IMG/VR virus record: IMGVR_UViG_3300004369_000751
Coordinates: 1-60,202 of that record
From: a virus
Taxonomy: Duplodnaviria > Caudoviricetes
Direction: 5' to 3' (one strand)
DNA: 60,202 nt
Shown: in pieces, positions 1 through 60,202 of the stretch
How the letters are laid out: each line of letters starts with the position of its first letter
Numbering within the stretch: the first letter of the stretch is position 1
Notes under the pieces: model-generated
Seen by the model: the letters and a program-made list of their open reading frames with translations, nothing else
Databases searched by the model: none
What the model was told of the DNA's origin: nothing
Position numbers and translations under genes: made by a program

Positions 1-99
1 GACCGACTGAACCCATACAAAGGGAAAAGGTCGGCCTTTTTCAGACCTTCGGACTTAAGGGCAGCTTTCCCTTCCTTGGTGTCTGCCCAATTAGTACCT
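1..99. repeat. Terminal direct repeat identical to 60104-60202 (assembly circularisation overlap)
   Basis: The first 99 nt equal the last 99 nt, and a minus-strand ORF reads through the junction without a stop. Confidence 0.95.
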
Positions 100-218
100 T
101 GGCGGATAACTTCGCCAATCTTCAGGTGAATGGCCAAGACTGACTCTTCGCCTTTCTTTAGCTGTGCAGTTAACTTCTCTACAGCAGCGACATTAAGATT
201 CTTTTTCAAATTGCTCAT
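1..218 (-). CDS. N-terminal part of the origin-spanning early protein (continues at 60103 down to 59344; about 325 aa), DUF3102-like HTH
   Basis: ATG at 218 is in frame with ORF 59344-60123 (MSNLKKNLNVAAVEKLTAQLKKGEESVLAIHLKIGEVIRQG...LYGFSRSWAYKLIQAA); A/T-rich TIR and a promoter lie upstream. Confidence 0.8.
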   Translation of the reverse strand, partial: MSNLKKNLNVAAVEKLTAQLKKGEESVLAIHLKIGEVIRQGTNWADTKEGKAALKSEGLKKADLFPLYGFSR

Positions 219-264
219 AACATATGGTATTAAATTACGCGGCATCGTTTGGTCAACCGCTCCG

Positions 265-332
265 CTAAGGTATGTAGACATTTTGAATAAACAAGCACTA
301 AATTGGAATTTGGAGTGTTAAGATTTGTTAAC
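265..332 (-). promoter_or_regulatory. Early promoter (-7 TACCTTAG, -33 TTG, upstream GTTAA-N5-GTTAA box)
   Basis: Same geometry as the promoters at 53316, 56610 and 59230. Confidence 0.6.
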
Positions 333-420
333 GCCTTTATTCGCAAGGGATTGCGGACGTAAAAAAAAATTATGGGTTAGGCTACGGCAGTTTATGGGAG
401 AGAGGGAACACCTGACCTTC

Positions 421-700
421 TGTCATGTCTCTGCCGATTCTCTGCCATTTTGTCAGCACAACACCTGACATTTTGTCAGTCATTCCGTAACAGCATGACA
501 GCAGGGCAGCATGACAGCATGACAGACAGCGGACAGCATGACAGCATGAGCGACAGCATGGCAGCATGACAGCGACAGCATGACAGCAGACAGCAGGCAG
601 GCATCATGGCAGGCAGCAGGCAGCAGGCAGCAGGCAGCAGGCATTCGCAGGCATCCGCATCCGCAGGGGACATGGCAGCAGCGCAGCGCAGCATGGCAGA
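421..700. repeat. Degenerate tandem short repeats (ACAGCATG, GGCAGCA) in the divergent non-coding region
   Basis: Many ACAGCATG/GCAGCAG units, almost T-free on the plus strand; CATTTTGTCAG occurs twice just upstream. Confidence 0.9.
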
Positions 701-833
701 AAAACGCCAAAAAATCGGGAGTAGGGCAGGGCGCAAGCACCCCCCTCCCCACAGAAAACATCGGTTTCACATCGGGCCCGGCCGCGCAGAACCGGGGGGG
801 AACCCAAAGCCTCTTATTATCTCGACCTTTTTG

Positions 834-841
834 TATCTTTG
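834..841 (+). promoter_or_regulatory. Bacteroidota -7 promoter element TATCTTTG
   Basis: TAnnTTTG 14 nt upstream of ATG 856. Confidence 0.7.
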
Positions 842-855
842 TCAAAACACTTGAT

Positions 856-1101
856 ATGAAAAAACCTATGATAATGCGTGGACTGTCTAATGGATTAGAT
901 GTTCGCGGTGGCCGGTTGATTAACAATCGTCCTTGCAGTGTAAATGGAATTCAGAGAGCTGCTGAGATGAAGAGTGCTATGAAGAGGGAGAAGAAGGTGA
1001 GTATGATTGCCGAGGGCATTCGTCGTGCTGAGATGGAGAAGGAGATAGGCAACATGATGATTCTTGGACCTATGAAGCCTATGAAGATGAAGAAGTATTG
1101 A
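856..1101 (+). CDS. Small basic Met/Lys-rich hypothetical protein (81 aa)
   Basis: The true start is probably ATG 856, downstream of the promoter; a terminator follows. Confidence 0.75.
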   Translation: MKKPMIMRGLSNGLDVRGGRLINNRPCSVNGIQRAAEMKSAMKREKKVSMIAEGIRRAEMEKEIGNMMILGPMKPMKMKKY

Positions 1102-1116
1102 TATTAATTTCGACAC

Positions 1117-1143
1117 AAGGGGCTTTATACGGCCCCTTTTTTT
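1117..1143 (+). terminator. Rho-independent terminator
   Basis: AAGGGGC-loop-GCCCCTT followed by a T run. Confidence 0.8.
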
Positions 1144-1183
1144 ATTACATATACTGTTTATATTCTGTAGATATTCTTATAGT

Positions 1184-1354
1184 AGTGTCAATTATTGTCA
1201 TATTAATGTCGTTTTTATGACAGTTAAAATACTAATAATCAATAAGATGTCGAAAATGTCGAAAATAAATGTGAAATGAAATAATAAAAAAAAGTTGCGT
1301 GTGATATTAAAATAGAGAGAGATAGGGAAAGAAGAAAATCGACATAATCGACAT
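1184..1354. other. Origin-like cassette, copy 1 (paired ATGTCGA iterons, AT-rich spacer, inverted TCGACAT pair)
   Basis: ATGTCGA at 1247 and 1256, TCGACAT at 1339 and 1348; homologous to 50516-50686. Confidence 0.6.
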
Positions 1355-1405
1355 TGTTGTTTGGTATAAATCTTTTGCATATATTTGTCGCAAATCTATT
1401 TGCAT

Positions 1406-3031
1406 ATGAATGAAATTGGATACTCACCCAAGGAGCTTATGTTTGGGGATGATGGTCGCAAGCGGTTGCTTAGTGGCATCAAGAAGATGGCCGGTGCTGT
1501 GAAGAGCACGTTAGGTCCAAGTGGCAACACTGTTCTTATTGAGTCGAACAATCATTTAGGCGGTATGACTGTCACCAAGGATGGTGTTACGGTTGCCAAG
1601 TCTGTTGATTTGTTGGACCCGGTAGAGAACTTAGCGGTAAAGATGATGAAGGAAGCTGCTGACCGGACAGCGACAACGGCCGGTGATGGAACGACAACAG
1701 CGATTGTTCTTACTGAGGCCATGGTTGAGAATGGGATGGCGGTTTTAAATGAGAATCCTTCTTTGAACAGGACCGAGGTTTTGCGTCACATGACGAGTAT
1801 TGTTGGCGAGGTGGTGAACATCCTAAAGTCCCGGAAGAAAAAAGTAACAAAGAAGATGCTCTTAGATGTTGCTACCATCTCCGCCAACAACGATAAGGAG
1901 ATTGGTCGAATCATTGCTGAGGTGTATGGGAAGATTGGTACCGATGGGATTGTCACCGTTGAGAAGTCTCAGAGTTCAGAGACGTATGCTGACGTGTCGC
2001 ATGGGTTTATGGTTGAGCGTGGGTACTCGAGCAACTTGTTTGTGAACGACCAAAAGAGGGACGAGGTGATATACGAGGACGTGATGATATTGGTATCGGA
2101 CTCTGAGATTAGCAACATCCTTCAGATTGAGCAGGTGTTAAAGCCGGTGATATCGGAGAACAAGCGTTTGTTAATCATTGCCCCTTGCAGCACGAATGTG
2201 ATAAACACCTTGGCGGCGAACAAGATTAAGAACAACTTGAAGGTGGTTGCAATTCCTCCTCCTCAGTTTGGGTATAAGCAGCACGAGCTTATGAGTGACA
2301 TCGCGGTGAGTGTTGGTGCCACGTACTTTTCTGAGAAGACCGGGGATGATTTGTCGTTGATGACGTTTGCGGACTTGGGTCACGCGAGCAAGGTGGTGGT
2401 GAGTCGCGACAATACGGTGATAGTAAACTCTGCGTTCCGAACAGACTCCGATGAGGTTTCTCAGAGGGTTGCTCAGCTTCGCGGTGCATACGCGGAGGCC
2501 AACAAGAAAGCGGACCGGGACTTCATCTTGAGCAGGATTGCATCTTTGTCCGGTGGAGTAGGGGTGATATACGTAGGTGGAAACACTGACATTGAGCAGA
2601 AGGAGTTGTATGACCGGGTGGACGATGCGGTGTGTGCTGTACGCAGTGCGCTTGAGGAGGGGATTCTTCCCGGTTCGGGCCGAGCTCTGCACTACATCTC
2701 TTCTGAGTTGGCAGACAGGAGTTCGCTTGGCAAGACTCCGGAGTACGATGCGGCCCTTGAGATTATTGTAGCTTCGATTTCTTCTCCATTGAAGCAGATA
2801 CTTGAGAACGCAGGGTACTCCGACTTTAGCTTGTACTTTGAGAAACCAAACATGGGGCCATCTGATGGTGTTTGCTTGAAGACGATGAGGGAGGGGGACT
2901 TGTTTTCTCTTGGTGTTGTCGACCCGATGAAGGTTACGAGGAGTGCGATTCAGAACGCGGTGAGTGTGGCAACTACAATTCTTAGCACCAATGCCATTAT
3001 CACTATGGCTCGCTCTTACGAAACCCAATAA
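1406..3031 (+). CDS. groEL: Phage chaperonin GroEL (Cpn60)
   Basis: Motifs TLGPSG, VTKDGVTVAK, AGDGTTTA and DDAVCAVRSALEEG; -7 TATATTTG at 1380-1387 favours ATG 1406; no C-terminal GGM tail. Confidence 0.97.
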   Translation: MNEIGYSPKELMFGDDGRKRLLSGIKKMAGAVKSTLGPSGNTVLIESNNHLGGMTVTKDGVTVAKSVDLLDPVENLAVKMMKEAADRTATTAGDGTTTAIVLTEAMVENGMAVLNENPSLNRTEVLRHMTSIVGEVVNILKSRKKKVTKKMLLDVATISANNDKEIGRIIAEVYGKIGTDGIVTVEKSQSSETYADVSHGFMVERGYSSNLFVNDQKRDEVIYEDVMILVSDSEISNILQIEQVLKPVISENKRLLIIAPCSTNVINTLAANKIKNNLKVVAIPPPQFGYKQHELMSDIAVSVGATYFSEKTGDDLSLMTFADLGHASKVVVSRDNTVIVNSAFRTDSDEVSQRVAQLRGAYAEANKKADRDFILSRIASLSGGVGVIYVGGNTDIEQKELYDRVDDAVCAVRSALEEGILPGSGRALHYISSELADRSSLGKTPEYDAALEIIVASISSPLKQILENAGYSDFSLYFEKPNMGPSDGVCLKTMREGDLFSLGVVDPMKVTRSAIQNAVSVATTILSTNAIITMARSYETQ

Positions 3032-3042
3032 CTGTTAATCAT

Positions 3043-3465
3043 ATGGCAAAAATTGTAGGGTGCTGCGGCACCGGATGCCCACTTAAGGAAACGTGCTACA
3101 GGTTCTTGGCTCCCAAGACAGCGCGTGGTGAAAACTTTGTAGATGGACCACCTCATTCAAACGGTGAGTGTGATTTCTATTGGGGGGAGACTCCGGGATT
3201 CCGAGTAAAGGAACAGGAAGATGCAACAAAGTTGCAAGAAACTGAGTACAACTATGTGAGTCCGGACCACTATCGTGGCAGTTCATCGGGGATGGAGGTG
3301 TTCGAGATGATGATAGCCATATGGGGCAAGGAGAAGTACATTGCTTTTTGCGAGATGAATGCGTTCAAGTATCGGATGAGGGCCGGCAAGAAGCCCGGGC
3401 AAGCTGCGAGCTTGGACCTTGACAAAGCAAATTGGTATGAGAATCAAATAAAGAAATTGAAATGA
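3043..3465 (+). CDS. Cys-rich N-terminal domain fused to a DUF3310-like domain
   Basis: C-terminal VSPDHY...FCEMNAFKYRMRAGKK...DLDKANWY pattern; N-terminal CCGTGCPLKETCYRF. Confidence 0.75.
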   Translation: MAKIVGCCGTGCPLKETCYRFLAPKTARGENFVDGPPHSNGECDFYWGETPGFRVKEQEDATKLQETEYNYVSPDHYRGSSSGMEVFEMMIAIWGKEKYIAFCEMNAFKYRMRAGKKPGQAASLDLDKANWYENQIKKLK

Positions 3466-3719
3466 AAGCAATAGGAAAGAACATCATTGTGCATACAATT
3501 GAGGAGGAGGTTCGCACAGCTTCCGGTCTTTTGATTAGTGGTGAGGAGGCTCAATCATTGCGGTACCGGAAGGGCCGCGTGGTTATGCCGGGCACCGAGG
3601 TTCAGAACATTATGAAGGGTGACTTGATTTACTATGACACTCGTCAGTCCTACAAGATGTTGATAAAGGATGAGCCTTACACCATTATTCAAGAGCGAGA
3701 CGTTGTTGTGGTTGAGTAG
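3462..3719 (+). CDS. groES: Co-chaperonin GroES (Cpn10)
   Basis: KAIGKNIIV...TASGLLI...G.V...G...KGDLIYY...IIQERDVV; adjacent to groEL. Confidence 0.9.
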   Translation: MKAIGKNIIVHTIEEEVRTASGLLISGEEAQSLRYRKGRVVMPGTEVQNIMKGDLIYYDTRQSYKMLIKDEPYTIIQERDVVVVE

Positions 3720-3964
3720 TTCGTCCCAAATATCTACCAAATTTGCGACGAATAATCGGAAAAACCGATTTATATCCTTTTTTGTTACAGCAAACATCCC
3801 CTTCCGTTCTTTATTTCGAATTCACACATTTTTGGGGGTGTTTGCTTTTTAGTAAGTAAAGCAGTAACTTTGAGCGAAAAGCATCGAAAAGCAATACCTT
3901 TTGCAATTATGACGAAACGTATCTTTTAAGTGAGTTTAAAAATCACCAAACAACTACAAAACGT

Positions 3965-4201
3965 ATGAGCAAATTAATTTTAGAATTTAATATGCCCGAT
4001 GAAGAGCTTGCAGCTCGCCTTGCAATGCAAGGTGAATTGTATGCTGTTGTTTTGAAGGAGCTTGACAAAGAGCTAAGAGATATTACCAAATATGATTACA
4101 ACTCATTCGATGGGCGCAAGCCAACCAATCAAGAAATTAAACTTGCCGAGAAGATTAGAGAGTACCTTCGTGAACAAGGTATTGATGAGTTGTGGAGGTG
4201 A
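3965..4201 (+). CDS. Hypothetical protein
   Basis: ORF with an A-rich TIR; -7 TAACTTTG at 3865-3872. Confidence 0.75.
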   Translation: MSKLILEFNMPDEELAARLAMQGELYAVVLKELDKELRDITKYDYNSFDGRKPTNQEIKLAEKIREYLREQGIDELWR

Positions 4202-4204
4202 GTA

Positions 4205-4756
4205 TTATATAAAGATGTGCTCCAATTTTTTTCCTTTCTTAAGATTTTTTTCAGCTTCAAGAGGTTGGAGGTTGGTGTAGTGCAGCAGTTCTTTTACTTG
4301 TTCTTCTGTTGTTGCTAATCCAAGTGGGATGATGTGGTCGATGTGCCAATATTTACCATAGTTATCCCAAGTCATCCCGGGTTTGAATTGCTTTTCAATA
4401 TGAGCTTTAAAATATTCAATGGTGCACCCAATATACTTTATGGTAGGCTTTGATTTTGTGAGCTGATTTTTTCTTAGTACTGATGATACTTGATTCCTGA
4501 GTATCTTTTTCATCATATACAACTTATTGTTTTTGTATTTATTATAGAGTTTTCTTTGATTTTCTCTTACCTTTTCTGCGTTGTTTTTTTTCCACTCTTT
4601 TATGTTTTGGACTTCACAGTCTCTACACATTCTTCTCCTTGATTGGAGATGTGGTTTTGTTTTTCTAAATCGTTCAATAGGCTTATCGATAAGACAAGTT
4701 TTACAAGCCATCGTTGGCTCCAAACTTTTTTTCTTTTCGTTTTCTGTTGAGCTCAT
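4205..4756 (-). CDS. HNH-like (endonuclease VII type) putative homing endonuclease
   Basis: CxxC...CxxC N-terminus; HIEKQFKPGMTWDNYG..WHIDHIIPL...HYTNLQPL...N; AT-rich relative to its neighbours. Confidence 0.8.
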   Translation of the reverse strand: MSSTENEKKKSLEPTMACKTCLIDKPIERFRKTKPHLQSRRRMCRDCEVQNIKEWKKNNAEKVRENQRKLYNKYKNNKLYMMKKILRNQVSSVLRKNQLTKSKPTIKYIGCTIEYFKAHIEKQFKPGMTWDNYGKYWHIDHIIPLGLATTEEQVKELLHYTNLQPLEAEKNLKKGKKLEHIFI

Positions 4757-5141
4757 GTATGTAGTTTTTGTATACCTTTTCTGTATATCCTACTTTCTTT
4801 GCAAACATCGGGTTGTTCTTTTGGTCAACCGATATATCTTCTCCATTCAGCTTGCTATACAAGCTGCTAATCATTCTTGTTGCTTTTCTTGAGAGCTTGT
4901 AGATTCTTCCTCTTTCTTTTGGGTAGTCTCGTAGTACTTCAATCCACCCATCTCGAAGAAGGTTGTCAAATCTTTTTTTGTCCCACGACAGCAATTTTTC
5001 GTACTCTTGCACATCTGAGCGCATGAAGTACTTTTCCGAGGACAAGAACAGCAGGTACTCGATGTTTTGTTCTGACAATCCATATTTCTTCTTTATGAAA
5101 AACTTAATAGGTCTCCAATACTTAAGGTAATCGTATTTCAT
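4701..5141 (-). CDS. Putative winged-helix transcription regulator
   Basis: YGLSEQNIEYLLFL...FDNLLRDGWIEV...RIYKLSRKA resembles a MarR-type wHTH; own promoter at 5168-5175. Confidence 0.6.
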   Translation of the reverse strand: MKYDYLKYWRPIKFFIKKKYGLSEQNIEYLLFLSSEKYFMRSDVQEYEKLLSWDKKRFDNLLRDGWIEVLRDYPKERGRIYKLSRKATRMISSLYSKLNGEDISVDQKNNPMFAKKVGYTEKVYKNYIHELNRKRKEKKFGANDGL

Positions 5142-5154
5142 TTGATTTTTTTTT

Positions 5155-5175
5155 TACCTTTGTAGTGCAAAGATA
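5155..5175. promoter_or_regulatory. Face-to-face pair of -7 promoter elements
   Basis: TACCTTTG on plus (5155-5162) and TATCTTTG on minus (5168-5175). Confidence 0.65.
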
Positions 5176-5180
5176 GCAAT

Positions 5181-5390
5181 ATGGCTGAGACCAAAAAAAC
5201 TTTATCGGAAGAGATTCGTTCTGTAAACGAGAAGTATGCTAAGCTGAGAGCGGCTCGTTCTAAGGTTCGCTCTGATGCTCACGCAAAGCGCAAGGCTGCT
5301 ATCGGCACCACCAAGAGAAAACAATCTGAAGGGGGGTCCTATGGGCTTCAGCAACTTCAAGGTTTCTCATCATCTAAAAAAACCTCATAA
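5181..5390 (+). CDS. Small basic protein
   Basis: K/R/S-rich ORF immediately after a promoter. Confidence 0.75.
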   Translation: MAETKKTLSEEIRSVNEKYAKLRAARSKVRSDAHAKRKAAIGTTKRKQSEGGSYGLQQLQGFSSSKKTS

Positions 5391-5401
5391 CAACTACAGA
5401 T

Positions 5402-5707
5402 ATGCCAGCAATGCGTAAACCAATGACAAAAGGCCCAATCAAGGGTGCTAAGAAAGCCACAACCGCCAAAGGAAACGGAGATGGCAAAATGAAGCCAATG
5501 AAAGAAAAAGCCGGCGGAGTTACCCGGACTATTTCAAATCGTGGTCAAGATACTTCATACACATACTCTCCGAGAGAGGTTGGTGGAATGTTAAGCAAAA
5601 AAGCGGCTGAGGCTCGTTTTAATAAGGCTTATGATGCTCGTTCTACTGCCTATAAAAAAAGCGTGGAAAGCGGAGCAAGGGCTGCAATGGCTAAAAAGAA
5701 AAAGTAA
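5402..5707 (+). CDS. Small basic protein
   Basis: K-rich, ends KKKK, TAATG coupling to the next gene. Confidence 0.8.
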   Translation: MPAMRKPMTKGPIKGAKKATTAKGNGDGKMKPMKEKAGGVTRTISNRGQDTSYTYSPREVGGMLSKKAAEARFNKAYDARSTAYKKSVESGARAAMAKKKK

Positions 5708-6000
5708 TGGCAAAAATGAAAACAGGTCGTAAATCGGGTGGACCCGGTGACGGCAAAGGAAATGGAGATAGCAAAAAATCATCAGGACCAACATACGAGG
5801 GGTTAAGGCATTTGACGAAGTCCGGAGTTAAGGGACCTGCTACTTTTGCTGATAGCGTTGCGTACCGTCAAGGTTTTGTTCAAGGCAAGATGGGTACCGC
5901 TCCAAAGCCTGTTTCTTTCAAGAGCAAGGTGCTTAGCACAGACTACGCTCGTATGGCCGGCCGCGCCGAAGGAATGCGTGCTCGCACTAAAAAGAAATAA
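5707..6000 (+). CDS. Small basic protein (N-terminus paralogous to 6003-6338)
   Basis: Begins MAKMKTGRKSGGPGDGK. Confidence 0.8.
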   Translation: MAKMKTGRKSGGPGDGKGNGDSKKSSGPTYEGLRHLTKSGVKGPATFADSVAYRQGFVQGKMGTAPKPVSFKSKVLSTDYARMAGRAEGMRARTKKK

Positions 6001-6002
6001 TC

Positions 6003-6338
6003 ATGGCAAGAATGAAAACAGGTCGTAAGTCGGGTGGCCCCGGTGACGGCAAAAAAAATGGTTCACAGCCTGAGCCCACAAATAAGGGTGGGACATATAT
6101 GGCATTTGATAATGGAAGGTTGGCGAGAACTTACGGAAAATCTTCCCCAACGGAGTCTATTGACACTTCAGGTTTTGGCAAAGGCAAAAAGGAATTTCCT
6201 TTTACAACCTCTTACGCAGGATTTAAACCAACAGTTAAATCTGTAAAAAGAGGTGATGTTATGGGAGTAATTTCTAAATTGAAAAAAGGAGCAACAAGGG
6301 TTGAAGATTTTAGAAGCCCAAGTAAAAAGAAGAAGTAA
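6003..6338 (+). CDS. Small basic protein
   Basis: Begins MARMKTGRKSGGPGDGK, ends KKKK. Confidence 0.8.
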   Translation: MARMKTGRKSGGPGDGKKNGSQPEPTNKGGTYMAFDNGRLARTYGKSSPTESIDTSGFGKGKKEFPFTTSYAGFKPTVKSVKRGDVMGVISKLKKGATRVEDFRSPSKKKK

Positions 6339-6733
6339 TGGCCTACACTAAGCCCGAGCTGCGTGAACGCTTGAAGAATCAAGTGATGCGTTCCGGTGAC
6401 GGAGGGAAGCCGGGGCAGTGGTCAGCACGTAAAGCTCAGATACTTTCGAAGAAGTACGAAGATGCCGGTGGTGGATACTCCGGGTCCAAGACAAAAGCTC
6501 AAAAGAGCCTAAGCAAGTGGACTAAGGAGGATTGGGGAACCAAGAGCGGCAAGCCATCTACCCAAGGCCCTAAAGCCACCGGGGAGCGTTACCTCCCGAA
6601 AGCAGCAAGGCAGTCGTTGTCATCCAAGGAGTATGCGGCTACCTCTGCAAAGAAACGGTCGGACACAGCAAAGGGAAAGCAGTTTAGTCAGCAGCCAAAG
6701 TCAATAGCAAAGAAAACCTCAAAGTACAGATGA
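6338..6733 (+). CDS. DUF5872-like basic protein
   Basis: YTKPELRERLK...GGKPGQWSARKAQ...YEDAGGGY...SLSKWTKEDWGT...ERYLPK. Confidence 0.8.
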   Translation: MAYTKPELRERLKNQVMRSGDGGKPGQWSARKAQILSKKYEDAGGGYSGSKTKAQKSLSKWTKEDWGTKSGKPSTQGPKATGERYLPKAARQSLSSKEYAATSAKKRSDTAKGKQFSQQPKSIAKKTSKYR

Positions 6734-6760
6734 GTCTCTTCGAAGAGACTCTTTTTTTTT
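6732..6760 (+). terminator. Terminator formed by 20-bp palindrome copy 1 plus T9
   Basis: GAGTCTCTTCGAAGAGACTC followed by TTTTTTTTT, then -7 TAAATTTG at 6762-6769. Confidence 0.75.
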
Positions 6761-6788
6761 GTAAATTTGTAATCTAAAACCTTTTGAG

Positions 6789-6881
6789 ATGAAATCAGTT
6801 CCTTGCACACACAAAGTTAAGGCCGCTACCTCTTCCAAGAAAATGGGAGGTAAGATGTCTTACGGTTCAAAGAAAAAATAA
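6789..6881 (+). CDS. 30-aa basic peptide (not in the ORF track)
   Basis: MKSVPCTHKVKAATSSKKMGGKMSYGSKKK; fills the gap between the promoter and ORF 6885. Confidence 0.6.
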   Translation: MKSVPCTHKVKAATSSKKMGGKMSYGSKKK

Positions 6882-6884
6882 GTT

Positions 6885-7175
6885 ATGGCCGAAAAGTCAA
6901 AGATGAGCTGTAACCGGCCGGTTCCATCGGACCGTCCGGGGAAGAAGCGTATGGTTAAGGCTTGTGCCAATGGTCAAGAAAAGCTGTTGCACTTTGGTGC
7001 AAAGGGGTATGGCCACAACTATTCTGCTGCGGCTCGTAAATCTTTTAAGGCTCGCCATGGATGCGATACGGCCACCAACAAGTTGACTCCTAAGTATTGG
7101 GCTTGCAAGAATCTTTGGGCCGGCCCGGGTGGGTCCACTCAGAGCAGTCCCAAGGGTAGGAAAGGAAAATATTAG
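6885..7175 (+). CDS. Conserved basic viral protein (DUF5754-like)
   Basis: KKRMVKAC...LHFGAKGY...RKSFKARH.CD...PKYWACKNLW. Confidence 0.75.
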   Translation: MAEKSKMSCNRPVPSDRPGKKRMVKACANGQEKLLHFGAKGYGHNYSAAARKSFKARHGCDTATNKLTPKYWACKNLWAGPGGSTQSSPKGRKGKY

Positions 7176-7187
7176 TATATTTGTCGT

Positions 7188-7370
7188 ATGAAACTGAGCG
7201 AGAAGAGCAAAGGTTTTGGCGATACGGTTGACAAGTTCACCACGGTAACAGGGATTAAGAAAGCTGTGAAAACAGTTGCCGCCTCTGTGGGTGTTGAGGA
7301 TTGTGGCTGTGAGGCAAGGAAAGACTCTTTAAATCGTATGTTTCCTTACGACGTTAAAAAACAAAGATAA
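7188..7370 (+). CDS. Small conserved phage protein
   Basis: SKGFGDTVDKFTTVTGIK...DCGCEARKDSLNRMFPY; -7 element ends 4 nt before the ATG. Confidence 0.8.
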   Translation: MKLSEKSKGFGDTVDKFTTVTGIKKAVKTVAASVGVEDCGCEARKDSLNRMFPYDVKKQR

Positions 7371-7855
7371 TGGCATACTTAAAGTTACAAGTTGGTCGGG
7401 CTCTGCCGGTTGTTCTGAGCGACACCATCAACATTCCTAATCCATCTGCGCCGGTTGGTTCCGGAGCTACTACCGGTACCGGTGGTGGTGGTACTCACCT
7501 TATTGATTCAAGTGCAAACTTCATTACTCAGAACGTAAGGATTGGTGATATCATCTACAATCTTACTGATGGTACTGCTGCAACTGTTTCGAGCATTTTA
7601 AATGCAACGACCATTGTTTGTAGTGCTGCGATATTTTCTGCGAGTCCAAAGAACTATGGCGTGTATCCATCGGCTGCAAATGAAAACGGATGCGTTCTTT
7701 ATGTTGGTACTGCCGGGGATGTTAGGGTTTTGACGATTGGCGGAGACACTGTTACCTTTACTGCTGTTCCGGCCGGCACGTTTATTCCTGTAAGTGTAAA
7801 GAGAGTTTACTCTGCCGGAACCGTAGCTGCTGCAAGCATCTTAGCTCTTTGGTAA
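7370..7855 (+). CDS. Head spike base protein-like (RcGTA Rcc01079 family) with an inserted beta domain
   Basis: LYVGTAGDVRV...TVTFTAVPAGTFIPVSVKRVYSAGT. Confidence 0.7.
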   Translation: MAYLKLQVGRALPVVLSDTINIPNPSAPVGSGATTGTGGGGTHLIDSSANFITQNVRIGDIIYNLTDGTAATVSSILNATTIVCSAAIFSASPKNYGVYPSAANENGCVLYVGTAGDVRVLTIGGDTVTFTAVPAGTFIPVSVKRVYSAGTVAAASILALW

Positions 7856-7856
7856 T

Positions 7857-8681
7857 ATGGCACCACCTCTTGGTATAGGGATTGGATTGGGATTGTCATT
7901 TATATCTCCTCCATCATCAGGTGGTGGGCTTGACCCTGATGCTGCTGCTTTTTTGGCCGCAGCCTCTATAACAGACCCAACAATAACTTCGGCTATAGAT
8001 TCTTTAGTTGTTGATTTAAAAGACTATGGAATTTGGAATAAAATGAAAGCCATTTATCCATTTGTTGGGGGAACAGGAACTACCCACAAATTCAATTTAA
8101 AAGACCCTCAAGACTTAGATACTTCATATAGGTTGATATTTAGTGGAGGAATTACTCACAGTGCTTTTGGAGCAAAAGGAAATGGGATAAATGGGTTTGC
8201 CAACACTTGGTTTAATGTTGGCGTAGAGCTTGCTTCAGGGGTTGGAGGCTTGGGATTTTATTCAAGAACGAACATACAAGGCGGAAGGGAAATGGGAATA
8301 AATGTGACTAATGGTTCTCGTAGTTTGATTGTTATTCCAAGATACATTGATAATAATTTTTATGCCAATGAAGGTTCTGCTTCTTGGATTACTTCTGCCA
8401 ACTTAGATGGAAGAGGTTTTTATACTGTTACAAGAACAGGTTTGGGAGCTTCTAATGGTGCATCATATAAAAATGGAGTTAGAGTTGGTACAAGTTCTTT
8501 TCCATTTTTAAGTTTTAATTCTGCAAATGCATACATATTTGTTGCAAATGGATTTAGTCAGTTTAGTGCAAAAGAATGTGCTTTTGCATACATCGAAAAC
8601 CAAGGGGTTACAGATGCTGATAGTTTAAATTTATACAACATTGTTCAAGCATTCCAAACCACATTAGGCCGTCAGGTATGA
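7857..8681 (+). CDS. Putative head fibre / lectin-like structural protein
   Basis: Starts GIGIGLGL, follows the spike base gene, beta-rich, AT-rich core. Confidence 0.55.
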   Translation: MAPPLGIGIGLGLSFISPPSSGGGLDPDAAAFLAAASITDPTITSAIDSLVVDLKDYGIWNKMKAIYPFVGGTGTTHKFNLKDPQDLDTSYRLIFSGGITHSAFGAKGNGINGFANTWFNVGVELASGVGGLGFYSRTNIQGGREMGINVTNGSRSLIVIPRYIDNNFYANEGSASWITSANLDGRGFYTVTRTGLGASNGASYKNGVRVGTSSFPFLSFNSANAYIFVANGFSQFSAKECAFAYIENQGVTDADSLNLYNIVQAFQTTLGRQV

Positions 8682-8950
8682 TAACACGCAACGAAATACC
8701 GCAAGGGCAAGAAAACGAGTTTGTTGGTCTGATAACCGAAGCCCAAAAGGATAGCTTGGTAGGACAGCTATTCGCCCCCGATTCCTACTACAACCCAATC
8801 CAAGACGGAAACGAACCGCCCAATTGGGTTATTTCGGTTGAGGAAATCGACCAAACCGTCAACGAGGAATTTATGTGGGTAAAGGATTTGCCCTTGATTC
8901 CTTGGGTTGCCCCGACACCAATTAACCCATTTGAAGATGCGACCAATTAA
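8678..8950 (+). CDS. Hypothetical protein (possible fibre chaperone)
   Basis: ATGA-type overlap with the upstream gene; YYNPIQDGN..NWVISVEE. Confidence 0.7.
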   Translation: MITRNEIPQGQENEFVGLITEAQKDSLVGQLFAPDSYYNPIQDGNEPPNWVISVEEIDQTVNEEFMWVKDLPLIPWVAPTPINPFEDATN

Positions 8951-9359
8951 CCACATTGTTTTGCACACCACAGCGAGCAGCGTAAAGGCAACGGCTGACA
9001 GTATTAACCGATACCACCGCAAGGTGCTTAATTGGAGGTCGCCGGGTTACCATTTTATTATTGAAAGGGACGGCAAAGTGGTTGAAAATTGGCCAATTGA
9101 AAAAACAACCAACGGAGTGAAAGGCCATAACCATGACAGTATTCATATCAGCTACATTGGCGGCATTGATGCTAAAGGCAAGCCTACCGACAACCGCACC
9201 AAGGAACAAAAGAAAGCAATGGCCGAATTGGTTAAAAAGCTGACGCTCAAGTTTCCAAACGCTGAGGTATTGGGACATCGGGACTTTCCCAATGTTGCCA
9301 AGGCTTGCCCATGTTTTGAAGCACGAGCTTGGTGGGAGGAGGTAAAACAAGAGTTATGA
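8937..9359 (+). CDS. Endolysin, N-acetylmuramoyl-L-alanine amidase (T7 lysozyme-like)
   Basis: IVLHTT...GYHFII...GHN...IHISYIGG...GHRDF...KACPCF zinc-ligand pattern; ATG at 8937. Confidence 0.93.
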   Translation: MRPINHIVLHTTASSVKATADSINRYHRKVLNWRSPGYHFIIERDGKVVENWPIEKTTNGVKGHNHDSIHISYIGGIDAKGKPTDNRTKEQKKAMAELVKKLTLKFPNAEVLGHRDFPNVAKACPCFEARAWWEEVKQEL

Positions 9360-9381
9360 ATTAAAGTATTACCTTTGCAAT

Positions 9382-9816
9382 ATGAGATACTTGCTGATAC
9401 TGTTGGTGCTATCATCTTGCATTACGGAAAGGAAATGCTATGATAAGTTTCCTCCCAAGACTACTGTCGATACAGTGGTTGTGGACAGTATCGCATATCG
9501 CGATACCCTAATATTTGTTCCCGGTGATACGATTATTTTTCAAATGCCCGACCTGTGTCCGGATATGGATACCATTGTTGTTTTTAAAGAAGGAAAGGTC
9601 AAGGTTGTAAGAAAAGACAGCATCCTTACTTTTGACTACGAGCAAAAGGAAAAGGAGCTTACGGCAAAGCTAATGGATAAGTATAAGTCTACTGTAATCA
9701 CAAAAACAATTGTTGTCAAGGAGCCTATTAAGTTTTGGCAGATGGTGTTCTTTTGGCTTGGTGTATTTTTTAGTGTTGGACTTTTACTTTTTGTGATATG
9801 GATGGCAATGAGTTAA
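9382..9816 (+). CDS. Unimolecular spanin (u-spanin) candidate
   Basis: Lipoprotein signal with lipobox LSSC plus a C-terminal transmembrane segment; lies between the amidase and the holin. Confidence 0.8.
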   Translation: MRYLLILLVLSSCITERKCYDKFPPKTTVDTVVVDSIAYRDTLIFVPGDTIIFQMPDLCPDMDTIVVFKEGKVKVVRKDSILTFDYEQKEKELTAKLMDKYKSTVITKTIVVKEPIKFWQMVFFWLGVFFSVGLLLFVIWMAMS

Positions 9817-10253
9817 AAACTATAATTGCAAGCTACCTGCTTTCTTTGGTGGCTTTTTTTACTCCCTTAGCCGGGATGGTTCTGCTGATAACATTTGCTG
9901 TTCTTGTTGACACATATGTTGGCCGGTCATACGCAAAGTGGTCGGGTAAAGTTGTGACATCCGGTAAAACTCGGGTTGGGTTTATTCAAAAGATGATTAC
10001 CTACTCAGTGGCTATTTTGTTTTCATTCCTTCTTGACCACTTTATACTGAACGATTTTATTAAGATGATAATTGACAAGGACTATCTTTTTACAATTATT
10101 TCAACTTTGTTTTTGATTAATATTGAGTATACAAGCATAGATGAGAAAGTAAGGTGGCGTACCGGGAAAAGTATTACAGATAGGATAGGTGATTTTGTTA
10201 GGAGATTGAAGGATGTAATTGTAAAAGCCAAAGATATTAAAGCAGAACTGTAA
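9798..10253 (+). CDS. Holin (phage holin 4 / TcdE-like)
   Basis: About three hydrophobic segments, E..SIDE motif, position in the lysis cassette. Confidence 0.8.
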   Translation: MDGNELKTIIASYLLSLVAFFTPLAGMVLLITFAVLVDTYVGRSYAKWSGKVVTSGKTRVGFIQKMITYSVAILFSFLLDHFILNDFIKMIIDKDYLFTIISTLFLINIEYTSIDEKVRWRTGKSITDRIGDFVRRLKDVIVKAKDIKAEL

Positions 10254-10399
10254 TGGCAGCTAAAAAGACATCGGATGCTAAGTCATCCTTTTTGAAGAAG
10301 CCCGAAGTGAATCGTCCGGGGGTACACGCAAAGTCTAAGACATCCAAGATAAAGGGCTCAAAGAATTATAAGAAGCAGTATAACCGCCAAGGTAGATAA
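10253..10399 (+). CDS. 48-aa basic protein (not in the ORF track)
   Basis: MAAKKTSDAKSSFLKKPEVNRPGVHAKSKTSKIKGSKNYKKQYNRQGR; TAATG coupling with the holin. Confidence 0.75.
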   Translation: MAAKKTSDAKSSFLKKPEVNRPGVHAKSKTSKIKGSKNYKKQYNRQGR

Positions 10400-10430
10400 A
10401 AAAATTCTATCTTTGTAAAAATTAAATCAT

Positions 10431-10688
10431 ATGTCAAAAATTATCTCATTAAATGTTACTCAGGAAGAGCTTGAAATGCTTCAAGCCATGAACACTCAGT
10501 ACTCTCGTATGAAGCTGATGATTGCAGACTTGGAGCTTCAGAAACTTTCTGTGCTCAAAGAAATTGAGGTTTTAAAGCAGGACTTCTCTCGCAATGAAGC
10601 AGAGCTTATTTCTAAGTATGGTCGCAATGCTGTTATCGACATTAAGACCGGAATGATTACATACTCAAAAGAAGACTTACCTAACTGA
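10431..10688 (+). CDS. Coiled-coil hypothetical protein
   Basis: ORF after -7 TATCTTTG at 10408-10415. Confidence 0.8.
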   Translation: MSKIISLNVTQEELEMLQAMNTQYSRMKLMIADLELQKLSVLKEIEVLKQDFSRNEAELISKYGRNAVIDIKTGMITYSKEDLPN

Positions 10689-10690
10689 TT

Positions 10691-11320
10691 ATGGCAAAGA
10701 TATCAACATACCCAAATGCGAGCCCTTCGTTAAATGACAAGGTCATTGGTACAAATGTTAATCCGTCAAATGAGACTGAGAATTTTGTTCTTTCTGACAT
10801 CCTTTCGTTATTTGTTGCGAACCTTCCGGCTCCTACTCCATTGCAGTACTCATTGGTTCTTAATGCCAAGGAGACTTTAGCGTTGGCCCCATCGGGACTT
10901 GATGCTCCTCTTCAGTTGACAATTGGGCCGGCACAGCTTGGCCCATCAGACCCTGTACAGTTAACCGCTCTTGGAGAGATACGTTTTAATCAAGCAGGGC
11001 AGTATATGCTTTCTCTTCAAGGGTTGTTTGAAAGGGTTGGGAGCTCAGGTGGGTTTGCGCTTTTGCACTTCCGAGCTTTGATAAATGGGGTTCAATCCGG
11101 CAACACACAGTCCATTGAGATTAATGACACTCAGACTTGGACTCCTTACGAAAGGACTATCCCTATTTATATTGCAACTCCCGGCACTGATTTGACATTT
11201 GAGATTGTAAGAGACAGCACCGGTGTTGATGCCGGGGGATTGTATCCTGCTTCGGTTTCTACTCCGGGGTGGCCATCAACTCCGAGCTTTGCGGTTCAAG
11301 TTTATAAAGCATCTCTGTAA
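10691..11320 (+). CDS. Structural / tail fibre-like protein (C1q/BclA-like C-terminus)
   Basis: MAKISTYP N-terminus; GEIRFNQAGQYMLSLQ beta-sandwich pattern. Confidence 0.55.
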   Translation: MAKISTYPNASPSLNDKVIGTNVNPSNETENFVLSDILSLFVANLPAPTPLQYSLVLNAKETLALAPSGLDAPLQLTIGPAQLGPSDPVQLTALGEIRFNQAGQYMLSLQGLFERVGSSGGFALLHFRALINGVQSGNTQSIEINDTQTWTPYERTIPIYIATPGTDLTFEIVRDSTGVDAGGLYPASVSTPGWPSTPSFAVQVYKASL

Positions 11321-11583
11321 TGAATACTTGGGTGACATCAGAAATGGATTATAGCTTTGCGTATGAGATACGTAAGATTTCTGTTGGGGCAGACTATAAG
11401 ACTGCTATGCATTACATCTTGGGTCAGTCTGTTTTAAATGATTCTCATAAGATAAGTGGATTCACTCGCGACAGTAACGGCCAACATTTTGTGTGGATTA
11501 TCAATGATAAGCAAGAGGTTCTTTTGTGGAAATCATTCGGAAACAATATGCCAATTTCAATTGAATACAACATTAATATTTAA
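11320..11583 (+). CDS. Hypothetical protein
   Basis: IRKISVGADYKTAMHY...LWKSF..NMPISIEYN. Confidence 0.75.
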   Translation: MNTWVTSEMDYSFAYEIRKISVGADYKTAMHYILGQSVLNDSHKISGFTRDSNGQHFVWIINDKQEVLLWKSFGNNMPISIEYNINI

Positions 11584-11585
11584 AA

Positions 11586-12149
11586 ATGCAATCACCATTT
11601 CACTTCATTGCAAAGCCGCATGAGGGGAAGCGATACAACAACACGAAAAGCGTAGAGGGGATAGACCTCATCATTAGTACATCAGAGGAAGACCATCGCT
11701 TCTCAAACAGATATGCGGAAGTAGTAGCGGTTCCATTAGGATACTCCGGGCCCATACAGGCCGGTGACATTCTTTTGGTTCACCACAACGTGTTCAAGTT
11801 TTACAACGACATGAAAGGCCGCAGGCAGTCCGGCCGCAGTTTTTTAAAGGATGATTTGTTTTTGATTGAGGAGGACCAATACTTTGCTTACAAGAGGGAT
11901 GGATTTTGGAACGCATACGGCAGGTACTGTTTTGTTAGTCCGGCCCCGGTGATTGATTCTTTCATAAAGAAGCCGGGGAGTGAGGAGCCTCTTGTTGGAA
12001 TCATGGAGATTCCTAACGAAAGGATGCTGAGCCTTGGAGTAAACAAGGGTGACACAATATGTTTTAAGCCTGAGAGTGAGTATGAGTTTGATGTGGATGG
12101 GCAAAAGATGTTTCGTATGTTTGACCATCAAATAACAATTAAGTTATGA
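11586..12149 (+). CDS. Tandem GroES-like domain protein
   Basis: Two GroES-like units (AEVVAVP...IQAGDILLVHH; GVNKGDTICFKPESEYEFDVDGQKMFRM). Confidence 0.65.
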   Translation: MQSPFHFIAKPHEGKRYNNTKSVEGIDLIISTSEEDHRFSNRYAEVVAVPLGYSGPIQAGDILLVHHNVFKFYNDMKGRRQSGRSFLKDDLFLIEEDQYFAYKRDGFWNAYGRYCFVSPAPVIDSFIKKPGSEEPLVGIMEIPNERMLSLGVNKGDTICFKPESEYEFDVDGQKMFRMFDHQITIKL

Positions 12150-12637
12150 ATGCTTTTGTTTATGACAATGTTATAAAAGACCCATTGGCTTACAAGAAGA
12201 AAATCTTGTCGGGTGTATTTCAAAATGCATTTGATGGTGTAAACTTGTTCAAGAATGTTCAGCCGCTGACATCAAGGGATGAGTTTGTTGATTTTTTAAT
12301 AAATGAGTTTTCTGTTTTGGATTTGGTTGTTTCTTGGAACTTTGCAAGGAAGTCTCCATATATGCAAGATGAGCCCAACTTTGTTCATTCAGATGAAATG
12401 ATGGGGAATCTTACTGCGATTCTTTATTTAAATGAATCACCCCCGGAAGGAGATGGCACCACGCTATATGATGAAGATGGTAAAATTATGATTGTGTCTC
12501 AGTCAAAGTTTAACAGAGCATTTGTGTTTAACTCGGATTGTTTGCACTCTCGAAATATTTATCATAACTTCGGACAAGGAGACGATGCAAGATTGATACA
12601 GGTTGTGTTTCTAAAACTAAGAAATGAGAAGCTCTAA
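12146..12637 (+). CDS. 2OG-Fe(II) oxygenase-like protein
   Basis: HSD...AILYLN...GTTLY...FNRAFVF...HSR...RLIQVVF. Confidence 0.8.
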   Translation: MNAFVYDNVIKDPLAYKKKILSGVFQNAFDGVNLFKNVQPLTSRDEFVDFLINEFSVLDLVVSWNFARKSPYMQDEPNFVHSDEMMGNLTAILYLNESPPEGDGTTLYDEDGKIMIVSQSKFNRAFVFNSDCLHSRNIYHNFGQGDDARLIQVVFLKLRNEKL

Positions 12638-12902
12638 GGAAATAAAGCTCAGGATTATTCAAGCCGGGCATCGGGCCGTAGAGCAACTAATTAAGGTTGC
12701 TGAGGAAGAGATTGTCGGTGGGGATGATGAGCTTTCTGCTGACAAACTAAAGAGTGCAGCTCAAGCCAAGAAGATGGCTATCTTTGATGCATTCGAAATT
12801 CTGTCAAGGATAGAGTCAGAGAAGGAGGTTCTTGAGCAGATGGAAAGGGGTTCAATGAAAACAGATAGTAAGCAAGGTTTTGCAGAGCGAAGGTCAAAAT
12901 AG
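12624..12902 (+). CDS. terS: Probable terminase small subunit
   Basis: Small helical protein directly upstream of terL. Confidence 0.55.
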   Translation: MRSSKEIKLRIIQAGHRAVEQLIKVAEEEIVGGDDELSADKLKSAAQAKKMAIFDAFEILSRIESEKEVLEQMERGSMKTDSKQGFAERRSK

Positions 12903-15129
12903 TTTGTATCGGGTTCTTGATGGTTACATCCCAAGCAAGATTTACTCTACAAAAAACAAGAGTAAGGGGTGGGACTATGGATACAACGAAGAGCACGACA
13001 TGGTTGTGATATCTCGTACCGGTCAGATAGGTGAGATAGTAATGATATCGGGATTGGTTGTAGCTTTGCCTGCGGTTCCGGAGTATGTTTATTCAAGGAG
13101 TAACATTGTATCTGAGCAGTACTTTGAAAGGGAAAACTACCCATCTGAGTTGGCAAAGATTCAGACCATCTTTCAGTGGAATGAAAGGCCAAAGGAATTC
13201 AAGGACCGTTGGATTGATTACATAGAATCTCAGTTTGACTATAGGGAGAATGGCTATTGGTTTATGAACAATGGGTCTCCTACCTACATGACCGGAGCGC
13301 ATTGGATGTACCTTCAGTGGTCAAAGATTGACGTTGGCTATGCGGATTACCGAGAGGCCAATAGGATTTTGTTTTTATTTTGGGAGGCGTGCAAAGCGGA
13401 TGAAAGGTCATTTGGCATGATATACCTAAAGATTCGGCGTTCCGGATTCTCCTATATGTCATCATCGGAGTGCATCAACACAGGTACCTTGGCCAACAAT
13501 TCCCGGATAGGCATACTATCCAAGACCGGTAGTGATGCCAAGAAGATGTTTACCGATAAGGTTGTTCCTATTAGCACGAACCTTCCATTCTTCTTCAAGC
13601 CTATTCAAGATGGTATGGACCGGCCCAAGACGGAGTTGGCCTATAGGATTCCGGCATCCAAGATTACAAAGAAGAATATGCACGAGATTGGCGAGGAGGA
13701 TGAGCTAAAAGGCTTGAATACAACAATCGATTGGAAGAACACTGAGGACAACTCCTATGATGGAGAGAAGCTGCTGCTTCTTGTGCATGATGAAAGTGGA
13801 AAGTGGGTTAAGCCAAACAACATCCTAAACAATTGGAGGGTAACAAAGACTTGCTTGAGATTGGGTAGAAAGATAATAGGCAAATGCATGATGGGTTCTA
13901 CTTGTAATGCATTGGAAAAGGGTGGAGGCAACTTTAAGAGTATGTACTTTGATTCTGACATAACGAAGCGTAATGCAAACGGTCAGACCAAGAGTGGGCT
14001 CTACAGATTGTTTATACCCATGGAGTGGAACCTTGAGGGGTTTATTGACCGCTATGGGATGCCGGTGTTTCGGAAGCCAACGGAAAAGGTTATGGGGGTT
14101 GATGGCCAATTAATAACCAATGGTGCCATAGACTATTGGGAGGCTGAGGTTGATTCTCTTAAGAATGATGCTGATGCTTTAAATGAGTACTACCGTCAGT
14201 ATCCGAGAACCGAGTCTCACGCTTTTCGGGATGAGAGCAAGGCATCTCTTTTCAATCTCACGAAGATATATCAGCAGATTGACTACAACGATTCAATGAT
14301 TAAGGGCCATATGTTGACAAGGGGTTCTTTTCATTGGAAGGATGGCATAAAAGATACGAAGGTTGTATGGTCACCCGACAGCCGGGGCAGGTTCCTTGTG
14401 AGTTGGATTCCGCCAAAAGAGTTGCAGAATAGGTTTATTGAAAGGAATGGGATAAGGTATCCGTTAAACGAGCACATTGGGGCCTTTGGTTGTGATAGTT
14501 ACGACATATCAGGCGTTGTTGTCGGAAGTGGTTCGAATGGTGCGTTGCATGGATTAACCAAGTTCAACATGGAGAATGCTCCATCCAATGAGTTTTTTCT
14601 TGAGTACATTGCCCGGCCGCAGACAGCAGAGATATTTTTTGAGGAGGTTCTTATGGCTTGCGTTTTTTATGGGATGCCTATCCTTGTAGAAAACAACAAG
14701 CCAAGGTTGTTGTACCATTTGAAGAATAGGGGGTATCGTGGGTTTAGCTTGAACCGTCCGGACAAGAACATCTCAAAACTTTCAAAAACAGAGAGAGAGC
14801 TTGGTGGAATCCCCAACTCTTCGGAGGATGTGAAGCAAGCACACGCTGCTGCTGTAGAGTCATACATTGAGAAGCACATCGGCTTAGATTTTGAGGGGGT
14901 GTACAGAGACTCTGAGGAGATGGGTACGATGCCGTTTAACAGGACGCTTGAAGATTGGGCAAAGTTTGATATAAACAACAGGACTCTTTACGATGCGACA
15001 ATTAGTTCGGGATTGGCTATTATGGCGAATCAGAAGCACTTATATCAGCCCGAGGTAAAACAATCGAAAATTAGCGTTAACTTTGCAACGTATAACAATT
15101 CCGGAGTTTTCAGTAAGATTAATCAATGA
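12880..15129 (+). CDS. terL: Terminase large subunit (start codon uncertain)
   Basis: Walker A-like LKIRRSGFSY, Walker B LLVHDESGK, nuclease FGCDSYD and YDATISSG. Confidence 0.92.
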   Translation: MQSEGQNSLYRVLDGYIPSKIYSTKNKSKGWDYGYNEEHDMVVISRTGQIGEIVMISGLVVALPAVPEYVYSRSNIVSEQYFERENYPSELAKIQTIFQWNERPKEFKDRWIDYIESQFDYRENGYWFMNNGSPTYMTGAHWMYLQWSKIDVGYADYREANRILFLFWEACKADERSFGMIYLKIRRSGFSYMSSSECINTGTLANNSRIGILSKTGSDAKKMFTDKVVPISTNLPFFFKPIQDGMDRPKTELAYRIPASKITKKNMHEIGEEDELKGLNTTIDWKNTEDNSYDGEKLLLLVHDESGKWVKPNNILNNWRVTKTCLRLGRKIIGKCMMGSTCNALEKGGGNFKSMYFDSDITKRNANGQTKSGLYRLFIPMEWNLEGFIDRYGMPVFRKPTEKVMGVDGQLITNGAIDYWEAEVDSLKNDADALNEYYRQYPRTESHAFRDESKASLFNLTKIYQQIDYNDSMIKGHMLTRGSFHWKDGIKDTKVVWSPDSRGRFLVSWIPPKELQNRFIERNGIRYPLNEHIGAFGCDSYDISGVVVGSGSNGALHGLTKFNMENAPSNEFFLEYIARPQTAEIFFEEVLMACVFYGMPILVENNKPRLLYHLKNRGYRGFSLNRPDKNISKLSKTERELGGIPNSSEDVKQAHAAAVESYIEKHIGLDFEGVYRDSEEMGTMPFNRTLEDWAKFDINNRTLYDATISSGLAIMANQKHLYQPEVKQSKISVNFATYNNSGVFSKINQ

Positions 15130-17561
15130 AGGACATCAAGGTCAACATAAGTGCCACAGGTTTCCCGAGTCAATTTGTTTCGGATGCTGAGAAAGCATCA
15201 GATGAGTTTGGATTACAGATTGGGCAAGCTATTCAATATGAATGGTTCAGAAAGGATGGAAACCAATGTAGATACTACAATCAATGGAGAGACTTTCACC
15301 GGCTACGGCTGTATGCTCGTGGAGAGCAGTCTACTCAAAAGTACAAAGATGAGATTGCTGTAAACGGAGACCTTTCGTATTTGAACTTAGATTGGACACC
15401 TGTGCCGGTGATTCCAAAGTTTGTTGACATTGTTGTGAACGGTATGTCGGACCGTATGTTTAAGGTCAAGGCATTTGCTCAAGATGCGATGTCACAAGAG
15501 CGCAGGAGTGTGTATCAAGATATGATTGAGGGGCAGATGGTGGCTAAGGACATCTTGATTAAGATTAAAGAGAAGACCGGTGCTGACCCATTTACGATGG
15601 ACCCGGATGAGTTGCCTAATACAGATGAGGAGCTTTCGCTGTATATGCAGTTGAACTACAAGCCGGCAATTGAGATTGCTGAAGAGGAGGCGATTAATAC
15701 TTTGCTTGAAGAGAATCACTACTATGATTTAAGGAAGAGGTTGGACTATGACCTTGCGACCATAGGTCTTGCTGTGTGCAAGCATGAGTTCTTGCCCGGG
15801 GCCGGAGTTGAGATATCTTACGTTGACCCGGCAAATGTTGTTTACAGTTACACTGAAGACCCACACTTTAAGGATTGTTTTTATTGGGGAGAGATTAAAA
15901 CCCTTCCGATTACGGAGCTGTACAAGATTGACCAATCACTTACCAATGAGCAGTTGGAGGAGATATCAAAGTACAGTCAGTCTTGGTATGACTACTTCAA
16001 TGTAGCTCAGTTCTATGAGAACAGTATATTTTACCGCGACACTTGCACGCTTCTTTATTTTAACTACAAGACCACCAAGCGTATTGTATACAAGAAAAAG
16101 ATTTCTGAAGGTGGAGGTGCCCGGGTGATTGAGAAGGACGATACCTTTAATCCTCCGGCAGAGATGATGGAAGAGGGTCGTTTTGAAAAAATTGAGAAGG
16201 TTGTTGATGTTTGGTACAATGGCGTTATGGTCATGGGTACAAACATCATATTGAAGTGGGAGATAGCGGAGAACATGGTCAGACCAAAGTCCTCATCTCA
16301 GCACGCACTTCCAAACTATATTGCGGTGGCACCCCGGATGTACAAGGGTGTTATTGAGTCATTGGTTCGCAGGATGATACCATTTGCTGACTTGATTCAG
16401 ATTACACACTTGAAGCTACAGCAAGTTATTTCCCGGGTGGTTCCGGATGGTGTGTTTATTGATGCCGATGGTTTGAATGAGGTTGACCTTGGAACCGGTG
16501 CCGCATACAATCCCGAGGATGCATTGCGATTGTATTTTCAAACCGGTAGTGTCATAGGCCGCAGCTTCACTCAGGATGGAGATTTCAATAATGCTCGAGT
16601 TCCTATTCAGGAGCTTAACTCAAACTCGGGAAGTGGGAAGACTCAGATGTTGCTTGCAAACTACAACCACTACCTTGACATGATTCGAACTGTGACCGGT
16701 TTGAATGAGGCGAGGGATGGCTCCACTCCGGACCCAAGAGGGTTGGTTGGATTGCAGAAGTTGGCAGCTTTAAACTCAAACACAGCTACTCGTCATATTC
16801 TTGATGGAGCCCTTTATATGTTCCGAACATTGGCGGAAGGACTTACCTATCGGGTCTCTGACATTTTGCAGTATGCTGACTTTAGGGATGATTTTGCAAA
16901 CAAGATTGGGAAGTATAATGTTGGTGTCCTTGACCAAATCAAGGACCTGTACATTTATGACTTTGGCATTTTCATTGAGGTATCTCCGGATGAAGAGGAG
17001 AAAGCTCAGCTTGAAGCCAACATTCAAATGGCGTTATCGAAGGGTGACATTAACTTGGAGGATGCAATCGATATCCGGGAGGTGAAGAATTTAAAGCTCG
17101 CGAATCAGTTGCTCAAGGTCAAGAGGATTAAGAAGCAAGAGCGAGAAGAGAAGATGCAGATGCAAATGCAAGCTATGCAGGCTCAGCAGAATCTTAAGGC
17201 CCAAGAGATGTCGAATGTGTTGGCGGTTCAAAAGATTCAAATGGAGACCGAGAAGGACATTAAGATTGAGCAAGCTCGCGTTGCTTTTGCTATTGAGAAG
17301 ATGAATGCTGAAGCTGAGTTGAAGAGCAGATTGATGGCTGAGGAGTTTGATTATAAAACAAGGATTGTTGAGATGACTGAGGCGCAGTTGGCTGAGAGAG
17401 AAGGAATGAAGGAGGAAGGAAAGTCAAAAAGAATTAGCCAACAGAACACTGAGCAATCGAGATTGATTAATCAGCGCAAGCTAAATCTTCCTCCACAGAA
17501 TTTTGAATCAAATGAGGATTCTTTGGATGGCTTTGACTTAGCCGAGTTCGAACCTCGATAA
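15126..17561 (+). CDS. Portal protein
   Basis: 811 aa after terL; VIPKFVDIVVNG motif, coiled-coil C-terminus; internal -7 TAACTTTG at 15078. Confidence 0.85.
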   Translation: MKDIKVNISATGFPSQFVSDAEKASDEFGLQIGQAIQYEWFRKDGNQCRYYNQWRDFHRLRLYARGEQSTQKYKDEIAVNGDLSYLNLDWTPVPVIPKFVDIVVNGMSDRMFKVKAFAQDAMSQERRSVYQDMIEGQMVAKDILIKIKEKTGADPFTMDPDELPNTDEELSLYMQLNYKPAIEIAEEEAINTLLEENHYYDLRKRLDYDLATIGLAVCKHEFLPGAGVEISYVDPANVVYSYTEDPHFKDCFYWGEIKTLPITELYKIDQSLTNEQLEEISKYSQSWYDYFNVAQFYENSIFYRDTCTLLYFNYKTTKRIVYKKKISEGGGARVIEKDDTFNPPAEMMEEGRFEKIEKVVDVWYNGVMVMGTNIILKWEIAENMVRPKSSSQHALPNYIAVAPRMYKGVIESLVRRMIPFADLIQITHLKLQQVISRVVPDGVFIDADGLNEVDLGTGAAYNPEDALRLYFQTGSVIGRSFTQDGDFNNARVPIQELNSNSGSGKTQMLLANYNHYLDMIRTVTGLNEARDGSTPDPRGLVGLQKLAALNSNTATRHILDGALYMFRTLAEGLTYRVSDILQYADFRDDFANKIGKYNVGVLDQIKDLYIYDFGIFIEVSPDEEEKAQLEANIQMALSKGDINLEDAIDIREVKNLKLANQLLKVKRIKKQEREEKMQMQMQAMQAQQNLKAQEMSNVLAVQKIQMETEKDIKIEQARVAFAIEKMNAEAELKSRLMAEEFDYKTRIVEMTEAQLAEREGMKEEGKSKRISQQNTEQSRLINQRKLNLPPQNFESNEDSLDGFDLAEFEPR

Positions 17562-17603
17562 AGTTCAAAAAATGTTTATTAACTTTGTACAAATTTTAAT
17601 CTT

Positions 17604-18692
17604 ATGGACATTCAAGTAAAAGAGGTTTCGTTTAAGGAAGAGAAGTCGGTTCAAGAAATTGAGAAAGAGTTGCTCGAAAAACACGAGCAACAGAATCAAG
17701 AGCCGGCCCCAACACCGGACCCCACACCGGACCCGGTGCCACCTTCTGAAGACGAGCTCTTAGAAAAAGAGAAGGACGTTCTTTCATATATTGGCAAAAG
17801 GTACAACAAGGAGATTAATTCCTTGGATGAGCTATTCGATGCTCGTGAGCAGAATGAAGAGTTACCCGAGGATGTTGCATCTTTCTTGAAGTACAAAAAA
17901 GAGACAGGTCGTGGGATTCAAGATTTCCTGAAGTTACAAGAGGATTTTGATTCCATGGACGAAAATAATTTGCTACGCGAGTACTTCTTGCAGACAGAAG
18001 AAGGAATCGATGCTGAAGACGTAGATGCTATGCTCTCTGAGTATTCCTACGACGAGGAGCTCGATGACGAAGCTGATGTTAAGAAAGCTCGTTTGGCAAA
18101 GAAAAAGGCTCTGCATAAAGCCAAGACATACTTCAACAATCTGAAGGAGCAATACAAGCAACCCCTTGAGTCAAGTAAGGTTGGTATTCCGGATGAAGAA
18201 AGGGAGATGTATCAGGCTTATAAGGAGTCTGTCGAAAAGGCAAAGACCGAAATGGAGGCTACGCAAAAGAAGCGAGACTTCTTTACCAAGAGGACTGATG
18301 AGCTCTTTTCAAGTGAATTCAAAGGTTTTGAGTTTGACTTGGATGGAAGGAAATTAGTTTTCGCTCCCGGTGAGGCTGAGGCTTTAAAGAAATCTCAAGA
18401 CAGTCCGATGAACTTTATCAACAAGTACTTGGACGAGAATGGGATGATTAAAGACGCAGTTGGATACCACAAGGCTTTGTCAATGGCAATGAACCCCGAG
18501 CGGTATGCTAAGTTCTTTTATGAGCAAGGCAAGGCCGATGCAGTGGATGGGTTAGACCGCAAGCTAAAAAATGTAAACATGGGCGAGCGGAGAGCACCGG
18601 AATCTGTAAACAAGGGGGGAATGCAAGTGCGAGTGGTCAACGAAGATTCAGGTCGTGGACTTCGCATACGAAGTGTAAACAAGAAACAATAA
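17604..18692 (+). CDS. Scaffolding protein
   Basis: Acidic helical protein between portal and capsid; FFYEQGKADAV; -7 element at 17580. Confidence 0.7.
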   Translation: MDIQVKEVSFKEEKSVQEIEKELLEKHEQQNQEPAPTPDPTPDPVPPSEDELLEKEKDVLSYIGKRYNKEINSLDELFDAREQNEELPEDVASFLKYKKETGRGIQDFLKLQEDFDSMDENNLLREYFLQTEEGIDAEDVDAMLSEYSYDEELDDEADVKKARLAKKKALHKAKTYFNNLKEQYKQPLESSKVGIPDEEREMYQAYKESVEKAKTEMEATQKKRDFFTKRTDELFSSEFKGFEFDLDGRKLVFAPGEAEALKKSQDSPMNFINKYLDENGMIKDAVGYHKALSMAMNPERYAKFFYEQGKADAVDGLDRKLKNVNMGERRAPESVNKGGMQVRVVNEDSGRGLRIRSVNKKQ

Positions 18693-18712
18693 CCTTTTAA
18701 AACCTAAAAATC

Positions 18713-20152
18713 ATGGCAGGTTCATTACAGGTGTCACCTACATTCGCTTTGCAGCCATCTGCGGAGCAGGTAGCGTTGAGCACAAACTACATCACGAACT
18801 TTAACTTTTTGAATCAGTATCTTCCTGATACTTACGAAAAGGAGTTCGAGCGTTACGGCAATCGTACCGTAGCATCTTTCTTACGTATGGTAGGTGCAGA
18901 GATGCCCTCCAATTCTGACCTTATCAAGTGGGCTGAGCAAGGCCGTCTACACACCAAGTATGTGTCAGTTGGTACCGCTCAAACAGCAGGTCAGCCGGAT
19001 GCGATTTTCCAAGTGAATGACGCTAACGTCTCCGGTATGGCTTTCCGTCCCGGTCAAACCGTTATGATTGTTCAAAACAATGGTAGCGGATTTAACAAAG
19101 GTATCGTTACTGCTATCACTGCCGGTGGTACCGGTGTCGGTCAATTTACTGCTGCTTTTTACGAAACTGGCGGCTTGGTAACTACAGGAACCGGTCTTGG
19201 TAATGCAGACGTAACAGTTTTTGTTTATGGTTCTGAATTCAAAAAAGGAACCGTTGGAATGGTTGGTTCTTTGGAAGCCGAAGACGAAATCTTCGAAAAC
19301 AGCCCAATCATCCTAAAGGATAAGTACGCTGTTAGCGGTTCAGACATGGCCCAAATTGGTTGGGTTGAGGTTACCACCGAAAACGGAGCAACCGGTTACC
19401 TATGGTACTTGAAGAGTGAGCACGAAACTCGTTTGCGTTTTGAGGATTACCTTGAAACTTCAATGATTGAGGCTGTTCCTGCTGAAGTTAGTTCCGGTGT
19501 TGTAACCCCGGGTGTTAACCCAAACTTTGGTAACAAGGGTTCTGAAGGAATCTTTTATGTTGTTGAGAACCGCGGAAACGTATGGGCCGGTGGCAATCCT
19601 TCTACTTTGTCAGATTTTGACTCCATCATCTCTCGTCTTGACCGTCAAGGTGCCATTGAAGAGAACGTACTCTTCTTGAACCGCGAGTTTGGCTTTGATA
19701 TCGACGATATGTTGGCAGCTCAAAACTCTTACGGTGTTGGTGGAACCTCTTACGGTTTGTTCGACAACGACCAACAAATGGCTTTGAATCTTGGCTTCAC
19801 CGGTTTCCGTCGTGGCTATGATTTCTACAAGTCTGATTGGAAGTATTTGAATGACCCCACCATGCGTGGCGGATTGTCAGCGAACCCCGGTTCAGGCCGC
19901 GTAAACGGCTTGTTGGTTCCTGCCGGTTCTACTACCGTATACGACCAAATCCTTGGCAAAAACGCTAAGCGTCCTTTCCTACACGTCCGGTACCGCGCTT
20001 CAGAAACTGAAGACCGTCGCTACAAGACTTGGATTACCGGTTCTGCCGGAGGTGCTACCACAAGCGACCTTGATGCCATGGAAGTAAACTTCCTATCTGA
20101 GCGTGCTGTTTGCACCTTGGGAGCCAACAACTTCGTATTGTTCGAGCAATAA
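18713..20152 (+). CDS. Major capsid protein
   Basis: 479 aa, position, strongly biased codon usage, QYLPDTYEKEFERYGNR, followed by a terminator. Confidence 0.88.
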   Translation: MAGSLQVSPTFALQPSAEQVALSTNYITNFNFLNQYLPDTYEKEFERYGNRTVASFLRMVGAEMPSNSDLIKWAEQGRLHTKYVSVGTAQTAGQPDAIFQVNDANVSGMAFRPGQTVMIVQNNGSGFNKGIVTAITAGGTGVGQFTAAFYETGGLVTTGTGLGNADVTVFVYGSEFKKGTVGMVGSLEAEDEIFENSPIILKDKYAVSGSDMAQIGWVEVTTENGATGYLWYLKSEHETRLRFEDYLETSMIEAVPAEVSSGVVTPGVNPNFGNKGSEGIFYVVENRGNVWAGGNPSTLSDFDSIISRLDRQGAIEENVLFLNREFGFDIDDMLAAQNSYGVGGTSYGLFDNDQQMALNLGFTGFRRGYDFYKSDWKYLNDPTMRGGLSANPGSGRVNGLLVPAGSTTVYDQILGKNAKRPFLHVRYRASETEDRRYKTWITGSAGGATTSDLDAMEVNFLSERAVCTLGANNFVLFEQ

Positions 20153-20172
20153 GAAGAAAGGCAAAAACTAAG

Positions 20173-20207
20173 ATGGGGGTCGCAGTTGAGCGGCCCCCTC
20201 TTTTTTA
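20173..20207 (+). terminator. Rho-independent terminator after the capsid gene
   Basis: GGGGGTCGC-loop-GCGGCCCCC followed by a T-rich tract. Confidence 0.75.
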
Positions 20208-20237
20208 TCTTTTAGTAAACCCTTTAATTTAAATACA

Positions 20238-20987
20238 ATGAAAACAAAGTTAGAACCCAAAGACCGTATCTACCGGTTAAAAAAGAATGCTGCTCCTTTG
20301 ACATACAGCATCCCTGTCCGAAACTCCAAGAGTATGCCATTGCTGTACTTTGATGAGGACCAAAACACAAACCGCGCTCTGCGTTATGCGCGAAATCAAA
20401 AAAGCCCTTTTGAGGATGAGCAAGATGGAAATGCCATCATTGAACCCATCGTTTTTGAAAACGGATTCCTTTCTGTTTCTCGTACAAATCCTGTGCTACA
20501 ACAGTTCTTGCACTACCACCCATTAAATGGTGTTTCCTTTGAGGAGATGAACCGAGAGCAAGATGCTGAAAGAGAGATGGAGAGATTATCAATTGAAGCT
20601 GATGCTTTGATTGAAGCTCGTCAGATGTCTGTTGAGCAGTTGGAGGTTGTCGGCCGGGTGTTGTTGGGCAAGGATGTAACTCGAATGACTACCGCCGAAT
20701 TGCGCCGGGACATTCTTGTGTACGCCAAGCAAGACCCATTTGGCTTTATGAATATTATCAATGACCCATCATTGCAAGCGAGCTCATCTGTTCGTATGTT
20801 CTTTGAGAAGGGATTGCTGACGATGCGGAACAACGGCAAGGAGGTATGGTATAATACTCCATCGAACAAGAAGAAGATGTTTAATATTCCATATGGAGAG
20901 GACCCATACGATATGGTCACCAACTACTTGCACTCAGGTGATGGTATTGAGGACTTGAAGATGTTGGAGAATTTCTTAGAGCAATAA
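20238..20987 (+). CDS. Conserved hypothetical (probably morphogenesis) protein
   Basis: Long ORF in the structural operon. Confidence 0.8.
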   Translation: MKTKLEPKDRIYRLKKNAAPLTYSIPVRNSKSMPLLYFDEDQNTNRALRYARNQKSPFEDEQDGNAIIEPIVFENGFLSVSRTNPVLQQFLHYHPLNGVSFEEMNREQDAEREMERLSIEADALIEARQMSVEQLEVVGRVLLGKDVTRMTTAELRRDILVYAKQDPFGFMNIINDPSLQASSSVRMFFEKGLLTMRNNGKEVWYNTPSNKKKMFNIPYGEDPYDMVTNYLHSGDGIEDLKMLENFLEQ

Positions 20988-21007
20988 GCGTCTCTTCGAA
21001 GAGACTC
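20988..21007. repeat. 20-bp palindrome copy 2
   Basis: GCGTCTCTTCGAAGAGACTC immediately after the stop codon. Confidence 0.95.
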
Positions 21008-21012
21008 AAATC

Positions 21013-21049
21013 AAGGTCGCAAATCGCGACCTTTTTTTTTGTACATTTG
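21013..21049 (+). terminator. Terminator abutting a -7 promoter element
   Basis: AAGGTCGC-loop-GCGACCTT plus T run, then TACATTTG at 21042-21049. Confidence 0.8.
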
Positions 21050-21080
21050 TGTTATTGTTTAACCCCCTTATTTTTTTATT

Positions 21081-21359
21081 ATGGAAAAGTTTTTAAGTAT
21101 CACAGTTTCCTCATTAGGAGAGCAGTATGTTTCTGTTGCAGGAGTTAAGTTAATTGACGAAACAACTTCAACTGCTACTACTACCACTATCCATTATATG
21201 GATGGAACTGTTACAACCATCACTCACGCTGCTGACACCGGCTTTAGTGTTTTGCTTGCTTTGCAAACTGCTATGGTTAGTGCTCTTTCAACAAATTGGC
21301 AGAATCCTGTATGGCCTGTAAATTTGAGTGTTGCTGTTAGTGGCATTGCAAACGCCTAA
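21081..21359 (+). CDS. Small structural protein
   Basis: Thr/Val-rich monocistronic ORF between a promoter and a terminator. Confidence 0.75.
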   Translation: MEKFLSITVSSLGEQYVSVAGVKLIDETTSTATTTTIHYMDGTVTTITHAADTGFSVLLALQTAMVSALSTNWQNPVWPVNLSVAVSGIANA

Positions 21360-21379
21360 TTAATTATTGATTGTTCTGA

Positions 21380-21423
21380 AAAGGCACTCTCGTAAGGGGG
21401 TGCTTTTTTTTTGTCTATCTTTG
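21380..21423 (+). terminator. Terminator abutting a -7 promoter element
   Basis: AAGGCACTCTC-GTAA-GGGGGTGCTT plus T run, then TATCTTTG at 21416-21423. Confidence 0.8.
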
Positions 21424-21438
21424 TAAAAAAGTATTCAG

Positions 21439-22395
21439 ATGATAAACTCGGTAAGAAACACCGTACTGACAATACTGAACAAAAATAACTACGGATACAT
21501 CTCCCCTTCTGACTTTAACCTTATGGCTAAGCAGGCTCAGATGGAGATATTCGAAGAGTATTTTGCTGACTATAACGATACCATCAATCGCGAGAACGTG
21601 CGTCCATCAAACGCACCAAGTGCTATCGTGCTCGCATCAAATGCCGGATATGCTGATAAGAAGAAAGCCATTGAGGAAGCCATTGAAATATTCTCTACTA
21701 CCAAGTTCCTATCTCATAGCTCGGGTAATTTATTTTTCCTCCCAAGCCTCACGACTACAGGAGACAATTTCTACCTTCTCAATAAGGTGTTATGTTACCC
21801 TATCCTTTTGGCTTCAGGAAATAATACGAGCGTTCTCGCGAACAACTTAGTTGATGCCGGTGCAAACTTCATTTCCCTTGGTGTTGTTGCCGGGGATATT
21901 GTGACCAACACTACAACCGGTGCCACCGCAATTGCAACCGTTGTTACCGCAACCACAATCACTCTGAGTGCCGATATCTTTTTGGCATCTCCGGAGTCAT
22001 ATTCAATATTTGATGAGTCTGTGGTAAACGAAGTTGAGAAGGTGAATCACAGTAAGATAACCATGTTGAACAACTCGCTTCTTACATCACCAACGATTCA
22101 CTTCCCGGCATACACCCAAGAGGCAGACTTGATGTCTGTGTTCCCAAGGACAATATCAACCAAGGGTCAGATTCAGTGTCAGTACATACGATATCCCAAA
22201 GACCCTAAGTGGACCTTTGTTTCCCTTACAAATGGAGAGCCATCCTTTGACCAATCTCAGCCCGACTATCAAGACTTTGAGATTCCATTAGAGGATGAGC
22301 CTAAAGTGATTTACAAGATTCTTCAATTGGCCGGAGTTACAATCAGGGAGGCAGCGGTAATTACCGCAATCAAAACTGAAGAGCAAGAACTATAA
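21439..22395 (+). CDS. Head-tail adaptor / ring protein
   Basis: LNKNNYGYISPSDFNLMAKQAQ...YIRYPKDPKW; position in the operon. Confidence 0.65.
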   Translation: MINSVRNTVLTILNKNNYGYISPSDFNLMAKQAQMEIFEEYFADYNDTINRENVRPSNAPSAIVLASNAGYADKKKAIEEAIEIFSTTKFLSHSSGNLFFLPSLTTTGDNFYLLNKVLCYPILLASGNNTSVLANNLVDAGANFISLGVVAGDIVTNTTTGATAIATVVTATTITLSADIFLASPESYSIFDESVVNEVEKVNHSKITMLNNSLLTSPTIHFPAYTQEADLMSVFPRTISTKGQIQCQYIRYPKDPKWTFVSLTNGEPSFDQSQPDYQDFEIPLEDEPKVIYKILQLAGVTIREAAVITAIKTEEQEL

Positions 22396-22404
22396 AAGTA
22401 AGAC

Positions 22405-23328
22405 ATGGCTTTTTTATCAGCATTTGAATACTACACCAACAATGGTAACGCCCCACAAGATAAGAATTGGGGTTCGTATCAGTACGTTAGCTTGAAGGAT
22501 ATTGTCAATAACTTTATGCTTATGTACTCGGGCAACAACTCTGTTATCAACAACGAGGAGCGGTACAAGGTTTTGTTCCATGCAAAGAGGGCTATCCAAG
22601 AGTTGAACTATGATGCGTTCAAAGAGATAAAAGCTCTTGAGTTGAATGTGTGCGATTCGCTTCGCTTTGTTCTTCCACACGATTATGTGAATTGGGTTAG
22701 GATTTCCTTGTATAAGGATGGGTACTTGCTCCCATTGACGGAGAACATTCAAATTAACTCAGCCAAAGCGTACTTGCAAGGCAACAACTGTGAGATTCTG
22801 TTTGACCAAAACGGAAACATATTGGAGCCACAGTACTCAACCATTGATAAGGATAGGCTTGATGGTGCACTGAAGAGCATTTACTTGAATCCCGGGAATC
22901 CATTCCATGGGCAAGAGGGTTGGTGTATAGATGGTTGTTGGTATTTTCAGTATGGCATTGGTGCCCGGTTTGGATTGAACACTGAGACTGCGAATAGGAA
23001 TCCAACCTTTACCATCGATAAGAAAGCCGGTGTGATAAACTTCAGCTCTGAGATGTCAGGCGAGTTGTGCATCCTTGAGTACATATCAGATGGCATGGAG
23101 GGGAATGACGATTCTCTTATTTCTGTAAACAAGCTGTTTGAGAAGTACGTGTACGCGTACATTTCTTTTGAGATTTTGAGCAACAAGGCCGGAGTTCAAG
23201 AGTACATTATTGCTCGGGCCCGAAAGGAGAAGTCGGCTTTGCTTCGTAACGCTAAGATTAGAATCAGCAACATTCACCCCGGAAGACTTCTTATGAATCT
23301 ACGTGGGCAAAATAAGTGGATAAAGTAA
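22405..23328 (+). CDS. Tail ring / structural protein
   Basis: LPHDYVNWVRISL...ILEYISDG; position before the nozzle gene. Confidence 0.65.
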   Translation: MAFLSAFEYYTNNGNAPQDKNWGSYQYVSLKDIVNNFMLMYSGNNSVINNEERYKVLFHAKRAIQELNYDAFKEIKALELNVCDSLRFVLPHDYVNWVRISLYKDGYLLPLTENIQINSAKAYLQGNNCEILFDQNGNILEPQYSTIDKDRLDGALKSIYLNPGNPFHGQEGWCIDGCWYFQYGIGARFGLNTETANRNPTFTIDKKAGVINFSSEMSGELCILEYISDGMEGNDDSLISVNKLFEKYVYAYISFEILSNKAGVQEYIIARARKEKSALLRNAKIRISNIHPGRLLMNLRGQNKWIK

Positions 23329-23329
23329 C

Positions 23330-26300
23330 ATGACCAACATCTCGAGAAATTTTATTGCAGGCAGAATGAATAAGACCGTCGATGAACGGCTTATTCCTGA
23401 AGGTGAGTACATCGATGCTTTAAACTGTAGATTGGGTTCGAGCGAAAAGTCAGAGGTTGGTGCTGTTGAAAACACCAAGGGTAACATAGCCCTTACCTCA
23501 TTGACATATATTGATGGAACTGCTCTTTCTTCTCAAGCCCGATGCATTGGTGCGTATGAGGATGGAGCCAACGAGACGTTGTATTGGTTTGTTCACGACC
23601 CGGCATTTACTGTTGGTGCTACCGGAAAGTTGGATATGATTGTTTCGTACAACACAACCACTACTGCTTTGACGTATCACGTTGTGAGTATTGATGATGG
23701 AGGTGGTGTTAACACTACGTTGAACTTCAATCCAATTTACTTGATTACAGGTGTAAATTTGGTTGAGGTTAATCCTCAAGGAAACTTCTTGCTGTTCTTT
23801 ACTGACAACTACAATCCACCTCGTTTTATCAACACCGGCCGCACGTATGCTCAGCCTGTGGCAAACGTGGACCAATTTGATGATGAGTCTATTCTTGTTA
23901 TCAAGCGTCCACCTAATCAGTCTCCGGGATTGATTCTTCAGGATACCGGTGGAGAGGAGAACTACATGAAGGATAGGTTCCTTTGTTTTGCGTACCGGTA
24001 TCGGTATGAGGATGGCGAGTACTCTGCGATATCTATGTTTTCGGCACCGGCTTTTGCCCCAAAGCAGTTTAACATATCTCCGGACAGCTACTTAAATGTT
24101 GGCATGGAGAACTTGTACAATTCAGTTGTTGTGACCTACAACACAGGTGGCCCATTGGTGAAGGGCATTGACCTTCTGTACAAGGACATGGAGAGCAATG
24201 TGATTCGCGTGATTGAGAAGTTGGACAAGGCTAAGCTCGGATTCCCGGACAACACTCTTCAGTTCTATTCATTTACAAACAGCAAGATATTTACTGTCCT
24301 TACGGAGTCTGAGATATTTAGGTTGTATGACAATGTGCCAAGGCTTGCTAAGGCTCAGACTATAATGGGGAACCGGTTGATGTATGGCAACTATGTCGAA
24401 GGATACGACCTTATTGATTTGAATGGGAATGAGGTTCGGTTTGATTATTACACCGACCCTGTGTCAACTGTTATTGGTCAAGTTGAGCTACCTACAGTTA
24501 GAGATTTTGGGTTATATGATTTACCACAATCGGGTACTCCTAATTCATTCCCCAACACAAAGTTTACTGTTGACCTTTCGAGTGTAGCAACAAAACTAAA
24601 AAAGGGGGGTGTTCTTAGGTTTGAGTTGCAAGTATCCCACAGTTCTGTGCCGCCATTTACTTTTGGGTGGAGTCCCGGGACCAATCCTATTCCTTTAGGA
24701 GTAAATTCATTTGGTGTTAATTTTGAGTTTGTTCTACCAAAAGATTATGCTAACGTGCCTGCATTATTTGCAAGCACTGAGTTTAAGAATGCAATAGGTG
24801 TGGCATCTCCTCCAAACTTTCAACCTCTTTCCCCTGTGTCTTTGGCTTCAAATGGCAAGACATTTACGGATTTTTATAACGCACAGCTTTTTAATCCGCT
24901 TCCTTCTCAGTCCGGAAACTTTTCTTTGCTGAGGTCTGCTATAGGTGTTTCGGGCCCCATACCAACTATTGGTGAGCCGATTCCGGTTGGCAACCCAACA
25001 ACAAATAAGTTGGACTTTAAGATACTGTTTCCTTTATACAGACAAGGTTCGAATATACTTACAGAAGAGTGGGAGATATTAAAGATTGACAGTGCAAAAG
25101 CGTACTTTACTCCGGCGTTTGGCGAGCGTTCACTGCATAGCAATCGTGGGTATGAGGTTGGCATTGTGTACATGGATGAGTTTGGACGTTCTTCTACAGC
25201 TCTTGTGAGTAACAACAACACTGTGTTTTTTGATTGTGGAAAATCTGTAAATAAGAATCAGATTAAGGTAACGATTCCAACAACACAAAGAGCACCTTCT
25301 TGGGCTACAAGGTACAAGTTTGTTCTCAAGCCTGACAAGGCAAACTATGAGACCATCTACTCTAACCTTTACTTTGTTGATGTTCCAACCAATACTCTAT
25401 GGGCATTGTTGGAGGGAGAGAATGCTCGCAAGGTTGAATCGGGTGATAGGCTTATTGTCAAGGCTGATGCATCGGGTGCTAAGACCTCTTGTGCTTATGT
25501 TACGATATTGGAGAAGGAGGCGAAAGCTGCTGACTTTGTTGCTATACCAAATCAGCTTGACCCATCTCAAGACATACCAATTCCATCGGGTGTGTATGCT
25601 AAGATAAGCACTGCGAATCCAAACCTTGATGTGTCACAAAGTCAGTTTAAAAATATTTCTTTCGGAACCAAAACGGTGATTCAAGATAACGTGAATGCTG
25701 TCCCTGTTATGGACTACACTGTAAATATTTTGGACCCAACATCGGGTAACTACATAGACAATCCCGGTGGTGAGCCATTAATAACTGCCGGTAGTCGTGT
25801 AATTTTAAGTTTTAAGTTTGAGCGTAAAGGCCCCGGTAATGGAGGTGGAGCTTGCGAAAGAAGGATATACACCTTGGACCAAACTTACATATCAACATCA
25901 GATTATCCTGATTTTAAGGCTTGGTTTGATGGGGACAACATAGATGGTTATTTGGATTTGGGGACAAAGGATGTTGGAGACCCAACAAACAACCCCCCAA
26001 TAAACAACAGGTACGATGCTACCCCATATTCGTCATCAACACCAAACGCCCAAATTATTTGCAATGGGTTTGGTGGGTGTGACTTTTTGTCATACAATTT
26101 TTATAGGTTCTTTAGAGACAGTGGCAATAACCGTCTTGCCTTAACTATGACAGGACCCCCTTCTTGCGGTTGGGATAATGATACTCAATCAAGCATTACT
26201 GTTAGCATCAGCATATTGAGAGCAGGAGGAACCTTGATTTTTGAGACAGAGCCGGTGGATGCATCTCCCGACATATTCTTTGAGAACGAGTTTTCGTATC

Positions 26301-28117
26301 CTATTGATACAACAACCGGAGACCACCTATCAGGAATCATGGTAGGAGATATGAATCAAGATATTGCCTTGGGTATCCCCGGGGTTGTGTATCCATCTTT
26401 CTTCAACTGCTTTACTTTTGGAAATGGTGCCGAGAGCTATCGGGTACGAGACTCTTTAAAGGGTCAACCATTCTTGTTGGGCAATCGCGTCACTGCGGTA
26501 TCTGCACAAGACTACAAGGAGGCACATCGATTTGCAGACATTACCTACAGCGGAATCTATAACGATGAGTCTAATGTCAATAAGCTAAACGAGTTTAACC
26601 TTGGTCTATTAAACTACAAGACGTTGGAGGATTCTTTTGGTCCCATTATGATATTGGATGGCCGGGAGACAGACGTGTTGGTTCTTCAAGAAGATAAGGT
26701 AAGCTACGTACTTGCCGGCAAGAACTTGCTGTCGGATGCTGCGGCCGGCGGTGCCATCACTTCGGTGCCCGAGGTGTTGGGCACTCAGATTGCAAGGATT
26801 GAAAAGAATGGCATCAGCTTCCATCCGGAGAGTTACGTTAAGTGGGGAGCCAATAAGTTCTTTACCGATGCCAAAAGGGGTGCTGTGATTCAGCTTTCGG
26901 GAGGCTCTTACAGCAATGAGCAGATGGGATTGATTTCATTGGCCGGTATGCGCTCATGGTTCCGGGACTTGTTCATCGATTCTATGTATACTCAAAAGCT
27001 CGGTGGTTATGACCCATACATGGATGAGTACGTGCTCAGCTCAAACGAAACGCCAATCCCAATAATTGATGATTGTATTGATTGCGGAATAACTCAGAAG
27101 TTCACGCTTCCGTTTCGTGGTGGTGGTGCAATACCATACTCGTACTGCGTAAACTTGGGGTTACCGATTGGCTCTGTTGATGTGGACTATACAATATCAA
27201 TAGTGAGTGGTGCGCCAACCGTCGACATATCTGCGACATTTGATGGAAGCACTGTATCGACAGGAGCTGTTAGCACTAATGGGACTCTGACGTTTTCAAA
27301 GTCAACGAATAACACCAACGGCACGATATCACTTCAGTATGGTGGTACCGGGATTATGATATTGGAAATTACTGTTCGTTGTCCCGAGTCAATACCATTG
27401 AACTTAGTTGAGGTATGCGTATCGGATAACGCCGATGCCGGAAAGTTTATTCACAATGAGTTCAGATACCAAAGTGGAGCGTACATCTCTCCGACTTCAT
27501 CAGACCTTGTGACTCTTGCTTCGGGATTTTCGTATCCATTGATTTCAAACTACGACCTTACTTCAGGGTTCCAAGGAACAGGGTATTTCCCGGTCAATGG
27601 CTCTACTGTTCGAATCATTTCAAACAAGATACTGTTCGACAACTACAACTTTGATAGCGTCAACAATAGGCTGATGTACTTTAGGACCAACGTGTTCTAT
27701 GCAAACAATCCTGTTGACATTCAGAACCTGCTGTTGGCCGCGACCAATGCCACTCCGCTTGTGAATGTGGGGTCGGCTTGGTATGCTGAGTTTATTATGC
27801 CGGGCGGTTCTCCCAATGATTATTTGTACCTGATATGGGACTACAGAACTCAGGTGTCTCAAGAGCTATGCTACTCATCTGTTAGTGCGGAGGATGCGTG
27901 TTGCGATTGTGAGCAGTGCGAAGAGCTATGTTCATCTTGGTCTGTTACAGCAGGGCCGACCGGTGCGTTGTTGGTCTACAACGACTGCTCAGAGGCTCAG
28001 TTCCCAACCATTGTTTATGTAGACCCCGAGGACACTATTATAATCTGTGCATCCAACGAACCTCAAATTATTGAGGGATTGGCAGAGATTAGCTTTGCTG
28101 ACTGCGGATGTGTATAA
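23330..28117 (+). CDS. Tail nozzle / stabilisation protein (N-terminal part) with a Cys-rich C-terminal extension
   Basis: GRMNKTVDERLIPEGEYIDALN, FAYRYRYEDGEYS, GNRLMYGNY, GGYDPYMDEY. Confidence 0.75.
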   Translation: MTNISRNFIAGRMNKTVDERLIPEGEYIDALNCRLGSSEKSEVGAVENTKGNIALTSLTYIDGTALSSQARCIGAYEDGANETLYWFVHDPAFTVGATGKLDMIVSYNTTTTALTYHVVSIDDGGGVNTTLNFNPIYLITGVNLVEVNPQGNFLLFFTDNYNPPRFINTGRTYAQPVANVDQFDDESILVIKRPPNQSPGLILQDTGGEENYMKDRFLCFAYRYRYEDGEYSAISMFSAPAFAPKQFNISPDSYLNVGMENLYNSVVVTYNTGGPLVKGIDLLYKDMESNVIRVIEKLDKAKLGFPDNTLQFYSFTNSKIFTVLTESEIFRLYDNVPRLAKAQTIMGNRLMYGNYVEGYDLIDLNGNEVRFDYYTDPVSTVIGQVELPTVRDFGLYDLPQSGTPNSFPNTKFTVDLSSVATKLKKGGVLRFELQVSHSSVPPFTFGWSPGTNPIPLGVNSFGVNFEFVLPKDYANVPALFASTEFKNAIGVASPPNFQPLSPVSLASNGKTFTDFYNAQLFNPLPSQSGNFSLLRSAIGVSGPIPTIGEPIPVGNPTTNKLDFKILFPLYRQGSNILTEEWEILKIDSAKAYFTPAFGERSLHSNRGYEVGIVYMDEFGRSSTALVSNNNTVFFDCGKSVNKNQIKVTIPTTQRAPSWATRYKFVLKPDKANYETIYSNLYFVDVPTNTLWALLEGENARKVESGDRLIVKADASGAKTSCAYVTILEKEAKAADFVAIPNQLDPSQDIPIPSGVYAKISTANPNLDVSQSQFKNISFGTKTVIQDNVNAVPVMDYTVNILDPTSGNYIDNPGGEPLITAGSRVILSFKFERKGPGNGGGACERRIYTLDQTYISTSDYPDFKAWFDGDNIDGYLDLGTKDVGDPTNNPPINNRYDATPYSSSTPNAQIICNGFGGCDFLSYNFYRFFRDSGNNRLALTMTGPPSCGWDNDTQSSITVSISILRAGGTLIFETEPVDASPDIFFENEFSYPIDTTTGDHLSGIMVGDMNQDIALGIPGVVYPSFFNCFTFGNGAESYRVRDSLKGQPFLLGNRVTAVSAQDYKEAHRFADITYSGIYNDESNVNKLNEFNLGLLNYKTLEDSFGPIMILDGRETDVLVLQEDKVSYVLAGKNLLSDAAAGGAITSVPEVLGTQIARIEKNGISFHPESYVKWGANKFFTDAKRGAVIQLSGGSYSNEQMGLISLAGMRSWFRDLFIDSMYTQKLGGYDPYMDEYVLSSNETPIPIIDDCIDCGITQKFTLPFRGGGAIPYSYCVNLGLPIGSVDVDYTISIVSGAPTVDISATFDGSTVSTGAVSTNGTLTFSKSTNNTNGTISLQYGGTGIMILEITVRCPESIPLNLVEVCVSDNADAGKFIHNEFRYQSGAYISPTSSDLVTLASGFSYPLISNYDLTSGFQGTGYFPVNGSTVRIISNKILFDNYNFDSVNNRLMYFRTNVFYANNPVDIQNLLLAATNATPLVNVGSAWYAEFIMPGGSPNDYLYLIWDYRTQVSQELCYSSVSAEDACCDCEQCEELCSSWSVTAGPTGALLVYNDCSEAQFPTIVYVDPEDTIIICASNEPQIIEGLAEISFADCGCV

Positions 28118-28138
28118 ATTCCTCTTGAAATGTAAGAT

Positions 28139-29824
28139 ATGGCAACATCATCACTTTACTATTTGAATTCTTCATCGTTTGCTTCTGCAACTGCTGTATT
28201 TACGGATTCTGCTCTTACCACCTTGGCACCGGATGGGTGGTTTTCATTCGGTGGTATCGTAAGGCAACAAATAGGGGGTGTGCTACAGCCGGCAATACCT
28301 TGCCCATCTTGCTTCATTGATTGTGATAATCAGTTGGCGCATTCGGGAGACGATGGCATCTACAATGTTACCTTCAACACAGGGTTTAATGTCGGTGCCA
28401 TCATCATTAGATTCAATCCCAATAATGTGCCGGATGGATTCTTGGCAACGTATGATGGGGTAGACTACAACGGACTTGTGTCTCCGGCGGATGGTTGGTT
28501 GCAAGGTGGCGTGGCCGGTGAACCATCGTACATTGGCAGAACGGCTGATGATTGTGGTATATCGGGGACTACGTATGTCCTTGACAACTATCGGTTCCAA
28601 GGGGGCAGCTTTATTTTCGATGGCACCACTCCGAGTGTCACTGTCAATCCGCTGTCTGTGGATACCACAGTTGGTAATCCCGGAAACTGCGTGATGGTGA
28701 TACCAAAGGTGAACGCATCTCCTTCTTCTTTGTACCTTCAGATTGTATCTCCTTGCCCATCCGGTGCTTTCACTGTTGAGGTTGAGTGCCCGGCTTTGTT
28801 GCAAGGGTTTGCCTCAAGCAATGTAAATGGCTCCTCTACTGCTGCGTGCAATGATATCTTGGACCAAACGTACTACGTTGCTCACGTCAATGGGTCGGGA
28901 GGACTTTTGCTATTATATGACTATGTGTTTGCTGATGCTTATGGTCAGACACCCTTGTCGGCAGGATTCTACAATGTTTCAGGGATGAGTCTCCTTTATG
29001 ATTGGATTCAAGTTGATGCCAATGGTGTTGTAATAGGATTTGGAAGCTGCTCATATGAGGACAACTATTTAGTTCGCAGGTGTGGAGATAATCTTGAGAT
29101 TGTTGTCTACTCTGCATCGGCTCTTACTCCCGGCCAACTGATAAGCGTGAACGAGGCTGTCTATGCCGGATGTAGATTTACAGTGGTTGGGCCACAAGCT
29201 ACTCAAGCCGATGCCACTTTTAATGCTGTTATTCCGGGCACTTGCGAGAATGTATGTGTGTATTGGGAAGCGACAAGCAACTTTGAGGTTGGGAATGTGA
29301 ACTTAAACTTTGTTGATTGCTTTGGTGTGCCACAGGTTTACTCCTTGGGCCCCGGCGAAACATACAACTTCTGTGCAAGGGCTACGAGCTACGTGTCTCC
29401 GGAGGGAGTAACGAGCGTTATTGATAGCTGTGAATGCCCTGCTATTTATTACTACCAAGTAACGCGTTGTGGAGATGGCCTTTCTGTCATTATTGATTCG
29501 ACTACAGTGTTGAATCCGGGGGATGTGGTTTCCATTACAGGATACTCAGGTTGCTACTTCGAGGTTGTATCATCTTCGGCCCTTGCTCCTACGGAGTCAT
29601 TTGTTTCTCTTGAGCCGACAACGTGCAGTGAGGTGTGTGTGCTGATGTCGTTTCAGAATGTGAGCGGTGTTCCATCCACAATTAGTTGGACCGGATGTGA
29701 TGACCTTCCTTACTCTTACACGCTATCTGATTCGCAGACCATATTACGCTGCGTTAAGGGTGGTGTTTACACTGCGCCCGGAGGAATTGTTGTAACTTTG
29801 TCAAACTGTAACTGCGGAGTATAA
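28139..29824 (+). CDS. Cys-rich repeat structural / receptor-binding candidate
   Basis: Repeated Y.V.RCGD...C.F.VV...TC..VCV...DC...C modules. Confidence 0.7.
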   Translation: MATSSLYYLNSSSFASATAVFTDSALTTLAPDGWFSFGGIVRQQIGGVLQPAIPCPSCFIDCDNQLAHSGDDGIYNVTFNTGFNVGAIIIRFNPNNVPDGFLATYDGVDYNGLVSPADGWLQGGVAGEPSYIGRTADDCGISGTTYVLDNYRFQGGSFIFDGTTPSVTVNPLSVDTTVGNPGNCVMVIPKVNASPSSLYLQIVSPCPSGAFTVEVECPALLQGFASSNVNGSSTAACNDILDQTYYVAHVNGSGGLLLLYDYVFADAYGQTPLSAGFYNVSGMSLLYDWIQVDANGVVIGFGSCSYEDNYLVRRCGDNLEIVVYSASALTPGQLISVNEAVYAGCRFTVVGPQATQADATFNAVIPGTCENVCVYWEATSNFEVGNVNLNFVDCFGVPQVYSLGPGETYNFCARATSYVSPEGVTSVIDSCECPAIYYYQVTRCGDGLSVIIDSTTVLNPGDVVSITGYSGCYFEVVSSSALAPTESFVSLEPTTCSEVCVLMSFQNVSGVPSTISWTGCDDLPYSYTLSDSQTILRCVKGGVYTAPGGIVVTLSNCNCGV

Positions 29825-30630
29825 TGCCTATCTACACTCTTTCATATGACCCCGGGGTACAAGGATGGCCATCCTTTTACTCGTTTGAGCCTGATTGGAT
29901 GATTGGGATGAACAACTATTTCTATACCTTCAAGGGTGGGAATCTGTACCGGCACAATGTAAACGCAGTAAGGAACAACTTCTATGGCGTTCAGTACACC
30001 TCAAAGATAAAGAGCGTGTTTAATGCTGAGGTGTTGAAGAACAAGCTGTTCAAGACCTTATCATTGCAAGGTGATGACAGTTGGTCTGCCGAGTTGGACA
30101 CCGACATTCAGGACACAGGCTTCATTCAGAAGTCTTGGTTTGAGAAGAAGGAGCAGACCTACTTTGCTTTTGTTCGCAACTCGGGAACCATACCGGCAAA
30201 CCCGGCTCAGAACTATCCCTTGCGGTCTTTAAATGGTATTGGTAGGAGCGTTACTGTTTCGGGGCCTCCCGGGGCTACGGTGATATCGTTCTCGATTAAC
30301 CCATTGATTTCTATTGGAGGAATCATAAGCATTGGTGATGCTTTGTACTTTGCTTTGCCTCCCACGTACTCAACTCCGTTGTTGGCCGGTGAGGTTACTG
30401 CTGTTAATGTAGACCTTCCAAACGGAATCAATCAGATTGTTATTGACACCACGATACCGGGGACCACGCCGATTGGTATTCAGGACCCATACTTCTTGTT
30501 CATTAAGAATGCTGTGGCTGAGTCCCATGGTGTGTTGGGTCATTACTGCATATTTACTCTTGAGAACAACTCCACTTTTGCTGTAGAATTGTTTCAAGCG
30601 GAGAGTGATATTATGTTCAGCTATCCATAA
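29824..30630 (+). CDS. Nozzle / stabilisation protein C-terminal-like part
   Basis: TLSY...GWPSFYSFEPDWMIGMNNYFYTFKGGNLYRHN...KLFKTLSL...KKEQTYFA. Confidence 0.65.
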   Translation: MPIYTLSYDPGVQGWPSFYSFEPDWMIGMNNYFYTFKGGNLYRHNVNAVRNNFYGVQYTSKIKSVFNAEVLKNKLFKTLSLQGDDSWSAELDTDIQDTGFIQKSWFEKKEQTYFAFVRNSGTIPANPAQNYPLRSLNGIGRSVTVSGPPGATVISFSINPLISIGGIISIGDALYFALPPTYSTPLLAGEVTAVNVDLPNGINQIVIDTTIPGTTPIGIQDPYFLFIKNAVAESHGVLGHYCIFTLENNSTFAVELFQAESDIMFSYP

Positions 30631-30653
30631 AAACACTTATCTTTGTGGTAACT

Positions 30654-31055
30654 ATGCTTGATATTAGAGCTATAACTCATGAAGACTATGACGGCATTCT
30701 TGTCAATTGGTGGAAAGATTGGGGGTGGACTCCGCCCACAAGGGACTTCTTGCCTTTAAACGGCACAGGTGGCCTGATGGTTTTTGATGGTGACACTCCG
30801 GTGTGCGCCGGATTTATCTATGCCACCAACTCGGCGGTTGCTTGGGTTGATTGGATTATCTCCAACAAGAACTATCGGGACAAGAGGGCAGAGGCCATTG
30901 AGCTGTTGTTGTCATCTCTTACGAGTGTTGCTCAAGGCTCGGGTGCCAAGATTGCGTATGCTCTCATAAAGCATCAAGGGTTGATATCATCATACGAGAA
31001 GTTTGGATACATAAAGGGAGATTCCTACAATACCGAAATGATTAAAGTTTTTTAA
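30654..31055 (+). CDS. GNAT-like acetyltransferase-fold protein (T7 gp13-like position)
   Basis: PVCAGFIY...WVDWIISN...YEKFGY; -7 TATCTTTG at 30638-30645 favours ATG 30654. Confidence 0.6.
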   Translation: MLDIRAITHEDYDGILVNWWKDWGWTPPTRDFLPLNGTGGLMVFDGDTPVCAGFIYATNSAVAWVDWIISNKNYRDKRAEAIELLLSSLTSVAQGSGAKIAYALIKHQGLISSYEKFGYIKGDSYNTEMIKVF

Positions 31056-31056
31056 T

Positions 31057-31887
31057 ATGGCAGGATTTACAACAATAGCAGCAGGCGTAGGGTTGGCCGC
31101 AACAGCGGCGAGTACAGCTATGTCTTTTTCTCAAGCGGCAGAGCAGAACAGCATTAAGAACAAGGCTGAGGCTGAGGCTGAAAAGGCTTTGGCTGAGGCT
31201 AAGAAGCGTCTTGATGTTAACGTGTACGAGGCATTGGATGTGAACTTGGATGCATTCCGCAGACAGCAAGAGGGTTTGTTGTCGGCTGCGGCCCAAGCTA
31301 CTGCTGCCGGTGCTGAGTCTGAGAGGGGCGTTGCGGCCACTGCCGGCCGGGTTCAAGCAGGTGTTAATGATGCCATGGCCGGAATTCGGGAGGCTGAGGT
31401 TTCTAAGTTGGAGGAGTTGGAGCGATTGACTGCCGGGGAGGAGAGCAGGCTTAAGGACATTGGGGCACAGATTAGTCTTGATGAAGCTGCCGGTGCTCAG
31501 GCTGCTGCTGCAAATGCTGCGGAGATGGAGCAGATGGCTTTAGCTCAGGGTATGGAGGGTGTTACCTCTGCCATTGGCCAAGCTGCTGAGATGGTTCCTT
31601 TGTTTGCTAAGACTAAGGGAGCGCGGCAAGCAGGACGATTGAAGCGTCAATTTGAAAGGGGTCAAAAGAAAGGTGTTGTGGCCGACCAATATAAGGGTGC
31701 AGGTTTTGCAAGTTCAGCTATTGATGCAGCAATAGGGAAGGGCATTGGTGTCCCTGAAAAATTGGATGATTTTAGAGCTTTGCAAAGAGGCGGAGTTGAG
31801 TTTCAAAATTGGTTAAGCCAAAGAACCCCCGATGAGTTTAATACTATAATGTCAAGTTTAGGATTAAGCGCACGACAATTTAGATAA
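31057..31887 (+). CDS. Internal virion / ejection protein
   Basis: Ala/Gln-rich helical protein with a hydrophobic Ala/Gly N-terminus. Confidence 0.65.
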   Translation: MAGFTTIAAGVGLAATAASTAMSFSQAAEQNSIKNKAEAEAEKALAEAKKRLDVNVYEALDVNLDAFRRQQEGLLSAAAQATAAGAESERGVAATAGRVQAGVNDAMAGIREAEVSKLEELERLTAGEESRLKDIGAQISLDEAAGAQAAAANAAEMEQMALAQGMEGVTSAIGQAAEMVPLFAKTKGARQAGRLKRQFERGQKKGVVADQYKGAGFASSAIDAAIGKGIGVPEKLDDFRALQRGGVEFQNWLSQRTPDEFNTIMSSLGLSARQFR

Positions 31888-31890
31888 TCT

Positions 31891-33639
31891 ATGGCAACAT
31901 TCTATAAGTACGCAGAGAGAAACGCTCAGTCGCAAATAAATTGGGCTGAGGTTGGTCGCAACATCACCGATACCTTAAAGGAGGAGGCAAGGCTGCGTGA
32001 AGAAAAGATTGCAGCTATTGATGAGAACACAAGGCAGCTCGGCCTTACCCTTGAAAATAACATACAAGGGGAGCACGAAGGGCTGAACCAATGGTCATTG
32101 GACTACGCATCAAAAGCTCAGCAGATGAGGTTGATTCAAGACAGGCTTTTGAGGTCGGGTCAACTCAATGTTAAAGACTACACCAAGATGAGACAGAACC
32201 TATCGGATGGTACCGATGGAATCTTTGCTGCTCTTGAGGAGTATCAGACAGAGTACTCAGGCAAGATGGAGCGTTATAGAAATGGGGATTCTCAACCATT
32301 AGAGCAGTGGCTTATGGCTCAAGCTGAAGGACTTGCTAATTTTTCCGAATACAAACCGGTGATTGATTCGATGTCAAGCGAGGTGTTTATAGCCAAGATG
32401 AAAGATGGAAAGATTGACGAAGACCCCAACAACTACCTTTCTGTGAGTACTCTTCGCAACAGGATTAAAGGTAAGTTTGATAGGTTCAAGACCGATGACT
32501 ATGCTGAGAAAATTGCTTCGGGGTTTGGTGTTGAAACTCTTGAGGTTGCAAAAAAAATGGGGACAACTTGGGGTAAGATTATTTCTAAAGAAGGAGTAAG
32601 GGGAACTGTAAACCTAAGCCCGAAAGACCAAGCTGCTATTGATGCTTATGATATAGCGGAAAATGCTGCTGTATCATCTGCTCTTACGAATCCATACAAC
32701 TTTACATCTATCCTTAGCGACAATGGGTATACCTTTACTTTTAACCCAACAGAAGCACAAAATAACGATAAGCTAATTCTTTTGAAGAACGACCCTAAGA
32801 ATGGGTATCCGGTACCGGATACAGGAGCTACGAATTACAAAAGTCAAATGGGTGAAGCCGACAAGCTACTACGAAACATCATCCGCTCGAAGATGGATAA
32901 GAAGACGAATGAAAAGACATTCGGAATTGGTCAAGTTACTCCTCGGCAACCAGCCCCAAAATCACAAGGAGATATAGCAGCAGAGGCCAATACAAGTATG
33001 ATTGGAAGGTTGTACACAGGTGGGCAAAATTTGCAAACAGCATTGGATTATTTTAGAGGTAGATTGCCTGAAGGAACTAAAATAAATAGAGATGGAGATG
33101 GCATTACAATAATAGATGCAAATGGAAACAAGAAAAAAATAGGTTTTTATAATACGGATGGAACCCCAAGAAATCAAGCACAATTTATAGAAGCAGCATC
33201 ATCAGCACTTTTAGATGACTCTGAGAGTAAAAATGTTATTGGCCTTGTACTGAAAGGTGGGTATAGCGAAGGGGAGTTTGACCCTACTACAACAGGGTCT
33301 GCTTCTGTGCAAAAGCCAAAGACAATTACTGAAAAGCATAGGTCGCGTGTAAGTGGAATTCAAATTCCTCAAGACAGTGAAGCAGCATCTGTTTCTTATT
33401 TAGAATCACAATTTGGTGCAGCAGGATTTAAATTTGAAGAAGCAGGATTTGATTACCCGGGGTCTCCTAATAAAATAAAAATAACTGATGTCGATGGAGA
33501 ATCACAAGATTTTGAAACAACTGATGCCGCAGGAATAAAAGCATTCCTTAATAATAAATTTAATCCAACAAAGGCTAATGTATCGGGGTATTCCGCGGAT
33601 TTGAATGAAAGTGGGAGCGTAGATTATAGAACTAAGTAA
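31891..33639 (+). CDS. Internal virion / ejection protein
   Basis: Position between the small ejection protein and the giant protein. Confidence 0.6.
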   Translation: MATFYKYAERNAQSQINWAEVGRNITDTLKEEARLREEKIAAIDENTRQLGLTLENNIQGEHEGLNQWSLDYASKAQQMRLIQDRLLRSGQLNVKDYTKMRQNLSDGTDGIFAALEEYQTEYSGKMERYRNGDSQPLEQWLMAQAEGLANFSEYKPVIDSMSSEVFIAKMKDGKIDEDPNNYLSVSTLRNRIKGKFDRFKTDDYAEKIASGFGVETLEVAKKMGTTWGKIISKEGVRGTVNLSPKDQAAIDAYDIAENAAVSSALTNPYNFTSILSDNGYTFTFNPTEAQNNDKLILLKNDPKNGYPVPDTGATNYKSQMGEADKLLRNIIRSKMDKKTNEKTFGIGQVTPRQPAPKSQGDIAAEANTSMIGRLYTGGQNLQTALDYFRGRLPEGTKINRDGDGITIIDANGNKKKIGFYNTDGTPRNQAQFIEAASSALLDDSESKNVIGLVLKGGYSEGEFDPTTTGSASVQKPKTITEKHRSRVSGIQIPQDSEAASVSYLESQFGAAGFKFEEAGFDYPGSPNKIKITDVDGESQDFETTDAAGIKAFLNNKFNPTKANVSGYSADLNESGSVDYRTK

Positions 33640-33670
33640 TTAATCAAACACAATTTAGTAACTTTGTAGT

Positions 33671-36600
33671 ATGGATGAACAGGTGCTACAGGACCTTTAT
33701 GCAAGGGCCCAATCATTAGGATACAAAAAAGGAATAGAAGACTTTCGTACTCTAATCCAAACAGACCCAAGTGTACAAGACGATAACTTCGCCTACGTAC
33801 AAAGCAGAGGGTACAAGAAAACCAAAGAAGAATTCTTGGGCCTATTGGGGATGAACCAATCCACAAGCACCATCCCATTAAAAAAAAAAGAGTCAGCCCC
33901 AAGTACGGAATCGTTATCGGGCGATGGTTCATTGGGGCAATCTTTGCCGGAGATTACAAAGAAGACTCTCAGTAAAATTGGCATAGAGCCACAGCCACAA
34001 TCAAAGCCAAAAGAAGACCCACTTCGGTTTAACCAAATGCCCCCTCAAATGCAAGTTGAGGAGGCTTTCAAAATCATACAAGGGAAAGGATACCAAGGCA
34101 CAAAGGAAGACTTCATTGCCGAGTATGGAATCCAAGTCCCCCAAACCCAAGAAGAGGAGTACAAGAACAAGGACATCTTTGCTCAGAATATCCGGAATGC
34201 CTACAGCAGTGCACTTCGATACTCTCCTCAAAAGAAGGAGGTGGTTGCTCCGGCCAAGGCTGAGCCAACACTCATGGAGCAAACCAAAGAACAGTTTGCC
34301 GAGCAGTTCCCCAAGACCATAGAGCGAATAAAGAAAGCACCCGAAGAGGCCGAGCGAGATAAGGGATTCTTAGAGACTGTTAAGAAGGGTGAACGTGAGG
34401 CTGAGTTAGCTCAGATTCAGACCAACGACCAAGACGAAGAGTTTTTGCGTTTGGTATCCGGGGTTGACAACCTGTACATAAAAGGAGCTTCAGAGGAGAG
34501 AGCAGAAAGGGAGCTAAACGAAAGATTCAAGAAGTACGGAATAGTGTTTGCCCAATCTAAGGCAGGCCGAGACGTGCTGATTGCTCGCACAGCAGATGGG
34601 AAGAAGAGCATTGAGGTGCCCCTTGCAGCGTCAACTTCTGACTACAACTCAAAAAGACTCAGAGACTTTATCATACAGAACGGAAAGGCTCAGACTGAGT
34701 CCATGTCTGAGGACTTTATTACTAAGTCATTGCGTGCACAGAATATGCGCCGCGTTGGTAGGCTCAACAAGGATGGCAGTGCATCAACTGTAGAGTTTAT
34801 GTCCTTTGAGCAGGACGGCAAGTTCCTTGTGGCTCCAACCCTATTCCCAAAGGACAAGCTCAACTACGGCGCAGACCCGAGAGGATGGATGAAGTTGGAG
34901 CCGGCAAAAGCAATTGAAGAGGCCCGGGCAAGAGGTGAGCTGTTTGAGTTTAAAACCAAGGCCGAGGCAGAACGATTTGCAGAAGGTGCTTGGAAGGATG
35001 TAACCATGTCAGATTTAGAGGGGCAGAAGTTCTTCCAAGAGCGTGGCTTAGACTACTTTGATTACAAGAACAGAAGGGACGAGATGTTGTCTATCGACAA
35101 GGAGCAGGCCCTGATTGAGAATGTGAGTGGTGCCATTAAGAGAGGTGAAATCACAAACGCGAAGCAGTACTTTTCAAAGAAACTTTCACCGGAGGAGGCC
35201 ATCAAGTACTCCTACCTTTTGAATGGTAACAACCTTCGCCCCGACTTGGAGTCATACGTTCAGAAACGTCAGCAACAAAAGAACGAGCTTTATACCCAAG
35301 TGGAGGACCGCACTTTCTTTAACGATGGGAAGGTTCAAACAACATTTGAGGACTTCGATGTTTACCTTAACAAGAAGTCTGAGGAGTCAAAGAAAAAGGC
35401 TGAAGAAGCGAACAAGATAGCAAAGGAGAAGTACGAAGAGCTGAACGCCGTATCAATGGAGGCTTTTGGTGTTCCGGCAGCACAGCTTATGACCTACAAG
35501 CCGAAGACTCAAGATGAGGTGAACGTGATAAACGACATCAAGCAAAGGATGTCAGCCCTTGTTGACCTACAAAAAGTAGCTGCTGAAAGGTACTACGCTT
35601 CATCTACGTTCTTTGATTCCAAGCTAAACAAGGCTGCTCGCAACGAGTACGATGAGAACATGTCCGCTTGGTGGAGCGAGTTTAATTCTGCTTGGGCCCG
35701 AGGTGAGGCCGGGGCACAGTTGATGAAGACAATCATGGGCGTGAACTCTGTTGAAGAGGCAGGTCAGTTGATTTCAGAGGCTATGCAAGATGCAGAGGGT
35801 GGCACTCGTAGCCGAGCTTTCCAAACTTTTATGTCTGCCGGTGCTTTATCTGAAGATGATGAAAGAGCTGCAAGGGCTTTTTGGTCTGACCCATTTGAGA
35901 TATTAACAAACTTAGTGGCTACGAGTTTTGCTCAGCTTCTTCCTATAGGGTTTAGGATTGTGCCTGCTACAACCGTTGCCGGTGGTCTCACAGGTGCCGG
36001 AATTTCTGCCGCAACAACAGGCGGTTTTGGAACTTTCGGAGGTGCAGTTTCAGGGTTAAAGTATGGTTTTCAAACGGGTATGGAAATGGCGAACTTTGCC
36101 ATGGAGTACACCAACTCATTCTTTGAGGCAGCTCAAGAAAGAGGGTATGACGTGAAGGACCCCGAACAGTTTGTCAAGGCTTACGCTGACGATGCAGTTT
36201 GGAATGAGACCAACAACATTGGTATTCGAAGGGGATTGGCTATTGGTGGAGTTGGATTGATGTCGAGCAGTCTTGCCGGCAAGGTGTTTAAGGTTAGCAA
36301 ACTCGCATCCAAGGCTCAGAAGGTAGGAACATTCGTTGCGGAGCGTGCTGTTTTTGACCCCTTAATGGAGGGTGCCGGAGAGCTGTTAGCTCAAGAGTGG
36401 TCTACCGGAACGTATGACCTAAAGGAGATTGAGGGTGAGATGATGGGTGGTATTGGCAACAATGCCATCTCTGCCGGATTTAACATAGCTACATCGGCAT
36501 TAAAGAACACCAACATTGATTATGCGAACACGCTTACTGACATCTCTGCTGTTGCTGAGGAGTCTGCGAGTGATGAGCGCATATCAAATTGGGCTGCGAA

Positions 36601-39600
36601 TATGCGGAGGCTTGGTCAGATTGATGCTGAGACTGAGCAGAGGATTCAGAGGAATGTTGGATTGAGAAGGGAGTCCAAGGACTTGTTGTCTGTTGGTGAC
36701 AATGGAAAGATAGCTTCAAAGGATTCCAAGCTACAAGCAAGGATGATGGAGCTGATGGCTGCACGCGATGAGATGTCATCTACGGACAACCGTCGTGAGG
36801 TGTACCGAAACTACATAGCTCAGGTGAACGAGGAGCTGAGGGAGATTGCAGAGACCAAGAAACTCCGGGCCCCGGAGAATGCTGTGAACCTTTCTACCAT
36901 GAATGCTCCTACGTCAGCACCCGGCATACCTAAGTACAGCATCAATGGTCGCTCTATGACCAAGGCAAACTTTATGGATGCCGTTGGAAAGATGTCGAAG
37001 TCAAGGTTTATGCGTTCTCGCATTGTTGTTGACAATGATGAGGCTACCACCGGTGAGCTGAACCAAAAACTTATAGACAAAGGATTCATAACTAAACCAA
37101 AGACAGATGCCATTCAAGAGCAAAGCGCAGCGCAGGTATCTCCACAAGTTTCAGCCGCAGTTGGCGAAGGAGTGGGAGAGCAAGTACCCGGTCAAGAAGA
37201 AGTTGCCGGAGAAGTTGAACAAGAGCGTCTCCTCGAAGAGACGCAACAGCAAGTAGAGCAAAGTCGTGGTAGGCTGAGTGAGTTAGAGGCTGCTATTCCG
37301 GCGGCTATGGAGGTTACTCCGGAGGTTCTTGTTCAGGCAACCAACAATGAGTTGGCACCCGAGCAGTTGGATGGGGTGTTGTCCTCTATTGCTGACGATA
37401 TCATATCTGAGACTGAGCTAAGTCCTGAGCAGGACGCGTTGGTATCTGCGAACAAGGCCCGGGTTGATGAGTTGGTTTCATTGAAGTCTGAGCAGGAGGC
37501 GTTGAGCTCCGAGGTCAATGACTTGGAAACTATGCTGAGTCAAAGTGGTGGGTTTCAGTTCCGGGCCGGGGATGGTGTTAAAACCACAAGGGATGCAGCT
37601 TGGGATTCTAAGACTAAGGAGGAGCTTCCGGCTTCGAGCTTTGAGAGTGACGAGGCTTTTCAATCTACTATTCGCGATGGTCAGTGGGGTATGCTTACTG
37701 CGGAGAATCCTGATGCAACACAAGTATCTGATGCGGAGAATAAACAAGTAAATGAGCGTGCGGAGGAGTGGTTACGTAGCCGGGGATACAATCCTCAGCG
37801 AATCTTTGGGAAGTATGGCAACTCTGAGAACAGCTTTTTTGTTGAGGGGTTAAGCACAGAGGATGCTGTTGAGTTTGCCCGGGAGTTTTCTCAAGAGAGC
37901 GTAGCTACGGATAAGGGTCTTGTGTATCAAGATGGCAAGATGAATCCAAGGCAGAAGGGTCAAGAGACTTTTGCTCCGGCAGATGATTTTTACAGCACGA
38001 TTAAGATTGGTGACAAGCTGTCTGACTTCTCTGTATCGTATGACTTTGATGAAAAAACAGAGAGCGGAGTTAAGCCTGCTCCAAAGAAAGAAGGGAAAAC
38101 CGCTGTTGAGGGGGAGATTACTTTATATCATTCTACGCCAAGTAATTTTACTGAATTTAGAGTTATTGGGGAGAATGACGGAAAGACAGAATCTCAGTAT
38201 ACAGAACTTGGTATACACTTAGGAACTGAGGAGCAAGCTAAAAAAAGAGCCGAAACAAAGAGAATACCAAAAGAAAAACAAAGAATAATAAAAGTTAAAA
38301 TCAATCCTAAAAAAGTAATAAGAGTTACTGATAAGGGGAGGTGGACTTTATCTACATACAAAAACATACTTTTTGAGTTAGGCTTAATACAAGATAAAAA
38401 AGAAATCAAATCTTTTGAAGATGTTTTAGCGGTTCTAAAAGACAATAATATTGATGCCTTTGTTTACGATAATAAGTATGAAGGTAAAGGGGATTCTTAT
38501 ATTGTTTTTGATAATAAAAATATAGAAATAGAGCAATCCACCGGGGAGAATCCCTTGCAAGATGTGGAGAGTACAACTAAGGCGTTGGAGGGCGTGGATA
38601 CAACCATTATTGAAAAACCTTTTGGTGTAATGTATCATGGTACTGCAAGTCAATTTGATTTACCAAGCAAAAAAGAAATTGGAAAAGGTATAGGAGTATC
38701 AAAATTTGGAGAAGGATTTTACGTAACAACATCTAAAGAATCTGTAGATAAATATTATGGGTTAATAGCAGCCGCAAACTCAGCATTTCAAGATTTATAT
38801 CCTGATTCAGCTTCAATGTCAAACGCAAAAGAAACAAATTCATTTTTTAATCTGCAAATGCTTTATGATGCGTTACTTATTGATGGCACAAAAGAATCTG
38901 CATTAAAATCAGTAAAGAATAATCTTTCAGGGAAAAAAGCTGAAGCTGCTATAAAGTTAATTAACAATACATTTGATAAATTAAAAGTAAAAAAATTCAC
39001 ATTAAATAACGATAATATTGTAGATTTTGACCAACCCATTGCAGGGTCAAAATTTGATAGTGTTATTGATGAAAAGGATAGACCGGAAACATTTGGTGAA
39101 TTATTTGAAGATTTAGTAGAAGGAAACATAATACAAAATTATTTCGGTGAATATAAAAAAGGGTTTGATGAAAAAAGTGCAATAAGAAAAGCAACAAAAA
39201 TTTTAAAAGGTTATGGAATAGATGGGCTATCGTACAATACTAAAAAAGTAATCAATGAAGAATTAAAACTACCATATGATGTAAAAGGGGAAAAAGATTA
39301 CGTTATTTTTAATACCTCTGTTTTAAAACCATTTACCAATAAAAACATCGCCCAAGCCTACCACAAAGCCAAGGCAGACAATTCAAACCCTGAATTAGTA
39401 AAGGCGGTAGAAAGTTTATTTGGTGCTCCAAAGTCCGGGCCTCAGACACGCATTGACACAAAGTTAGAGCAGGTCCAAGAGATTGATGAGAATGCTGAGC
39501 TCGAAAGAATCGTTGGTGAAATGAATGAGTTGGATAGTCCACTCGTAGACACATCTGCCCAAATTGAATCAACAGAAGGTGCTTCAACAGATGTTCAAGA

Positions 39601-42600
39601 ACTAAACAGCAGGCTTGATACCCCACTCGATGTGGTAAACATTCAAATTCTTGATGGGGTACCGGTGCTTGTCACAATCTCAGACCAACTTGTAGCATCC
39701 AATGATGGTGTTACAGACAATGTCACAGGCACAGAGATTACCAACCTTTTCGGTGGCTTAGGATTCAACGGAATTAAAAAGTTCCTTAAGGCAGCTTGGG
39801 CAAATGTAAATGAAGATGAGGCCAAAAATCAGCACAAAAAAGCTACTGAAATATACGAAAACAATAAAGCAATCATTGAAAAGTTTTGGGCAGACAACCC
39901 CAAGTACGATGGGCACGTACCCATGTTGGTTGTAAAAATGGGGGAGAACTCAATACTTTCAAACGAGGCCGTATCAAGAGTGCTTATTGAAAGGATTAAG
40001 TCTTTAAATCTTTCAGAAGATACAAAGAAAGAAGCATTTTCAAATTTGCAAAAGAGGTTAGACAAATTTGTAGAAAACTACAAAAAAGAAAAGGCGGCTG
40101 TAGATAGAAAAAATGCAAAATTAAAAGAAGGTGAAAAGAAAAAAGCAATAAGTGCAAGCACAAAGAACCCTTATTCTTTAGCTAAGTTCATTAGTGAAAA
40201 TAACATAAAGGATTTTGATGGTGTTTTAAATAGCATAGCTCAAATGCCTATTTCTGCAAGAGGGGTTATTAATAAACTATTAACATCAGGTTCAGTTAGA
40301 AAGCCCGGGCAAAAGCCAAAAAACCCCGGGGGGCCCGGTAAAGATAGTATAGCAAAGATACTTCTTGGAGACAACAAAAATAATTCTTTACTGAGCATAC
40401 AATCTATAACTGATGTATTAACAGAGCCATCGACATCTAATGTTCCAATTGGAAGTGTTATATCTGTGGTGGGTGTTAAGGTTGCAGAGAAGCAAGCCGA
40501 TGGAACATATAAAGCGGCCGGTCGTGCCATAAAAGTTGGCCATCCAAACTATGAGTATGGAGCCGAGGGAATGTCTTTTGGTGTTGTAAAAAACCCTATG
40601 ACACTCCAAAGCATAATGCCTGCCGCATATGATGCTGTAGTATCAAAAAACATTGAGAAGGTAAAAGAAAAAAAGAAACCTATTGGTACTTCAACAGCCA
40701 TGGGTATTGGCCAAGGATTGAAGGGCTTAGTAGGAAGAACCATCAGCACCAACCCTCCCAAGATGATGGCCTTGATATCACTTATCAATAAGGCTTTCCC
40801 AAATGTTTCAGTGTACACCACAACAGAAGCATTCAACCGGATACTTCAAAACACCGACACAAAGTTGACGATGAAAGGAGACGCAGTTCTCTATGGAGTC
40901 ACAGCCAACGGTGATATCTACATCAACCCCGAGGTACACAAAACAGAGTCTGAGCTGTTCAACACAATCATCCACGAGTTCGGGCACGTTTGGCTTAATA
41001 TGCTTTTGACTTCTCCTGAAGGAAGCAAAGAGAGAAAGCTGTACCAACAAGGGATAAACATCATAAGAGAAGGAATCAAGACCGACCCGAAATTAAAGGC
41101 TCTCTACGATAGTCAGATGAAGTTGTTCAACAACAACGAAGCTGATGCCATCAACGAGATGTTGGCAATCTTGATTGGTAACCGGGGAGAGATGATATCA
41201 AAGGCGAGCATCAGAACCAAGTTCAATGACTTCTTGCTTGCGATGTGGGAGTACGTCCGCGCTACATTCAAGATGTCCAAGGACATTAGCGTAGATGAAA
41301 TCTCTAACATGAGCCTTGATGATTTCTTGGGCACAGCCATGGCAGACCTACTCAGTGGCGAGGATATGAAGATATCCGATGCTCAGCTCACAAAGATGAG
41401 GAACCTAACCTCTATGGCTCGCCAAGATGACTCAATGCAGAGCATCATTGACTTGGGCCGGGAGAACGGATTCTCAGACCAATCCATCAAAGAGATTCTA
41501 ATGCGTCGTGGCTTTAAAGCTGCCGACATCGATACGGCCATGGAGGTCCGCGTAGACCTAATGACCGAACTACCCGATGCGTTTGCCAACGTAGAAGGTG
41601 GCGTGAAGGAAGGTATGAAGCTATTCGCTGACGTGCGCCAACAGCTCAGCAAGTATGCCAAGAAGAAGGTGAAGGAGGCCGATGGCACCACTCGTACTCG
41701 GACCATGTCAGAGATACGTCAGAAAGCCTTAGAGCTTCTCAAGGAGCACCCAATATTCAAGGCCCAAGCAAACATAACGAAAGATGAACTCATCTTGGCT
41801 TTCGATAGGTCAATGTCAACCCGGGCGAACAGAGGTGTCGATGCTCAGATTGCAGAGATAAGGAAGGGCCTGAAATCAAAGAAGATGGGCGTGAAGGAGT
41901 TGGCTGCTGCTCAGAAGAAACTCATTGACTTTGTATCAAGCGTGCTCCCTCAATCTAAGGGATATAGCACAGCAAGGATTGAGCGTATAGTTCGATTGAT
42001 TGGAAGCACAAACATAAACAACTTCGATGCTCAAGCCGAGCGCGTGATGAAGATTGTTGAGGCTCAGAAGGATTTGATGGCCAAGAAAGATATTGCTGAC
42101 GCTGTTGCAAGACAAAGGCAAGAGATGCGCGACCGCCGGGCCGGACAAAAAGACCTTCGTTCTTTTCAGATTACACTGAAGAACTTCATCAGAACCAATC
42201 TGCCAAAGTCCAAAGGCTATAGCCAACTTATGGTGAACCGATTGGTTGCTGCTGTAGCAAACACCACAACACAAAATTACGCAGCACAAGCTGTAAAGGT
42301 TCTGAATGTAGTTGAAAAGCAGCGCAAACTGATGTCCAACCAAAGGATAAGGGAGATTGCAAATGTGATAGTCAAGTCATCTAAGATAGCCAAGACCGGC
42401 TCAAACAAACGTAGGGCCGGCCGGGTGGATGCAGACACTCAGGCTTTGTTTGCAACAATGAAGCAGACCATGAGGGCATTGGCAATGGCTAAGAAGGGTG
42501 ACTCATCTATGCTTGACAGGATTTCAGCATCTGTTGACCCTGCGATATTGGCCGGCAAGGGCATTGACCTTGATGAAGTACAACAGAAAATAGACAACGG

Positions 42601-45085
42601 AGAGGAGCTCACCGCGGCAGAACGCGATGCGTTCAACACAACTGTCGCACTCCAAGAGTTGGGCGGTATCTTCTCTATGTCTCTTGAGGAGTTGGACTCT
42701 CTATTGGAGAGAACAAAGGAGATGGCAACAGAGGGAATCGCACGACTAAAGGCAGACAAACTTGTCTTGAGTGCTGAGATATCTTCATTGAAGCAGCAGG
42801 CAGAGGCTCAGATAAAATCTGACTTTGGATTCTTGTACGATGAGAACGGAGACCTGAAGAGTAAGAACAGGCTTGACTCTGAGTTCCGGCAGATATGGGA
42901 GAACTTCCGCAAGCTAAAGGTTTGGGAAGGTATCAAGGGTTGGGTTAAGACAATCGACTTCCAATCTCTCACCGGATTCCAAGACTTTATGCGGAAGAAA
43001 ATATACCACCTTGGTACGCTGATGAACGTGTTGGACAAGGGTGGTGACTTCTTCAAGAAGAACGTATACGACGTTCTCAATAGAATGGATGAGAAGAGTA
43101 AGCGCGGATTCCAAATGGAGATGGCGAACTTAGACTCTTTCGCACGTTCTTTTGGATTCAAGAACTACAAGCAGTTTGCTCGTAGCTTGAACGGACCTCC
43201 GGCTAATGTCAACGGAAAGCTACTCACCATCGACCAAATGATGAGAATCTATGCCCTAAGCAAGAACCCAATACAGAGGAACAAGCTGATTGATATGGGC
43301 ATTGACATCGACAGTGTTGAGTCATTCCTTACAGATGAGCAAAGGGGATTCGCTGACATGGTTGTTGACTACCTATCCAACAGCTACTTCGATGGCGTTA
43401 ACAGCATCTACTCTTATGTAAACAATGTCAACCTTGGATACGTAGAAAACTACTTCCCAACCAAGACAATTCAAACTAAGATTGATGGGAACATCTTGGA
43501 GTCCGGAGACTTCGGCTCTGTGTTTAATGCGGAGACAGCACCTGCACTAAAGGAGCGTACTGATACTAAGGGAGAGATTGACTTGTCATCAGACTTTACT
43601 GCTGTTCTTGAGAATCACTTCCGGTCGATGGAAAGGTACAAGGCCATGGCCATTGGTGTTCGCAAGATGGTTCAGATTTTTAAGATGGAGGATGTCAAGA
43701 CTTTGCTTGAGCGCACCGGAACCAAGGACATGATTATGCGCGGTCTTAACTTCGCTATCAACCCCGACTCCATGACCCGGGAACCAACGACCATTGTCGG
43801 GAAGCTGTCATCCAAGTTCACCGGATTTGCTCTTTCTTTCAAGGCCATTCAAATTCTGAAGCAAGGCTCCTCTTTTGTTCAAGCATTTGAGGATTACACC
43901 GTAAGGAAGGGCAAGCCAACACCGGTATTGGACCACATAATGTTCATGCTTGACATGGCTTACATTGTTGCCACACTTCCAAAGCAGATTAAAAAGGCTT
44001 ACGATATGTCGGCCAATGTAAAGGACCGTCTCGACCAAGGATTGGAGGGGGATGTGTATGGACTTGAGTCCGGCACCGGAGTGTTCCGGCCAATATCAAA
44101 GTCATCAAGTGCATGGGCAAAAGCAAGGAGGGCTTTCAAAACCGGAGCCGCAGCACCTACTGTCCTTGGTGATATCATTGGTGTGCTTGGATACATGGCT
44201 GTGTACAACAGAATGATAAAGCAAGGCTTCACTCACGCTGAGGCGTTGGAGGCATTCAACAACTACAACTCTACGCAGCAGTCTCGCCGGGCAACTGAGA
44301 AGTCACCAATACAGATGAGCAACAATGAGTTTCAAAGGTTGTTCACAATGTTTGGAAGCACAGTGTTCTTGCAGATGAACAAGATTGCTCAGACATCAAC
44401 CAACATCATGCGTAGTGCCAAGAAAGGCAAGATGCCAAAAGCAAAGGATGTACGAGGGTTAATGTTGAACCTTGCCATCGCAAACGTGTTGTTCGTTGGT
44501 GCTGCTAACATTGCCAAGTTTATATACGGTGATGATGAGGATGAGGAAGAGGCTTTGAAAGCCATGCGTAATGCGATGCTTGGTCTCAATGTGATTTACG
44601 CTATACCCATCTTTGGTTCTGCTATTGAATCAATGGTTGCGTATGCTGAGGGTGAGCCTGACAGGGCTGATGACACCATCAATGTGTTTCAGAATCTATT
44701 CAGAAAGTATAAGAAAGCTGAAGAGGGATTGGATGATGGTAATGTTTGGGCTGCGGTACAGCCTTTAGTTGAGATTGTTATTGGAGCTCAGCTCGACCCA
44801 TTCATTGGTATCTACAACTACTTTGGCGGAGACGAGGATATGCAAGAGGATGCGGCTTACGATATGCTTGGAATCACTCCATCGTACAGGCCAAGCAATG
44901 ATGAGAAGCCTGTATCAACTATGGGCAAGGAGGACATGAAGCGTTACTTCCCTGAACTTTACGATGAGGTATACGGACCAAACTCCCCGGGGTATGACAT
45001 TCAGCAAGAGATAAAGGAGATGGAGAAAGAGATTGAGAAGGAGCAGCAACAGTTAAAGGATGAAGCCTACGGCTACTCTGAGTAG
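33671..45085 (+). CDS. Giant (3804 aa) polyvalent ejected protein with DUF3293-like, two ART-PolyVal-like and zincin (HEFGH) domains
   Basis: WGMLTAENP...GKYGNSENSFFV; LYHST...GIHLGT...DAFVY.N..EG..SYIVFD; MYHGT...FGEGFYVT...IDGLSY...YVIFN; IIHEFGH...INEMLA. Confidence 0.85.
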   Translation: MDEQVLQDLYARAQSLGYKKGIEDFRTLIQTDPSVQDDNFAYVQSRGYKKTKEEFLGLLGMNQSTSTIPLKKKESAPSTESLSGDGSLGQSLPEITKKTLSKIGIEPQPQSKPKEDPLRFNQMPPQMQVEEAFKIIQGKGYQGTKEDFIAEYGIQVPQTQEEEYKNKDIFAQNIRNAYSSALRYSPQKKEVVAPAKAEPTLMEQTKEQFAEQFPKTIERIKKAPEEAERDKGFLETVKKGEREAELAQIQTNDQDEEFLRLVSGVDNLYIKGASEERAERELNERFKKYGIVFAQSKAGRDVLIARTADGKKSIEVPLAASTSDYNSKRLRDFIIQNGKAQTESMSEDFITKSLRAQNMRRVGRLNKDGSASTVEFMSFEQDGKFLVAPTLFPKDKLNYGADPRGWMKLEPAKAIEEARARGELFEFKTKAEAERFAEGAWKDVTMSDLEGQKFFQERGLDYFDYKNRRDEMLSIDKEQALIENVSGAIKRGEITNAKQYFSKKLSPEEAIKYSYLLNGNNLRPDLESYVQKRQQQKNELYTQVEDRTFFNDGKVQTTFEDFDVYLNKKSEESKKKAEEANKIAKEKYEELNAVSMEAFGVPAAQLMTYKPKTQDEVNVINDIKQRMSALVDLQKVAAERYYASSTFFDSKLNKAARNEYDENMSAWWSEFNSAWARGEAGAQLMKTIMGVNSVEEAGQLISEAMQDAEGGTRSRAFQTFMSAGALSEDDERAARAFWSDPFEILTNLVATSFAQLLPIGFRIVPATTVAGGLTGAGISAATTGGFGTFGGAVSGLKYGFQTGMEMANFAMEYTNSFFEAAQERGYDVKDPEQFVKAYADDAVWNETNNIGIRRGLAIGGVGLMSSSLAGKVFKVSKLASKAQKVGTFVAERAVFDPLMEGAGELLAQEWSTGTYDLKEIEGEMMGGIGNNAISAGFNIATSALKNTNIDYANTLTDISAVAEESASDERISNWAANMRRLGQIDAETEQRIQRNVGLRRESKDLLSVGDNGKIASKDSKLQARMMELMAARDEMSSTDNRREVYRNYIAQVNEELREIAETKKLRAPENAVNLSTMNAPTSAPGIPKYSINGRSMTKANFMDAVGKMSKSRFMRSRIVVDNDEATTGELNQKLIDKGFITKPKTDAIQEQSAAQVSPQVSAAVGEGVGEQVPGQEEVAGEVEQERLLEETQQQVEQSRGRLSELEAAIPAAMEVTPEVLVQATNNELAPEQLDGVLSSIADDIISETELSPEQDALVSANKARVDELVSLKSEQEALSSEVNDLETMLSQSGGFQFRAGDGVKTTRDAAWDSKTKEELPASSFESDEAFQSTIRDGQWGMLTAENPDATQVSDAENKQVNERAEEWLRSRGYNPQRIFGKYGNSENSFFVEGLSTEDAVEFAREFSQESVATDKGLVYQDGKMNPRQKGQETFAPADDFYSTIKIGDKLSDFSVSYDFDEKTESGVKPAPKKEGKTAVEGEITLYHSTPSNFTEFRVIGENDGKTESQYTELGIHLGTEEQAKKRAETKRIPKEKQRIIKVKINPKKVIRVTDKGRWTLSTYKNILFELGLIQDKKEIKSFEDVLAVLKDNNIDAFVYDNKYEGKGDSYIVFDNKNIEIEQSTGENPLQDVESTTKALEGVDTTIIEKPFGVMYHGTASQFDLPSKKEIGKGIGVSKFGEGFYVTTSKESVDKYYGLIAAANSAFQDLYPDSASMSNAKETNSFFNLQMLYDALLIDGTKESALKSVKNNLSGKKAEAAIKLINNTFDKLKVKKFTLNNDNIVDFDQPIAGSKFDSVIDEKDRPETFGELFEDLVEGNIIQNYFGEYKKGFDEKSAIRKATKILKGYGIDGLSYNTKKVINEELKLPYDVKGEKDYVIFNTSVLKPFTNKNIAQAYHKAKADNSNPELVKAVESLFGAPKSGPQTRIDTKLEQVQEIDENAELERIVGEMNELDSPLVDTSAQIESTEGASTDVQELNSRLDTPLDVVNIQILDGVPVLVTISDQLVASNDGVTDNVTGTEITNLFGGLGFNGIKKFLKAAWANVNEDEAKNQHKKATEIYENNKAIIEKFWADNPKYDGHVPMLVVKMGENSILSNEAVSRVLIERIKSLNLSEDTKKEAFSNLQKRLDKFVENYKKEKAAVDRKNAKLKEGEKKKAISASTKNPYSLAKFISENNIKDFDGVLNSIAQMPISARGVINKLLTSGSVRKPGQKPKNPGGPGKDSIAKILLGDNKNNSLLSIQSITDVLTEPSTSNVPIGSVISVVGVKVAEKQADGTYKAAGRAIKVGHPNYEYGAEGMSFGVVKNPMTLQSIMPAAYDAVVSKNIEKVKEKKKPIGTSTAMGIGQGLKGLVGRTISTNPPKMMALISLINKAFPNVSVYTTTEAFNRILQNTDTKLTMKGDAVLYGVTANGDIYINPEVHKTESELFNTIIHEFGHVWLNMLLTSPEGSKERKLYQQGINIIREGIKTDPKLKALYDSQMKLFNNNEADAINEMLAILIGNRGEMISKASIRTKFNDFLLAMWEYVRATFKMSKDISVDEISNMSLDDFLGTAMADLLSGEDMKISDAQLTKMRNLTSMARQDDSMQSIIDLGRENGFSDQSIKEILMRRGFKAADIDTAMEVRVDLMTELPDAFANVEGGVKEGMKLFADVRQQLSKYAKKKVKEADGTTRTRTMSEIRQKALELLKEHPIFKAQANITKDELILAFDRSMSTRANRGVDAQIAEIRKGLKSKKMGVKELAAAQKKLIDFVSSVLPQSKGYSTARIERIVRLIGSTNINNFDAQAERVMKIVEAQKDLMAKKDIADAVARQRQEMRDRRAGQKDLRSFQITLKNFIRTNLPKSKGYSQLMVNRLVAAVANTTTQNYAAQAVKVLNVVEKQRKLMSNQRIREIANVIVKSSKIAKTGSNKRRAGRVDADTQALFATMKQTMRALAMAKKGDSSMLDRISASVDPAILAGKGIDLDEVQQKIDNGEELTAAERDAFNTTVALQELGGIFSMSLEELDSLLERTKEMATEGIARLKADKLVLSAEISSLKQQAEAQIKSDFGFLYDENGDLKSKNRLDSEFRQIWENFRKLKVWEGIKGWVKTIDFQSLTGFQDFMRKKIYHLGTLMNVLDKGGDFFKKNVYDVLNRMDEKSKRGFQMEMANLDSFARSFGFKNYKQFARSLNGPPANVNGKLLTIDQMMRIYALSKNPIQRNKLIDMGIDIDSVESFLTDEQRGFADMVVDYLSNSYFDGVNSIYSYVNNVNLGYVENYFPTKTIQTKIDGNILESGDFGSVFNAETAPALKERTDTKGEIDLSSDFTAVLENHFRSMERYKAMAIGVRKMVQIFKMEDVKTLLERTGTKDMIMRGLNFAINPDSMTREPTTIVGKLSSKFTGFALSFKAIQILKQGSSFVQAFEDYTVRKGKPTPVLDHIMFMLDMAYIVATLPKQIKKAYDMSANVKDRLDQGLEGDVYGLESGTGVFRPISKSSSAWAKARRAFKTGAAAPTVLGDIIGVLGYMAVYNRMIKQGFTHAEALEAFNNYNSTQQSRRATEKSPIQMSNNEFQRLFTMFGSTVFLQMNKIAQTSTNIMRSAKKGKMPKAKDVRGLMLNLAIANVLFVGAANIAKFIYGDDEDEEEALKAMRNAMLGLNVIYAIPIFGSAIESMVAYAEGEPDRADDTINVFQNLFRKYKKAEEGLDDGNVWAAVQPLVEIVIGAQLDPFIGIYNYFGGDEDMQEDAAYDMLGITPSYRPSNDEKPVSTMGKEDMKRYFPELYDEVYGPNSPGYDIQQEIKEMEKEIEKEQQQLKDEAYGYSE
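33883..33938 (+). promoter_or_regulatory. Candidate -1 programmed frameshift signal
   Basis: In-frame A_AAA_AAA, 6-nt spacer, stem GCCCCAA/TTGGGGC. Confidence 0.5.
37107..37256 (+). CDS. Nested 49-aa basic protein in the +1 frame of the giant gene
   Basis: MPFKSKAQRRYLHKFQPQLAKEWESKYPVKKKLPEKLNKSVSSKRRNSK with an A-rich TIR. Confidence 0.65.
   Translation: MPFKSKAQRRYLHKFQPQLAKEWESKYPVKKKLPEKLNKSVSSKRRNSK
37225..37244. repeat. 20-bp palindrome copy 3 (in doubly coding sequence)
   Basis: GCGTCTCCTCGAAGAGACGC. Confidence 0.9.
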
Positions 45086-45507
45086 TCGGGCTCTTTCTTG
45101 TACCTAACGTACTTGAGTCCTCTCTGCTTGTCGTAGTATGCCATCAGCTCGTTGTCGTTTGCTGCCCCTTCCCTTGGTTTCCTTCCTCCCATCTTAATGA
45201 TGCCGGAGATGTCTGCCGGCCGGCCAAAGATTATGCCATCGTCACACGCCCATATAACCAATGGGTTTAGCATCTTCATCTGAAGTTTTGATATCTTGTT
45301 CACAGAGATTGGTAGTGGGTATGCATCTCTGATGTACCGGTGTCTTCCTTTTACCTCTGCATATGCCACGAGCTTCCCCTCCTTATTGAATACCTTGTAG
45401 TCGATATCATCGGGTCCGAGCTTTTTAAATGAACCACCGAATACGTTTACGTATGTTTCGATTGCTCTTCGCTCACGTATCAAATCATCTTCAGTTTCAA
45501 AGCGCAT
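45073..45507 (-). CDS. PD-(D/E)XK nuclease-like protein
   Basis: E...IDY...AYAEVKGR. Confidence 0.65.
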   Translation of the reverse strand: MRFETEDDLIRERRAIETYVNVFGGSFKKLGPDDIDYKVFNKEGKLVAYAEVKGRHRYIRDAYPLPISVNKISKLQMKMLNPLVIWACDDGIIFGRPADISGIIKMGGRKPREGAANDNELMAYYDKQRGLKYVRYKKEPDYSE

Positions 45508-45688
45508 CTCTTCCTTTTTGAATGATTATGTTTAGGTCATCTATAATTGCTTGGGCTTCCAACTTTGCCTTGGGCCAATCTTTATCTATCATGTGCTCAT
45601 AGAGCTCATTAAGATAGTCGTGAAGGGTGTTGGTGAACCTTGTCACCTTCGCAACCCTTTCTTTTTCTTTTGGTGATTGCTTTGTCAT
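45497..45688 (-). CDS. Hypothetical protein
   Basis: ORF overlapping both neighbours in the operon. Confidence 0.7.
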   Translation of the reverse strand: MTKQSPKEKERVAKVTRFTNTLHDYLNELYEHMIDKDWPKAKLEAQAIIDDLNIIIQKGRDAL

Positions 45689-46188
45689 AGTCCGTTGAGT
45701 ATTCTGTTCAGTTTTAATATAAACTCTTGTTCTTTTCCGGGATAAACTCGTGCTCGTATCGTTGCAAAGATATCATCAAACCTTGAATTTTTTGCATTTT
45801 CTTGTTCAATTTTTTCTCTTAGCTCTTTGTTTTCTTTCTCGATGTTTCGAATGTGGTCTACGATGTTCTCGACATCTTCTGTATACCATTTTGATTTAGA
45901 ATCGTTCTCGAGTATTTCTTTGCAGGTCAGATATTTTTCTTGAATTGACTTTAGTTTAAGGTCATGTTCTGCACTGCGTATGTAATGAATTACGCTTGCG
46001 TGTCCCACACCTAAGATTTTTCCTATGTGGATGTAGGTGTATCCTCTTTCTCTTAGGATTGTTGAGAATACCTGACGTGCTGAAACGTAGTCTTGCTTTC
46101 GTGTTCTCTTCTTTATTGAGTCTATGTTGAACACATTCTCCACAATTTGAATCAGTAACGTATCGTCAAAAAAAACTTGATTGTTCAT
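45685..46188 (-). CDS. DnaA C-terminal-like HTH protein
   Basis: TRKQDYVSARQVF...GYTYIHIGKILGVGHASVIHY. Confidence 0.75.
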   Translation of the reverse strand: MNNQVFFDDTLLIQIVENVFNIDSIKKRTRKQDYVSARQVFSTILRERGYTYIHIGKILGVGHASVIHYIRSAEHDLKLKSIQEKYLTCKEILENDSKSKWYTEDVENIVDHIRNIEKENKELREKIEQENAKNSRFDDIFATIRARVYPGKEQEFILKLNRILNGL

Positions 46189-46433
46189 TCTCCTGTGTGT
46201 ATTTCTGTTCGTATTCCTTTCTTAGAGAGCTCTTCAATTCTGTATTTTTGGAGAGCACTTAGTTTTCCACCGGGCCTTTTCACTTCCACAAAGAACGTGT
46301 CGGTGTTGGGTGGCAGGACCAAGAGGTCAGGGATTCCATTCTTGTTGGTCTTCATTAGTTTGATGACGTAGAATCCTTGGGCCTCGAGGTCCTTTATCTT
46401 ATTGGCTTGTATCTGCTGTTCTGTTTTCGGCAT
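46185..46433 (-). CDS. VRR-NUC domain nuclease
   Basis: EQQIQ...GIPDLLVL...FFVEVKRPGGKLSALQ. Confidence 0.9.
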   Translation of the reverse strand: MPKTEQQIQANKIKDLEAQGFYVIKLMKTNKNGIPDLLVLPPNTDTFFVEVKRPGGKLSALQKYRIEELSKKGIRTEIHTGE

Positions 46434-46668
46434 TTTTGTTTACTATTTCTACGTGTCCGGAAGTTTCAATCCACACCTTTGCACCGCATGAAAGCGGCTT
46501 ATCGTGTGAGTAGATTATTCTTGCTGCTTCCTTTCCATCTTGGCCATATATTATGGCTTCGTGTGCGTAGTCATTGCTTTTGTATGTCTTGCAGGTAAGC
46601 ACAGGTCTGTTGGCACCATCTTTATTTGCTTTGATGTTGTGCTGATTTACATGGATTATTGTTCTCAT
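46399..46668 (-). CDS. Conserved phage hypothetical protein
   Basis: IIHVNQHNIKAN...PVLTCK...KPLSCGAKVWIET. Confidence 0.75.
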   Translation of the reverse strand: MRTIIHVNQHNIKANKDGANRPVLTCKTYKSNDYAHEAIIYGQDGKEAARIIYSHDKPLSCGAKVWIETSGHVEIVNKNAENRTADTSQ

Positions 46669-46681
46669 GGTTTTTGGATGT

Positions 46682-48145
46682 TTAAAGTGTTAAATGTTTC
46701 TTAAAATGAGAAATTGTGTAGTCTTTTTTCTTGCTTACAGCCTTGTAGATTTCATCTTCAATGCCATCCTCAGAAAAAATCCAATAGATGTCGCTCTCCA
46801 ATCTGTCCTTCGTTGTCATCCGGTCTCGGCTCTGCCAATAACTCGTGGCACTGAAGTCAATGTTGAAGTAAACTAAAGCGTCAGCCTGCCTCAAGGATAT
46901 GCCCTCCCTTCCACTTACAATCTGAAGGGCTATCGACTTTTGCGTCTCTTCGAAGAGACTCAAATCTGTGGTAAGCTCATCGCCAAACACCTGAGTCAAA
47001 GCACTCAGCTCCTCCTTGAACTTGTAGAAGATGCCAATCTTCTTGCCGGCAAAGTGATTCTTTATGAACTCCGCTTTGCTTAGGTCAAAGGTCATAGACT
47101 TTCCGCTCTCAAACTTTACCGTTCCGGAGTACATCTGATGTAACTTTTGCATCAACTTCACCGGTGTGTCAGCCAAGATTACCTCATCCTTACCTTGAAG
47201 AACCAATTCCTTCTTAAGCCTTTCAATCATAGCATAAGTCGAGTCCTTCATCCTAACCCTCAGAATGTGCTCCTTTGTTTGCACAACAAAGCCTGCTTGC
47301 TTCTGACTATAGTTGATGGTGTATGGCTCCATTGCCTTTATGATTTCCTCCTTTCCTCGGCTGTAGTCTTTTATCATCACAGAGTTTATCATCTTGGTCT
47401 TCACATCAATGTACGCGTCAGCAAAACGATAGAATGATTTGAAAGAAGAGAATGGGTTGCCGGGGATTCCGTACACCTGATGGTACATCTGAGAGTACGA
47501 CTCCGGTGTTGGTGTTCCGCTCAGGAGAATCACCCGAGGTCTGTGCTTTGCAATCAAATCGCGCACGTCCTTAGCTCTGTTGCTTGGCTTGGGGAAAGCA
47601 CCAAGGCTGTGTGCCTCATCGCAGATGATGACATCCCAACTCTTCTGTTCAACCTTGTGAAGACTCTCGTAGTTGATGGTATCCATGTGGAACTCAGGAG
47701 ACAGCGTAGCGTAGTCACTCTCAATGCTGCCGATTGCTTTCTTCTTGGTTATAAACAGAACAGACTTAGCACCAATCTTCCGGCAGATGCCGAGACTTGT
47801 GAGAGTCTTGCCGGTTCTCACCTCCATGGCCAAGTACAAGAAGTCATGCTCAAAGAGAATCTGAGCACCCTTCTCAATGATGCTTAGCTGATAGTCTCTG
47901 TACTCAAATGAATTCTGTTTCATCTCGGGTAGGTTTTGATAGTGTTCAATGCTTGCACGTATTGATTCAATTGTATGTGTAGGCACGTCATGCTTGAGAG
48001 CCACGACCTCAACCATCTTCCGGCCTTGCTTGACCTTCTTTGTTTTGGTTTTGGTCGCGACACCAAGCAGTAGCCGGAGCAGCTCCACCATCATCATGTT
48101 GCTGTATCCGGGCCTCCTCTCTATTATCTTAATCTCGTTCATCAC
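46682..48145 (-). CDS. SF2 (SNF2-like) helicase
   Basis: YRDYQ, EVRTGKT, DEAH, LSGTP, SGREGISL, QSRDR. Confidence 0.9.
   Translation of the reverse strand: MMNEIKIIERRPGYSNMMMVELLRLLLGVATKTKTKKVKQGRKMVEVVALKHDVPTHTIESIRASIEHYQNLPEMKQNSFEYRDYQLSIIEKGAQILFEHDFLYLAMEVRTGKTLTSLGICRKIGAKSVLFITKKKAIGSIESDYATLSPEFHMDTINYESLHKVEQKSWDVIICDEAHSLGAFPKPSNRAKDVRDLIAKHRPRVILLSGTPTPESYSQMYHQVYGIPGNPFSSFKSFYRFADAYIDVKTKMINSVMIKDYSRGKEEIIKAMEPYTINYSQKQAGFVVQTKEHILRVRMKDSTYAMIERLKKELVLQGKDEVILADTPVKLMQKLHQMYSGTVKFESGKSMTFDLSKAEFIKNHFAGKKIGIFYKFKEELSALTQVFGDELTTDLSLFEETQKSIALQIVSGREGISLRQADALVYFNIDFSATSYWQSRDRMTTKDRLESDIYWIFSEDGIEDEIYKAVSKKKDYTISHFKKHLTL
46942..46961. repeat. 20-bp palindrome copy 4 (inside the helicase gene)
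   Basis: GCGTCTCTTCGAAGAGACTC, read as LSLFEETQ on the minus strand. Confidence 0.95.
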
Positions 48146-50532
48146 TCGTTTGTTTTAAAGCATATCCAACGCCCACCAAAGTCTCGACCTTCCTCCGGAA
48201 TGATTCCGTACTTGAACAATCCATAAGACACAAGCCACTTGTAGAACTTGGTCCTTGAGATTGTCATTCGACTCTTCGGGCCGTAGTCGGGATACTCGCT
48301 GATGAACTCGTAGTATAGCTCTTGCTTGTAGACCCTGATTCCCGGCTCTAACATCTTGGCCGGCTCTGTGTTGTCTACCAATCCGCACCACTCGATGAAA
48401 TCGTGGGTGGTCTCAGCCGATAGCTGACGAATCTTAAGGTTGACAAACTTACTCTTCACAAGACCGGTTGTCAAGTAGTTCTTCAAGCAAGACACCATGT
48501 AGTTGTCGAACTCGCACCAATCATCATCATTCCAATCACCGAAGAACAGTTTCCCGAACTCATCAAATGGAGTGAAGTCCTTGGAGTAGTACTGATGCAG
48601 CTCCAACTCCCACTTACGACGAGCAAATGAGTTGCCTGCTCCCTTGATGGCGTAGTTCGTGGTGATAGCAATCTTCGGAGACTTAGAGAATGGAATCTTT
48701 ATGGCATCCTTGTTCTTCTTCTCAAGGGTGAGTCCCTCCGTTACCACACTGAACAGACGCTCGAAATCAAAGTGCTTCTTCACGTCATCGAAAACAAGAA
48801 TCTGCGTGTCGGCAGACACCAACTGATAGGCGAAAGACCGCTCGAATGCAAAAGACTTTCCATCTATGGTTACCACCTTCTTCATTTGGCTCAGTGCGTT
48901 CATAACTATTCCCTTTCCTGTTCCTCCCTCCGGATTGTCGGAGATGACCTCATCATTCAAGATGATGGCCGGGCAGTAGGAGAAGTTCTTGTAGCCATGC
49001 ATCATGAACCCAATCGTACTACGCATAGACTCAATCCGCTCCGGCTCTGTGTGGCAGATATTCTCGATGAACCTTTTGAAAGCAAAGGATGGAGATGTCT
49101 TACACTGAATGAAGTTCCGGTCAATGACTTGGTCTTTCCATACGTATCCTCCAAGGTCAAGGTAGTCAATCGGTATAACGTCCGACTTTGTAATCTTGAC
49201 AGCGCAGTTCCTGTAGTACAGGTACGCAGTGTCCTTGGTATCCTCGATGAAGTAGATGTCAATGGTGTTAAGCATCGACAAGAACTCATCCTTAAAGAAC
49301 CGAGTTTGGTCAGCGAAGTAGTTGTACACGTTGATGTCATCCAACTCAAGGAGATGATTCAGAACGAAGTCCTTAATCTCCTTCTCGGATGCATGGTCAA
49401 TCAAGTTGTTTGTCACCTTAACGAATACGTAGTTCTTACCTCCCTCGGGGCAGAACTTGTAGAACCCATTGTCCTCCAAGAACTGCTTGAAAAGGATGTG
49501 AACAATCTTGACAGCACCCTTATCGTTCTTAGTCCAAAAGGTTAGCTTGGTGTTCTCATCTTCGATTCTGTTTAGAACAGCATCCACAACATCCCCATCC
49601 AAGTCTGACTCCAATAGCTGAGACCGAACCTCTTTCTTGGATACACCTCTGCGTATCTTGTTTTTTACTTGGTTTACTCGCTCCTCATCCTCGTAGTACT
49701 TCGTTCCGAAGTTTCGGATGTTCTGATATGCTGAGTCTATTGTTCTTACAATCTCCGACTCTGTAAAGTCTGCTGTTGCGTATTGACTCAAGACGTATCC
49801 GGCCAAGCTCTTGTTGACACCGAAGTCATTAAATGCCATGGCCAAGACAAAAGCATTTTGGTTTCTCTGTCCCTCAATCATCGGGTACTTCTTTGTCCAC
49901 CACTTCACGAGTATGTCCACAATCTTGTTCTCATCTGTGATGGGAATGGTAGGTACATCCCGATACTTAATCACCTCGTTGTAGGATGCCTCCTCAATCT
50001 TATCCCAAACGAATGAGTTGTTGTTGATGTAGATGAGTGGGTCATATGACTCGTAGCAAACTCGGCTTATGTTCTTCGTTGCTTTGTCAAAGTATGGGGA
50101 GTTGAAGTGAGACTGAAGTGAGTTGAAGTAGTTGATATGGTTCTCGGGGTCTGCCGGAATCTTTACCAAAACCTTGAGTCCATTTCCGGATGGAGATATA
50201 AAGACCGAGTAAACGTACTTGTCTTTGCTTAGGCTCTCCTTGTCGGACAGCAAGTCCTTTTGCTTCTCGTATCCATCGAAGTCCAAGCAGATGATTCCGC
50301 TGTGCTCGAGGAGGGATGCATCGTTTCTTTTGTTGAACGTGCCTGAGAAACATATGGCCGGAAGCATCTTCTTCATCTCTTGTCGCTCAGGCTTCCTCTT
50401 CTCGTTGCGTATCTTCTTCACCAACTCCTTTGATGCTCCCTCGCGAATGCGATTAAGGATGGAGTCTACCGGCCGGAAGAATGGGGCTGAGGTATCCTTG
50501 ATGTTCTGAAATATTGTGACGTTTGTTGTCAT
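48142..50532 (-). CDS. Primase-helicase (BT4734/VirE-N primase, PriCT, P-loop domain)
   Basis: KKMLPAICFSG, HSGIICLDFD, FISPSGNGLKV, GQRNQ, GGTGKG, VFDD. Confidence 0.9.
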   Translation of the reverse strand: MTTNVTIFQNIKDTSAPFFRPVDSILNRIREGASKELVKKIRNEKRKPERQEMKKMLPAICFSGTFNKRNDASLLEHSGIICLDFDGYEKQKDLLSDKESLSKDKYVYSVFISPSGNGLKVLVKIPADPENHINYFNSLQSHFNSPYFDKATKNISRVCYESYDPLIYINNNSFVWDKIEEASYNEVIKYRDVPTIPITDENKIVDILVKWWTKKYPMIEGQRNQNAFVLAMAFNDFGVNKSLAGYVLSQYATADFTESEIVRTIDSAYQNIRNFGTKYYEDEERVNQVKNKIRRGVSKKEVRSQLLESDLDGDVVDAVLNRIEDENTKLTFWTKNDKGAVKIVHILFKQFLEDNGFYKFCPEGGKNYVFVKVTNNLIDHASEKEIKDFVLNHLLELDDINVYNYFADQTRFFKDEFLSMLNTIDIYFIEDTKDTAYLYYRNCAVKITKSDVIPIDYLDLGGYVWKDQVIDRNFIQCKTSPSFAFKRFIENICHTEPERIESMRSTIGFMMHGYKNFSYCPAIILNDEVISDNPEGGTGKGIVMNALSQMKKVVTIDGKSFAFERSFAYQLVSADTQILVFDDVKKHFDFERLFSVVTEGLTLEKKNKDAIKIPFSKSPKIAITTNYAIKGAGNSFARRKWELELHQYYSKDFTPFDEFGKLFFGDWNDDDWCEFDNYMVSCLKNYLTTGLVKSKFVNLKIRQLSAETTHDFIEWCGLVDNTEPAKMLEPGIRVYKQELYYEFISEYPDYGPKSRMTISRTKFYKWLVSYGLFKYGIIPEEGRDFGGRWICFKTNE

Positions 50533-50686
50533 TTTAATGATGTTTTTATGACACTTAAGTAATTGATTATTAATTATATGTCGATTATGTCGATTTTAAA
50601 GTAAAAGTATATTTAAAAAATACTATTACAGAGAAAGAAAATAAGAGAGAGAGTAGGAGCGTTTATATTTTCGACATTTCCGACAT
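50516..50686. other. Origin-like cassette, copy 2, overlapping the primase start
   Basis: ATGTCGA at 50578 and 50587, TCGACAT at 50671, CCGACAT at 50680, AT-rich spacer. Confidence 0.65.
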
Positions 50687-50742
50687 GAGAAAAGAATGGG
50701 GGAACGAATCCGCTCCCCCTATCTTTTTAGATTTGGCTTCAG

Positions 50743-51033
50743 TTAGAACGGAAGTCCATCGCCATCCACATCAGGAGCATGAGCAGGTTCAGGTGCTGAC
50801 CGAGTCGGTGCTTGGTCTCCACCCTTCGGTTGCCACGTGTCGAGTTCGATGTAGTAGTTACCGCTTCGCGCTTGCTTAATCTGAAGGTTCACCCATCCCT
50901 TCCGCTCGTTGTCCTTCATGAACTGAATGGCCTCATCGACCTTCATGGATAGGCTTCCAACAACGAAGTTGGGTGCTGACTCTTGACGCTTAAATGAAAA
51001 GCCGTCTGCGAAAACTTTTTCTTGTTCGCTCAT
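50743..51033 (-). CDS. Single-stranded DNA-binding protein-like
   Basis: Start at ATG 51033 (MSEQEKVFADG); acidic C-terminal tail DVDGDGLPF. Confidence 0.75.
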   Translation of the reverse strand: MSEQEKVFADGFSFKRQESAPNFVVGSLSMKVDEAIQFMKDNERKGWVNLQIKQARSGNYYIELDTWQPKGGDQAPTRSAPEPAHAPDVDGDGLPF

Positions 51034-51123
51034 ATAAAATGGTATTTGTTTTCCCCTCAGATAAATTTGTGATTGTTCTCCTCTCTTGAGCCCAAGGGGT
51101 TCGCCCAATTGATTTGATTTTTT

Positions 51124-51143
51124 GCGTCTCCTCCAAGAGACTC
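51124..51143. repeat. 20-bp palindrome copy 5
   Basis: GCGTCTCCTCCAAGAGACTC directly after the exonuclease stop codon. Confidence 0.9.
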
Positions 51144-51887
51144 TTAGAGCAACTCCATTTCAATGTAGTGGTTGTCCACGCTATCGAATGCTGTCGGCCC
51201 GAAGTATCTGTTGTAGACCTCTATGGCCTGCTCAACCTTCTGCTTGCCGAACATAAGGAACTCCTCTGTTGGCCGGAACACACCGAGCTGTGCTGTCTCC
51301 TTGTCAATGACGTAGAACACCAATGGCTTACCGAATAGCTGCTCGTAGAGCCAAGCCTGAGAGTCGTAGTTGTACGCTCTTGCAGAGTACTTGAATCGGT
51401 GTATGTCTCCGGTGGTCTTTAGGTCAATGAGAATGTTCTCAGAGACAATGTCCGCCTTGCCCTTCCAAAGTTGACCAAGAACCTCCTTCACCTCCGGAAC
51501 TTCGTACTGATTTCCCGGCCGATAGATTTCATCGTAGAAGTGGATGTTGGCTTTCATCACCGATACAAGGTGCTCGATGTTCTCCTTCTCGTGCTGAAGA
51601 AGTGCTATCTCAAGTCCGCTCTCTGCAATAAACTGCTTGTAGATGTTGGTGTTTCTTGTGGACGCATCAACAAATGGAACTGACTCTGCCTTGTCAGGCT
51701 CAATGAGTAGCTGATGAAAGTACCTTCCCTCCAACAAAGACTTGGAATCGTCTCGACGTTTGCGGTAGTCCTTCGGGTTCGCGAGAAGAACTCCTATGTC
51801 GGAGTTCGACAGGAATTTCCTGCCGAACTCTCCATAGTAGTCAGAATCATCTTGGAGTCTTTGGATGATTTGCTGTTTGTTCTTCAT
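51144..51887 (-). CDS. Exonuclease VIII-like PD-(D/E)XK nuclease (DUF3799-like)
   Basis: LSNSDI...GRYFH...KGKADI...IDLKTT...YNYDSQAWLY. Confidence 0.85.
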   Translation of the reverse strand: MKNKQQIIQRLQDDSDYYGEFGRKFLSNSDIGVLLANPKDYRKRRDDSKSLLEGRYFHQLLIEPDKAESVPFVDASTRNTNIYKQFIAESGLEIALLQHEKENIEHLVSVMKANIHFYDEIYRPGNQYEVPEVKEVLGQLWKGKADIVSENILIDLKTTGDIHRFKYSARAYNYDSQAWLYEQLFGKPLVFYVIDKETAQLGVFRPTEEFLMFGKQKVEQAIEVYNRYFGPTAFDSVDNHYIEMELL

Positions 51888-52519
51888 GACAATAGCTCCT
51901 TAATTTTGTTTGCAACCGCAGGAGCAATGGTGTACTTCCGCTTCAACTGAGCCACAATCTTATCGTATCCCAACTCCTTGTTGGCATTGACGTAGGACAC
52001 AACTCGCTCCCAATTCTCTGTGCCGGTCTTCAGTGACTCAAGGGCAGCAGTGCCACCTGTTGGGTTTGATTGCACATTCGCAGAGGGACGTGGGTTGCCC
52101 ATGGTCGGGGCAGCAGCCGGCTCACCGGGGATGTCCTCTCCGCTCCATAGTTGGATGCCGAGTCCATGCATGGCAATTGCCTTGGCTGTTGAACGCTGAA
52201 TGGATTTGTTTACATCCGTTGCAGTAATCTTCTCAACAGGTATTGGATTGTTGCGGTAGTCCATGATTGGAAGGTAGTCGATGTGCTCAATGCCATCAAC
52301 GGATATTCCAACCTTTACGTATCCTGTTCTGCCATCGGTGAAGAAGTTGAGCCCTGTCGCAGGGTCTTCATACACGTTCCGATTTGCGCTCGGATAGTTT
52401 GACTTTAGCATAGACCATGCCCATGCCCATGAGAGGTAGTCCAAGCCACCTTTGTTCTCGATTTTGTCCCTGAAAGGAACGCTGCTTAAGGTCTCGAAGA
52501 CCGATTTGGTTGTTGCCAT
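51884..52519 (-). CDS. sak: Sak / DUF1071 Rad52-like single-strand annealing protein
   Basis: LDYLSWAWAW...LPIMDYRN...DVNKSIQRSTAKAIAMHGLGIQL. Confidence 0.85.
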   Translation of the reverse strand: MATTKSVFETLSSVPFRDKIENKGGLDYLSWAWAWSMLKSNYPSANRNVYEDPATGLNFFTDGRTGYVKVGISVDGIEHIDYLPIMDYRNNPIPVEKITATDVNKSIQRSTAKAIAMHGLGIQLWSGEDIPGEPAAAPTMGNPRPSANVQSNPTGGTAALESLKTGTENWERVVSYVNANKELGYDKIVAQLKRKYTIAPAVANKIKELLS

Positions 52520-52529
52520 ATGAATGGAT

Positions 52530-52829
52530 TTAAATGGTTACTGAATTGATTACGTCATCTAAGAAATAGCGGAACTCTTTTTGGTGTGATGACTTTGCCA
52601 CCTTGTTGATTCCATGGATGATTGTTGTGTGAGCCATGTCAATCCCTGCGTACTGAAGTAGCATTGTCTTGATGTCGCACACTCGAATCCCTTTCCTTTT
52701 ACACAGATAGAAGATTGTTTGTCGGGCATCTGACGCGTACCTGCTCCTGCTGTTGACTAACTCGTCTTGGCTGAGTTCGTACATCTCTTTGACGCGCTCA
52801 ACGATTGATTTAAAAACCTTTGAGTTCAT
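52530..52829 (-). CDS. DnaA C-terminal-like HTH protein
   Basis: SRSRYASDARQTIFYLC...HTTIIHGINKV; -7 TATCTTTG at 52879-52886 (minus). Confidence 0.75.
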   Translation of the reverse strand: MNSKVFKSIVERVKEMYELSQDELVNSRSRYASDARQTIFYLCKRKGIRVCDIKTMLLQYAGIDMAHTTIIHGINKVAKSSHQKEFRYFLDDVINSVTI

Positions 52830-52910
52830 TTGATTTTAGTTGTTGTGCGGATGTCAAAGGGCGCATCCGCTTCGCCACCAAAGATAGGTAATAGGGTGGT
52901 AACCACCAAA

Positions 52911-53288
52911 TTATCCGTAAACTAATTCACCGAGAATCATGTACTGAAAAACAACGTCGGCCTCACAAGCATCGCAGTATCCGTTTATAAGGTTTTGTAT
53001 TGAGATTTCGATGTCTGAGTCTTGAAGTAGTTTTGATAAGTTTTTCATAGCAACGCTTCGATACAGAACAGCTATCTCTTCTGTTGGCTCTTCTGCATCA
53101 ACTACTTTTAGTACATGGCCATCACAGAAGTTCCGATAGACTCTAACTGAGAATGGCTCATCAGGATAGCGATTCTTCAGGGTTTCATAGGTTCTTTCAC
53201 TGACATCAAACCAATGGTTTGAACCACCTTCAATTGCTGTAACGAAGAGAGACTCAAGGTCAATTTCTAATTCGATTGTTGTTTTCAT
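52911..53288 (-). CDS. Hypothetical early protein
   Basis: TAIEGGSNHW...DACEADVVFQYMILGELVYG. Confidence 0.8.
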   Translation of the reverse strand: MKTTIELEIDLESLFVTAIEGGSNHWFDVSERTYETLKNRYPDEPFSVRVYRNFCDGHVLKVVDAEEPTEEIAVLYRSVAMKNLSKLLQDSDIEISIQNLINGYCDACEADVVFQYMILGELVYG

Positions 53289-53315
53289 GTTGTGTGTATT
53301 TGATTAATTGTTTAA

Positions 53316-53371
53316 CAAAGATTGCAATAAACTTCGACATATGCAAGTGCCAAATGTCAATTAAATGTTAA
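53316..53371 (-). promoter_or_regulatory. Early-class promoter
   Basis: AATCTTTG, TTG 20 nt upstream, GTTAA half-site at the same offset as in the other early promoters. Confidence 0.6.
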
Positions 53372-53385
53372 TATTTCAGAAAAGA

Positions 53386-53688
53386 TTATTTTCTACCCTG
53401 AACTCCGTAGTACATACTGAAGTAGTCCTTGTTTATAGCAACGAACTTTGGCTTGATGTTCCGGTTCAGAAAATCAACAAGGTACAGGAACTTGAAGTTG
53501 TACTCTTCAACCAATGCATTGTGGTCAAAATCTTCTTCATCACAATTACTGCACACATCTTCCCAAAATTCTGACTCAAGTTGATGTATCCTTTCAACTA
53601 TGTTCTCGACCTCGTACTTTATATCACGTTTCATCGACCTGTTTGTCGGCTTTTTGACAAGGCTTATCATACTTATGAAATCACTCAT
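53386..53688 (-). CDS. Hypothetical protein
   Basis: ORF with an A-rich TIR. Confidence 0.7.
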   Translation of the reverse strand: MSDFISMISLVKKPTNRSMKRDIKYEVENIVERIHQLESEFWEDVCSNCDEEDFDHNALVEEYNFKFLYLVDFLNRNIKPKFVAINKDYFSMYYGVQGRK

Positions 53689-53711
53689 GGTATTTGTTTT
53701 TAATTGTTAGT

Positions 53712-53772
53712 TTAAATTCGTACCCTATCGGTAGTTAAATGTATGGTTTTGGTTAAATTCGTACCCTATCGG
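53712..53772. repeat. 20-bp direct repeat TTAAATTCGTACCCTATCGG, two copies
   Basis: Copies at 53712-53731 and 53753-53772. Confidence 0.9.
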
Positions 53773-53795
53773 GGGTTGTTTTGCCTATGCATTAG

Positions 53796-54188
53796 TTATG
53801 TGATATTTTCCATAACGAGTTTAAACACTTCCTTTGTTTCTTGTTCTGCCCAACTAATTATTTCTTCTTCCAAATCCATATTATAATTGTGCATTTCTAA
53901 GGAGTGGTGCATAAGTTCGTGAAATACACCGCCATAGGTATCATAATTATCTGCACACCTTTGAAGGTTAATAAACACAAATCTTGCATCTCCAAACTTG
54001 TAATTTTGGTCATCTTTAGGTACATAGTTTGCTAATCCCCAAATATAAGCATCATCTTTAGTGTTGGAATACAAAACACAATCCTTGTAATTAAGACCGT
54101 GCATTTCTTCTACTCCATAGTGCCAAAACAATTCACACGGACTTTTGCCGAGTAAAAGGGTGTATTTATCTCTTTTTATTTCTACCAT
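53796..54188 (-). CDS. HExxH-motif (zincin-like) hypothetical protein
   Basis: VFHELMHH...EEE; AT-rich. Confidence 0.7.
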   Translation of the reverse strand: MVEIKRDKYTLLLGKSPCELFWHYGVEEMHGLNYKDCVLYSNTKDDAYIWGLANYVPKDDQNYKFGDARFVFINLQRCADNYDTYGGVFHELMHHSLEMHNYNMDLEEEIISWAEQETKEVFKLVMENIT

Positions 54189-54292
54189 TGTAAAGTTTTG
54201 TGGAATTAAGCATTATAATGTGATTTGGCCGTTCTTTTCTTGCGTTAACAAGCATAAAGGCAGACAAATCATAGTATGGTGTGGTTTAAAAG

Positions 54293-54321
54293 TCTAAAGA
54301 ACGTCTAAAGAACGTCTAAAC
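54293..54321. repeat. Tandem 11-bp repeat GTCTAAAGAAC (about 2.6 copies)
   Basis: gtctaaagaacgtctaaagaacgtctaaa. Confidence 0.85.
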
Positions 54322-54392
54322 GCTTTGCATTTTAGACATTTATTGTGCCATATAAGGGGTGAAACATTGGGAGTTTATCCCTTTAATGACAA

Positions 54393-54507
54393 GTTAGTAG
54401 TCAGGACAGGACTCGAACCTGTATTGCACGTCTGCATCTGTGGAGCTCTATCTCAAGCGTGTCTATTTAGACCTAACACAAGCGTCTACCAATTTCGCCA
54501 CCTGACT
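54393..54507 (-). ncRNA. Pseudo-tRNA / tRNA-like RNA with an oversized, non-canonical anticodon-variable region
   Basis: Acceptor AGTCAGG/CCTGACT, D arm GCGAAATTGGTAGACGC, T arm ACAGG-TTCGAGT-CCTGT, 3' ACTAAC. Confidence 0.75.
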
Positions 54508-54547
54508 AATGATAGCAAATGTATGAAATGTTTCAACCAAATGCCAA

Positions 54548-55030
54548 CTATAGATGAGATTTTACCTTCATCCAATATGATTCAGTAGATGCCTTAGACA
54601 TTCCATTGGGCCCTCCGTTCCAACACCGAGCAATTGACTCGTAGTCCAAGTCCTTGTGGTGCTTCTCCACAATCACCATCAGCATATCCACAGACTTGTC
54701 GCAGTCCCACCTGTCATTCATGGTGTATACTTCAGAACCCAATAGTCTGTTGACCTCCCTGACCATGATTGGTCTTATCTGCAAACATCCAACTGCATCC
54801 TCCCTTCTATTGTATGCACATTCGTTGCCCCTACTCTCAACCTGAATCATGCCTGCAATCAATGTGTTAAGAGAATCAACAATCAATCTCGTTTCTGAAT
54901 CAGCAATCATTGTAGAGTCTCTTCGAAGAGACTCTGTTTTGATTGGTTCATGCATTGGATTGTTAGGAATCACAACGAATCCAAAATAGCTGCCAATAAT
55001 TCCGGCAATGATAAAAGAGATTGTCTTCAT
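54548..55030 (-). CDS. Membrane-anchored lysozyme-like / lytic transglycosylase (i-type lysozyme-like)
   Basis: N-terminal hydrophobic segment; IQVES.G...AVGCLQI...ARCWNGGP; contains palindrome copy 6 at 54915-54934. Confidence 0.75.
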   Translation of the reverse strand: MKTISFIIAGIIGSYFGFVVIPNNPMHEPIKTESLRRDSTMIADSETRLIVDSLNTLIAGMIQVESRGNECAYNRREDAVGCLQIRPIMVREVNRLLGSEVYTMNDRWDCDKSVDMLMVIVEKHHKDLDYESIARCWNGGPNGMSKASTESYWMKVKSHL

Positions 55031-55290
55031 GGTCTTGTGAATTTAATGGTTAATGAATTTGTGCTTGAGCCAACAAGTATGGCTATCTCTGATGAAGGAT
55101 GAGTCTCGTGATACAGGTCATACGTCCTGACCTTCTGCTCCACGTCCATGGAATGCCAAAGCCGAAGGATGCTGCCCATACCCATACGCTCATCTAAGTC
55201 CAAGATGTCTCGCTTGTCAGCCATGCTCAGGCTGAAGAACCACCTGTCAATTTGACCTATCAGTGGCTCAATTATGTTACGAAAAATCAT
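55027..55290 (-). CDS. Hypothetical protein
   Basis: Overlap-coupled ORF. Confidence 0.65.
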   Translation of the reverse strand: MIFRNIIEPLIGQIDRWFFSLSMADKRDILDLDERMGMGSILRLWHSMDVEQKVRTYDLYHETHPSSEIAILVGSSTNSLTIKFTRP

Positions 55291-55777
55291 AGCTCATCAC
55301 TGCTAAGTGTCCATTGTACTCCTGACCTCTATTGAGAACCCAAGAGTACTCGACAACAGATATTCTTTTTGTGTTCGTAGCAATCAGGTCAATTGTGTTG
55401 TAGCAAACGAGTGCATCGTAAAAGTCTTTGAACACATCATACACATCATCATCTGTGAAGACGTAGTAGTAGTAAATGATGTCTGACTCATCATCCAAGT
55501 GATGAATGTTTGACCAATCGGCCAAGTCCTGCTCTGTCAATGGATAGTAGGTCTTCCTGCCATACAACCCACAGATTGCCTCCCAAAACTTCCGACCTTC
55601 AGCAGATGCTGACCATGGGAATCCCCCAAAAAGTATTTGGTTGCCTCCAATCCATCGAGGATTGTCTTCATTGAGCCAATCTAAGCCTGCTTGTACTCCT
55701 CTCCACTTTAACGTGTTTTGGACAAATGACTCAGCAATTGTCTCTTCTAACTGCGAAATAAAATCAATCGGTCTCAT
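55277..55777 (-). CDS. Hypothetical protein
   Basis: Overlap-coupled ORF. Confidence 0.7.
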   Translation of the reverse strand: MRPIDFISQLEETIAESFVQNTLKWRGVQAGLDWLNEDNPRWIGGNQILFGGFPWSASAEGRKFWEAICGLYGRKTYYPLTEQDLADWSNIHHLDDESDIIYYYYVFTDDDVYDVFKDFYDALVCYNTIDLIATNTKRISVVEYSWVLNRGQEYNGHLAVMSYDFS

Positions 55778-56010
55778 AGGTTTCTGATTATGTTTTGGAT
55801 TTGAATGAATGAAAGGTTTACCTCATCTTCCGACAGGTAGTAGGTAATGCCCATGTCTATTCTGTAGGCTTCATCGGAAACGAATGCTCCGCTTACGTTC
55901 ATAAGAGCATCAGCAAGAGCCACAACGGACAGGTGATGCTCAATTCCATCAACGAAGACTACATACAAGGGATAGGCTTTCCCTTTGAAAATGATTCTCT
56001 CTGTGTTCAT
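55774..56010 (-). CDS. Hypothetical protein
   Basis: ATGA-type coupling. Confidence 0.7.
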   Translation of the reverse strand: MNTERIIFKGKAYPLYVVFVDGIEHHLSVVALADALMNVSGAFVSDEAYRIDMGITYYLSEDEVNLSFIQIQNIIRNL

Positions 56011-56501
56011 GATTCTTTATTGAAGTGATTGTTAAAGATTTCTTCTGCAATGTAGTTCGCTGAACTAAGATGTCCGCGGAGAATCCGAATCGAACTGACT
56101 TCTCTATTACCAACAATCTTGCCTGCTGTGTCTGTGAATATCATGCGATTCGCAAAATGTAGGATTCGCAAGGTCTCTTCGTTGTGGTCTGTGCAGTCCC
56201 ATCTGCCATTGTCTATGTAGTAGATAGGCTCAGAAACGTCTCCGTAGACCTCAACAAATGCTCCATCCAAGCTACATTCCAATGGCTCATATCCTCCGAA
56301 GGAGTAGTCTCTGCCATCAAAGACAAACTTGAATCCGCGACCTACGATACCCATGGCCGGCAAAGCACCCTCGTGAGACCATTCATCACCATCGATGTTT
56401 ACTTTGAAAATCGGAAGGATGTCCCGACCATCTTCTGCATCAGCCAACACTAAGGATTGGTAGTTAGACTCGATGCTGTGTTCAATTACAAGTTTTCTCA
56501 T
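56007..56501 (-). CDS. Hypothetical early protein
   Basis: A/T-rich TIR right after tRNA-like element B. Confidence 0.75.
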   Translation of the reverse strand: MRKLVIEHSIESNYQSLVLADAEDGRDILPIFKVNIDGDEWSHEGALPAMGIVGRGFKFVFDGRDYSFGGYEPLECSLDGAFVEVYGDVSEPIYYIDNGRWDCTDHNEETLRILHFANRMIFTDTAGKIVGNREVSSIRILRGHLSSANYIAEEIFNNHFNKES

Positions 56502-56520
56502 TTTGATTTAAATTTAAAGG

Positions 56521-56605
56521 TTAGTGTGGCTTTCGGACTCGAACCGAAGGAAGAGTCTCTTCGAAGAGACGCAAATTGCTGCTAATCATTCCGACCATCA
56601 ACCAC
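56521..56605 (-). ncRNA. tRNA-like element B containing palindrome copy 7 (56553-56572)
   Basis: GTGGTT/AGCCAC stem, T arm TTCGG-TTCGAGT-CCGAA, 3' ACTAA. Confidence 0.7.
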
Positions 56606-56609
56606 TACA

Positions 56610-56675
56610 CAAAGGTTGGGAATGTATGGGACATTAGCAATAGCCAAATGCCCCATAATTCTTAAGAATTGTTAA
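56610..56675 (-). promoter_or_regulatory. Early-class promoter
   Basis: AACCTTTG, TTG 20 nt upstream, CTTAAGAATTGTTAA at 56661-56675. Confidence 0.65.
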
Positions 56676-56900
56676 TTAAATTGAAATGGTTTCGATGTCT
56701 TGAATAAACGTGATGTGAGCATTTGGGAAACGATTTTCTAATGCATAGACCAAAGAATCATTGTCATACTCTTCGTAGCCATCTCGCTCTTGGTTGACCA
56801 ATGGAGTGATTACTTCGACAATGTCCTGTTCGCTCAGGTCTGTCAGCAGATAGAAATCTTCTTCTTCAAATGCTGTTGTGTTGATTCTGAAAATGTTCAT
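56676..56900 (-). CDS. Acidic hypothetical protein (74 aa)
   Basis: ATG 56900 is preceded by the same CCTTAGAAACC TIR as the gene starting at 57174. Confidence 0.7.
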   Translation of the reverse strand: MNIFRINTTAFEEEDFYLLTDLSEQDIVEVITPLVNQERDGYEEYDNDSLVYALENRFPNAHITFIQDIETISI

Positions 56901-56913
56901 GGTTTCTAAGGTG

Positions 56914-57174
56914 TTAAAGGTTATTGTAATTGATTGATTTTTTAATTCTGTAGTAGTCATAAACATCTAATTCGTAGATGTCTCCCAAGTCTTCTTCGCT
57001 GACATACATTCTCTCGACCTGCTCACCTGAATGAAAGTGCAGGTAAAGGTCATACAATGTAGGGTAGATGATGGCTTCTCCATCTTTGATTAAGACGTGA
57101 ATGGCTGCTCCATTGTTATCGTGCCTGACTTCGTATGTCCTGTCGGCTTTGTCAAAATGCTCGTTATGAATCAT
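56914..57174 (-). CDS. Hypothetical protein
   Basis: Conserved TIR AATACCTTAGAAACC-ATG. Confidence 0.7.
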   Translation of the reverse strand: MIHNEHFDKADRTYEVRHDNNGAAIHVLIKDGEAIIYPTLYDLYLHFHSGEQVERMYVSEEDLGDIYELDVYDYYRIKKSINYNNL

Positions 57175-57195
57175 GGTTTCTAAGGTATTAAGTGA

Positions 57196-57699
57196 TTACT
57201 CTTTTTCGTAGATAGCTTCGCCATTGGAGAATCTTCCGACACAACGCAAAGGTGTGCATCCGATTGTCCTGAATTGTGACTCAATTGATTGCGACAAATT
57301 GTAAAAATCCAAATGCATCTTCCTGTTAATCATGTCAGCCAATAGCTGCATAACATCAGGATGAGTCTCATCATTTACTGCATAGGAATTGCGCTCCATC
57401 ATGTACAAAATCATGTCTGTACTCGGCAATTCATCGGCATCAATTTCGCCAAAGCCATCGATGTAAAAGTTTAGTCTCCAATCCAAATTTCCTCCTCCAT
57501 AATATCCATGTCGCAAGACTGCCTTTACTTCAACAGAGAAATCAATTGATTCTCCATTTTCGGGATTGTAAACTACATTGTGCGAAACGTGACTCCAATC
57601 ATCAAAATCAAGTCCATCGTTCCGCAGGTCTTCGATTTGGTCATTGTCAAGAGCAAAGATTCTGCTCGCATTTTTGTTTTCAAAATTAGCTGTTGCCAT
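57196..57699 (-). CDS. Hypothetical early protein
   Basis: MATANF...GYYGGGNLDW...RFSNGEAIYE; AATCACTT-repeat TIR. Confidence 0.8.
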   Translation of the reverse strand: MATANFENKNASRIFALDNDQIEDLRNDGLDFDDWSHVSHNVVYNPENGESIDFSVEVKAVLRHGYYGGGNLDWRLNFYIDGFGEIDADELPSTDMILYMMERNSYAVNDETHPDVMQLLADMINRKMHLDFYNLSQSIESQFRTIGCTPLRCVGRFSNGEAIYEKE

Positions 57700-57728
57700 A
57701 ATTGATAAGTGATTAAGTGATTAAGTGA

Positions 57729-58034
57729 TTATTTGCGATTGTCTTCAATTTCTCCATTGGAAGTCTCATAGTAGAGTACGTTACCATTGGCATCTTGCTG
57801 ATACTTTCCACAATAGCCATTGGAATCTTCAAAGCAGAGGGCTTTGCCATTGGCATCGTACTGCCGCTTTATCCAAAAGCCATTGGAAGTCTCAAAGTAG
57901 ATTACGTTACCATTGGCATCGTATTCGTACTTCTCCCAATAGCCATCGGAATTCTCAGAGTAGATTACTTTGCCATTGGAATCATAAAGCCGAAAGGGGA
58001 ATTCTTTTGCATTTAATTGATTTGCAATTGTCAT
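57729..58034 (-). CDS. YD-like 21-aa repeat protein (4 units), paralog of 58563-58931
   Basis: YDxNGxVIYxExSxGYWxKxx repeats. Confidence 0.85.
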   Translation of the reverse strand: MTIANQLNAKEFPFRLYDSNGKVIYSENSDGYWEKYEYDANGNVIYFETSNGFWIKRQYDANGKALCFEDSNGYCGKYQQDANGNVLYYETSNGEIEDNRK

Positions 58035-58064
58035 GATTGATAAGTGATTAAGTGATTAAAAAAA

Positions 58065-58134
58065 GTTAGCTGTGGCATCGGAATCGAACCGACCTTGCGT
58101 CTCTTCGAAGAGACTCTCAATCACCATGGCCACA
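58065..58134 (-). ncRNA. tRNA-like element C containing palindrome copy 8 (58097-58116)
   Basis: TGTGGC/GCCACA stem, T arm GTCGG-TTCGATT-CCGAT, 3' GCTAAC. Confidence 0.75.
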
Positions 58135-58149
58135 AGACCAATGAGCATC

Positions 58150-58542
58150 TTACTCCTGAGAAGGGAATTTGAAATACTGAAGGTCAAAAGCATCTACGTC
58201 TCCATACCAATCATGTCTGTAGATAAGATGTCCTTCCCATGACAAACCTACCTGATAAGCAAATGATATGGCATCCTGAGTAGTGTATGCAATCAGGGAA
58301 GACATGAATCTTCTGACATTCAAGTTAAAGCCAATGGTATCAGGTGAACAATCACTGATGAAGCTAACCACAAAGGTCTCTTCGGGTTTGCCATCCCATT
58401 CACCTAAATGAGTCTCTACAATGGCGTCCCATAGGCTAAAATGTATGCCTGCCAATTCCATTACTCTGCGGAATTCAGCATCCGAAAATGCTCCAAAGGG
58501 ATTGTTCTCCTTCCCGATGTTTAAAATTACTTGATTGTTCAT
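58150..58542 (-). CDS. Hypothetical early protein
   Basis: VILNIG...EETFVV...QDAI...FDLQYF. Confidence 0.75.
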   Translation of the reverse strand: MNNQVILNIGKENNPFGAFSDAEFRRVMELAGIHFSLWDAIVETHLGEWDGKPEETFVVSFISDCSPDTIGFNLNVRRFMSSLIAYTTQDAISFAYQVGLSWEGHLIYRHDWYGDVDAFDLQYFKFPSQE

Positions 58543-58562
58543 AACTGATAGGTATTAAGTGA

Positions 58563-58931
58563 TTATTTGCGATTGTCTGTGATGTGGCCATTGGAATTCT
58601 CAGAGTAGATTACTTTGCCATTGGCATCGCGCTGATACTTCGCCCAATAGCTATTGGAATCTTCAAAGGAGAGGGCTTTGCCATTGGCATCGTACTGCCT
58701 CTTTATCCAAAAGCCCTTGGAATCTTCGTAGTAGATTACTTTACCATTGGCATCGTATTGATACTTTCCCCAATAGCCATCGGAATCTTCAGAGGAGAGT
58801 ACTTTGCCATTGGAATCGTACTCTAACTTCCTCCAATAGCCATCGGAATCTTCATAGTAGATTTCGTTCCCATTGGCATCATAAAGCCGAAAGGGGAATT
58901 CTGTTGCATTTAATTGTTCTGCGATTGTCAT
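58563..58931 (-). CDS. YD-like 21-aa repeat protein (5 units)
   Basis: Nearly the same termini as 57729-58034 with one extra 63-bp unit. Confidence 0.85.
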   Translation of the reverse strand: MTIAEQLNATEFPFRLYDANGNEIYYEDSDGYWRKLEYDSNGKVLSSEDSDGYWGKYQYDANGKVIYYEDSKGFWIKRQYDANGKALSFEDSNSYWAKYQRDANGKVIYSENSNGHITDNRK

Positions 58932-58961
58932 GATTGATAAGTGATTAAAGGGTTAAAAAAA

Positions 58962-59030
58962 GTTAGCAGCAGCATCGGACTCGAACCGATTTATCGTCTC
59001 TTCGAAGAGACTCTAAGAACCTTCACTGCT
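58962..59030 (-). ncRNA. tRNA-like element D containing palindrome copy 9 (58994-59013)
   Basis: AGCAGT/GCTGCT stem, T arm ATCGG-TTCGAGT-CCGAT, 3' GCTAAC. Confidence 0.75.
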
Positions 59031-59031
59031 T

Positions 59032-59051
59032 CCATCTCTCGGAAGAGACTC
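59032..59051. repeat. Degenerate palindrome copy 10
   Basis: CCATCTCTCGGAAGAGACTC overlapping the stop codon of the 48-aa gene. Confidence 0.7.
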
Positions 59052-59196
59052 AGGCAAACAGATGCGTCATAATGACAGCATAGGCAAAGCCAATCAGGAT
59101 GATGCCCATTCCGATAACATAGGATTGGATTGTCGCTCTGCGATTCTCTGCGCGGAGTCTATCTTGCTCTCGCTCAAGGTCAAATGAATTGTTCAT
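59050..59196 (-). CDS. 48-aa protein with a C-terminal transmembrane helix
   Basis: ATG 59196 lies downstream of the promoter at 59230; MNNSFDLERE...YVIGMGIILIGFAYAVIMTHLFA. Confidence 0.7.
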   Translation of the reverse strand: MNNSFDLEREQDRLRAENRRATIQSYVIGMGIILIGFAYAVIMTHLFA

Positions 59197-59229
59197 GGTT
59201 AAATGGATTAAATGGTTAAAAGGTATACA

Positions 59230-59295
59230 CAAAATTACTTCAGAACTTCGACATATGCAATAGGCAAAGATGCCGATTTTGTTAAGAATTGTTAA
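59230..59295 (-). promoter_or_regulatory. Early-class promoter
   Basis: TAATTTTG, TTG 20 nt upstream, GTTAAGAATTGTTAA at 59281-59295. Confidence 0.7.
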
Positions 59296-59303
59296 AGGTA
59301 GCA

Positions 59304-59323
59304 GAGTCTCCGCGAAGAGACTC
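59304..59323. repeat. Palindrome copy 11
   Basis: GAGTCTCCGCGAAGAGACTC, intergenic. Confidence 0.9.
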
Positions 59324-59343
59324 CGCATACCTTCACACATTCA

Positions 59344-60202
59344 TTACTTGGCAGCTACATAGAAGTGAGCAGGAGACTCGGCCTGATAGCTAAACCCTAC
59401 CTTCGCAATTAGCTTGCTCACAGATTCGCTCAGCTCTCCGCCATCCCCAAACACTACCTGACCTTTGTGCTCCACGTACTGCAAGTTATCGGTGTACAGC
59501 ACGTTTCCGCGTCCGACCTTGGTCTCTATTCCAATGGCATTCAAGACCTTCTGTAGCTCCTTGGCAGATACCTTGGCCTTGGTCGGTGTTTTGGCCTGCT
59601 CAATTTCCTTAATCCATTCCGCCTTGGCCTTAGCCTTAGCCTTAGCATCAGCAATGGACTTGGCCTGCTCCTTGGCCTGCTCCTTGGCATCAGCATCCGC
59701 CTTTGCCTTGGCATTCCGCTCATCCACAATCGGCAGCAGTGCAGTCAATTGGTCAATGACTTGCTGAAGGTCAGCGGATGTGAAATCTCCCCTAAATGCG
59801 ACCTCACCATTGGAATTTAATTGAACCTTTACAGATGCATCGGATAAATGCCAAGTTAGACTGCCGACATTGGTAGGTTTACCTTCACCTTCACCTTCAC
59901 CTTCACCTTCACCTTCACCTTCACCTTCACCTTCACCTTCTTCCGTCTCTTCGAGGAGACTCCTTTTGCTGAATTCCAATAGGTTGGTCACTGACCTTTC
60001 CACAGCAATTCCGCTCTCCTCTTCCCGAAGGTTTGCCCAATCGTTAAACTGCTCTAAGGTCTCACCTTCCAAAGATGCTGCCTGAATTAACTTGTAAGCC
60101 CATGACCGACTGAACCCATACAAAGGGAAAAGGTCGGCCTTTTTCAGACCTTCGGACTTAAGGGCAGCTTTCCCTTCCTTGGTGTCTGCCCAATTAGTAC
60201 CT
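59344..60202 (-). CDS. C-terminal part of the origin-spanning early protein (poly-EG linker, Ala/Lys-rich segment)
   Basis: Open frame continues across the circular junction to ATG 218; contains palindrome copy 12 at 59943-59962. Confidence 0.8.
   Translation of the reverse strand, partial: GTNWADTKEGKAALKSEGLKKADLFPLYGFSRSWAYKLIQAASLEGETLEQFNDWANLREEESGIAVERSVTNLLEFSKRSLLEETEEGEGEGEGEGEGEGEGEGEGKPTNVGSLTWHLSDASVKVQLNSNGEVAFRGDFTSADLQQVIDQLTALLPIVDERNAKAKADADAKEQAKEQAKSIADAKAKAKAKAEWIKEIEQAKTPTKAKVSAKELQKVLNAIGIETKVGRGNVLYTDNLQYVEHKGQVVFGDGGELSESVSKLIAKVGFSYQAESPAHFYVAAK
59881..59940. repeat. Perfect microsatellite (ACCTTC)10 encoding (EG)10
   Basis: 60-nt perfect hexamer tandem repeat. Confidence 0.97.
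60104..60202. repeat. Terminal direct repeat identical to 1-99
   Basis: Exact match to the window start. Confidence 0.95.

Follow-up and report, generated by a model that had tools for sequence, protein, structure and literature searches.

Dispersed palindromes with lineage-specific arms in podoviruses of the Elemovirus kind: putative sites of a phage-encoded recognition factor

The podovirus genome analysed here contains, within 60 kb, a dozen copies of a 16-20-bp palindrome, and its relatives carry their own versions of this palindrome at the same places, which points, on the evidence of the nucleotide sequences, to a phage-specific recognition system not described before, with a probable role in transcription control. 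The multi-copy occurrence of the palindrome is non-random, its slots are kept clade-wide, its arms are lineage-specific, and the copies located within genes are held against the protein sequence. In our best reading, to which we give slightly less than an even chance, the palindromes are putative binding sites of a dimeric regulator encoded by the phage, with a mode of action like that of stoperators or KorB operators.

The genome

The window, i.e. the whole stretch of DNA analysed (60,202 bp), is the complete, circularly assembled genome of a podovirus of the Elemovirus / Cellulophaga phi38:1 kind. The host of the phage is probably a Flavobacterium-like bacterium. Bases 1-99 are identical to bases 60104-60202, and the record belongs to the terminal-repeat class of IMG/VR; the apparent "origin" is therefore an assembly junction, and both the "end" and the "origin-spanning gene" of the original prediction are assembly artefacts. 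A Pfam scan of 45 ORFs of the window found no integrase and no other lysogeny or plasmid-maintenance genes; the structural genes were compared with PHROGs only.

Number and location of the palindromes in the window

The pattern GTCTC-N6-GAGAC has 11 matches in the window, as against 0.06 on average and at most 1 in dinucleotide-preserving shuffles, none of which (0/100) reached 11; this excess favours a site in DNA. A 12th copy (59032) deviates at a single arm position (ATCTC). All 12 start coordinates of the original prediction were thus recovered (11 exact matches and the degenerate copy), together with its nearly invariant arms and variable centre: the six centre sequences are TTCGAA (seven copies) and CTCGAA, CTCCAA, CGCGAA, TTCGAG and TCGGAA (one each). 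The gaps between successive copy starts shrink towards the far end of the window, as described earlier (14256, 16237, 9717, 4182, 3791, 1638, 1544, 897, 38, 272 and 639 bp). The 14.9% of the genome from position 51124 onwards holds eight of the 12 copies (binomial P = 7e-5), and the early operon begins within this copy-rich 15%. The steep gradient noticed earlier is therefore real, but, because the "origin" is an assembly junction, it points to the start of the minus-strand early operon and not to a demonstrated physical end; the suggested role at the first-injected end, or in genome entry, fails for the same reason.

Four copies abut or overlap stop codons, as predicted. Copy 1 (6732-6751; GAGTCTCTTCGAAGAGACTC) shares bases with the TGA stop of ORF 6338-6733; T9 and the -7 box TAAATTTG come next. 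Copy 2 (20988-21007) is located directly 3' of the TAA stop of ORF 20238-20987 and precedes a separate, generic terminator (21013-21033). Copy 5 (51124-51143) lies directly 3' of the TAA stop of the exonuclease gene, 90 nt upstream of an SSB-like gene, in a slot common to the relatives G016, G002, G019 and G025. Copy 10 (59032-59051), with the degenerate ATCTC arm, overlaps the stop codon of ORF 59050-59340, and its G016 orthologue is perfect.

The predicted location of copies inside four genes, in more than one frame, was also borne out: (i) copy 3 (37225-37244) lies in the giant virion protein gene (aa 1186, peptide RLLEET; slot also filled in G016 and G019), (ii) copy 4 (46942-46961) in the helicase gene (aa 396, peptide SLFEET), in a clade-wide slot whose arms are of each genome's own type, (iii) copy 6 (54915-54934) in the gene for an SLT transglycosylase, which is lysozyme-like (aa 33, peptide ESLRRD), and (iv) copy 12 (59943-59962) in the junction-spanning first early gene (aa 142, peptide SLLEET). 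Copy 11 (59304-59323; centre CGCGAA), 20 nt past the stop codon of the first early gene, is a fifth in-ORF copy, placed in a 96-aa ORF that lacks N-terminal conservation in G016. The five copies fall into two reading frames, with starts at codon position 2 in four of them and at position 3 in the SLT copy. The remaining copies, 7 to 9, form part of tRNA-like elements (see below). The presence of sites on both transcription arms, in long genes and at the convergent-operon junction is in line with recognition as DNA. An 18-mer search of 185,579 bacterial genomes gave 10 single matches, about the chance level, so the sequence is not a host repeat, which also speaks for a phage DNA site.

The palindrome in related phages

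An analogous palindrome was found clade-wide, with 3-20 copies in the relatives bearing it. Its arms differ by lineage (GTCTC, GTGTC, GTGTG, GTCTG and GTTCA, plus one 15-bp variant). In the whole records of 14 relatives, GTSTS-N6-SASAC occurs in 8-20 copies and the backward-read pattern in 0-1. The GTCTC type appears in four separate lineages of the primase tree, which indicates that arm types have switched repeatedly. A logo of 220 unique instances reads a-GTGTCTT-YR-AAGACAC-t, and no other conserved box was found within 60 nt on either side. The last three observations favour a DNA site.

The copies within genes follow the arm type of their genome. Among 28 typed loci of the helicase slot, 22 carry the arms of their own genome, six are non-palindromic and none has another type, again as would be expected of a site in DNA. 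The peptide encoded at this slot is SLFEET, SVFEDT or SVFEHT according to arm type, and that at the TerL slot, in a different reading frame, is SLQRD, CLQRH or CVRAH; the arms at both slots thus track the type of each genome via amino acid replacements. The behaviour of the coding copies in relatives, which the original prediction had named as a test, favours a function: they are kept in essential ORFs (helicase, TerL, giant protein, Sak, primase) and re-coded.

The window and G016 (approximately 91% nucleotide identity) have collinear sites (12/12), whose arms differ at 1 of 120 positions and whose centres differ at 35 of 72. Most of the changes in G016 lead to one new centre, CGANAA, in either orientation with respect to transcription, which implies that the centre is conserved as a duplex, an argument for the DNA site. 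Hybrid sites speak in the same direction: 2 of 10 sites of G017 combine arms as GTGTC...GAGAC, and L123/G024 mix GTGTCT and GTGTCG halves, indicating that the half-sites vary independently. Of the 49 one-mismatch copies, none is altered at T2, T4, G12, A13 or A15, and the transitions retaining a G-U pair on the sense strand (12) are about as frequent as those retaining it on the antisense strand only (11); this even split does not look like an RNA signature. The invariant arms, the 5-N6-5 layout, the independent half-sites and the strand-symmetric mismatches together fit a binding site of a dimeric DNA-binding protein.

In relatives, 147 of the 222 unique instances are intergenic, at a median of 14 nt past a stop codon, with the next ATG 10-30 or 70-90 nt away. 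At all eight GTGTC loci examined a site lies upstream of the first early gene, which supports the DNA reading; five of these loci have a marked TAnnTTTG box, and there the site is located approximately 160-180 nt upstream of the box.

Other features of the relatives weigh against the DNA site. There is no regular overlap of the sites with the -33/-7 promoter boxes, and the TAnnTTTG boxes lie at no fixed distance. The 15-bp variant of G013 (CGTATTT-C-AAATACG) has a half-site spacing shifted by 1 bp, a change borne more easily by a hairpin than by a protein dimer. G001 lacks all late-region and replication-region copies, and some complete relatives lack such a palindrome; the system is therefore dispensable. 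Finally, no gene of the window is confined to the motif-bearing genomes.

Proposed mechanism

We propose that the palindrome may be a self-contained site of approximately 18 bp, recognised by a sequence-specific factor that the phage encodes; the most likely kind of factor is a dimeric protein of the helix-turn-helix type acting on the DNA duplex. The sites would punctuate the genome, densely between the cistrons of the early operon and singly at module and operon boundaries, and would serve global transcription control as roadblocks or silencers, for example by shutting off or insulating early transcription. Specificity may have diversified among lineages in an immunity-type-like manner, every site of a genome having followed, and a needed site would be fitted into its local context, be it a coding sequence (by codon and amino acid changes), the tip of a terminator hairpin or an arm of a tRNA-like RNA. 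In this scheme, we infer that the sites act as DNA, that a protein binds them, that they work as roadblocks, and which factor reads them.

RNA contexts and the stem-loop alternative

The main rival explanation, possible albeit rather unlikely in our judgement, is that the palindrome is an RNA stem-loop, transcribed in early and late operons and read by a phage factor. It could serve as a terminator tip, an intercistronic stabiliser or processing mark, or the target of a phage RNA-binding protein or nuclease; its stem sequence would be read as the N protein of lambda reads lineage-specific boxB, and the tRNA-like RNAs would be stable decoys or cofactors showing the same hairpin. The predominantly intergenic location described above would suit such a role, as would the hairpin retained in the G013 variant.

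Copy 1 scores as a terminator (8 pairs and the T-tract), with a folding energy of -12.3 kcal/mol (z = -2.0). In the slot that follows the major capsid gene, the flanks of the palindrome in five of five relatives differ in sequence yet are complementary, so that they lengthen the stem, and a T-tract comes next. A stem-extended copy with a T-tract is the anatomy of an RNA terminator, which argues against a DNA site there; in the window, this slot is occupied by a generic terminator in place of the palindrome. Copies at the convergent junction have an upstream A-run and stem extensions of 2-4 bp (5/5). A role as Rho-independent terminator at most places was rejected, however: a canonical T-tract follows only one of the 12 window copies (6732), a T-rich tail is present in 8 of the 147 intergenic copies of relatives, near replication genes, and 97 of the 147 show no stem extension.

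Copies 7 (56553-56572), 8 (58097-58116) and 9 (58994-59013) constitute the middle hairpin of tRNA-like elements on the minus strand (approximately 56520-56608, 58065-58137 and 58962-59036, respectively). Seven such elements were identified (three in the window, three in G016 and one in G001). Compensatory changes affect 7 of 17 predicted pairs of their other helices, which indicates that the palindrome is folded as RNA there and counts for the stem-loop and against the DNA site. The supported parts of the window elements are the acceptor-like stem, the T-arm and the palindrome hairpin; a cloverleaf with a D-arm and a 7-nt anticodon loop was not recognised, since ARAGORN predicted 0 tRNAs and Rfam gave no tRNA match at copies 7-9, even at E <= 10.

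Several observations stand against the stem-loop. The conserved, re-coded copies lie in essential ORFs, where terminating or cutting hairpins would do harm; the mismatches lack a sense-strand G-U bias; and hybrid arms would break the 5-bp stem. The asymmetric centre of G016 is found in either orientation, and the three tRNA-like copies of this genome alone include both (TTCTCG twice, CGAGAA once), so the identity of the loop is not read on one strand. The earlier preference for a dimeric site over a simple terminator thus stands as regards the make-up of the site and the rarity of T-tracts; because an RNA-level role is directly visible at some copies, in terminator tips and tRNA-like arms, DNA binding stays a proposal.

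Other explanations

It is improbable that the palindrome is a selfish or structural repeat without a dedicated reader, a small REP-, PeSL- or MITE-like element spread and homogenised by recombination or gene conversion and sometimes co-opted as a terminator. Copies 6732 and 51124 are clean indels of approximately 14-21 nt with respect to G001, copy number ranges from 0 to 20 across relatives, the phage has genes for a Sak-like annealing protein and an exonuclease, and copying between palindromic arms would yield a concerted, orientation-independent change like that of the G016 centres. Ordinary homologous exchange, however, needs arms longer than 5-7 bp, and the coding copies arose by substitution, not insertion, at an amino acid cost in two genes and two frames. 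Slots are also shared by lineages that differ in type, the Pfam comparison of 45 ORFs revealed no transposase or RAYT-like gene, and the palindrome, unlike PeSLs, has no conserved promoter box alongside and is not a host repeat.

Still more doubtful is an RNA-guided system, in which palindrome-bearing tRNA-like RNAs would pair in trans with all copies, as mRNA or DNA. A perfect palindrome self-pairs in any orientation, which would explain the uniformity of 16-20 nt, centre included, within a genome. The three elements of the window and the three of G016 bear the majority palindrome version of their own genome, in G016 with both centre polarities, and several relatives of the GTGTC type have a palindrome immediately 5' of a tRNA-like minihelix (12 of 222 instances, compared with 4 in a mirrored control). 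Against this, most motif-bearing relatives have no palindrome embedded in a tRNA-like element, and we know of no phage precedent. Such guides, if real, would be a programmable, lineage-specific means of self-recognition for immunity or shut-off, whose "address" is rewritten genome-wide, protein-coding genes included.

Least probable of all are centromere-like (parS or matS) sites or an organisation for genome entry or packaging: 16-bp perfect palindromes, some within genes, forming one cluster with dispersed outliers, and the late-region spacing of approximately 6.5-10 kb in G019 and G024 would suit them, but no ParB, Srx or partition ATPase domain and no integrase or plasmid-maintenance gene was detected (45 ORFs against Pfam), the circular contig gives no physical ends, and G001 and MW202828 retain early-region copies only.

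Comparison with known systems

Stoperators of the Cluster A mycobacteriophages, the sites of an L5 gp71-type repressor, terminate transcription elongation at numerous sites, according to the available text of the reports (PMC9283540, PMC6550527). They are described there as asymmetric sites of 13 bp that a monomer reads and whose orientation follows transcription (PMC9283540). As presented in these sources, they share with the palindrome the many copies of one short site genome-wide, mostly in short intergenic spaces, and the genome-specific consensus; the stoperator consensus co-evolves with the phage's own DNA-binding protein, whereas the cognate protein here is a candidate. Unlike stoperators, our site is palindromic, the asymmetric centres of G016 occur in both orientations, and the scans revealed no integrase or lysogeny gene.

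Plasmid RK2 (approximately 60 kb) has 12 KorB operators (OB). In the accessible parts of the reports, these are replicon-wide palindromes for one global dimeric regulator, many of them far from promoters (PMC11790492, PMC13768133). The dispersed palindromic sites are a likeness, with the regulator here being proposed only. KorB belongs to the ParB-CTPase family, whereas no such domain was found here (45 ORFs against Pfam), and the sites studied here also occur within coding sequences and RNA genes. Palindromes of approximately 13-16 bp in several dispersed copies are likewise a feature of parS, yet the absence of a ParB or Srx match among the same ORFs speaks against the parS type named earlier, KorB-OB included.

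The nut/boxB sites of the lambda type are short interrupted palindromes just after an early cistron, lineage-specific in sequence and matched to the N protein of the phage. The palindrome resembles them in all these respects, its matching factor being a candidate. Lambdoid phages carry two nut sites each, functional at the RNA level alone, whereas here 8-20 copies occur on both transcription arms and inside ORFs too.

SAS repeats lie 3-8 bp from start codons and, unlike the palindrome, are asymmetric. The available text on the Cluster K mycobacteriophages gives 11-19 copies of this start-associated repeat of 13 bp, at positions conserved by gene family and with unknown function; imperfect inverted repeats of 17 bp accompany about half of the copies (PMC3203893). 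Copies in coding sequences and type-switching arms, both features of the palindrome, are not mentioned for SAS/ESAS in that text (PMC3203893). PeSLs of T4-type phages are, in the accessible parts of the reports, composite promoter-terminator motifs (PMC2839356, PMC4122927). Like SAS/ESAS and PeSLs as so described, the palindrome is a repeated intergenic motif tied to gene boundaries. A PeSL was not recognised, given the lack of a conserved box within 60 nt (220 instances) and of a fixed distance to TAnnTTTG.

REP elements are short, species-specific palindromes past stop codons, able to stabilise or terminate transcripts. The palindrome shares their location but differs in its conserved slots, in that no RAYT or Y1 transposase was found among the 45 ORFs compared with Pfam, and in not being a bacterial-genome repeat. 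No transposase domain reached the threshold, and with the chance-level genome matches given above the REP/RAYT type was rejected; the only transposase lead was a weak match to phrog_9366 (E = 0.0036).

An N4-type hairpin promoter was likewise rejected, since no virion single-subunit RNA polymerase was recognised in the giant 3804-aa protein. This protein had no PDB sequence match and no PHROG match, its sole Pfam match was DUF3293, and T7-type polymerase motifs (Rx3Kx6-8YG, HD[SAGT] and others) were absent from it.

Candidate recognition factor

For the proposed recognition of the palindromes by a dimeric DNA-binding protein, the best candidate is the product of the first early gene (minus strand, 59344-60201 and on across the assembly junction to base 281), a 346-aa, HTH-like protein, which is also the one named first in the original prediction. 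Alternative candidates, both encoded on the minus strand and containing a DnaA domain-IV-like HTH, are a 99-aa protein (52530-52829) and a 167-aa protein (45685-46188), whose C-terminal half gave weak, sub-threshold Pfam matches only.

The first early protein had no PDB fold match (best E = 0.26) and no Pfam family, which counts against the DNA site. A possible co-variation of the site with this protein shows in raw counts that ignore kinship: all 12 genomes of the GTGTCTT type have a Gln within the HTH-like segment, and none of the six genomes of the GTCTC type does, their residues at this position being S, S, S, N, E and S.

A homodimer model of the first early protein scored 0.46, compared with 0.00 for the best control. 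Among proteins solved as one-chain pairs, 20 of 30 attained the homodimer mark, as did 1 of 23 among those solved as single chains; these counts hold only roughly here because our own alignment was used as input. The homodimer runs agreed in at least 91% of contacts, with a partner pLDDT of at least 79.

A palindrome iterated across the phage genome

The palindrome GTCTC-N6-GAGAC occurs 11 times in the window, against an expectation of 0.06, and an additional copy, with one arm mismatch, is located at 59032. On recheck, the coordinates of the original prediction (copies starting at 6732, 20988, 37225, 46942, 51124, 54915, 56553, 58097, 58994, 59032, 59304 and 59943) were reproduced, as were the gaps, shrinking from about 14-16 kb to under 1 kb, and the variants of the central 6 nt (TTCGAA, CTCGAA, CTCCAA, CGCGAA and TTCGAG). 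The density gradient proposed at that time stands as a bias: 8 of the 12 copies fall within the final 14.9% of the genome (P = 7e-5), a stretch that constitutes the start of the early operon. Copies do lie within coding sequence in more than one reading frame (two frames), with five of them, rather than the four counted originally, located within ORFs; four abut or overlap stop codons, as predicted. Restriction-site avoidance was rejected, with GTCTC, GAGAC, GAGTC and GACTC no rarer than expected once the palindromes are set aside, as was a host repeat, the 18-mer giving 10 single matches in bacterial genomes, which is close to the chance prediction.

The close relative G016 shares approximately 91% nucleotide identity with the window, and all 12 sites are collinear, with flanks that are 80-96% identical. 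The arms (outer 5 nt on each side) differ at 1 of 120 positions and the centres (middle 6 nt) at 35 of 72. Most G016 centres read CGANAA or, as the reverse complement, TTNTCG; either form can face the direction of transcription. Since these centres occur both ways round, the sites of one genome, considered as duplexes, are uniform over the whole element, including its centre, in any orientation.

Distribution of the palindrome and its arm types

An exact 16-mer search retrieved other viral contigs bearing several copies. The clade, which is abundant, was sampled via its primase, a relative of which is encoded by at least 599 IMG/VR stretches. In 34 of the best 80 primase loci, 5-N6-5 palindromes belonging to this family number three or more, and many of the others are truncated on the upstream side. 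Arms differ by lineage; the majority have the GTGTC/GACAC type, while GTCTC/GAGAC is found in the window and in the related genomes G016, G001, G017, G018 and G002, and falls into four separate lineages on the primase tree. The types GTGTG/CACAC, GTCTG/CAGAC and GTTCA/TGAAC were identified in G025, G015 and locus L070, respectively. More divergent forms are the variant palindrome GTGTCGTTAACGACAC of MW202828.1 (14-15 copies, 43745-55170) and the 15-bp variant CGTATTTCAAATACG of G013 (4 exact copies, 5 with centre variants, 49619-55993), all of which lie in the early region.

Fourteen whole records contain 8-20 matches each to GTSTS-N6-SASAC, whereas the reversed pattern gives 0-1. G013 and G026 contain no match to this pattern but have the variant palindromes just described; in 5 of the 24 records searched, neither a match nor any other iterated palindrome was detected. 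Elemovirus NC_055853 has no copy of the motif within its first 50 kb. The logo of 220 unique instances reads a-GTGTCTT-YR-AAGACAC-t, and within 60 nt on either side of these instances there is no other conserved sequence.

Conserved positions and copies within coding sequences

The sites of ten genomes were placed onto the genes of the window, which revealed a set of shared slots. Those of the early region are located upstream of the first early gene (59344 across the assembly junction to 281, minus strand), just after this gene, and at several positions between early cistrons. Further slots lie immediately behind the stop codon of the exonuclease gene, within the helicase gene and where the convergent operons meet. 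Others are located inside the giant gene (33671-45085), near the orthologue of 30645-31055, after the major capsid gene, within the N-terminal part of TerL and upstream of the orthologue of 6885-7175.

The peptide encoded at the helicase slot depends on the arm type, being SLFEET with GTCTC, SVFEDT with GTGTC and SVFEHT with GTGTG; the G016 peptide, SLFSET, matches the centre variant of that genome. Of 28 loci typable from their other copies, 22 carry their own arms at the helicase site, 6 have a non-palindromic sequence and none has a foreign type. The TerL slot, read in a different frame, encodes SLQRD, CLQRH or CVRAH by arm type. Conservation of the coding copies at synonymous positions, raised by the original prediction, was thus not only observed but exceeded, with both peptides changing together with the arm type. 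The DNA motif is maintained at the expense of the protein in the helicase and TerL. In G001, the window copies 6732 and 51124 are missing as clean indels, and the helicase and giant-gene copies are degenerate. We conclude that the element is genuine: it is strongly non-random, occurs across the clade and is under evolutionary constraint, and its sequence specificity has been switched repeatedly.

DNA site or RNA hairpin

Several observations argue for a site in duplex DNA. The 5-N6-5 layout places the half-site centres approximately one helical turn apart. Half-sites vary independently, as 2 of 10 sites in G017 are GTGTC...GAGAC hybrids, and G024 mixes GTGTCT and GTGTCG halves. Wobble-compatible transitions number 12 in the sense and 11 in the antisense direction, and mismatches are strand-symmetric. 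Copies are present within essential ORFs. A palindrome precedes the first early gene in all eight GTGTC loci examined, and where a TAnnTTTG box was marked (five of these loci), it is located approximately 160-180 nt upstream of the box. We read the primary requirement as one for sequence at given DNA places, which would be fitted into whatever feature occupies the place.

The main rival to a dimeric DNA-binding regulator is a factor that reads the palindrome as an RNA hairpin, which we consider rather unlikely. It draws on the after-capsid slot, where in 5 of 5 relatives the stem is lengthened by different, complementary flanks and accompanied by a T-tract (the window has an unrelated terminator, 20175-20198, in this slot), on the terminator-like window copy 6732, and on seven tRNA-like elements that carry the palindrome as their middle hairpin, with compensatory changes in 7 of the 17 predicted pairs of their outer helices. 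Against this, 97 of 147 early-region copies have no stem extension and 139 of 147 have no T-rich tail.

The seven tRNA-like elements (three in the window, three in G016 and one in G001; loci including L130 and L039) comprise an acceptor-like stem and a T-arm (GGTTCGAnTCC). The D-arm is absent and the palindrome occupies the place of the anticodon arm. Those of the window are located at 56520-56608, 58065-58137 and 58962-59036 (minus strand), and each element is followed by CTAAC with a T-run and then by the next ATG. Neither ARAGORN nor Rfam called any of the palindrome-bearing elements as a tRNA. The sole Rfam tRNA match (37.7 bits), for which ARAGORN makes no call, is 54398-54507 (minus strand), with a tRNA-Leu-like acceptor and D-arm and a 38-nt insert in place of the anticodon arm; a shorter relative in G019 has a small hairpin at this place. 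In MW202828.1 and in G013, a T-arm-like sequence (GGTTCGA) follows one of the palindrome copies. Such tRNA-like RNAs with a replaced anticodon arm are of interest in their own right. The early genes 57729-58034 and 58563-58931, which are paralogous (73-79% nucleotide identity) and show weak RHS/MORN-repeat matches, each have a palindrome-bearing tRNA-like element ahead of them, which looks like a segmental duplication.

A dimeric DNA-binding protein site of the parS, matS or operator kind had been favoured over a simple terminator. The element fails the defining test for a plain terminator, and also that for a parS/ParB system, with no ParB-family protein among the 45 ORFs scanned against Pfam. 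The defining features of REP/RAYT elements and of PeSLs were likewise not found. A composite sigma-type promoter was rejected, with no conserved flanking box and a sigma-70 scan at shuffle level (28 vs 26.9 and 29 vs 27.5), and so was a hairpin promoter of the N4 kind, which a virion RNA polymerase would recognize, as the giant protein gives no polymerase signal.

We infer binding, level of action and function alike when we propose that a phage-encoded dimeric regulator binds these DNA sites, which would act as global transcription control points; we give this proposal slightly less than an even chance. Mycobacteriophage stoperators (PMC9283540, PMC6550527) and the KorB operators of RK2 are the closest functional analogues, and PeSLs and the Cluster K SAS/ESAS repeats (PMC3203893) are other phage motifs that recur at gene boundaries. 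Supplementary files aside, we found no description of such palindromes in the literature on Flavobacterium/Cellulophaga phages or lytic phages generally. If a dimeric regulator is indeed involved, the clade would bear a genome-wide recognition code, switched in type repeatedly and strong enough to override the protein sequence of helicase and terminase. This would amount to a stoperator-like or KorB-like system in Bacteroidota phages that appear to be lytic and whose gene regulation is almost unknown. It would also exemplify, in nature, the concerted evolution of sites and their factor, with competition among co-infecting relatives as a possible driver. The palindrome is also a marker by which these uncultured phages may be sorted by specificity type.

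Candidate binding proteins

Comparison of the 54 window ORFs with the genomes of 14 relatives revealed no gene confined to motif-bearing genomes. The first early protein (346 aa) contains an HTH-like segment, in which 12 of 12 GTGTCTT-type genomes have a Gln, against 0 of 6 GTCTC-type genomes (the latter representing four lineages), a comparison that ignores kinship. Its AF2 model is confident (pLDDT 80.7). A PDB fold search with this model gave no match at E <= 0.001 (best E = 0.26), and the protein-atlas leads, DUF3102 (0.90) and Translat_reg (0.91), are weak, with low shared-feature counts. The homodimer model scored 0.46 against 0.00 for the best control, with at least 91% contact agreement between runs and a partner pLDDT of at least 79. 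The mark applied is passed by 20 of 30 proteins whose solved structures are homodimeric and by 1 of 23 solved as single chains; since the alignment supplied for the model was our own, this calibration is approximate. The modelling supports a predicted dimer of the first early protein.

Alternative candidates are two DnaA domain IV-like HTH proteins (52530-52829 and 45685-46188, minus strand) and a lone minus-strand 146-aa protein (4701-5141). In the DnaA-C-like recognition helix, HTT/HTS tends to accompany GTCTC and HSS tends to accompany GTGTC; departures in each direction are seen among L110, L126, G002 and G018.

Genome organization and additional features

Bases 1-99 of the window are identical to 60104-60202, and the record is classified in IMG/VR as having direct terminal repeats and being 100% complete. 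This duplication is most simply an overlap from circular assembly, and because these bases recur, the true genome length is approximately 60,103 bp. The first early gene, previously described as origin-spanning, simply crosses the assembly junction. The plus-strand arm (approximately 580-45085) encodes GroEL/GroES-like proteins, the large terminase, portal and structural proteins and the giant virion protein (3804 aa), which contains a DUF3293 domain (aa 1342-1411) and a HEFGH zinc-protease-like motif (within the block aa 2401-2600). The minus-strand arm (45073 round to 281) carries helicase, primase-helicase, exonuclease, Sak-like annealing protein and SLT lysozyme-like genes and many small ORFs. 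Bacteroidota-type TAnnTTTG boxes precede many plus-strand genes. The portal protein has relatives in podoviruses of Flavobacterium, Cellulophaga, Tenacibaculum and Maribacter and is 75% identical to that of the uncultured record MW202828.1. No near-identical relative was found among GenBank phages, the single match being one of 179 bp to MW202828.

The conserved protein of approximately 97 aa encoded at 50743-51033 (minus strand) has a tail that is acidic and terminates in D-(L/I/V)-P-F, which resembles the bacterial SSB tip; it is probably a phage single-strand DNA-binding protein, and the longer TTG-started ORF at this locus is probably not real. An endonuclease VII/HNH-like gene (4205-4756, minus strand) is restricted to the window, G016 and G001 and probably represents a mobile nuclease of the homing type. 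An 85-nt repeat (1185-1269 and 50516-50600; 74% identity) containing ATGTCGA(A/T)(A/T)ATGTCGA has one copy upstream of the GroEL gene and one upstream of the primase gene, which may thereby have regulatory or promoter sequence in common. Tightly packed GCATGACAG-like units occupy 496-577, where the two transcription arms diverge, a stretch that may be an origin or packaging region; at the equivalent place, GTGTC-type relatives have C-rich repeats adjoining their most upstream palindrome. The early arm also carries a 46-nt repeat family (53336-53381, 56630-56675 and 59250-59295) with a conserved TTTGnnnnTTGCnnATGTC read on the minus strand, as well as a (GGTGAA)n-type repeat (59878-59943), which is translated into an (EG)n linker within the first early protein and directly adjoins palindrome copy 12, the last in the window.

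Follow-up and report, generated by a model that had tools for sequence, protein, structure and literature searches.

An A10 run near the start of a giant phage virion-protein gene is a very probable site of -1 recoding into a short conserved product

Introduction

Does a run of ten adenines, lying 73 codons inside the gene of a giant phage virion protein, give rise to a second and much shorter protein from the same start, and if so, is it the ribosome or the RNA polymerase that changes the frame? The question arises in the window, by which we mean the whole 60,202-nt stretch of IMG/VR virus record IMGVR_UViG_3300004369_000751 that was analysed. An earlier note on this DNA had described a textbook -1 frameshift cassette, comprising an A10 run in A_AAA_AAA register, a GAGTCA spacer, a stem-loop and a 28-codon -1 ORF, and all of these elements are present as it described them (Table 1).

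Table 1. Features of the candidate recoding locus, in coordinates of the window
Feature	Position	Strand	Basis or remark
Giant virion-protein gene, zero frame, 3804 aa	33671..45085	+	ORF list, translation
Shared N-terminal module, 73 aa	33671..33889	+	Translation; alignment of 19 homologous N-terminal modules
A10 run, candidate slip site (TTA AAA AAA AAA), predicted -1 frame change	33880..33889	+	Sequence; conserved in relatives
-1 frame ORF, 28 codons + TAA	33889..33975	+	Stop 33973-33975; overlaps poorly conserved linker of the giant protein
Stem-loop, after the run and a 6-nt spacer (GAGTCA)	33896..33938	+	RNAfold; stable here, not conserved
Core of the conserved tail motif, YGIVIGRWFIG	33904..33936	+	IMG/VR pattern scan

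Results

The giant gene lies downstream of terminase, portal and structural genes, as judged by PHROGs assignment of its neighbours, and its product has homologues in cultured relatives, which carry virion structural protein annotations. The records of these relatives also led us to regard the phages as podoviruses. The giant protein carries a Pfam match to DUF3293 at residues 1342-1411, and its N-terminal module, which would be part of both the giant protein and the short product, consists of two tandem repeats of ~30 aa of the type L..LY..A.S.GY.K..EDF..LI. A PHROGs search with the giant protein and with this module returned no family, and the N-terminal modules gave no Pfam family and only scattered weak matches; the profile of the module resembled a designed PPR helical repeat (E 3.8e-8). 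The site region and the first 400 aa had no match in the phage collection by blastn or tblastn, a scan of genome contigs found no relative, and a metagenome scan returned the L001 contig again and nothing else. A search for shorter proteins gave one match only, a zero-frame fragment ended by the contig edge, and no sequence examined joined the N-terminal module to the tail naturally within one frame.

At the run, the zero frame reads TTA AAA AAA AAA GAG TCA, which places two overlapping A_AAA_AAA heptamers in register (33880-33886 and 33883-33889), both of the slippery type used in -1 programmed ribosomal frameshifting. The same run is a coding-strand A/T homopolymer of at least 9 bases, the kind of tract on which transcriptional slippage occurs, and it is the only homopolymer of at least 9 bases within ORFs of at least 120 aa in the window; five other such runs (361, 5146, 6752, 21032 and 21404) fall outside the listed ORFs. 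A lone RNA-library contig (depth 2, one study) ends at 33879, just before the run, which is a very weak hint at most and is not counted as evidence. The A10 was identical in the related loci L001/L003 and L002, and contigs from three further DNA studies cross it without an indel, so that the run is not an assembly slip. Translation of the -1 frame from 33889 gives RVSPKYGIVIGRWFIGAIFAGDYKEDSQ, followed by TAA at 33973-33975, and the predicted shift product would therefore comprise 73 + 28 = 101 aa. In the window, the -1 frame has its upstream stop 96 nt ahead of the run, and no ATG, GTG or TTG was found from there to the run; the corresponding stretch was devoid of these codons in 12 of the 13 lineages examined, and at many loci the -1 frame opens just a few codons ahead of the slip site. 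Having no start codon, the -1 frame would be reachable only by shifting.

Selection on the -1 frame was analysed mainly by comparing the window with L002, a 64%-identical relative. The upstream N-terminal region showed 55 substitutions, distributed over zero-frame codon positions 1/2/3 as 13/9/33. By comparison, 11 of the 14 substitutions in the overlap fell at zero-frame second positions, which are the third positions of the -1 frame (binomial P = 2e-4, with 11 of the 13 changes ahead of the stop counted by hand as third-position ones), and over the overlap the -1 peptide was identical at 25/28 residues as against 16/28 for the zero frame. Three other strains displayed only two variants in the overlap, 33891 A>G and 33900 C>A, both silent in the -1 frame and amino-acid changing in the zero frame. 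In 16 pairs of related loci, each independent of the others, the substitutions within the overlap were distributed over -1 codon positions 1/2/3 as 45/28/75. Because changes in the overlap concentrate at -1-frame third positions and the -1 peptide is the better conserved one, the recoding arrangement is not due to chance. These comparisons indicate that the predicted truncated product of ~101 aa, with its hydrophobic and aromatic tail, is under purifying selection, in support of the earlier claim that a -1 shift at the A run yields such a product.

A scan of IMG/VR with the pattern G[IF]xIG.WF[IV]G gave 92 matches, 90 of which lay in the -1 frame within a long ORF at its 5' end, at a distance of 45-120 codons from the upstream zero-frame stop. 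The remaining two (L026 and L068) were found in unrelated contexts and taken as chance, as were three of the six matches of an earlier, narrower pattern (L005, L008 and L009). The family consensus of the tail reads R-Y-G-[IF]-x-I-G-[RK]-W-F-I-G-[IAV]-[TS]-[RK], with the stop at a median of 5 codons after it, and positions that the search pattern had left free were also conserved (Y in 59/78, R in 52/78). Compared with PHROGs, the tail motif gave a weak match to phrog_23454 (E 0.0078). An ATG start in frame with the long ORF was present in all 78 contexts for which the N-terminal stretch was extracted; across the family, the shift would take place 32-97 codons from this ATG (73 in the window) and add a -1 tail of 16-61 aa.

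Among 82 distinct contexts, 44 carried an A10 or A9 run (A10 in 42, A9 in 2), and the rest had mostly short slippery motifs (for example G_GGA_AAG or A_AAG); many contexts are of shared ancestry (at 70% similarity they form ~56 clusters, of which 28 have A10), so that these counts are not independent. The codon preceding the A run ended in A in every case (TTA 18, GTA 13, GGA 4, ATA 2, CGA 2, TCA 1, GAA 2 and AAA 2), this A being invariant at the wobble position though the encoded amino acid varies. The run began at codon position 3 in 40 of the 44 contexts, giving perfect A_AAA_AAA heptamers; this common register may reflect common descent. In the cultured or deposited genomes elemoA, phi38:1, Gundel_1 and MW202828, the corresponding position is occupied by A10 or A11, after which comes an aromatic and Gly-rich -1 peptide; the A10 of elemoA stands in a different register, and MW202828 has A11. 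The A run and the -1 peptide, whose conservation in homologues had been proposed as a check, are thus kept as one arrangement across a large phage group.

In the stem-loop of the window, the outer stem pairs GCCCCAA (33896-33902) with TTGGGGC (33932-33938) and the inner stem ATCGTT with GGCGAT. RNAfold predicted this very structure for 33896-33938, at -17.4 kcal/mol (z-score -2.76; 3/200 shuffles as stable), and a search against Rfam returned nothing (best sraA, E 2.9). A helix at +6..+8 was found at 25/36 short-motif sites, in contrast with 3/44 A-run sites and 27/1035 control windows (2.6%); a conserved or covarying stimulatory structure is therefore a property of the short-motif class and not of the A-run class. 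The A7 site L063 retains a helix at +6. A second A7 call, L081, lies only 5 nt ahead of the motif and may be mis-assigned. Within the clade of the window, L001 retains the stem only through a register shift, the stem of L002 is broken by a C.A mismatch, and that of one strain contig is weakened by 33900 C>A with no change in the pairing partner. No compensatory stem changes were seen in this clade, and substitutions in the stem arms tracked silence in the -1 frame rather than pairing. Since it is stable in this genome yet not conserved, the hairpin of the window is probably incidental. The textbook role that the earlier note had given it is not supported, given the scarcity of helices at A-run sites and the broken stem of L002; of the homologue comparison that the note had named as decisive, the part concerning the A run went in its favour, the run being kept, and the part concerning the hairpin went against it, homologues being without one.

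Taking the polymerase and ribosomal readings together, these sequence comparisons make it very probable that recoding takes place at the A10 and yields the predicted 101-aa product. As to the level of the shift, we favour slippage of the RNA polymerase on the A10, and give about an even chance to the run being a programmed -1 recoding site of this kind; ribosomal -1 frameshifting or sliding on A_AAA_AAA(_AAA), with or without the stem-loop at 33896-33938, would lead to the same 101-aa product and has a substantial but lesser probability. Ribosomal shifting is the demonstrated habit of this family, because 36 of the 82 contexts are clearly of ribosomal type, with a short slippery motif, a 6-nt spacer and a helix, and at the window itself two in-register heptamers, the spacer of 6 nt and a stable stem speak for it. 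Loci with an N-terminal module of the window type (L087, L049, L092, L044, L072 and L102) carry G_GGA_AAG or A_AAG with a helix 6 nt downstream, and the 22 helices that start exactly at +7 use several pair types per position (at pair 4, AT 4, GC 8, TA 7 and CG 3). In-register GGGAAAG, which is the slip site of lambda G/GT (PMC3296357, Table 1, in part), occurred in 12 contexts within 2,081 codons of the windows examined and not once in 86,536 control codons. Iterated AAA codons are moreover reported to act on translation unlike AAG, and ribosomes to slide on A stretches (PMC4363877, in part). Against the ribosome, however, stand the loss of the helix from the A-run class, which is near the control rate, and the stem-arm changes described above, which follow -1 silence and include the C.A mismatch and the unpartnered 33900 C>A. 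The second heptamer alone would hardly compensate for the lost stimulator, and A_AAA_AAA is a poor site for E. coli ribosomes, far less shift-prone than A_AAA_AAG (PMC5009743, in part).

A shift that depends on run length and not on a hairpin, as expected of polymerase slippage, is suggested by the prevalence of A10 (42/44), the invariant preceding A, the different register of elemoA, the A11 of MW202828 and the scarcity of helices at A-run sites. The perfect heptamer register of 40/44 A-run contexts argues against it, as does the helix of the window, which sits at exactly the 6-nt spacing of the ribosomal class. In many bacteria, transcription tends to slip on A/T runs of at least ~9 bases, and the RNA-DNA hybrid measures 9-10 bp (PMC1088944 and PMC5009743, both in part); the earlier remark that long A runs allow such slippage was apt.

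It is very improbable that the effect lies in the DNA, either because an assembly error conceals a true A9 or A11, and with it a split gene, or because the run is a hypermutable phase-variation switch. An A9 is indeed present in the deposited genomes of the phi19:3, phi18:3, phi46:3, phi13:2 group and of Panino, in which the N-terminal module is annotated as a small gene of its own, in another frame than the giant body, and 8 of 68 elemo records match the site twice, each of the 7 listed having its start on base 1 or 2 of the run. Yet the A10 recurs in the window, in L001/L003 and L002, in contigs of three more studies and in nearly all IMG/VR A-run contexts, the ATG is in frame with the long ORF in 78/78 extracted contexts, and 60 of the 68 elemo records cover the site, the full-length ones among those listed being 100% identical, A10 included. 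With a DNA switch, moreover, single infections would lack the giant structural protein. The phi19:3 group was reportedly sequenced by 454, and both Nanopore and 454 miscount long homopolymers. Panino was sequenced by Nanopore only (PMC11590407, in part), and no extracted IMG/VR context shares the A9 split arrangement; for these reasons the phi19:3/Panino arrangement was dropped as support for polymerase slippage.

Finally, the absence of any recoding, with the A run, hairpin and short -1 ORF coincidental or the -1 peptide independently initiated, is just as hard to maintain: a 28-codon open frame and a single A10 in 60 kb are not rare in themselves, and generic X_XXY_YYZ heptamers and A_AAG are found in these AT-rich genes as often as background predicts (over the windows examined, 18 and 21 would be expected), but the comparative data already contradict it through the substitution pattern and amino-acid conservation of the -1 frame, the single arrangement shared by 90/92 motif matches, and a -1 frame that is without a start codon and at many loci is open for just a few codons ahead of the slip site.

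Discussion

According to the favoured explanation, most expression would proceed by straight read-through to the 3804-aa virion protein, while a fraction would shift -1 on the A run and end as 101 aa, made up of the 73-aa repeat module and a 28-aa tail with RYG[IF]xIG[RK]WFIG. The RNA polymerase would slip on the ten-A tract and add one A; the resulting A11 mRNA would read ...LKKK-RVSPKYGIV... under ordinary translation, and a downstream hairpin would be dispensable. Both the polymerase as the level of the shift and the efficiency of shifting are inferred. The short protein may be a free copy of the N-terminal module that has a basic and aromatic anchor at its C-terminus and takes part in virion assembly or ejection. 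Its proposed role, already suggested in the earlier note, is that of a short assembly or ejection protein made in a set ratio to the giant protein.

A broader joint reading, which we offer tentatively and rate as a whole at somewhat short of even, is that this gene family might alternate in evolution between two recoding machines that make the same transframe protein. The ribosome machine would consist of G_GGA_AAG/A_AAG, a 6-nt spacer and a lineage-variable helix, and the RNA-polymerase machine of A10 without a helix, the window being a member of the latter. The invariant tail RYG[IF]xIG[RK]WFIG might be the mark of a small, hitherto undescribed protein that serves virion assembly or ejection throughout a large group of aquatic Bacteroidota podophages and whose N-terminal modules recombine exactly at the slip site.

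The recoding product would add a widespread, hitherto unannotated protein of ~90-100 aa to the proteome of a major aquatic flavobacterial phage group. Some deposited genomes split this gene into two annotated CDSs on either side of an A9, and there the homopolymer may have been miscounted. Within one gene family, G_GGA_AAG, A_AAA_AAG and A7, each with a helix, and A10 without one form a natural series that could show where ribosomal frameshifting yields to polymerase slippage. Since cultured members exist (phi38:1, the elemo phages and Gundel_1), direct testing is possible, and RNA reads from phi38:1 infection are available (PMC5335546, in part). No report of the recoding family was found in the freely accessible main texts searched; a term search of the flavophage paper found no mention of frameshift, slippage or homopolymer.

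Among the closest known systems is dnaX tau/gamma, in which the shift also truncates, the long product being the zero-frame one and the short product sharing its N-terminus and ending soon after the shift (PMC5009743 and PMC1088944, both in part). Homologous dnaX genes likewise use now a short heptamer plus stem-loop, now a long A run: E. coli has A_AAA_AAG with a hairpin and shifts at the ribosome, whereas Thermus thermophilus has an A9 run on which transcriptional slippage gives ~50% truncated product (PMC5009743 and PMC1088944, both in part). However, the protein is unrelated, the phage shift lies 32-97 codons from the ATG and not near the 3' end, and the phage tail of 16-61 aa, which overlaps a linker in the long protein, bears a strongly conserved motif of its own.

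Lambda G/GT resembles the phage locus in having a conserved -1 shift in a structural module, with G_GGA_AAG in many relatives (PMC3296357, in part), and in giving two products that share the N-terminal part in a fixed ratio thought to be important (PMC5009743, in part). The lambda shift, though, carries translation on from G into T, ahead of the tape-measure gene found in long-tailed phages, whereas here it would truncate, inside a giant gene, in phages that are podoviruses by their relatives' records, and there is no sequence relation. The locus is accordingly unlike a lambda-type tail assembly chaperone pair: the shift falls within the giant ORF, which it would truncate, and the N-terminal module matched no chaperone in Pfam or PHROGs.

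In IS-element orfA-orfB and Shigella spa13/mxiE, a coding homopolymer of at least 9 bases (A9/T9) also opens another frame (PMC1088944 and PMC5009743, both in part), but those shifts fuse or extend ORFs, while the phage locus offers a short conserved tail as its alternative frame, with slippage as the candidate mechanism. Potyvirus P3N-PIPO (GA6) shares with the phage locus a short, conserved, start-less overlapping ORF, accessed there by polymerase slippage and detected by codon-position conservation (PMC5009743 and PMC4552492, both in part); it differs in belonging to an RNA virus with a viral RdRp, in encoding an unrelated protein and in its far shorter run.

The -1 frame behind the A10 run evolves as protein-coding sequence

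The whole 60.2-kb phage genome is contained in the window as a single contig, with terminase, portal and structural genes upstream of a giant ORF. The earlier note had described a textbook -1 frameshift cassette early in this ORF, and its listed elements (A10 run, heptamer, spacer, stem-loop and -1 stop) were all found where it had placed them. The A10 run is the sole homopolymer of at least 9 bases within ORFs of at least 120 aa, five other such runs lying outside those ORFs, and the product of a shift there has 73 + 28 = 101 aa.

Features of the slip site and giant ORF in the window, and the split CDSs of A9 genomes
Feature	Coordinates	Strand	Details
Giant ORF	33671..45085	+	3804 aa; ORF list and translation
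A10 run	33880-33889	+	70 codons into giant ORF; zero frame TTA AAA AAA AAA GAG TCA
-1 ORF	from 33889, stop at 33973-33975	+	reads RVSPKYGIVIGRWFIGAIFAGDYKEDSQ
Stem-loop	33896-33938	+	-17.4 kcal/mol, z = -2.76; equally good folding in 3/200 shuffles
phi19:3 (L016)	24056-24364 and 24376-29991		N-terminal module and giant body as separate CDSs
Panino (L015)	23229-28718		A9; separately annotated CDSs

Searching IMG/VR with the first 400 aa turned up two related loci, L001 (91% identity; same contig as L003) and L002 (64%), and ccattaaaaaaaaaagagtca was unchanged letter for letter in both. Between the window and L002, the 55 substitutions in the upstream N-terminal region fell at zero-frame positions 1/2/3 as 13/9/33, which is a normal coding pattern, and the 14 in the 84-nt overlap as 1/11/2. 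The latter were concentrated at the second position of zero-frame codons, equivalent to the third position of -1 codons (11 of the 13 changes before the stop, counted by hand; binomial test, P = 2e-4). The translated overlap was identical at 25/28 residues for the -1 frame, compared with 16/28 for the zero frame and 17/27 for the +1 frame. Contigs from three more DNA studies (95-99% alike) span the A10 run without an indel; they carry ~22 variant sites in the 170 nt upstream versus 2 in the overlap, each silent in the -1 frame and altering the zero frame. Related loci compared in 16 non-overlapping pairs gave 45/28/75 substitutions at -1 positions 1/2/3 of the overlap. In 12 of 13 lineages, the -1 frame contained no ATG, GTG or TTG in the stretch from the preceding stop to the run; with no start codon there, it is accessible only by way of the N-terminal frame. 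It is very probable that the A10 run is used for -1 recoding, and conservation of the peptide, with changes falling mostly at -1 third positions in L002, the strain contigs and the 16 pairs, bears out the proposal that it is in use.

Elsewhere in the giant protein, residues 1342-1411 form a DUF3293 domain (Pfam, E 3.8e-10), a HExxH string, IIHEFGHVW, lies near residue 2430, and the C-terminal part is hydrophobic. This domain make-up is reminiscent of multi-domain 'polyvalent' phage virion proteins. Intergenic T9 runs at 6752-6770 and 21032-21050 (also 21404-21412) are followed by GTAAATTTGT or GTACATTTGT; those at 6752 and 21032 come after genes ending at 6733 and 20987. The runs could be terminator tails or possibly Bacteroidota-type promoter elements.

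The tail motif is widespread among relatives

Terminase searches grouped the window phage with flavobacterial podophages. In every one examined, the large virion-protein gene had, 33-73 codons past its start, a long A run (A11 in MW202828; A10 in phi38:1, Gundel_1 and, in a different register, elemoA; A9 in phi19:3, phi18:3, phi46:3, phi13:2 and Panino), followed by a short aromatic/Gly-rich peptide in -1 relative to the gene's body. A degenerate DNA pattern for the tail motif, G[IF]xIG.WF[IV]G, of which the A run is no part, matched 92 stretches in IMG/VR, against a chance expectation of a handful by our own rough estimate. In 90 of them a short ORF, placed -1 inside a long one (>3000 aa where contigs permit), had the motif close to its end, 45-120 codons past the long ORF's upstream stop. 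Conserved positions not forced by the pattern included Y preceding the first G (59/78), R preceding this Y (52/78) and, after the motif, a hydrophobic residue, T/S and R/K. The stop came 3-19 codons past the motif (median 5), and the whole short product had a median of ~91 aa. Conservation in homologs, proposed earlier as a check, was found for the A run (A10 or A9 in 44 of 82 contexts) and for the -1 peptide, whose tail motif is kept.

Matches of a first, narrower pattern at L008 1365-1387 and L009 6069-6091, in short in-frame ORFs of unrelated, GC-richer viral contigs, were taken as chance. These ORFs end ...SIGRWFIGAIQGD... and ...QGRWFIGAIKPQ..., showing extra likeness to the tail motif.

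The N-terminal module, common to both products, comprises two helical-looking repeats of ~30 aa each; Pfam and PHROG searches found no family for it, whereas in profile comparison it was similar to a designed PPR repeat. The 28-aa tail (window 33889-33972, -1 frame) weakly matched phrog_23454 (E 0.0078), a 55-position family of unknown function that may be made of -1-frame gene calls in other phages. From the gene's place and the module common to the virion protein, we infer a role for the short protein in assembly or ejection. No reports of this slip site were found in the open texts searched, and a term search within two flavophage papers returned no mention of frameshift, slippage or homopolymer.

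Two types of slip site precede the tail

The region searched for the slip site ran from the upstream stop of the -1 frame to the tail motif, in 82 distinct 100-nt contexts, window included. We found A10 in 42, xxA_AAG in 14, G_GGA_AAG in 12, A_AAA_AAG in 3, A9 and A_AAA_AAA (A7) in 2 each, G_GGA_AAA, G_GGA_AAC and G_GGA_AAT in 3 together and other heptamers in 2, with none recognised in 2 (L029, L031); the A7 call in L081, just 5 nt ahead of the motif, is possibly a mis-assignment. Among 86,536 control codons in the zero frame farther down the same ORFs, in-register GGGAAAG occurred 0 times and A9+ twice. Generic X_XXY_YYZ and A_AAG were common there (764 and 857 times; ~18 and ~21 expected in the 2,081 codons examined around the slip sites), so neither class is enriched by count. 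Generic slip sites are instead marked out by downstream structure: a helix with 6 or more contiguous pairs, beginning +6 to +8 after the site, was present at 25/36 non-A-run sites, 3/44 A-run sites and 27/1035 control windows. The 22 helices starting exactly at +7 showed several pair types at most positions (pair 4: AT 4, GC 8, TA 7, CG 3); as helices are per-sequence predictions, the weight rests on the control rate and not on the pairing itself. Either site type occurs at loci with the window-type N-terminal module, so homologous genes have changed site type.

Among A-run contexts, the window belongs to the three with a helix at canonical spacing. Shifting the register by one base retains six pairs in L001, in L002 the stem has a C.A mismatch and the fold differs, and one strain contig carries 33900 C>A with the partner base unchanged. 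All these stem changes are silent in the -1 frame; the sequence is kept for the peptide rather than the stem, and the hairpin is probably incidental. The role given to it in the earlier note is not sustained, considering the helix rates at A-run sites and controls, the broken stem in L002 and the unpaired change in the strain contig.

In the short-motif class (e.g. L069, L077, L092, L095), a Cys-rich stretch (e.g. LCKCGSSCGV) precedes the motif in the -1 peptide, and its codons form the arms of the stimulatory helix; RNA structure, and not selection for a metal-binding site, may account for the cysteines.

The match between phi13:2 (L022) and phi19:3 begins at the A run. N-terminal modules are swapped exactly at the slip site in this pair and in L024/L038, L047/L053, L059/L083 and L036/L106, and further swap pairs are L062/L087, L069/L077, L075/L102 and L082/L084. 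Within each pair the overlap and tail are nearly identical, and differences in the 108 nt upstream are about at the level of unrelated sequence. By these comparisons modules seem to be joined by recombination at the slip site.

A9 genomes and apparent assembly breaks at or near the run

In the phi19:3 group and Panino as deposited, the frames of the N-terminal module and the giant body do not agree across the A9 run; two genes are therefore annotated, the giant CDS starting at an internal TTG or GTG. In all 78 contexts with an extracted N-terminal stretch an ATG start is in frame with the long ORF, and we therefore suspect a homopolymer miscount, which probably explains A9 in these genomes; a real variant arrangement, as the deposited sequences read, is conceivable. 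If A9 is a miscount, the split annotations need merging. The phi19:3 group was reportedly sequenced by 454. Panino was sequenced with Nanopore only (PMC11590407).

In elemoA (L014) the A10 run lies at 16733-16742. Of 68 Flavobacterium phage elemo records, 8 have the match split into two places; the 7 split records listed start with base 1 or 2 of the A10 run, and many other elemo records start ~90 nt upstream of it. The run or its vicinity seems to be where elemo assemblies break.

Polymerase or ribosome as the source of the shift

The source of -1 recoding at the A10 run may well be RNA-polymerase slippage, in which the polymerase would add one extra A. Several features count for it. The helix-lacking class has runs of 10 bases (42 A10, 2 A9), never 7 or 8; the A7 site L063 retains a helix at +6; the codon just ahead of the run always ends in A, whichever of six amino acids it encodes; and two relatives have A10 or A11 in another register. 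Published passages put the usual threshold of transcriptional slippage at runs of ~9 bases and the RNA-DNA hybrid at 9-10 bp (PMC1088944, PMC5009743). Ribosomal -1 shifting at the window's A10 run strikes us as somewhat less likely: ribosomal cassettes are plainly used elsewhere in the family, 40 of 44 A runs stand in the register that yields perfect heptamers, and ribosome sliding on A stretches is reported (PMC4363877), but A_AAA_AAA is given as a weak ribosomal site in E. coli (PMC5009743). Polymerase slippage also has a known counterpart: in its long A run the site is like Thermus dnaX, where slippage occurs at an A9 run, the E. coli dnaX site being A_AAA_AAG (PMC1088944, PMC5009743).

What the first reader, a model, noticed from the sequence alone, without database searches (positions are those of the whole stretch)
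37107..37256. Overprinted gene nested in the +1 frame of the 3804-aa gene
Seen: ATG 37107, preceded by an A-rich Bacteroidota-style TIR (ATAACTAAACCAAAGACAG), opens 49 codons: MPFKSKAQRRYLHKFQPQLAKEWESKYPVKKKLPEKLNKSVSSKRRNSK. From memory this matches a widespread family of small stand-alone phage proteins (MPFKSKAQRR...P..AK.WE..TP..KLPE), and it is K-rich like the 5-7 kb cluster. The main frame here is a low-complexity acidic linker (DAIQEQSAAQVSPQV...), as expected for an overprinted region. A palindrome copy also lies within it, so the stretch carries three layers of information.
Basis: partly seen in the sequence, partly recalled or inferred. Interest (0 to 1): 0.75.

Follow-up and report, generated by a model that had tools for sequence, protein, structure and literature searches.

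The report
Small phage gene nested in giant gene
A conserved 49-codon gene for a small basic protein lies entirely inside a giant phage structural gene, read one base out of step, and genome annotations miss this arrangement, which recurs in many other phages.

Summary
Confirmed. ORF 37107-37256 (+, 49 aa) lies in the +1 frame of the 3804-codon ORF 33671-45085 of a complete 60.2-kb phage genome.

- **Family membership.** The peptide belongs to a large uncurated family of small basic phage proteins. The family profile scores it E 4.5e-24, and 4117 representative clusters match at E<=1e-3.
- **Conservation.** All 9 other records checked that carry the homologous giant gene keep the nested gene at the same place and frame, down to about 31-39% host-protein identity. 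One is a cultured Flavobacterium phage.
- **Selection.** Over the overlap, substitutions follow the small frame's codon periodicity. The host's third positions, the most variable class in the flanks (0.59-0.65 differences per site), drop to 0.29.
- **Control.** None of seven other long +1 ORFs in the giant gene reaches all the distant relatives.
- **Recurrence.** Of 80 viral loci with a family member, 16 are nested in giant frames, 19 in 300-999-codon frames (17 scaffold-like, 2 doubtful), 35 are free-standing and 10 are N-terminal fusions. All nested copies sit in the same relative frame, in host genes with no detectable homology.
- **Start signals.** Shine-Dalgarno-like motifs in 14 of 14 loci of the higher-GC host groups, and A-rich leaders in the window's own group and the other low-GC groups.

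Translation has not been shown directly, and function is unknown. My guess is a late, virion-associated nucleic-acid-binding peptide.

The parts
37107..37256 (+). Nested gene: 49-aa small basic protein (MPFKSKAQRRYLHKFQPQLAKEWESKYPVKKKLPEKLNKSVSSKRRNSK), in the +1 frame of the giant gene
   Evidence: ORF and translation. Family profile E 4.5e-24. 63 homologues at E<=0.01. Conserved at the same place in the 7 other distinct loci and in two GenBank records. Small-frame codon periodicity.
37087..37106 (+). A-rich, G-poor leader before the nested ATG, lying inside the giant ORF. Presumed Shine-Dalgarno-independent (Bacteroidota-type) translation initiation region.
   Evidence: Sequence. 55% A and 10% G, matched by 4 of 262 internal ATGs. 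The other genes of the window have the same kind of leader and no Shine-Dalgarno motif, and all 8 sequences of the window group have A-rich leaders. No stable RNA structure (z 0.24).
33671..45085 (+). Host gene: 3804-aa giant protein at the end of the virion gene block. It has DUF3293 at aa 1342-1411, an HExxH motif (IIHEFGHVW) and a hydrophobic C-terminal region.
   Evidence: The homologue in Flavobacterium phage vB_FspP_elemoE_6-9C is annotated 'structural protein; DUF3293'.
37106..37255 (+). Segment of the giant protein encoded over the nested gene (DAIQEQSAAQ...QQQV): an acidic low-complexity linker between a conserved N-terminal module and variable downstream modules
   Evidence: Homology of distant relatives to the N-terminal module, with differing downstream parts.
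37225..37244 (.). 20-nt near-palindrome GCGTCTCCTCGAAGAGACGC inside the 3' part of the nested gene; one copy of a family dispersed through the genome
   Evidence: 19 strand matches at 12 sites, 0 expected. Not conserved in L005 and altered in L004.

Best explanation
37107-37256 is a genuine protein-coding gene nested in the +1 frame of the giant virion-module gene.

**Shown here**
- Its product belongs to a very large, uncurated family of 37-60-aa basic phage proteins. The family has an invariant MPFKS..QR start, two short predicted helices, a (K)LPE motif and a Lys-rich tail.
- The gene is kept at the same place and frame in every relative of the giant gene that was found.
- Purifying selection over the overlap follows the small frame.

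**Inferred**
- Ribosomes start independently at the internal ATG on the late mRNA that also encodes the giant protein. They would use the A-rich, unstructured, Shine-Dalgarno-free leader typical of this Bacteroidota-type phage. In the higher-GC host-gene groups the same position carries a GGAG-type motif instead.
- The giant protein reads the same DNA as a tolerant acidic linker.
- The small frame is the older one. Large virion genes (giant multidomain proteins, scaffold-like proteins) have extended across it, or acquired it with its linker. Only the frame that turns Lys codons into Glu/Gln codons is found.

**Function (low confidence, about 0.3)**
A late-made, virion-associated small basic peptide that binds nucleic acid or an acidic assembly partner. 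Longer homologues use the same module as an N-terminal domain.
For: **Homology**
- 63 of 509 candidates reach E<=0.01 in a 5.8-billion-protein search.
- All 13 invariant columns of a 31-sequence alignment are present in the window peptide.
- The profile finds 4117 representative clusters at E<=1e-3 and 710 at E<=1e-10.
- It is the only hit in its own genome, at E 4.5e-24.

**Free-standing members prove the small frame is coding**
- Annotated CDSs exist in MW574966.1 and in Streptomyces phage Vorvolakos.
- 35 of 80 viral loci have no long spanning frame on the same strand.

**Conservation**
- The nested ORF (42-54 aa) is present in the window and in 7 other distinct loci. It is always +1 of a stop-free frame of 1289 to 3807 codons.
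- It is also present, unannotated, in GenBank MW202828.1 and in the cultured Flavobacterium phage NC_055854.1 gp18.

**Selection**
- Per-site pairwise differences over the overlap, at host codon positions 1/2/3, are 0.374/0.300/0.294. The flanks give 0.396/0.272/0.587, 0.399/0.341/0.606 and 0.545/0.452/0.653.
- In the small frame, positions 1/2/3 give 0.325/0.233/0.427.
- The same switch of periodicity appears in all four host-gene groups tested.

**Control**
- Of the 8 longest +1 ATG ORFs in the giant gene, only this one is found in all 8 relatives searched, the six distant ones included. Six of the others are seen only in the 75-90% relatives and one also in a single distant relative, several with stops.

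**Start signals**
- The leader is A-rich in all 8 members of the window group.
- A GGAG/GAGG/AGGA/AAGG motif lies at -7 to -14 in 14 of 14 loci of host groups B, C and the three singles. It occurs in 0 of 17 low-GC nested loci.
- Phe-3 is TTC in 30 of 30 nested copies that have Phe; TTT would create a host-frame TAA. TTT occurs in 12 of 21 free-standing copies.
- In four relatives a stop codon in the small frame sits directly before the ATG.

**Natural populations**
- Contigs from 4 runs show no indel or stop in the ORF.
- The two changes in the conserved core (37127, 37157) are silent in the small frame and change the host frame.
Against: - There is no direct evidence of translation. The one RNA-library run holds only fragments at 90-99% likeness, and such libraries can contain DNA.
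- The window peptide does not reach any Pfam, PHROG or NCBIfam model. Other family members reach only phrog_1375, 'unknown function'.
- No structural or solved-structure relative was found, so the proposed function rests on composition and gene context alone.
- The pairwise difference counts use related sequences and are not independent. Some groups are small (5-6 sequences).
- Constraint on the host linker may add to the conservation: the motif DA[IV]Q[EK]Q is also conserved.
- One natural variant in the basic tail (37243 G>T) changes the small protein and is silent in the host frame.
- Gene contexts of free-standing members are mixed. They lie after tail-fibre, terminase and giant genes and before a ribonucleotide reductase gene. 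This does not point to one function.
Confidence: 0.88

Rival explanations
1. Engulfed relic. The small ORF descends from a once free-standing gene but is no longer translated. It persists only because the giant protein needs this linker sequence.
For: - Both frames are conserved at the start of the overlap: DAIQ[EK]Q in the host frame.
- Translation was not shown.
- One tail variant is silent in the host frame only.
Against: - A constrained host linker would keep third positions the most variable class. Here they are the least variable, and the periodicity is that of the small frame, in four host groups.
- ATG, stop and family-invariant residues are kept at 31-39% host identity.
- The embedded start signals fit the GC class of each phage group: Shine-Dalgarno-like motifs in the higher-GC groups and A-rich leaders in the low-GC groups.
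- The host residues over the overlap are low-complexity and poorly conserved outside the part mirrored from the small protein's core.
Confidence: 0.06
2. Trans-frame product. Ribosomes translating the giant gene shift +1 near 37107 and make the N-terminal ~1145-aa module with the basic peptide as a C-terminal tail. There would be no independent initiation.
For: - The small frame lies at the boundary between a conserved N-terminal module and variable downstream modules.
- Longer homologues show that the module can be part of larger proteins.
Against: - In the small frame a stop lies 0-12 codons before the ATG. In L010-L013 it is directly adjacent.
- In the longer proteins the module is N-terminal, not C-terminal.
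- The first codon is ATG in all nested copies found, and free-standing members start at the same Met.
- No conserved slippery sequence is visible across the groups.
Confidence: 0.03
3. Chance ORF. An open +1 frame in a purine-rich linker that merely resembles basic peptides.
For: - Seven +1 ORFs of at least 49 aa occur in the giant gene.
- K-rich frames arise easily opposite E/Q-rich frames.
Against: - Profile E-value of 4.5e-24.
- All 13 invariant family columns match.
- The ORF is conserved in all relatives, unlike the control ORFs.
Confidence: 0.01

Closest known systems
Uncurated 'MPFKSKAQ' family of small basic phage proteins (nearest curated model: phrog_1375, function unknown)
   Same: - Same length class, N-terminal motif, helix-helix core, (K)LPE motif and Lys-rich tail.
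- The window peptide matches all 13 invariant columns and the family profile.
   Different: - Here the gene is nested inside a giant gene, whereas many members are free-standing.
- The window peptide itself does not reach phrog_1375, though other members do at E 1.5e-7 to 3.4e-3.
- No function is recorded for any member seen.
Embedded gene pair Rz/Rz1 (spanins) of phage lambda (recalled from general knowledge; no call)
   Same: A small phage gene with its own start lies wholly inside a larger gene in the +1 frame, and both products are made.
   Different: - Rz1 is, as far as I recall, functionally tied to Rz and specific to that pair.
- Here the nested gene is an independent, widespread family that also occurs free-standing and as an N-terminal domain.
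- It is nested in host genes with no detectable homology to each other.
Classical overprinting in small viruses (review PMC8227390; only the search listing and the start of the abstract were seen)
   Same: One DNA stretch encodes two proteins in different frames. One of the two is low-complexity or disordered.
   Different: - In classical overprinting the nested frame is the young one.
- Here the nested frame is the widely conserved, strongly constrained one, and the enclosing frame is the low-complexity passenger.
- The genome is a 60-kb tailed phage, so it is not under the size pressure of small viruses.
Polyvalent proteins of phages and conjugative elements (Iyer et al. 2017, PMC5512222; passages read with find)
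   Same: - The host gene is a giant phage protein with several modules and an HExxH motif.
- Its downstream modules differ between relatives.
- The paper names zincin-like metallopeptidases as the commonest domain of such proteins.
   Different: - The HExxH region was not tested against a zincin profile here.
- Only DUF3293 was recognised.
- The passages found in the paper do not mention 'overlapping' (0 occurrences), and DUF3293 is not mentioned.
gp18 'structural protein; DUF3293' of Flavobacterium phage vB_FspP_elemoE_6-9C (NC_055854.1)
   Same: - A giant (11,085-nt) last gene of the virion block.
- It carries an unannotated nested family member, MPFKSKAQMKACYSQDNPKWDCKKWSKETPSKKSLPNKVKKK, in the +1 frame.
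- The terminase is 49% identical to the window's.
   Different: - The stretch before the nested gene was not detected as homologous by tblastn at E<1e-5.
- The small protein is of a different subtype, with Cys residues.

Membership tests
MPFKSKAQ small basic phage protein family (uncurated) | Significant match to a profile built from family members | tested here: met
   - The profile of A2 scores E 4.5e-24 over positions 1-46 of 47 in the window's genome.
- phmmer finds 63 homologues at E<=0.01.
- The window peptide is itself the first row of A2. The independent support is and the pairwise identities of 41-64% to the free-standing members.
MPFKSKAQ small basic phage protein family (uncurated) | Invariant residues M1 P2 F3 K4 S5 A7 Q8 R9 A20 K32 L33 P34 E35 | tested here: met
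   All 13 are present in the window peptide.
MPFKSKAQ small basic phage protein family (uncurated) | Size of about 37-60 aa with a Lys/Arg-rich C-terminal tail | tested here: met
   49 aa with the tail KLNKSVSSKRRNSK. Members seen are 37-80 aa.
MPFKSKAQ small basic phage protein family (uncurated) | Two short helices followed by a disordered tail | tested here: inconclusive
   The AlphaFold2 model with 31 sequences has mean pLDDT 76, helices at 6-15 and 17-26, and tail pLDDT of 55-68. No experimental structure of any member exists to compare with.
phrog_1375 (unknown function) | Match to the PHROG profile | tested here: not met
   The window peptide gives 0 families at E<=10. Eight other family members or fusions match at E 1.5e-7 to 3.4e-3. 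The link is therefore indirect.
Embedded (out-of-frame) overlapping gene pair | The small ORF lies wholly within a larger ORF on the same strand in another frame | tested here: met
Embedded (out-of-frame) overlapping gene pair | Both frames are kept open and under selection across relatives | tested here: met
   - The host frame is stop-free through the overlap in the window and the 7 other loci, and in 2 GenBank records.
- Small-frame periodicity and suppressed host third-position change were shown.
Embedded (out-of-frame) overlapping gene pair | Both products are made | not testable with these tools
   Only contigs of one RNA-library run were available, and they do not show transcription or translation.
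Polyvalent protein (host gene) | Giant multidomain protein of a phage with a zincin-like metallopeptidase and shuffled effector domains | tested here: inconclusive
   - 3804 aa, with an HExxH motif seen in the translation.
- Downstream modules differ among relatives.
- Pfam recognises only DUF3293. PHROGs, NCBIfam and PDB sequences give nothing.
Programmed +1 ribosomal frameshift site | A conserved shift-prone sequence, with the shifted frame open upstream of the shared part | tested here: not met
   A stop lies directly before the ATG in the small frame in L010-L013 and within 0-12 codons elsewhere. No shared slippery motif is visible.

The most novel reading that the evidence does not exclude
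The MPFKSKAQ gene is an ancient micro-gene that large virion genes have swallowed, or that has moved into them, several times independently. The host genes have no detectable homology to one another: three types of giant multidomain protein and a scaffold-like protein. The only frame ever found is the one that converts its Lys-rich reading into an acidic linker.

In this reading the basic peptide and the acidic linker co-encoded on the same DNA work together. The peptide might, for example, neutralise or chaperone the giant protein or the scaffold during packaging. The overlap would then be a built-in stoichiometric and evolutionary coupling, not just compaction.
Probability: 0.12. Interest if true: 0.9.

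Novelty: new variant of a known kind. Interest (0 to 1): 0.72.

Why it matters
- **Annotation gap.** A protein family with thousands of sequence clusters is systematically missed when it is nested. The two GenBank records checked (MW202828.1, NC_055854.1) annotate only the giant gene. Gene callers that forbid embedded genes will undercount it.
- **Direction of overprinting.** It is a clear example in a tailed phage where the embedded frame is the conserved one and the enclosing frame is the passenger. This reverses the usual picture of overprinting. It also suggests how giant multidomain phage proteins grow: by reading through small neighbouring genes.
- **Testability.** The same small gene is nested, always in the same relative frame, in non-homologous virion genes. 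A cultured carrier exists (elemo phages on Flavobacterium sp. BAL314). Both its translation in a Shine-Dalgarno-less host and its function can therefore be tested directly.

Tried and rejected
- **Curated libraries.** Pfam, PHROGs and NCBIfam gave nothing usable for the peptide. The only hit was DUF2573 at E 0.054, below cutoff.
- **ESM Atlas.** It returned only unnamed viral clusters. A DUF3008 lead at score 0.84 is below the tool's own reliability mark and was not pursued.
- **Structure searches.** Foldseek of the AF2 model against the PDB gave no match at E<=0.001. Profile and sequence searches of PDB chains found nothing for the family or for the giant protein.
- **DNA search.** blastn of 36000-38500 against GenBank phages found no match.
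- **Metagenome scan.** It returned only the contig already held as L004.
- **Split version of a giant host gene.** I looked for one with the small gene free between the halves and found none among 35 free-standing or fusion loci. The only link was L037 to L044. It shows that the 'nested' status of L037/L038 is doubtful, because the downstream gene probably starts after the small gene.
- **Remote homology between host types.** Profile-profile comparison of the 400 residues upstream in host types A, B and C gave probabilities of 0.06-0.16%.
- **Complex prediction.** The small protein with the giant protein's linker segment (residues 196-335 of alignment A1) gave no verdict.
- **RNA evidence.** One metatranscriptome run holds fragments only. 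Contigs cannot show a start or translation.
- **RNA fold around the start.** Not different from shuffles.
- **Tree of the 40-residue cores.** Too few columns to count engulfment events; it is used only as a hint.
- **Literature.** No paper was found for the motif string, for DUF5661, for polyvalent protein plus overlapping gene, or for embedded gene plus scaffolding protein. The Baltic Flavobacterium phage paper PMC7077304 does not mention the elemo phages in the passages searched.
Full report
**1. The observation**

The window is a complete 60,202-bp virus record with direct terminal repeats. It encodes:
- terminase (12880-15129);
- portal (15126-17561);
- capsid-type and other virion proteins;
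- a GroEL-like protein;
- replication genes on the minus strand.

Its terminase is 77% identical to that of the metagenomic podovirus MW202828.1. It is 49% identical to that of Flavobacterium phage vB_FspP_elemoE_6-9C and 45% identical to that of Maribacter phage Panino. Its genes lack Shine-Dalgarno motifs and have A/T-rich leaders. A Bacteroidota host is therefore likely.

The ORF 37107-37256 exists exactly as described: 49 codons, starting on the second base of a codon of the 3804-codon ORF 33671-45085. Length alone means little, because seven ATG-started +1 ORFs of at least 49 aa lie in the giant gene.

**2. It belongs to a real, large protein family**

The curated libraries do not recognise the peptide. 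A search of 5.8 billion proteins, however, returned 63 homologues at E<=0.01. All are 37-80 aa and share the consensus MPFKSKAQRRxMYAxxPxLAKEFExKTPKGKKLPEKVxKK. The window peptide has all 13 invariant residues.

A profile of 31 members finds 4117 representative clusters at E<=1e-3 and 710 at E<=1e-10. In many of these the module forms the N-terminus of proteins of 100-540 aa.

Annotated free-standing genes exist in GenBank phages, for example a 39-aa CDS in MW574966.1 and gp48 of Streptomyces phage Vorvolakos. The small frame is therefore a coding frame in its own right.

The only curated neighbour is phrog_1375 (function unknown). Other members reach it; the window peptide does not.

AlphaFold2 predicts two short helices (6-15 and 17-26) and a disordered basic tail, with mean pLDDT 76. 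No structural or solved-structure relative was found.

**3. Conservation of the nested arrangement**

Scans of viral contigs gave seven distinct relatives of the giant gene. Two are close (90% and 75% protein identity next to the site). Five are distant, at 39-48% over the best segment and 32-40% over the N-terminal module by tblastn.

All carry a family member of 42-54 aa at the same place. It is always +1 of a stop-free frame that runs on for 1289 to more than 3000 codons. In four of them a stop in the small frame sits directly before the ATG.

Two GenBank records add to this.
- MW202828.1 (31% identity in the preceding stretch) has a nested 43-aa member at 10724-10855 of locus L094. It lies inside a CDS annotated 'reticulocyte binding/rhoptry protein'.
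- The cultured Flavobacterium phage NC_055854.1 has a 42-aa member at 52512-52640, in the +1 frame of gp18. That CDS is annotated 'structural protein; DUF3293'.

Neither record annotates the small gene.

As a control, I searched for the eight longest +1 ORFs of the giant gene in eight relatives. Only the 37107 ORF was found in all eight, including the six distant ones. Six of the other seven appeared only in the two close relatives and one also in a single distant relative, several with stops.

**4. Selection**

In this overlap the host's third codon position is the small frame's second position, and the host's first position is the small frame's third. The table gives pairwise differences per site across the eight sequences.

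| Region | Host position 1 | Host position 2 | Host position 3 |
|---|---|---|---|
| Overlap | 0.374 | 0.300 | 0.294 |
| 250 codons immediately upstream | 0.396 | 0.272 | 0.587 |
| Codons -500 to -250 upstream | 0.399 | 0.341 | 0.606 |
| 130 codons downstream | 0.545 | 0.452 | 0.653 |

Read in the small frame, the overlap shows the ordinary coding pattern of 0.325/0.233/0.427 for positions 1/2/3.

Synonymous sites of the giant gene are thus about twofold suppressed, and the periodicity switches to the nested frame. The comparisons are between related sequences and are not independent. The effect nevertheless repeats in the close trio, in the distant five, and in three further host-gene groups.

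Contigs from four public runs show no indel or stop in the ORF. The two variants in the conserved core are silent in the small frame and change the host frame. One variant pair changes both frames. One tail variant is silent only in the host frame.

**5. How it is probably expressed**

The 20 nt before the ATG are 55% A and 10% G, and only 4 of 262 internal ATGs of the giant gene match that A content. All eight relatives of the window group have similar A-rich leaders, as do the phage's ordinary genes. The local RNA is no more structured than shuffled sequence.

In the nested copies of the higher-GC host-gene groups, a GGAG-type motif lies 7-14 nt upstream in 14 of 14 cases. In 17 low-GC nested copies there is none. 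So the embedded start signal fits the GC class of each phage group.

This points to independent internal initiation on the late mRNA. That is an inference, not a demonstration.

A frameshift product is unlikely. There are small-frame stops just before the ATG, the start Met is universal, and the module is N-terminal in the longer proteins.

**6. The arrangement recurs in unrelated host genes**

Of these, 349 encode a relative, and the best 80 were examined. They fall into four classes.

| Arrangement | Loci (of 80) |
|---|---|
| Nested in stop-free frames of at least 1000 codons | 16 |
| Nested in frames of 300-999 codons | 19 |
| No long spanning frame on the same strand | 35 |
| N-terminus of a longer protein | 10 |

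All 35 nested cases use the same relative frame.

Of the 19 in mid-sized frames, 17 lie in the acidic N-terminal part of a ~400-420-aa protein encoded between portal and major capsid genes. That is the position of a scaffolding protein. Its N-terminus upstream of the small gene is conserved as protein, and it is related to structural proteins of Flavobacterium, Cellulophaga and Maribacter phages. The other two (L037/L038) are doubtful, because a homologue of their downstream gene starts after the small gene.

The giant hosts fall into at least three groups plus two single loci by BLASTP. They show no profile-profile similarity in the 400 residues upstream, with hhalign probabilities of 0.06-0.16%.

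Nested copies always use TTC for Phe-3 (30 of 30); TTT would make a host-frame TAA. Free-standing copies use TTT in 12 of 21.

In free-standing copies the host-type frame is usually closed. The exclusive use of that frame is therefore not a by-product of composition. It fits either selection for the frame that reads Lys codons as Glu/Gln, or spread of the gene together with its linker.

A tree of the 40-residue cores places the small proteins of homologous giant genes in at least four separately supported positions. That hints at exchange of the nested gene between lineages, but 40 columns are too few to rely on.

**7. What it does**

The function is unknown. These are the clues:
- the peptide is very basic, with two helices and a Lys-rich tail;
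- it is the phage's only copy of the family;
- it is nested in late virion-module genes;
- free-standing copies often lie in structural or late regions, though not always;
- the module is an N-terminal domain of diverse proteins, some with DUF5661, glycine-zipper or P-loop parts.

My best guess, at about 0.3, is a late-made, virion-associated peptide that binds nucleic acid or an acidic assembly partner.

**8. The palindrome**

GCGTCTCCTCGAAGAGACGC (37225-37244) belongs to a family with 12 sites in the window, where shuffles give none. By comparison with the ORF list, most sites lie between genes or at gene ends. At this site the closest relative has two central changes and the 75%-identity relative has no palindrome. 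A third functional layer here is not supported beyond the window's own lineage.

**9. Known or new**

Embedded genes in phages are a known kind; Rz/Rz1 is recalled from general knowledge, and overprinting reviews appeared in the listing. I found no paper on this family or this arrangement:
- motif string: 0 papers;
- DUF5661: 0 papers;
- polyvalent protein plus overlapping gene, and embedded gene plus scaffolding protein: nothing relevant;
- the polyvalent-protein paper: no occurrence of 'overlapping'.

Supplementary files and non-open papers were not searched.

I rate this a new variant of a known kind. A conserved, widespread micro-gene is repeatedly found inside non-homologous virion genes, and the enclosing frame is the passenger.

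Noticed in passing
window 6732-6751, 20988-21007, 37225-37244, 46942-46961, 51124-51143, 54915-54934, 56553-56572, 58097-58116, 58994-59013, 59304-59323, 59943-59962: A 20-nt palindrome family (consensus near G[AC]GTCTCTTCGAAGAGAC[TG]C) gives 19 strand matches at up to 3 mismatches, against 0 in shuffles. Most copies sit between ORFs or at ORF ends and cluster in the minus-strand early/replication region. It could be a terminator hairpin or an operator.
   Followed up: partly
window 5181-7175: A run of small Lys-rich basic proteins of 69-131 aa. Two neighbours (5707-6000 and 6003-6338) share the start MA[KR]MKTGRKSGGPGDGK, so they look like paralogues. None matches the MPFKSKAQ profile.
   Followed up: partly
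GenBank MW202828.1 (L094 10724-10855) and NC_055854.1 (52512-52640; L102 8513-8641): Both records annotate only the giant CDS, and the nested small gene is missing. The giant CDS of MW202828.1 carries the name 'reticulocyte binding/rhoptry protein', which is almost certainly a low-complexity artefact.
   Followed up: yes
L023, L081, L082 (small gene at 3001): The family member is free-standing but starts within about 10 nt after the stop of a long ORF (946-991 codons or more; phrog_32588 for the two that were scanned). It is the last gene before the strand switches. The end of the L023 ORF resembles the C-terminus of the window's giant protein (47% over 49 aa). The small gene thus accompanies giant genes even when it is not nested.
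   Followed up: partly
window 33648-33670 and upstream of 9382, 17604, 21439: Motifs such as TAACTTTG or TTTG lie just upstream of several starts, including the giant gene. They resemble the Bacteroidota -7 promoter element as I recall it. This was not tested statistically.
   Followed up: no
window 33671-45085, protein residue ~2560: The giant protein contains IIHEFGHVW (an HExxH motif) and a hydrophobic C-terminal stretch. The stretch gives a weak T4SS_pilin hit at E 0.0056, below cutoff. Otherwise only DUF3293 is recognised.
   Followed up: partly
tree of small-protein cores (window, L004-L102): Small proteins nested in homologous giant genes are not one group. The window/L004/L005 type clusters with a copy from a non-homologous giant gene (L014), apart from the L009-L013/L094/L102 type. 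This suggests exchange of the nested gene, but the tree has only 40 columns.
   Followed up: partly
window 1385-3031: The phage encodes a GroEL-type chaperonin (phrog_5725, E 3e-133). The seawater phage MW574966.1, which carries a free-standing family member, has a co-chaperonin GroES gene nearby.
   Followed up: no
window 36000-38500 in public runs: Near-identical sequence occurs in aquatic and freshwater metagenome runs of 12 coded studies. Five runs hold at least half of the sampled words.
   Followed up: partly
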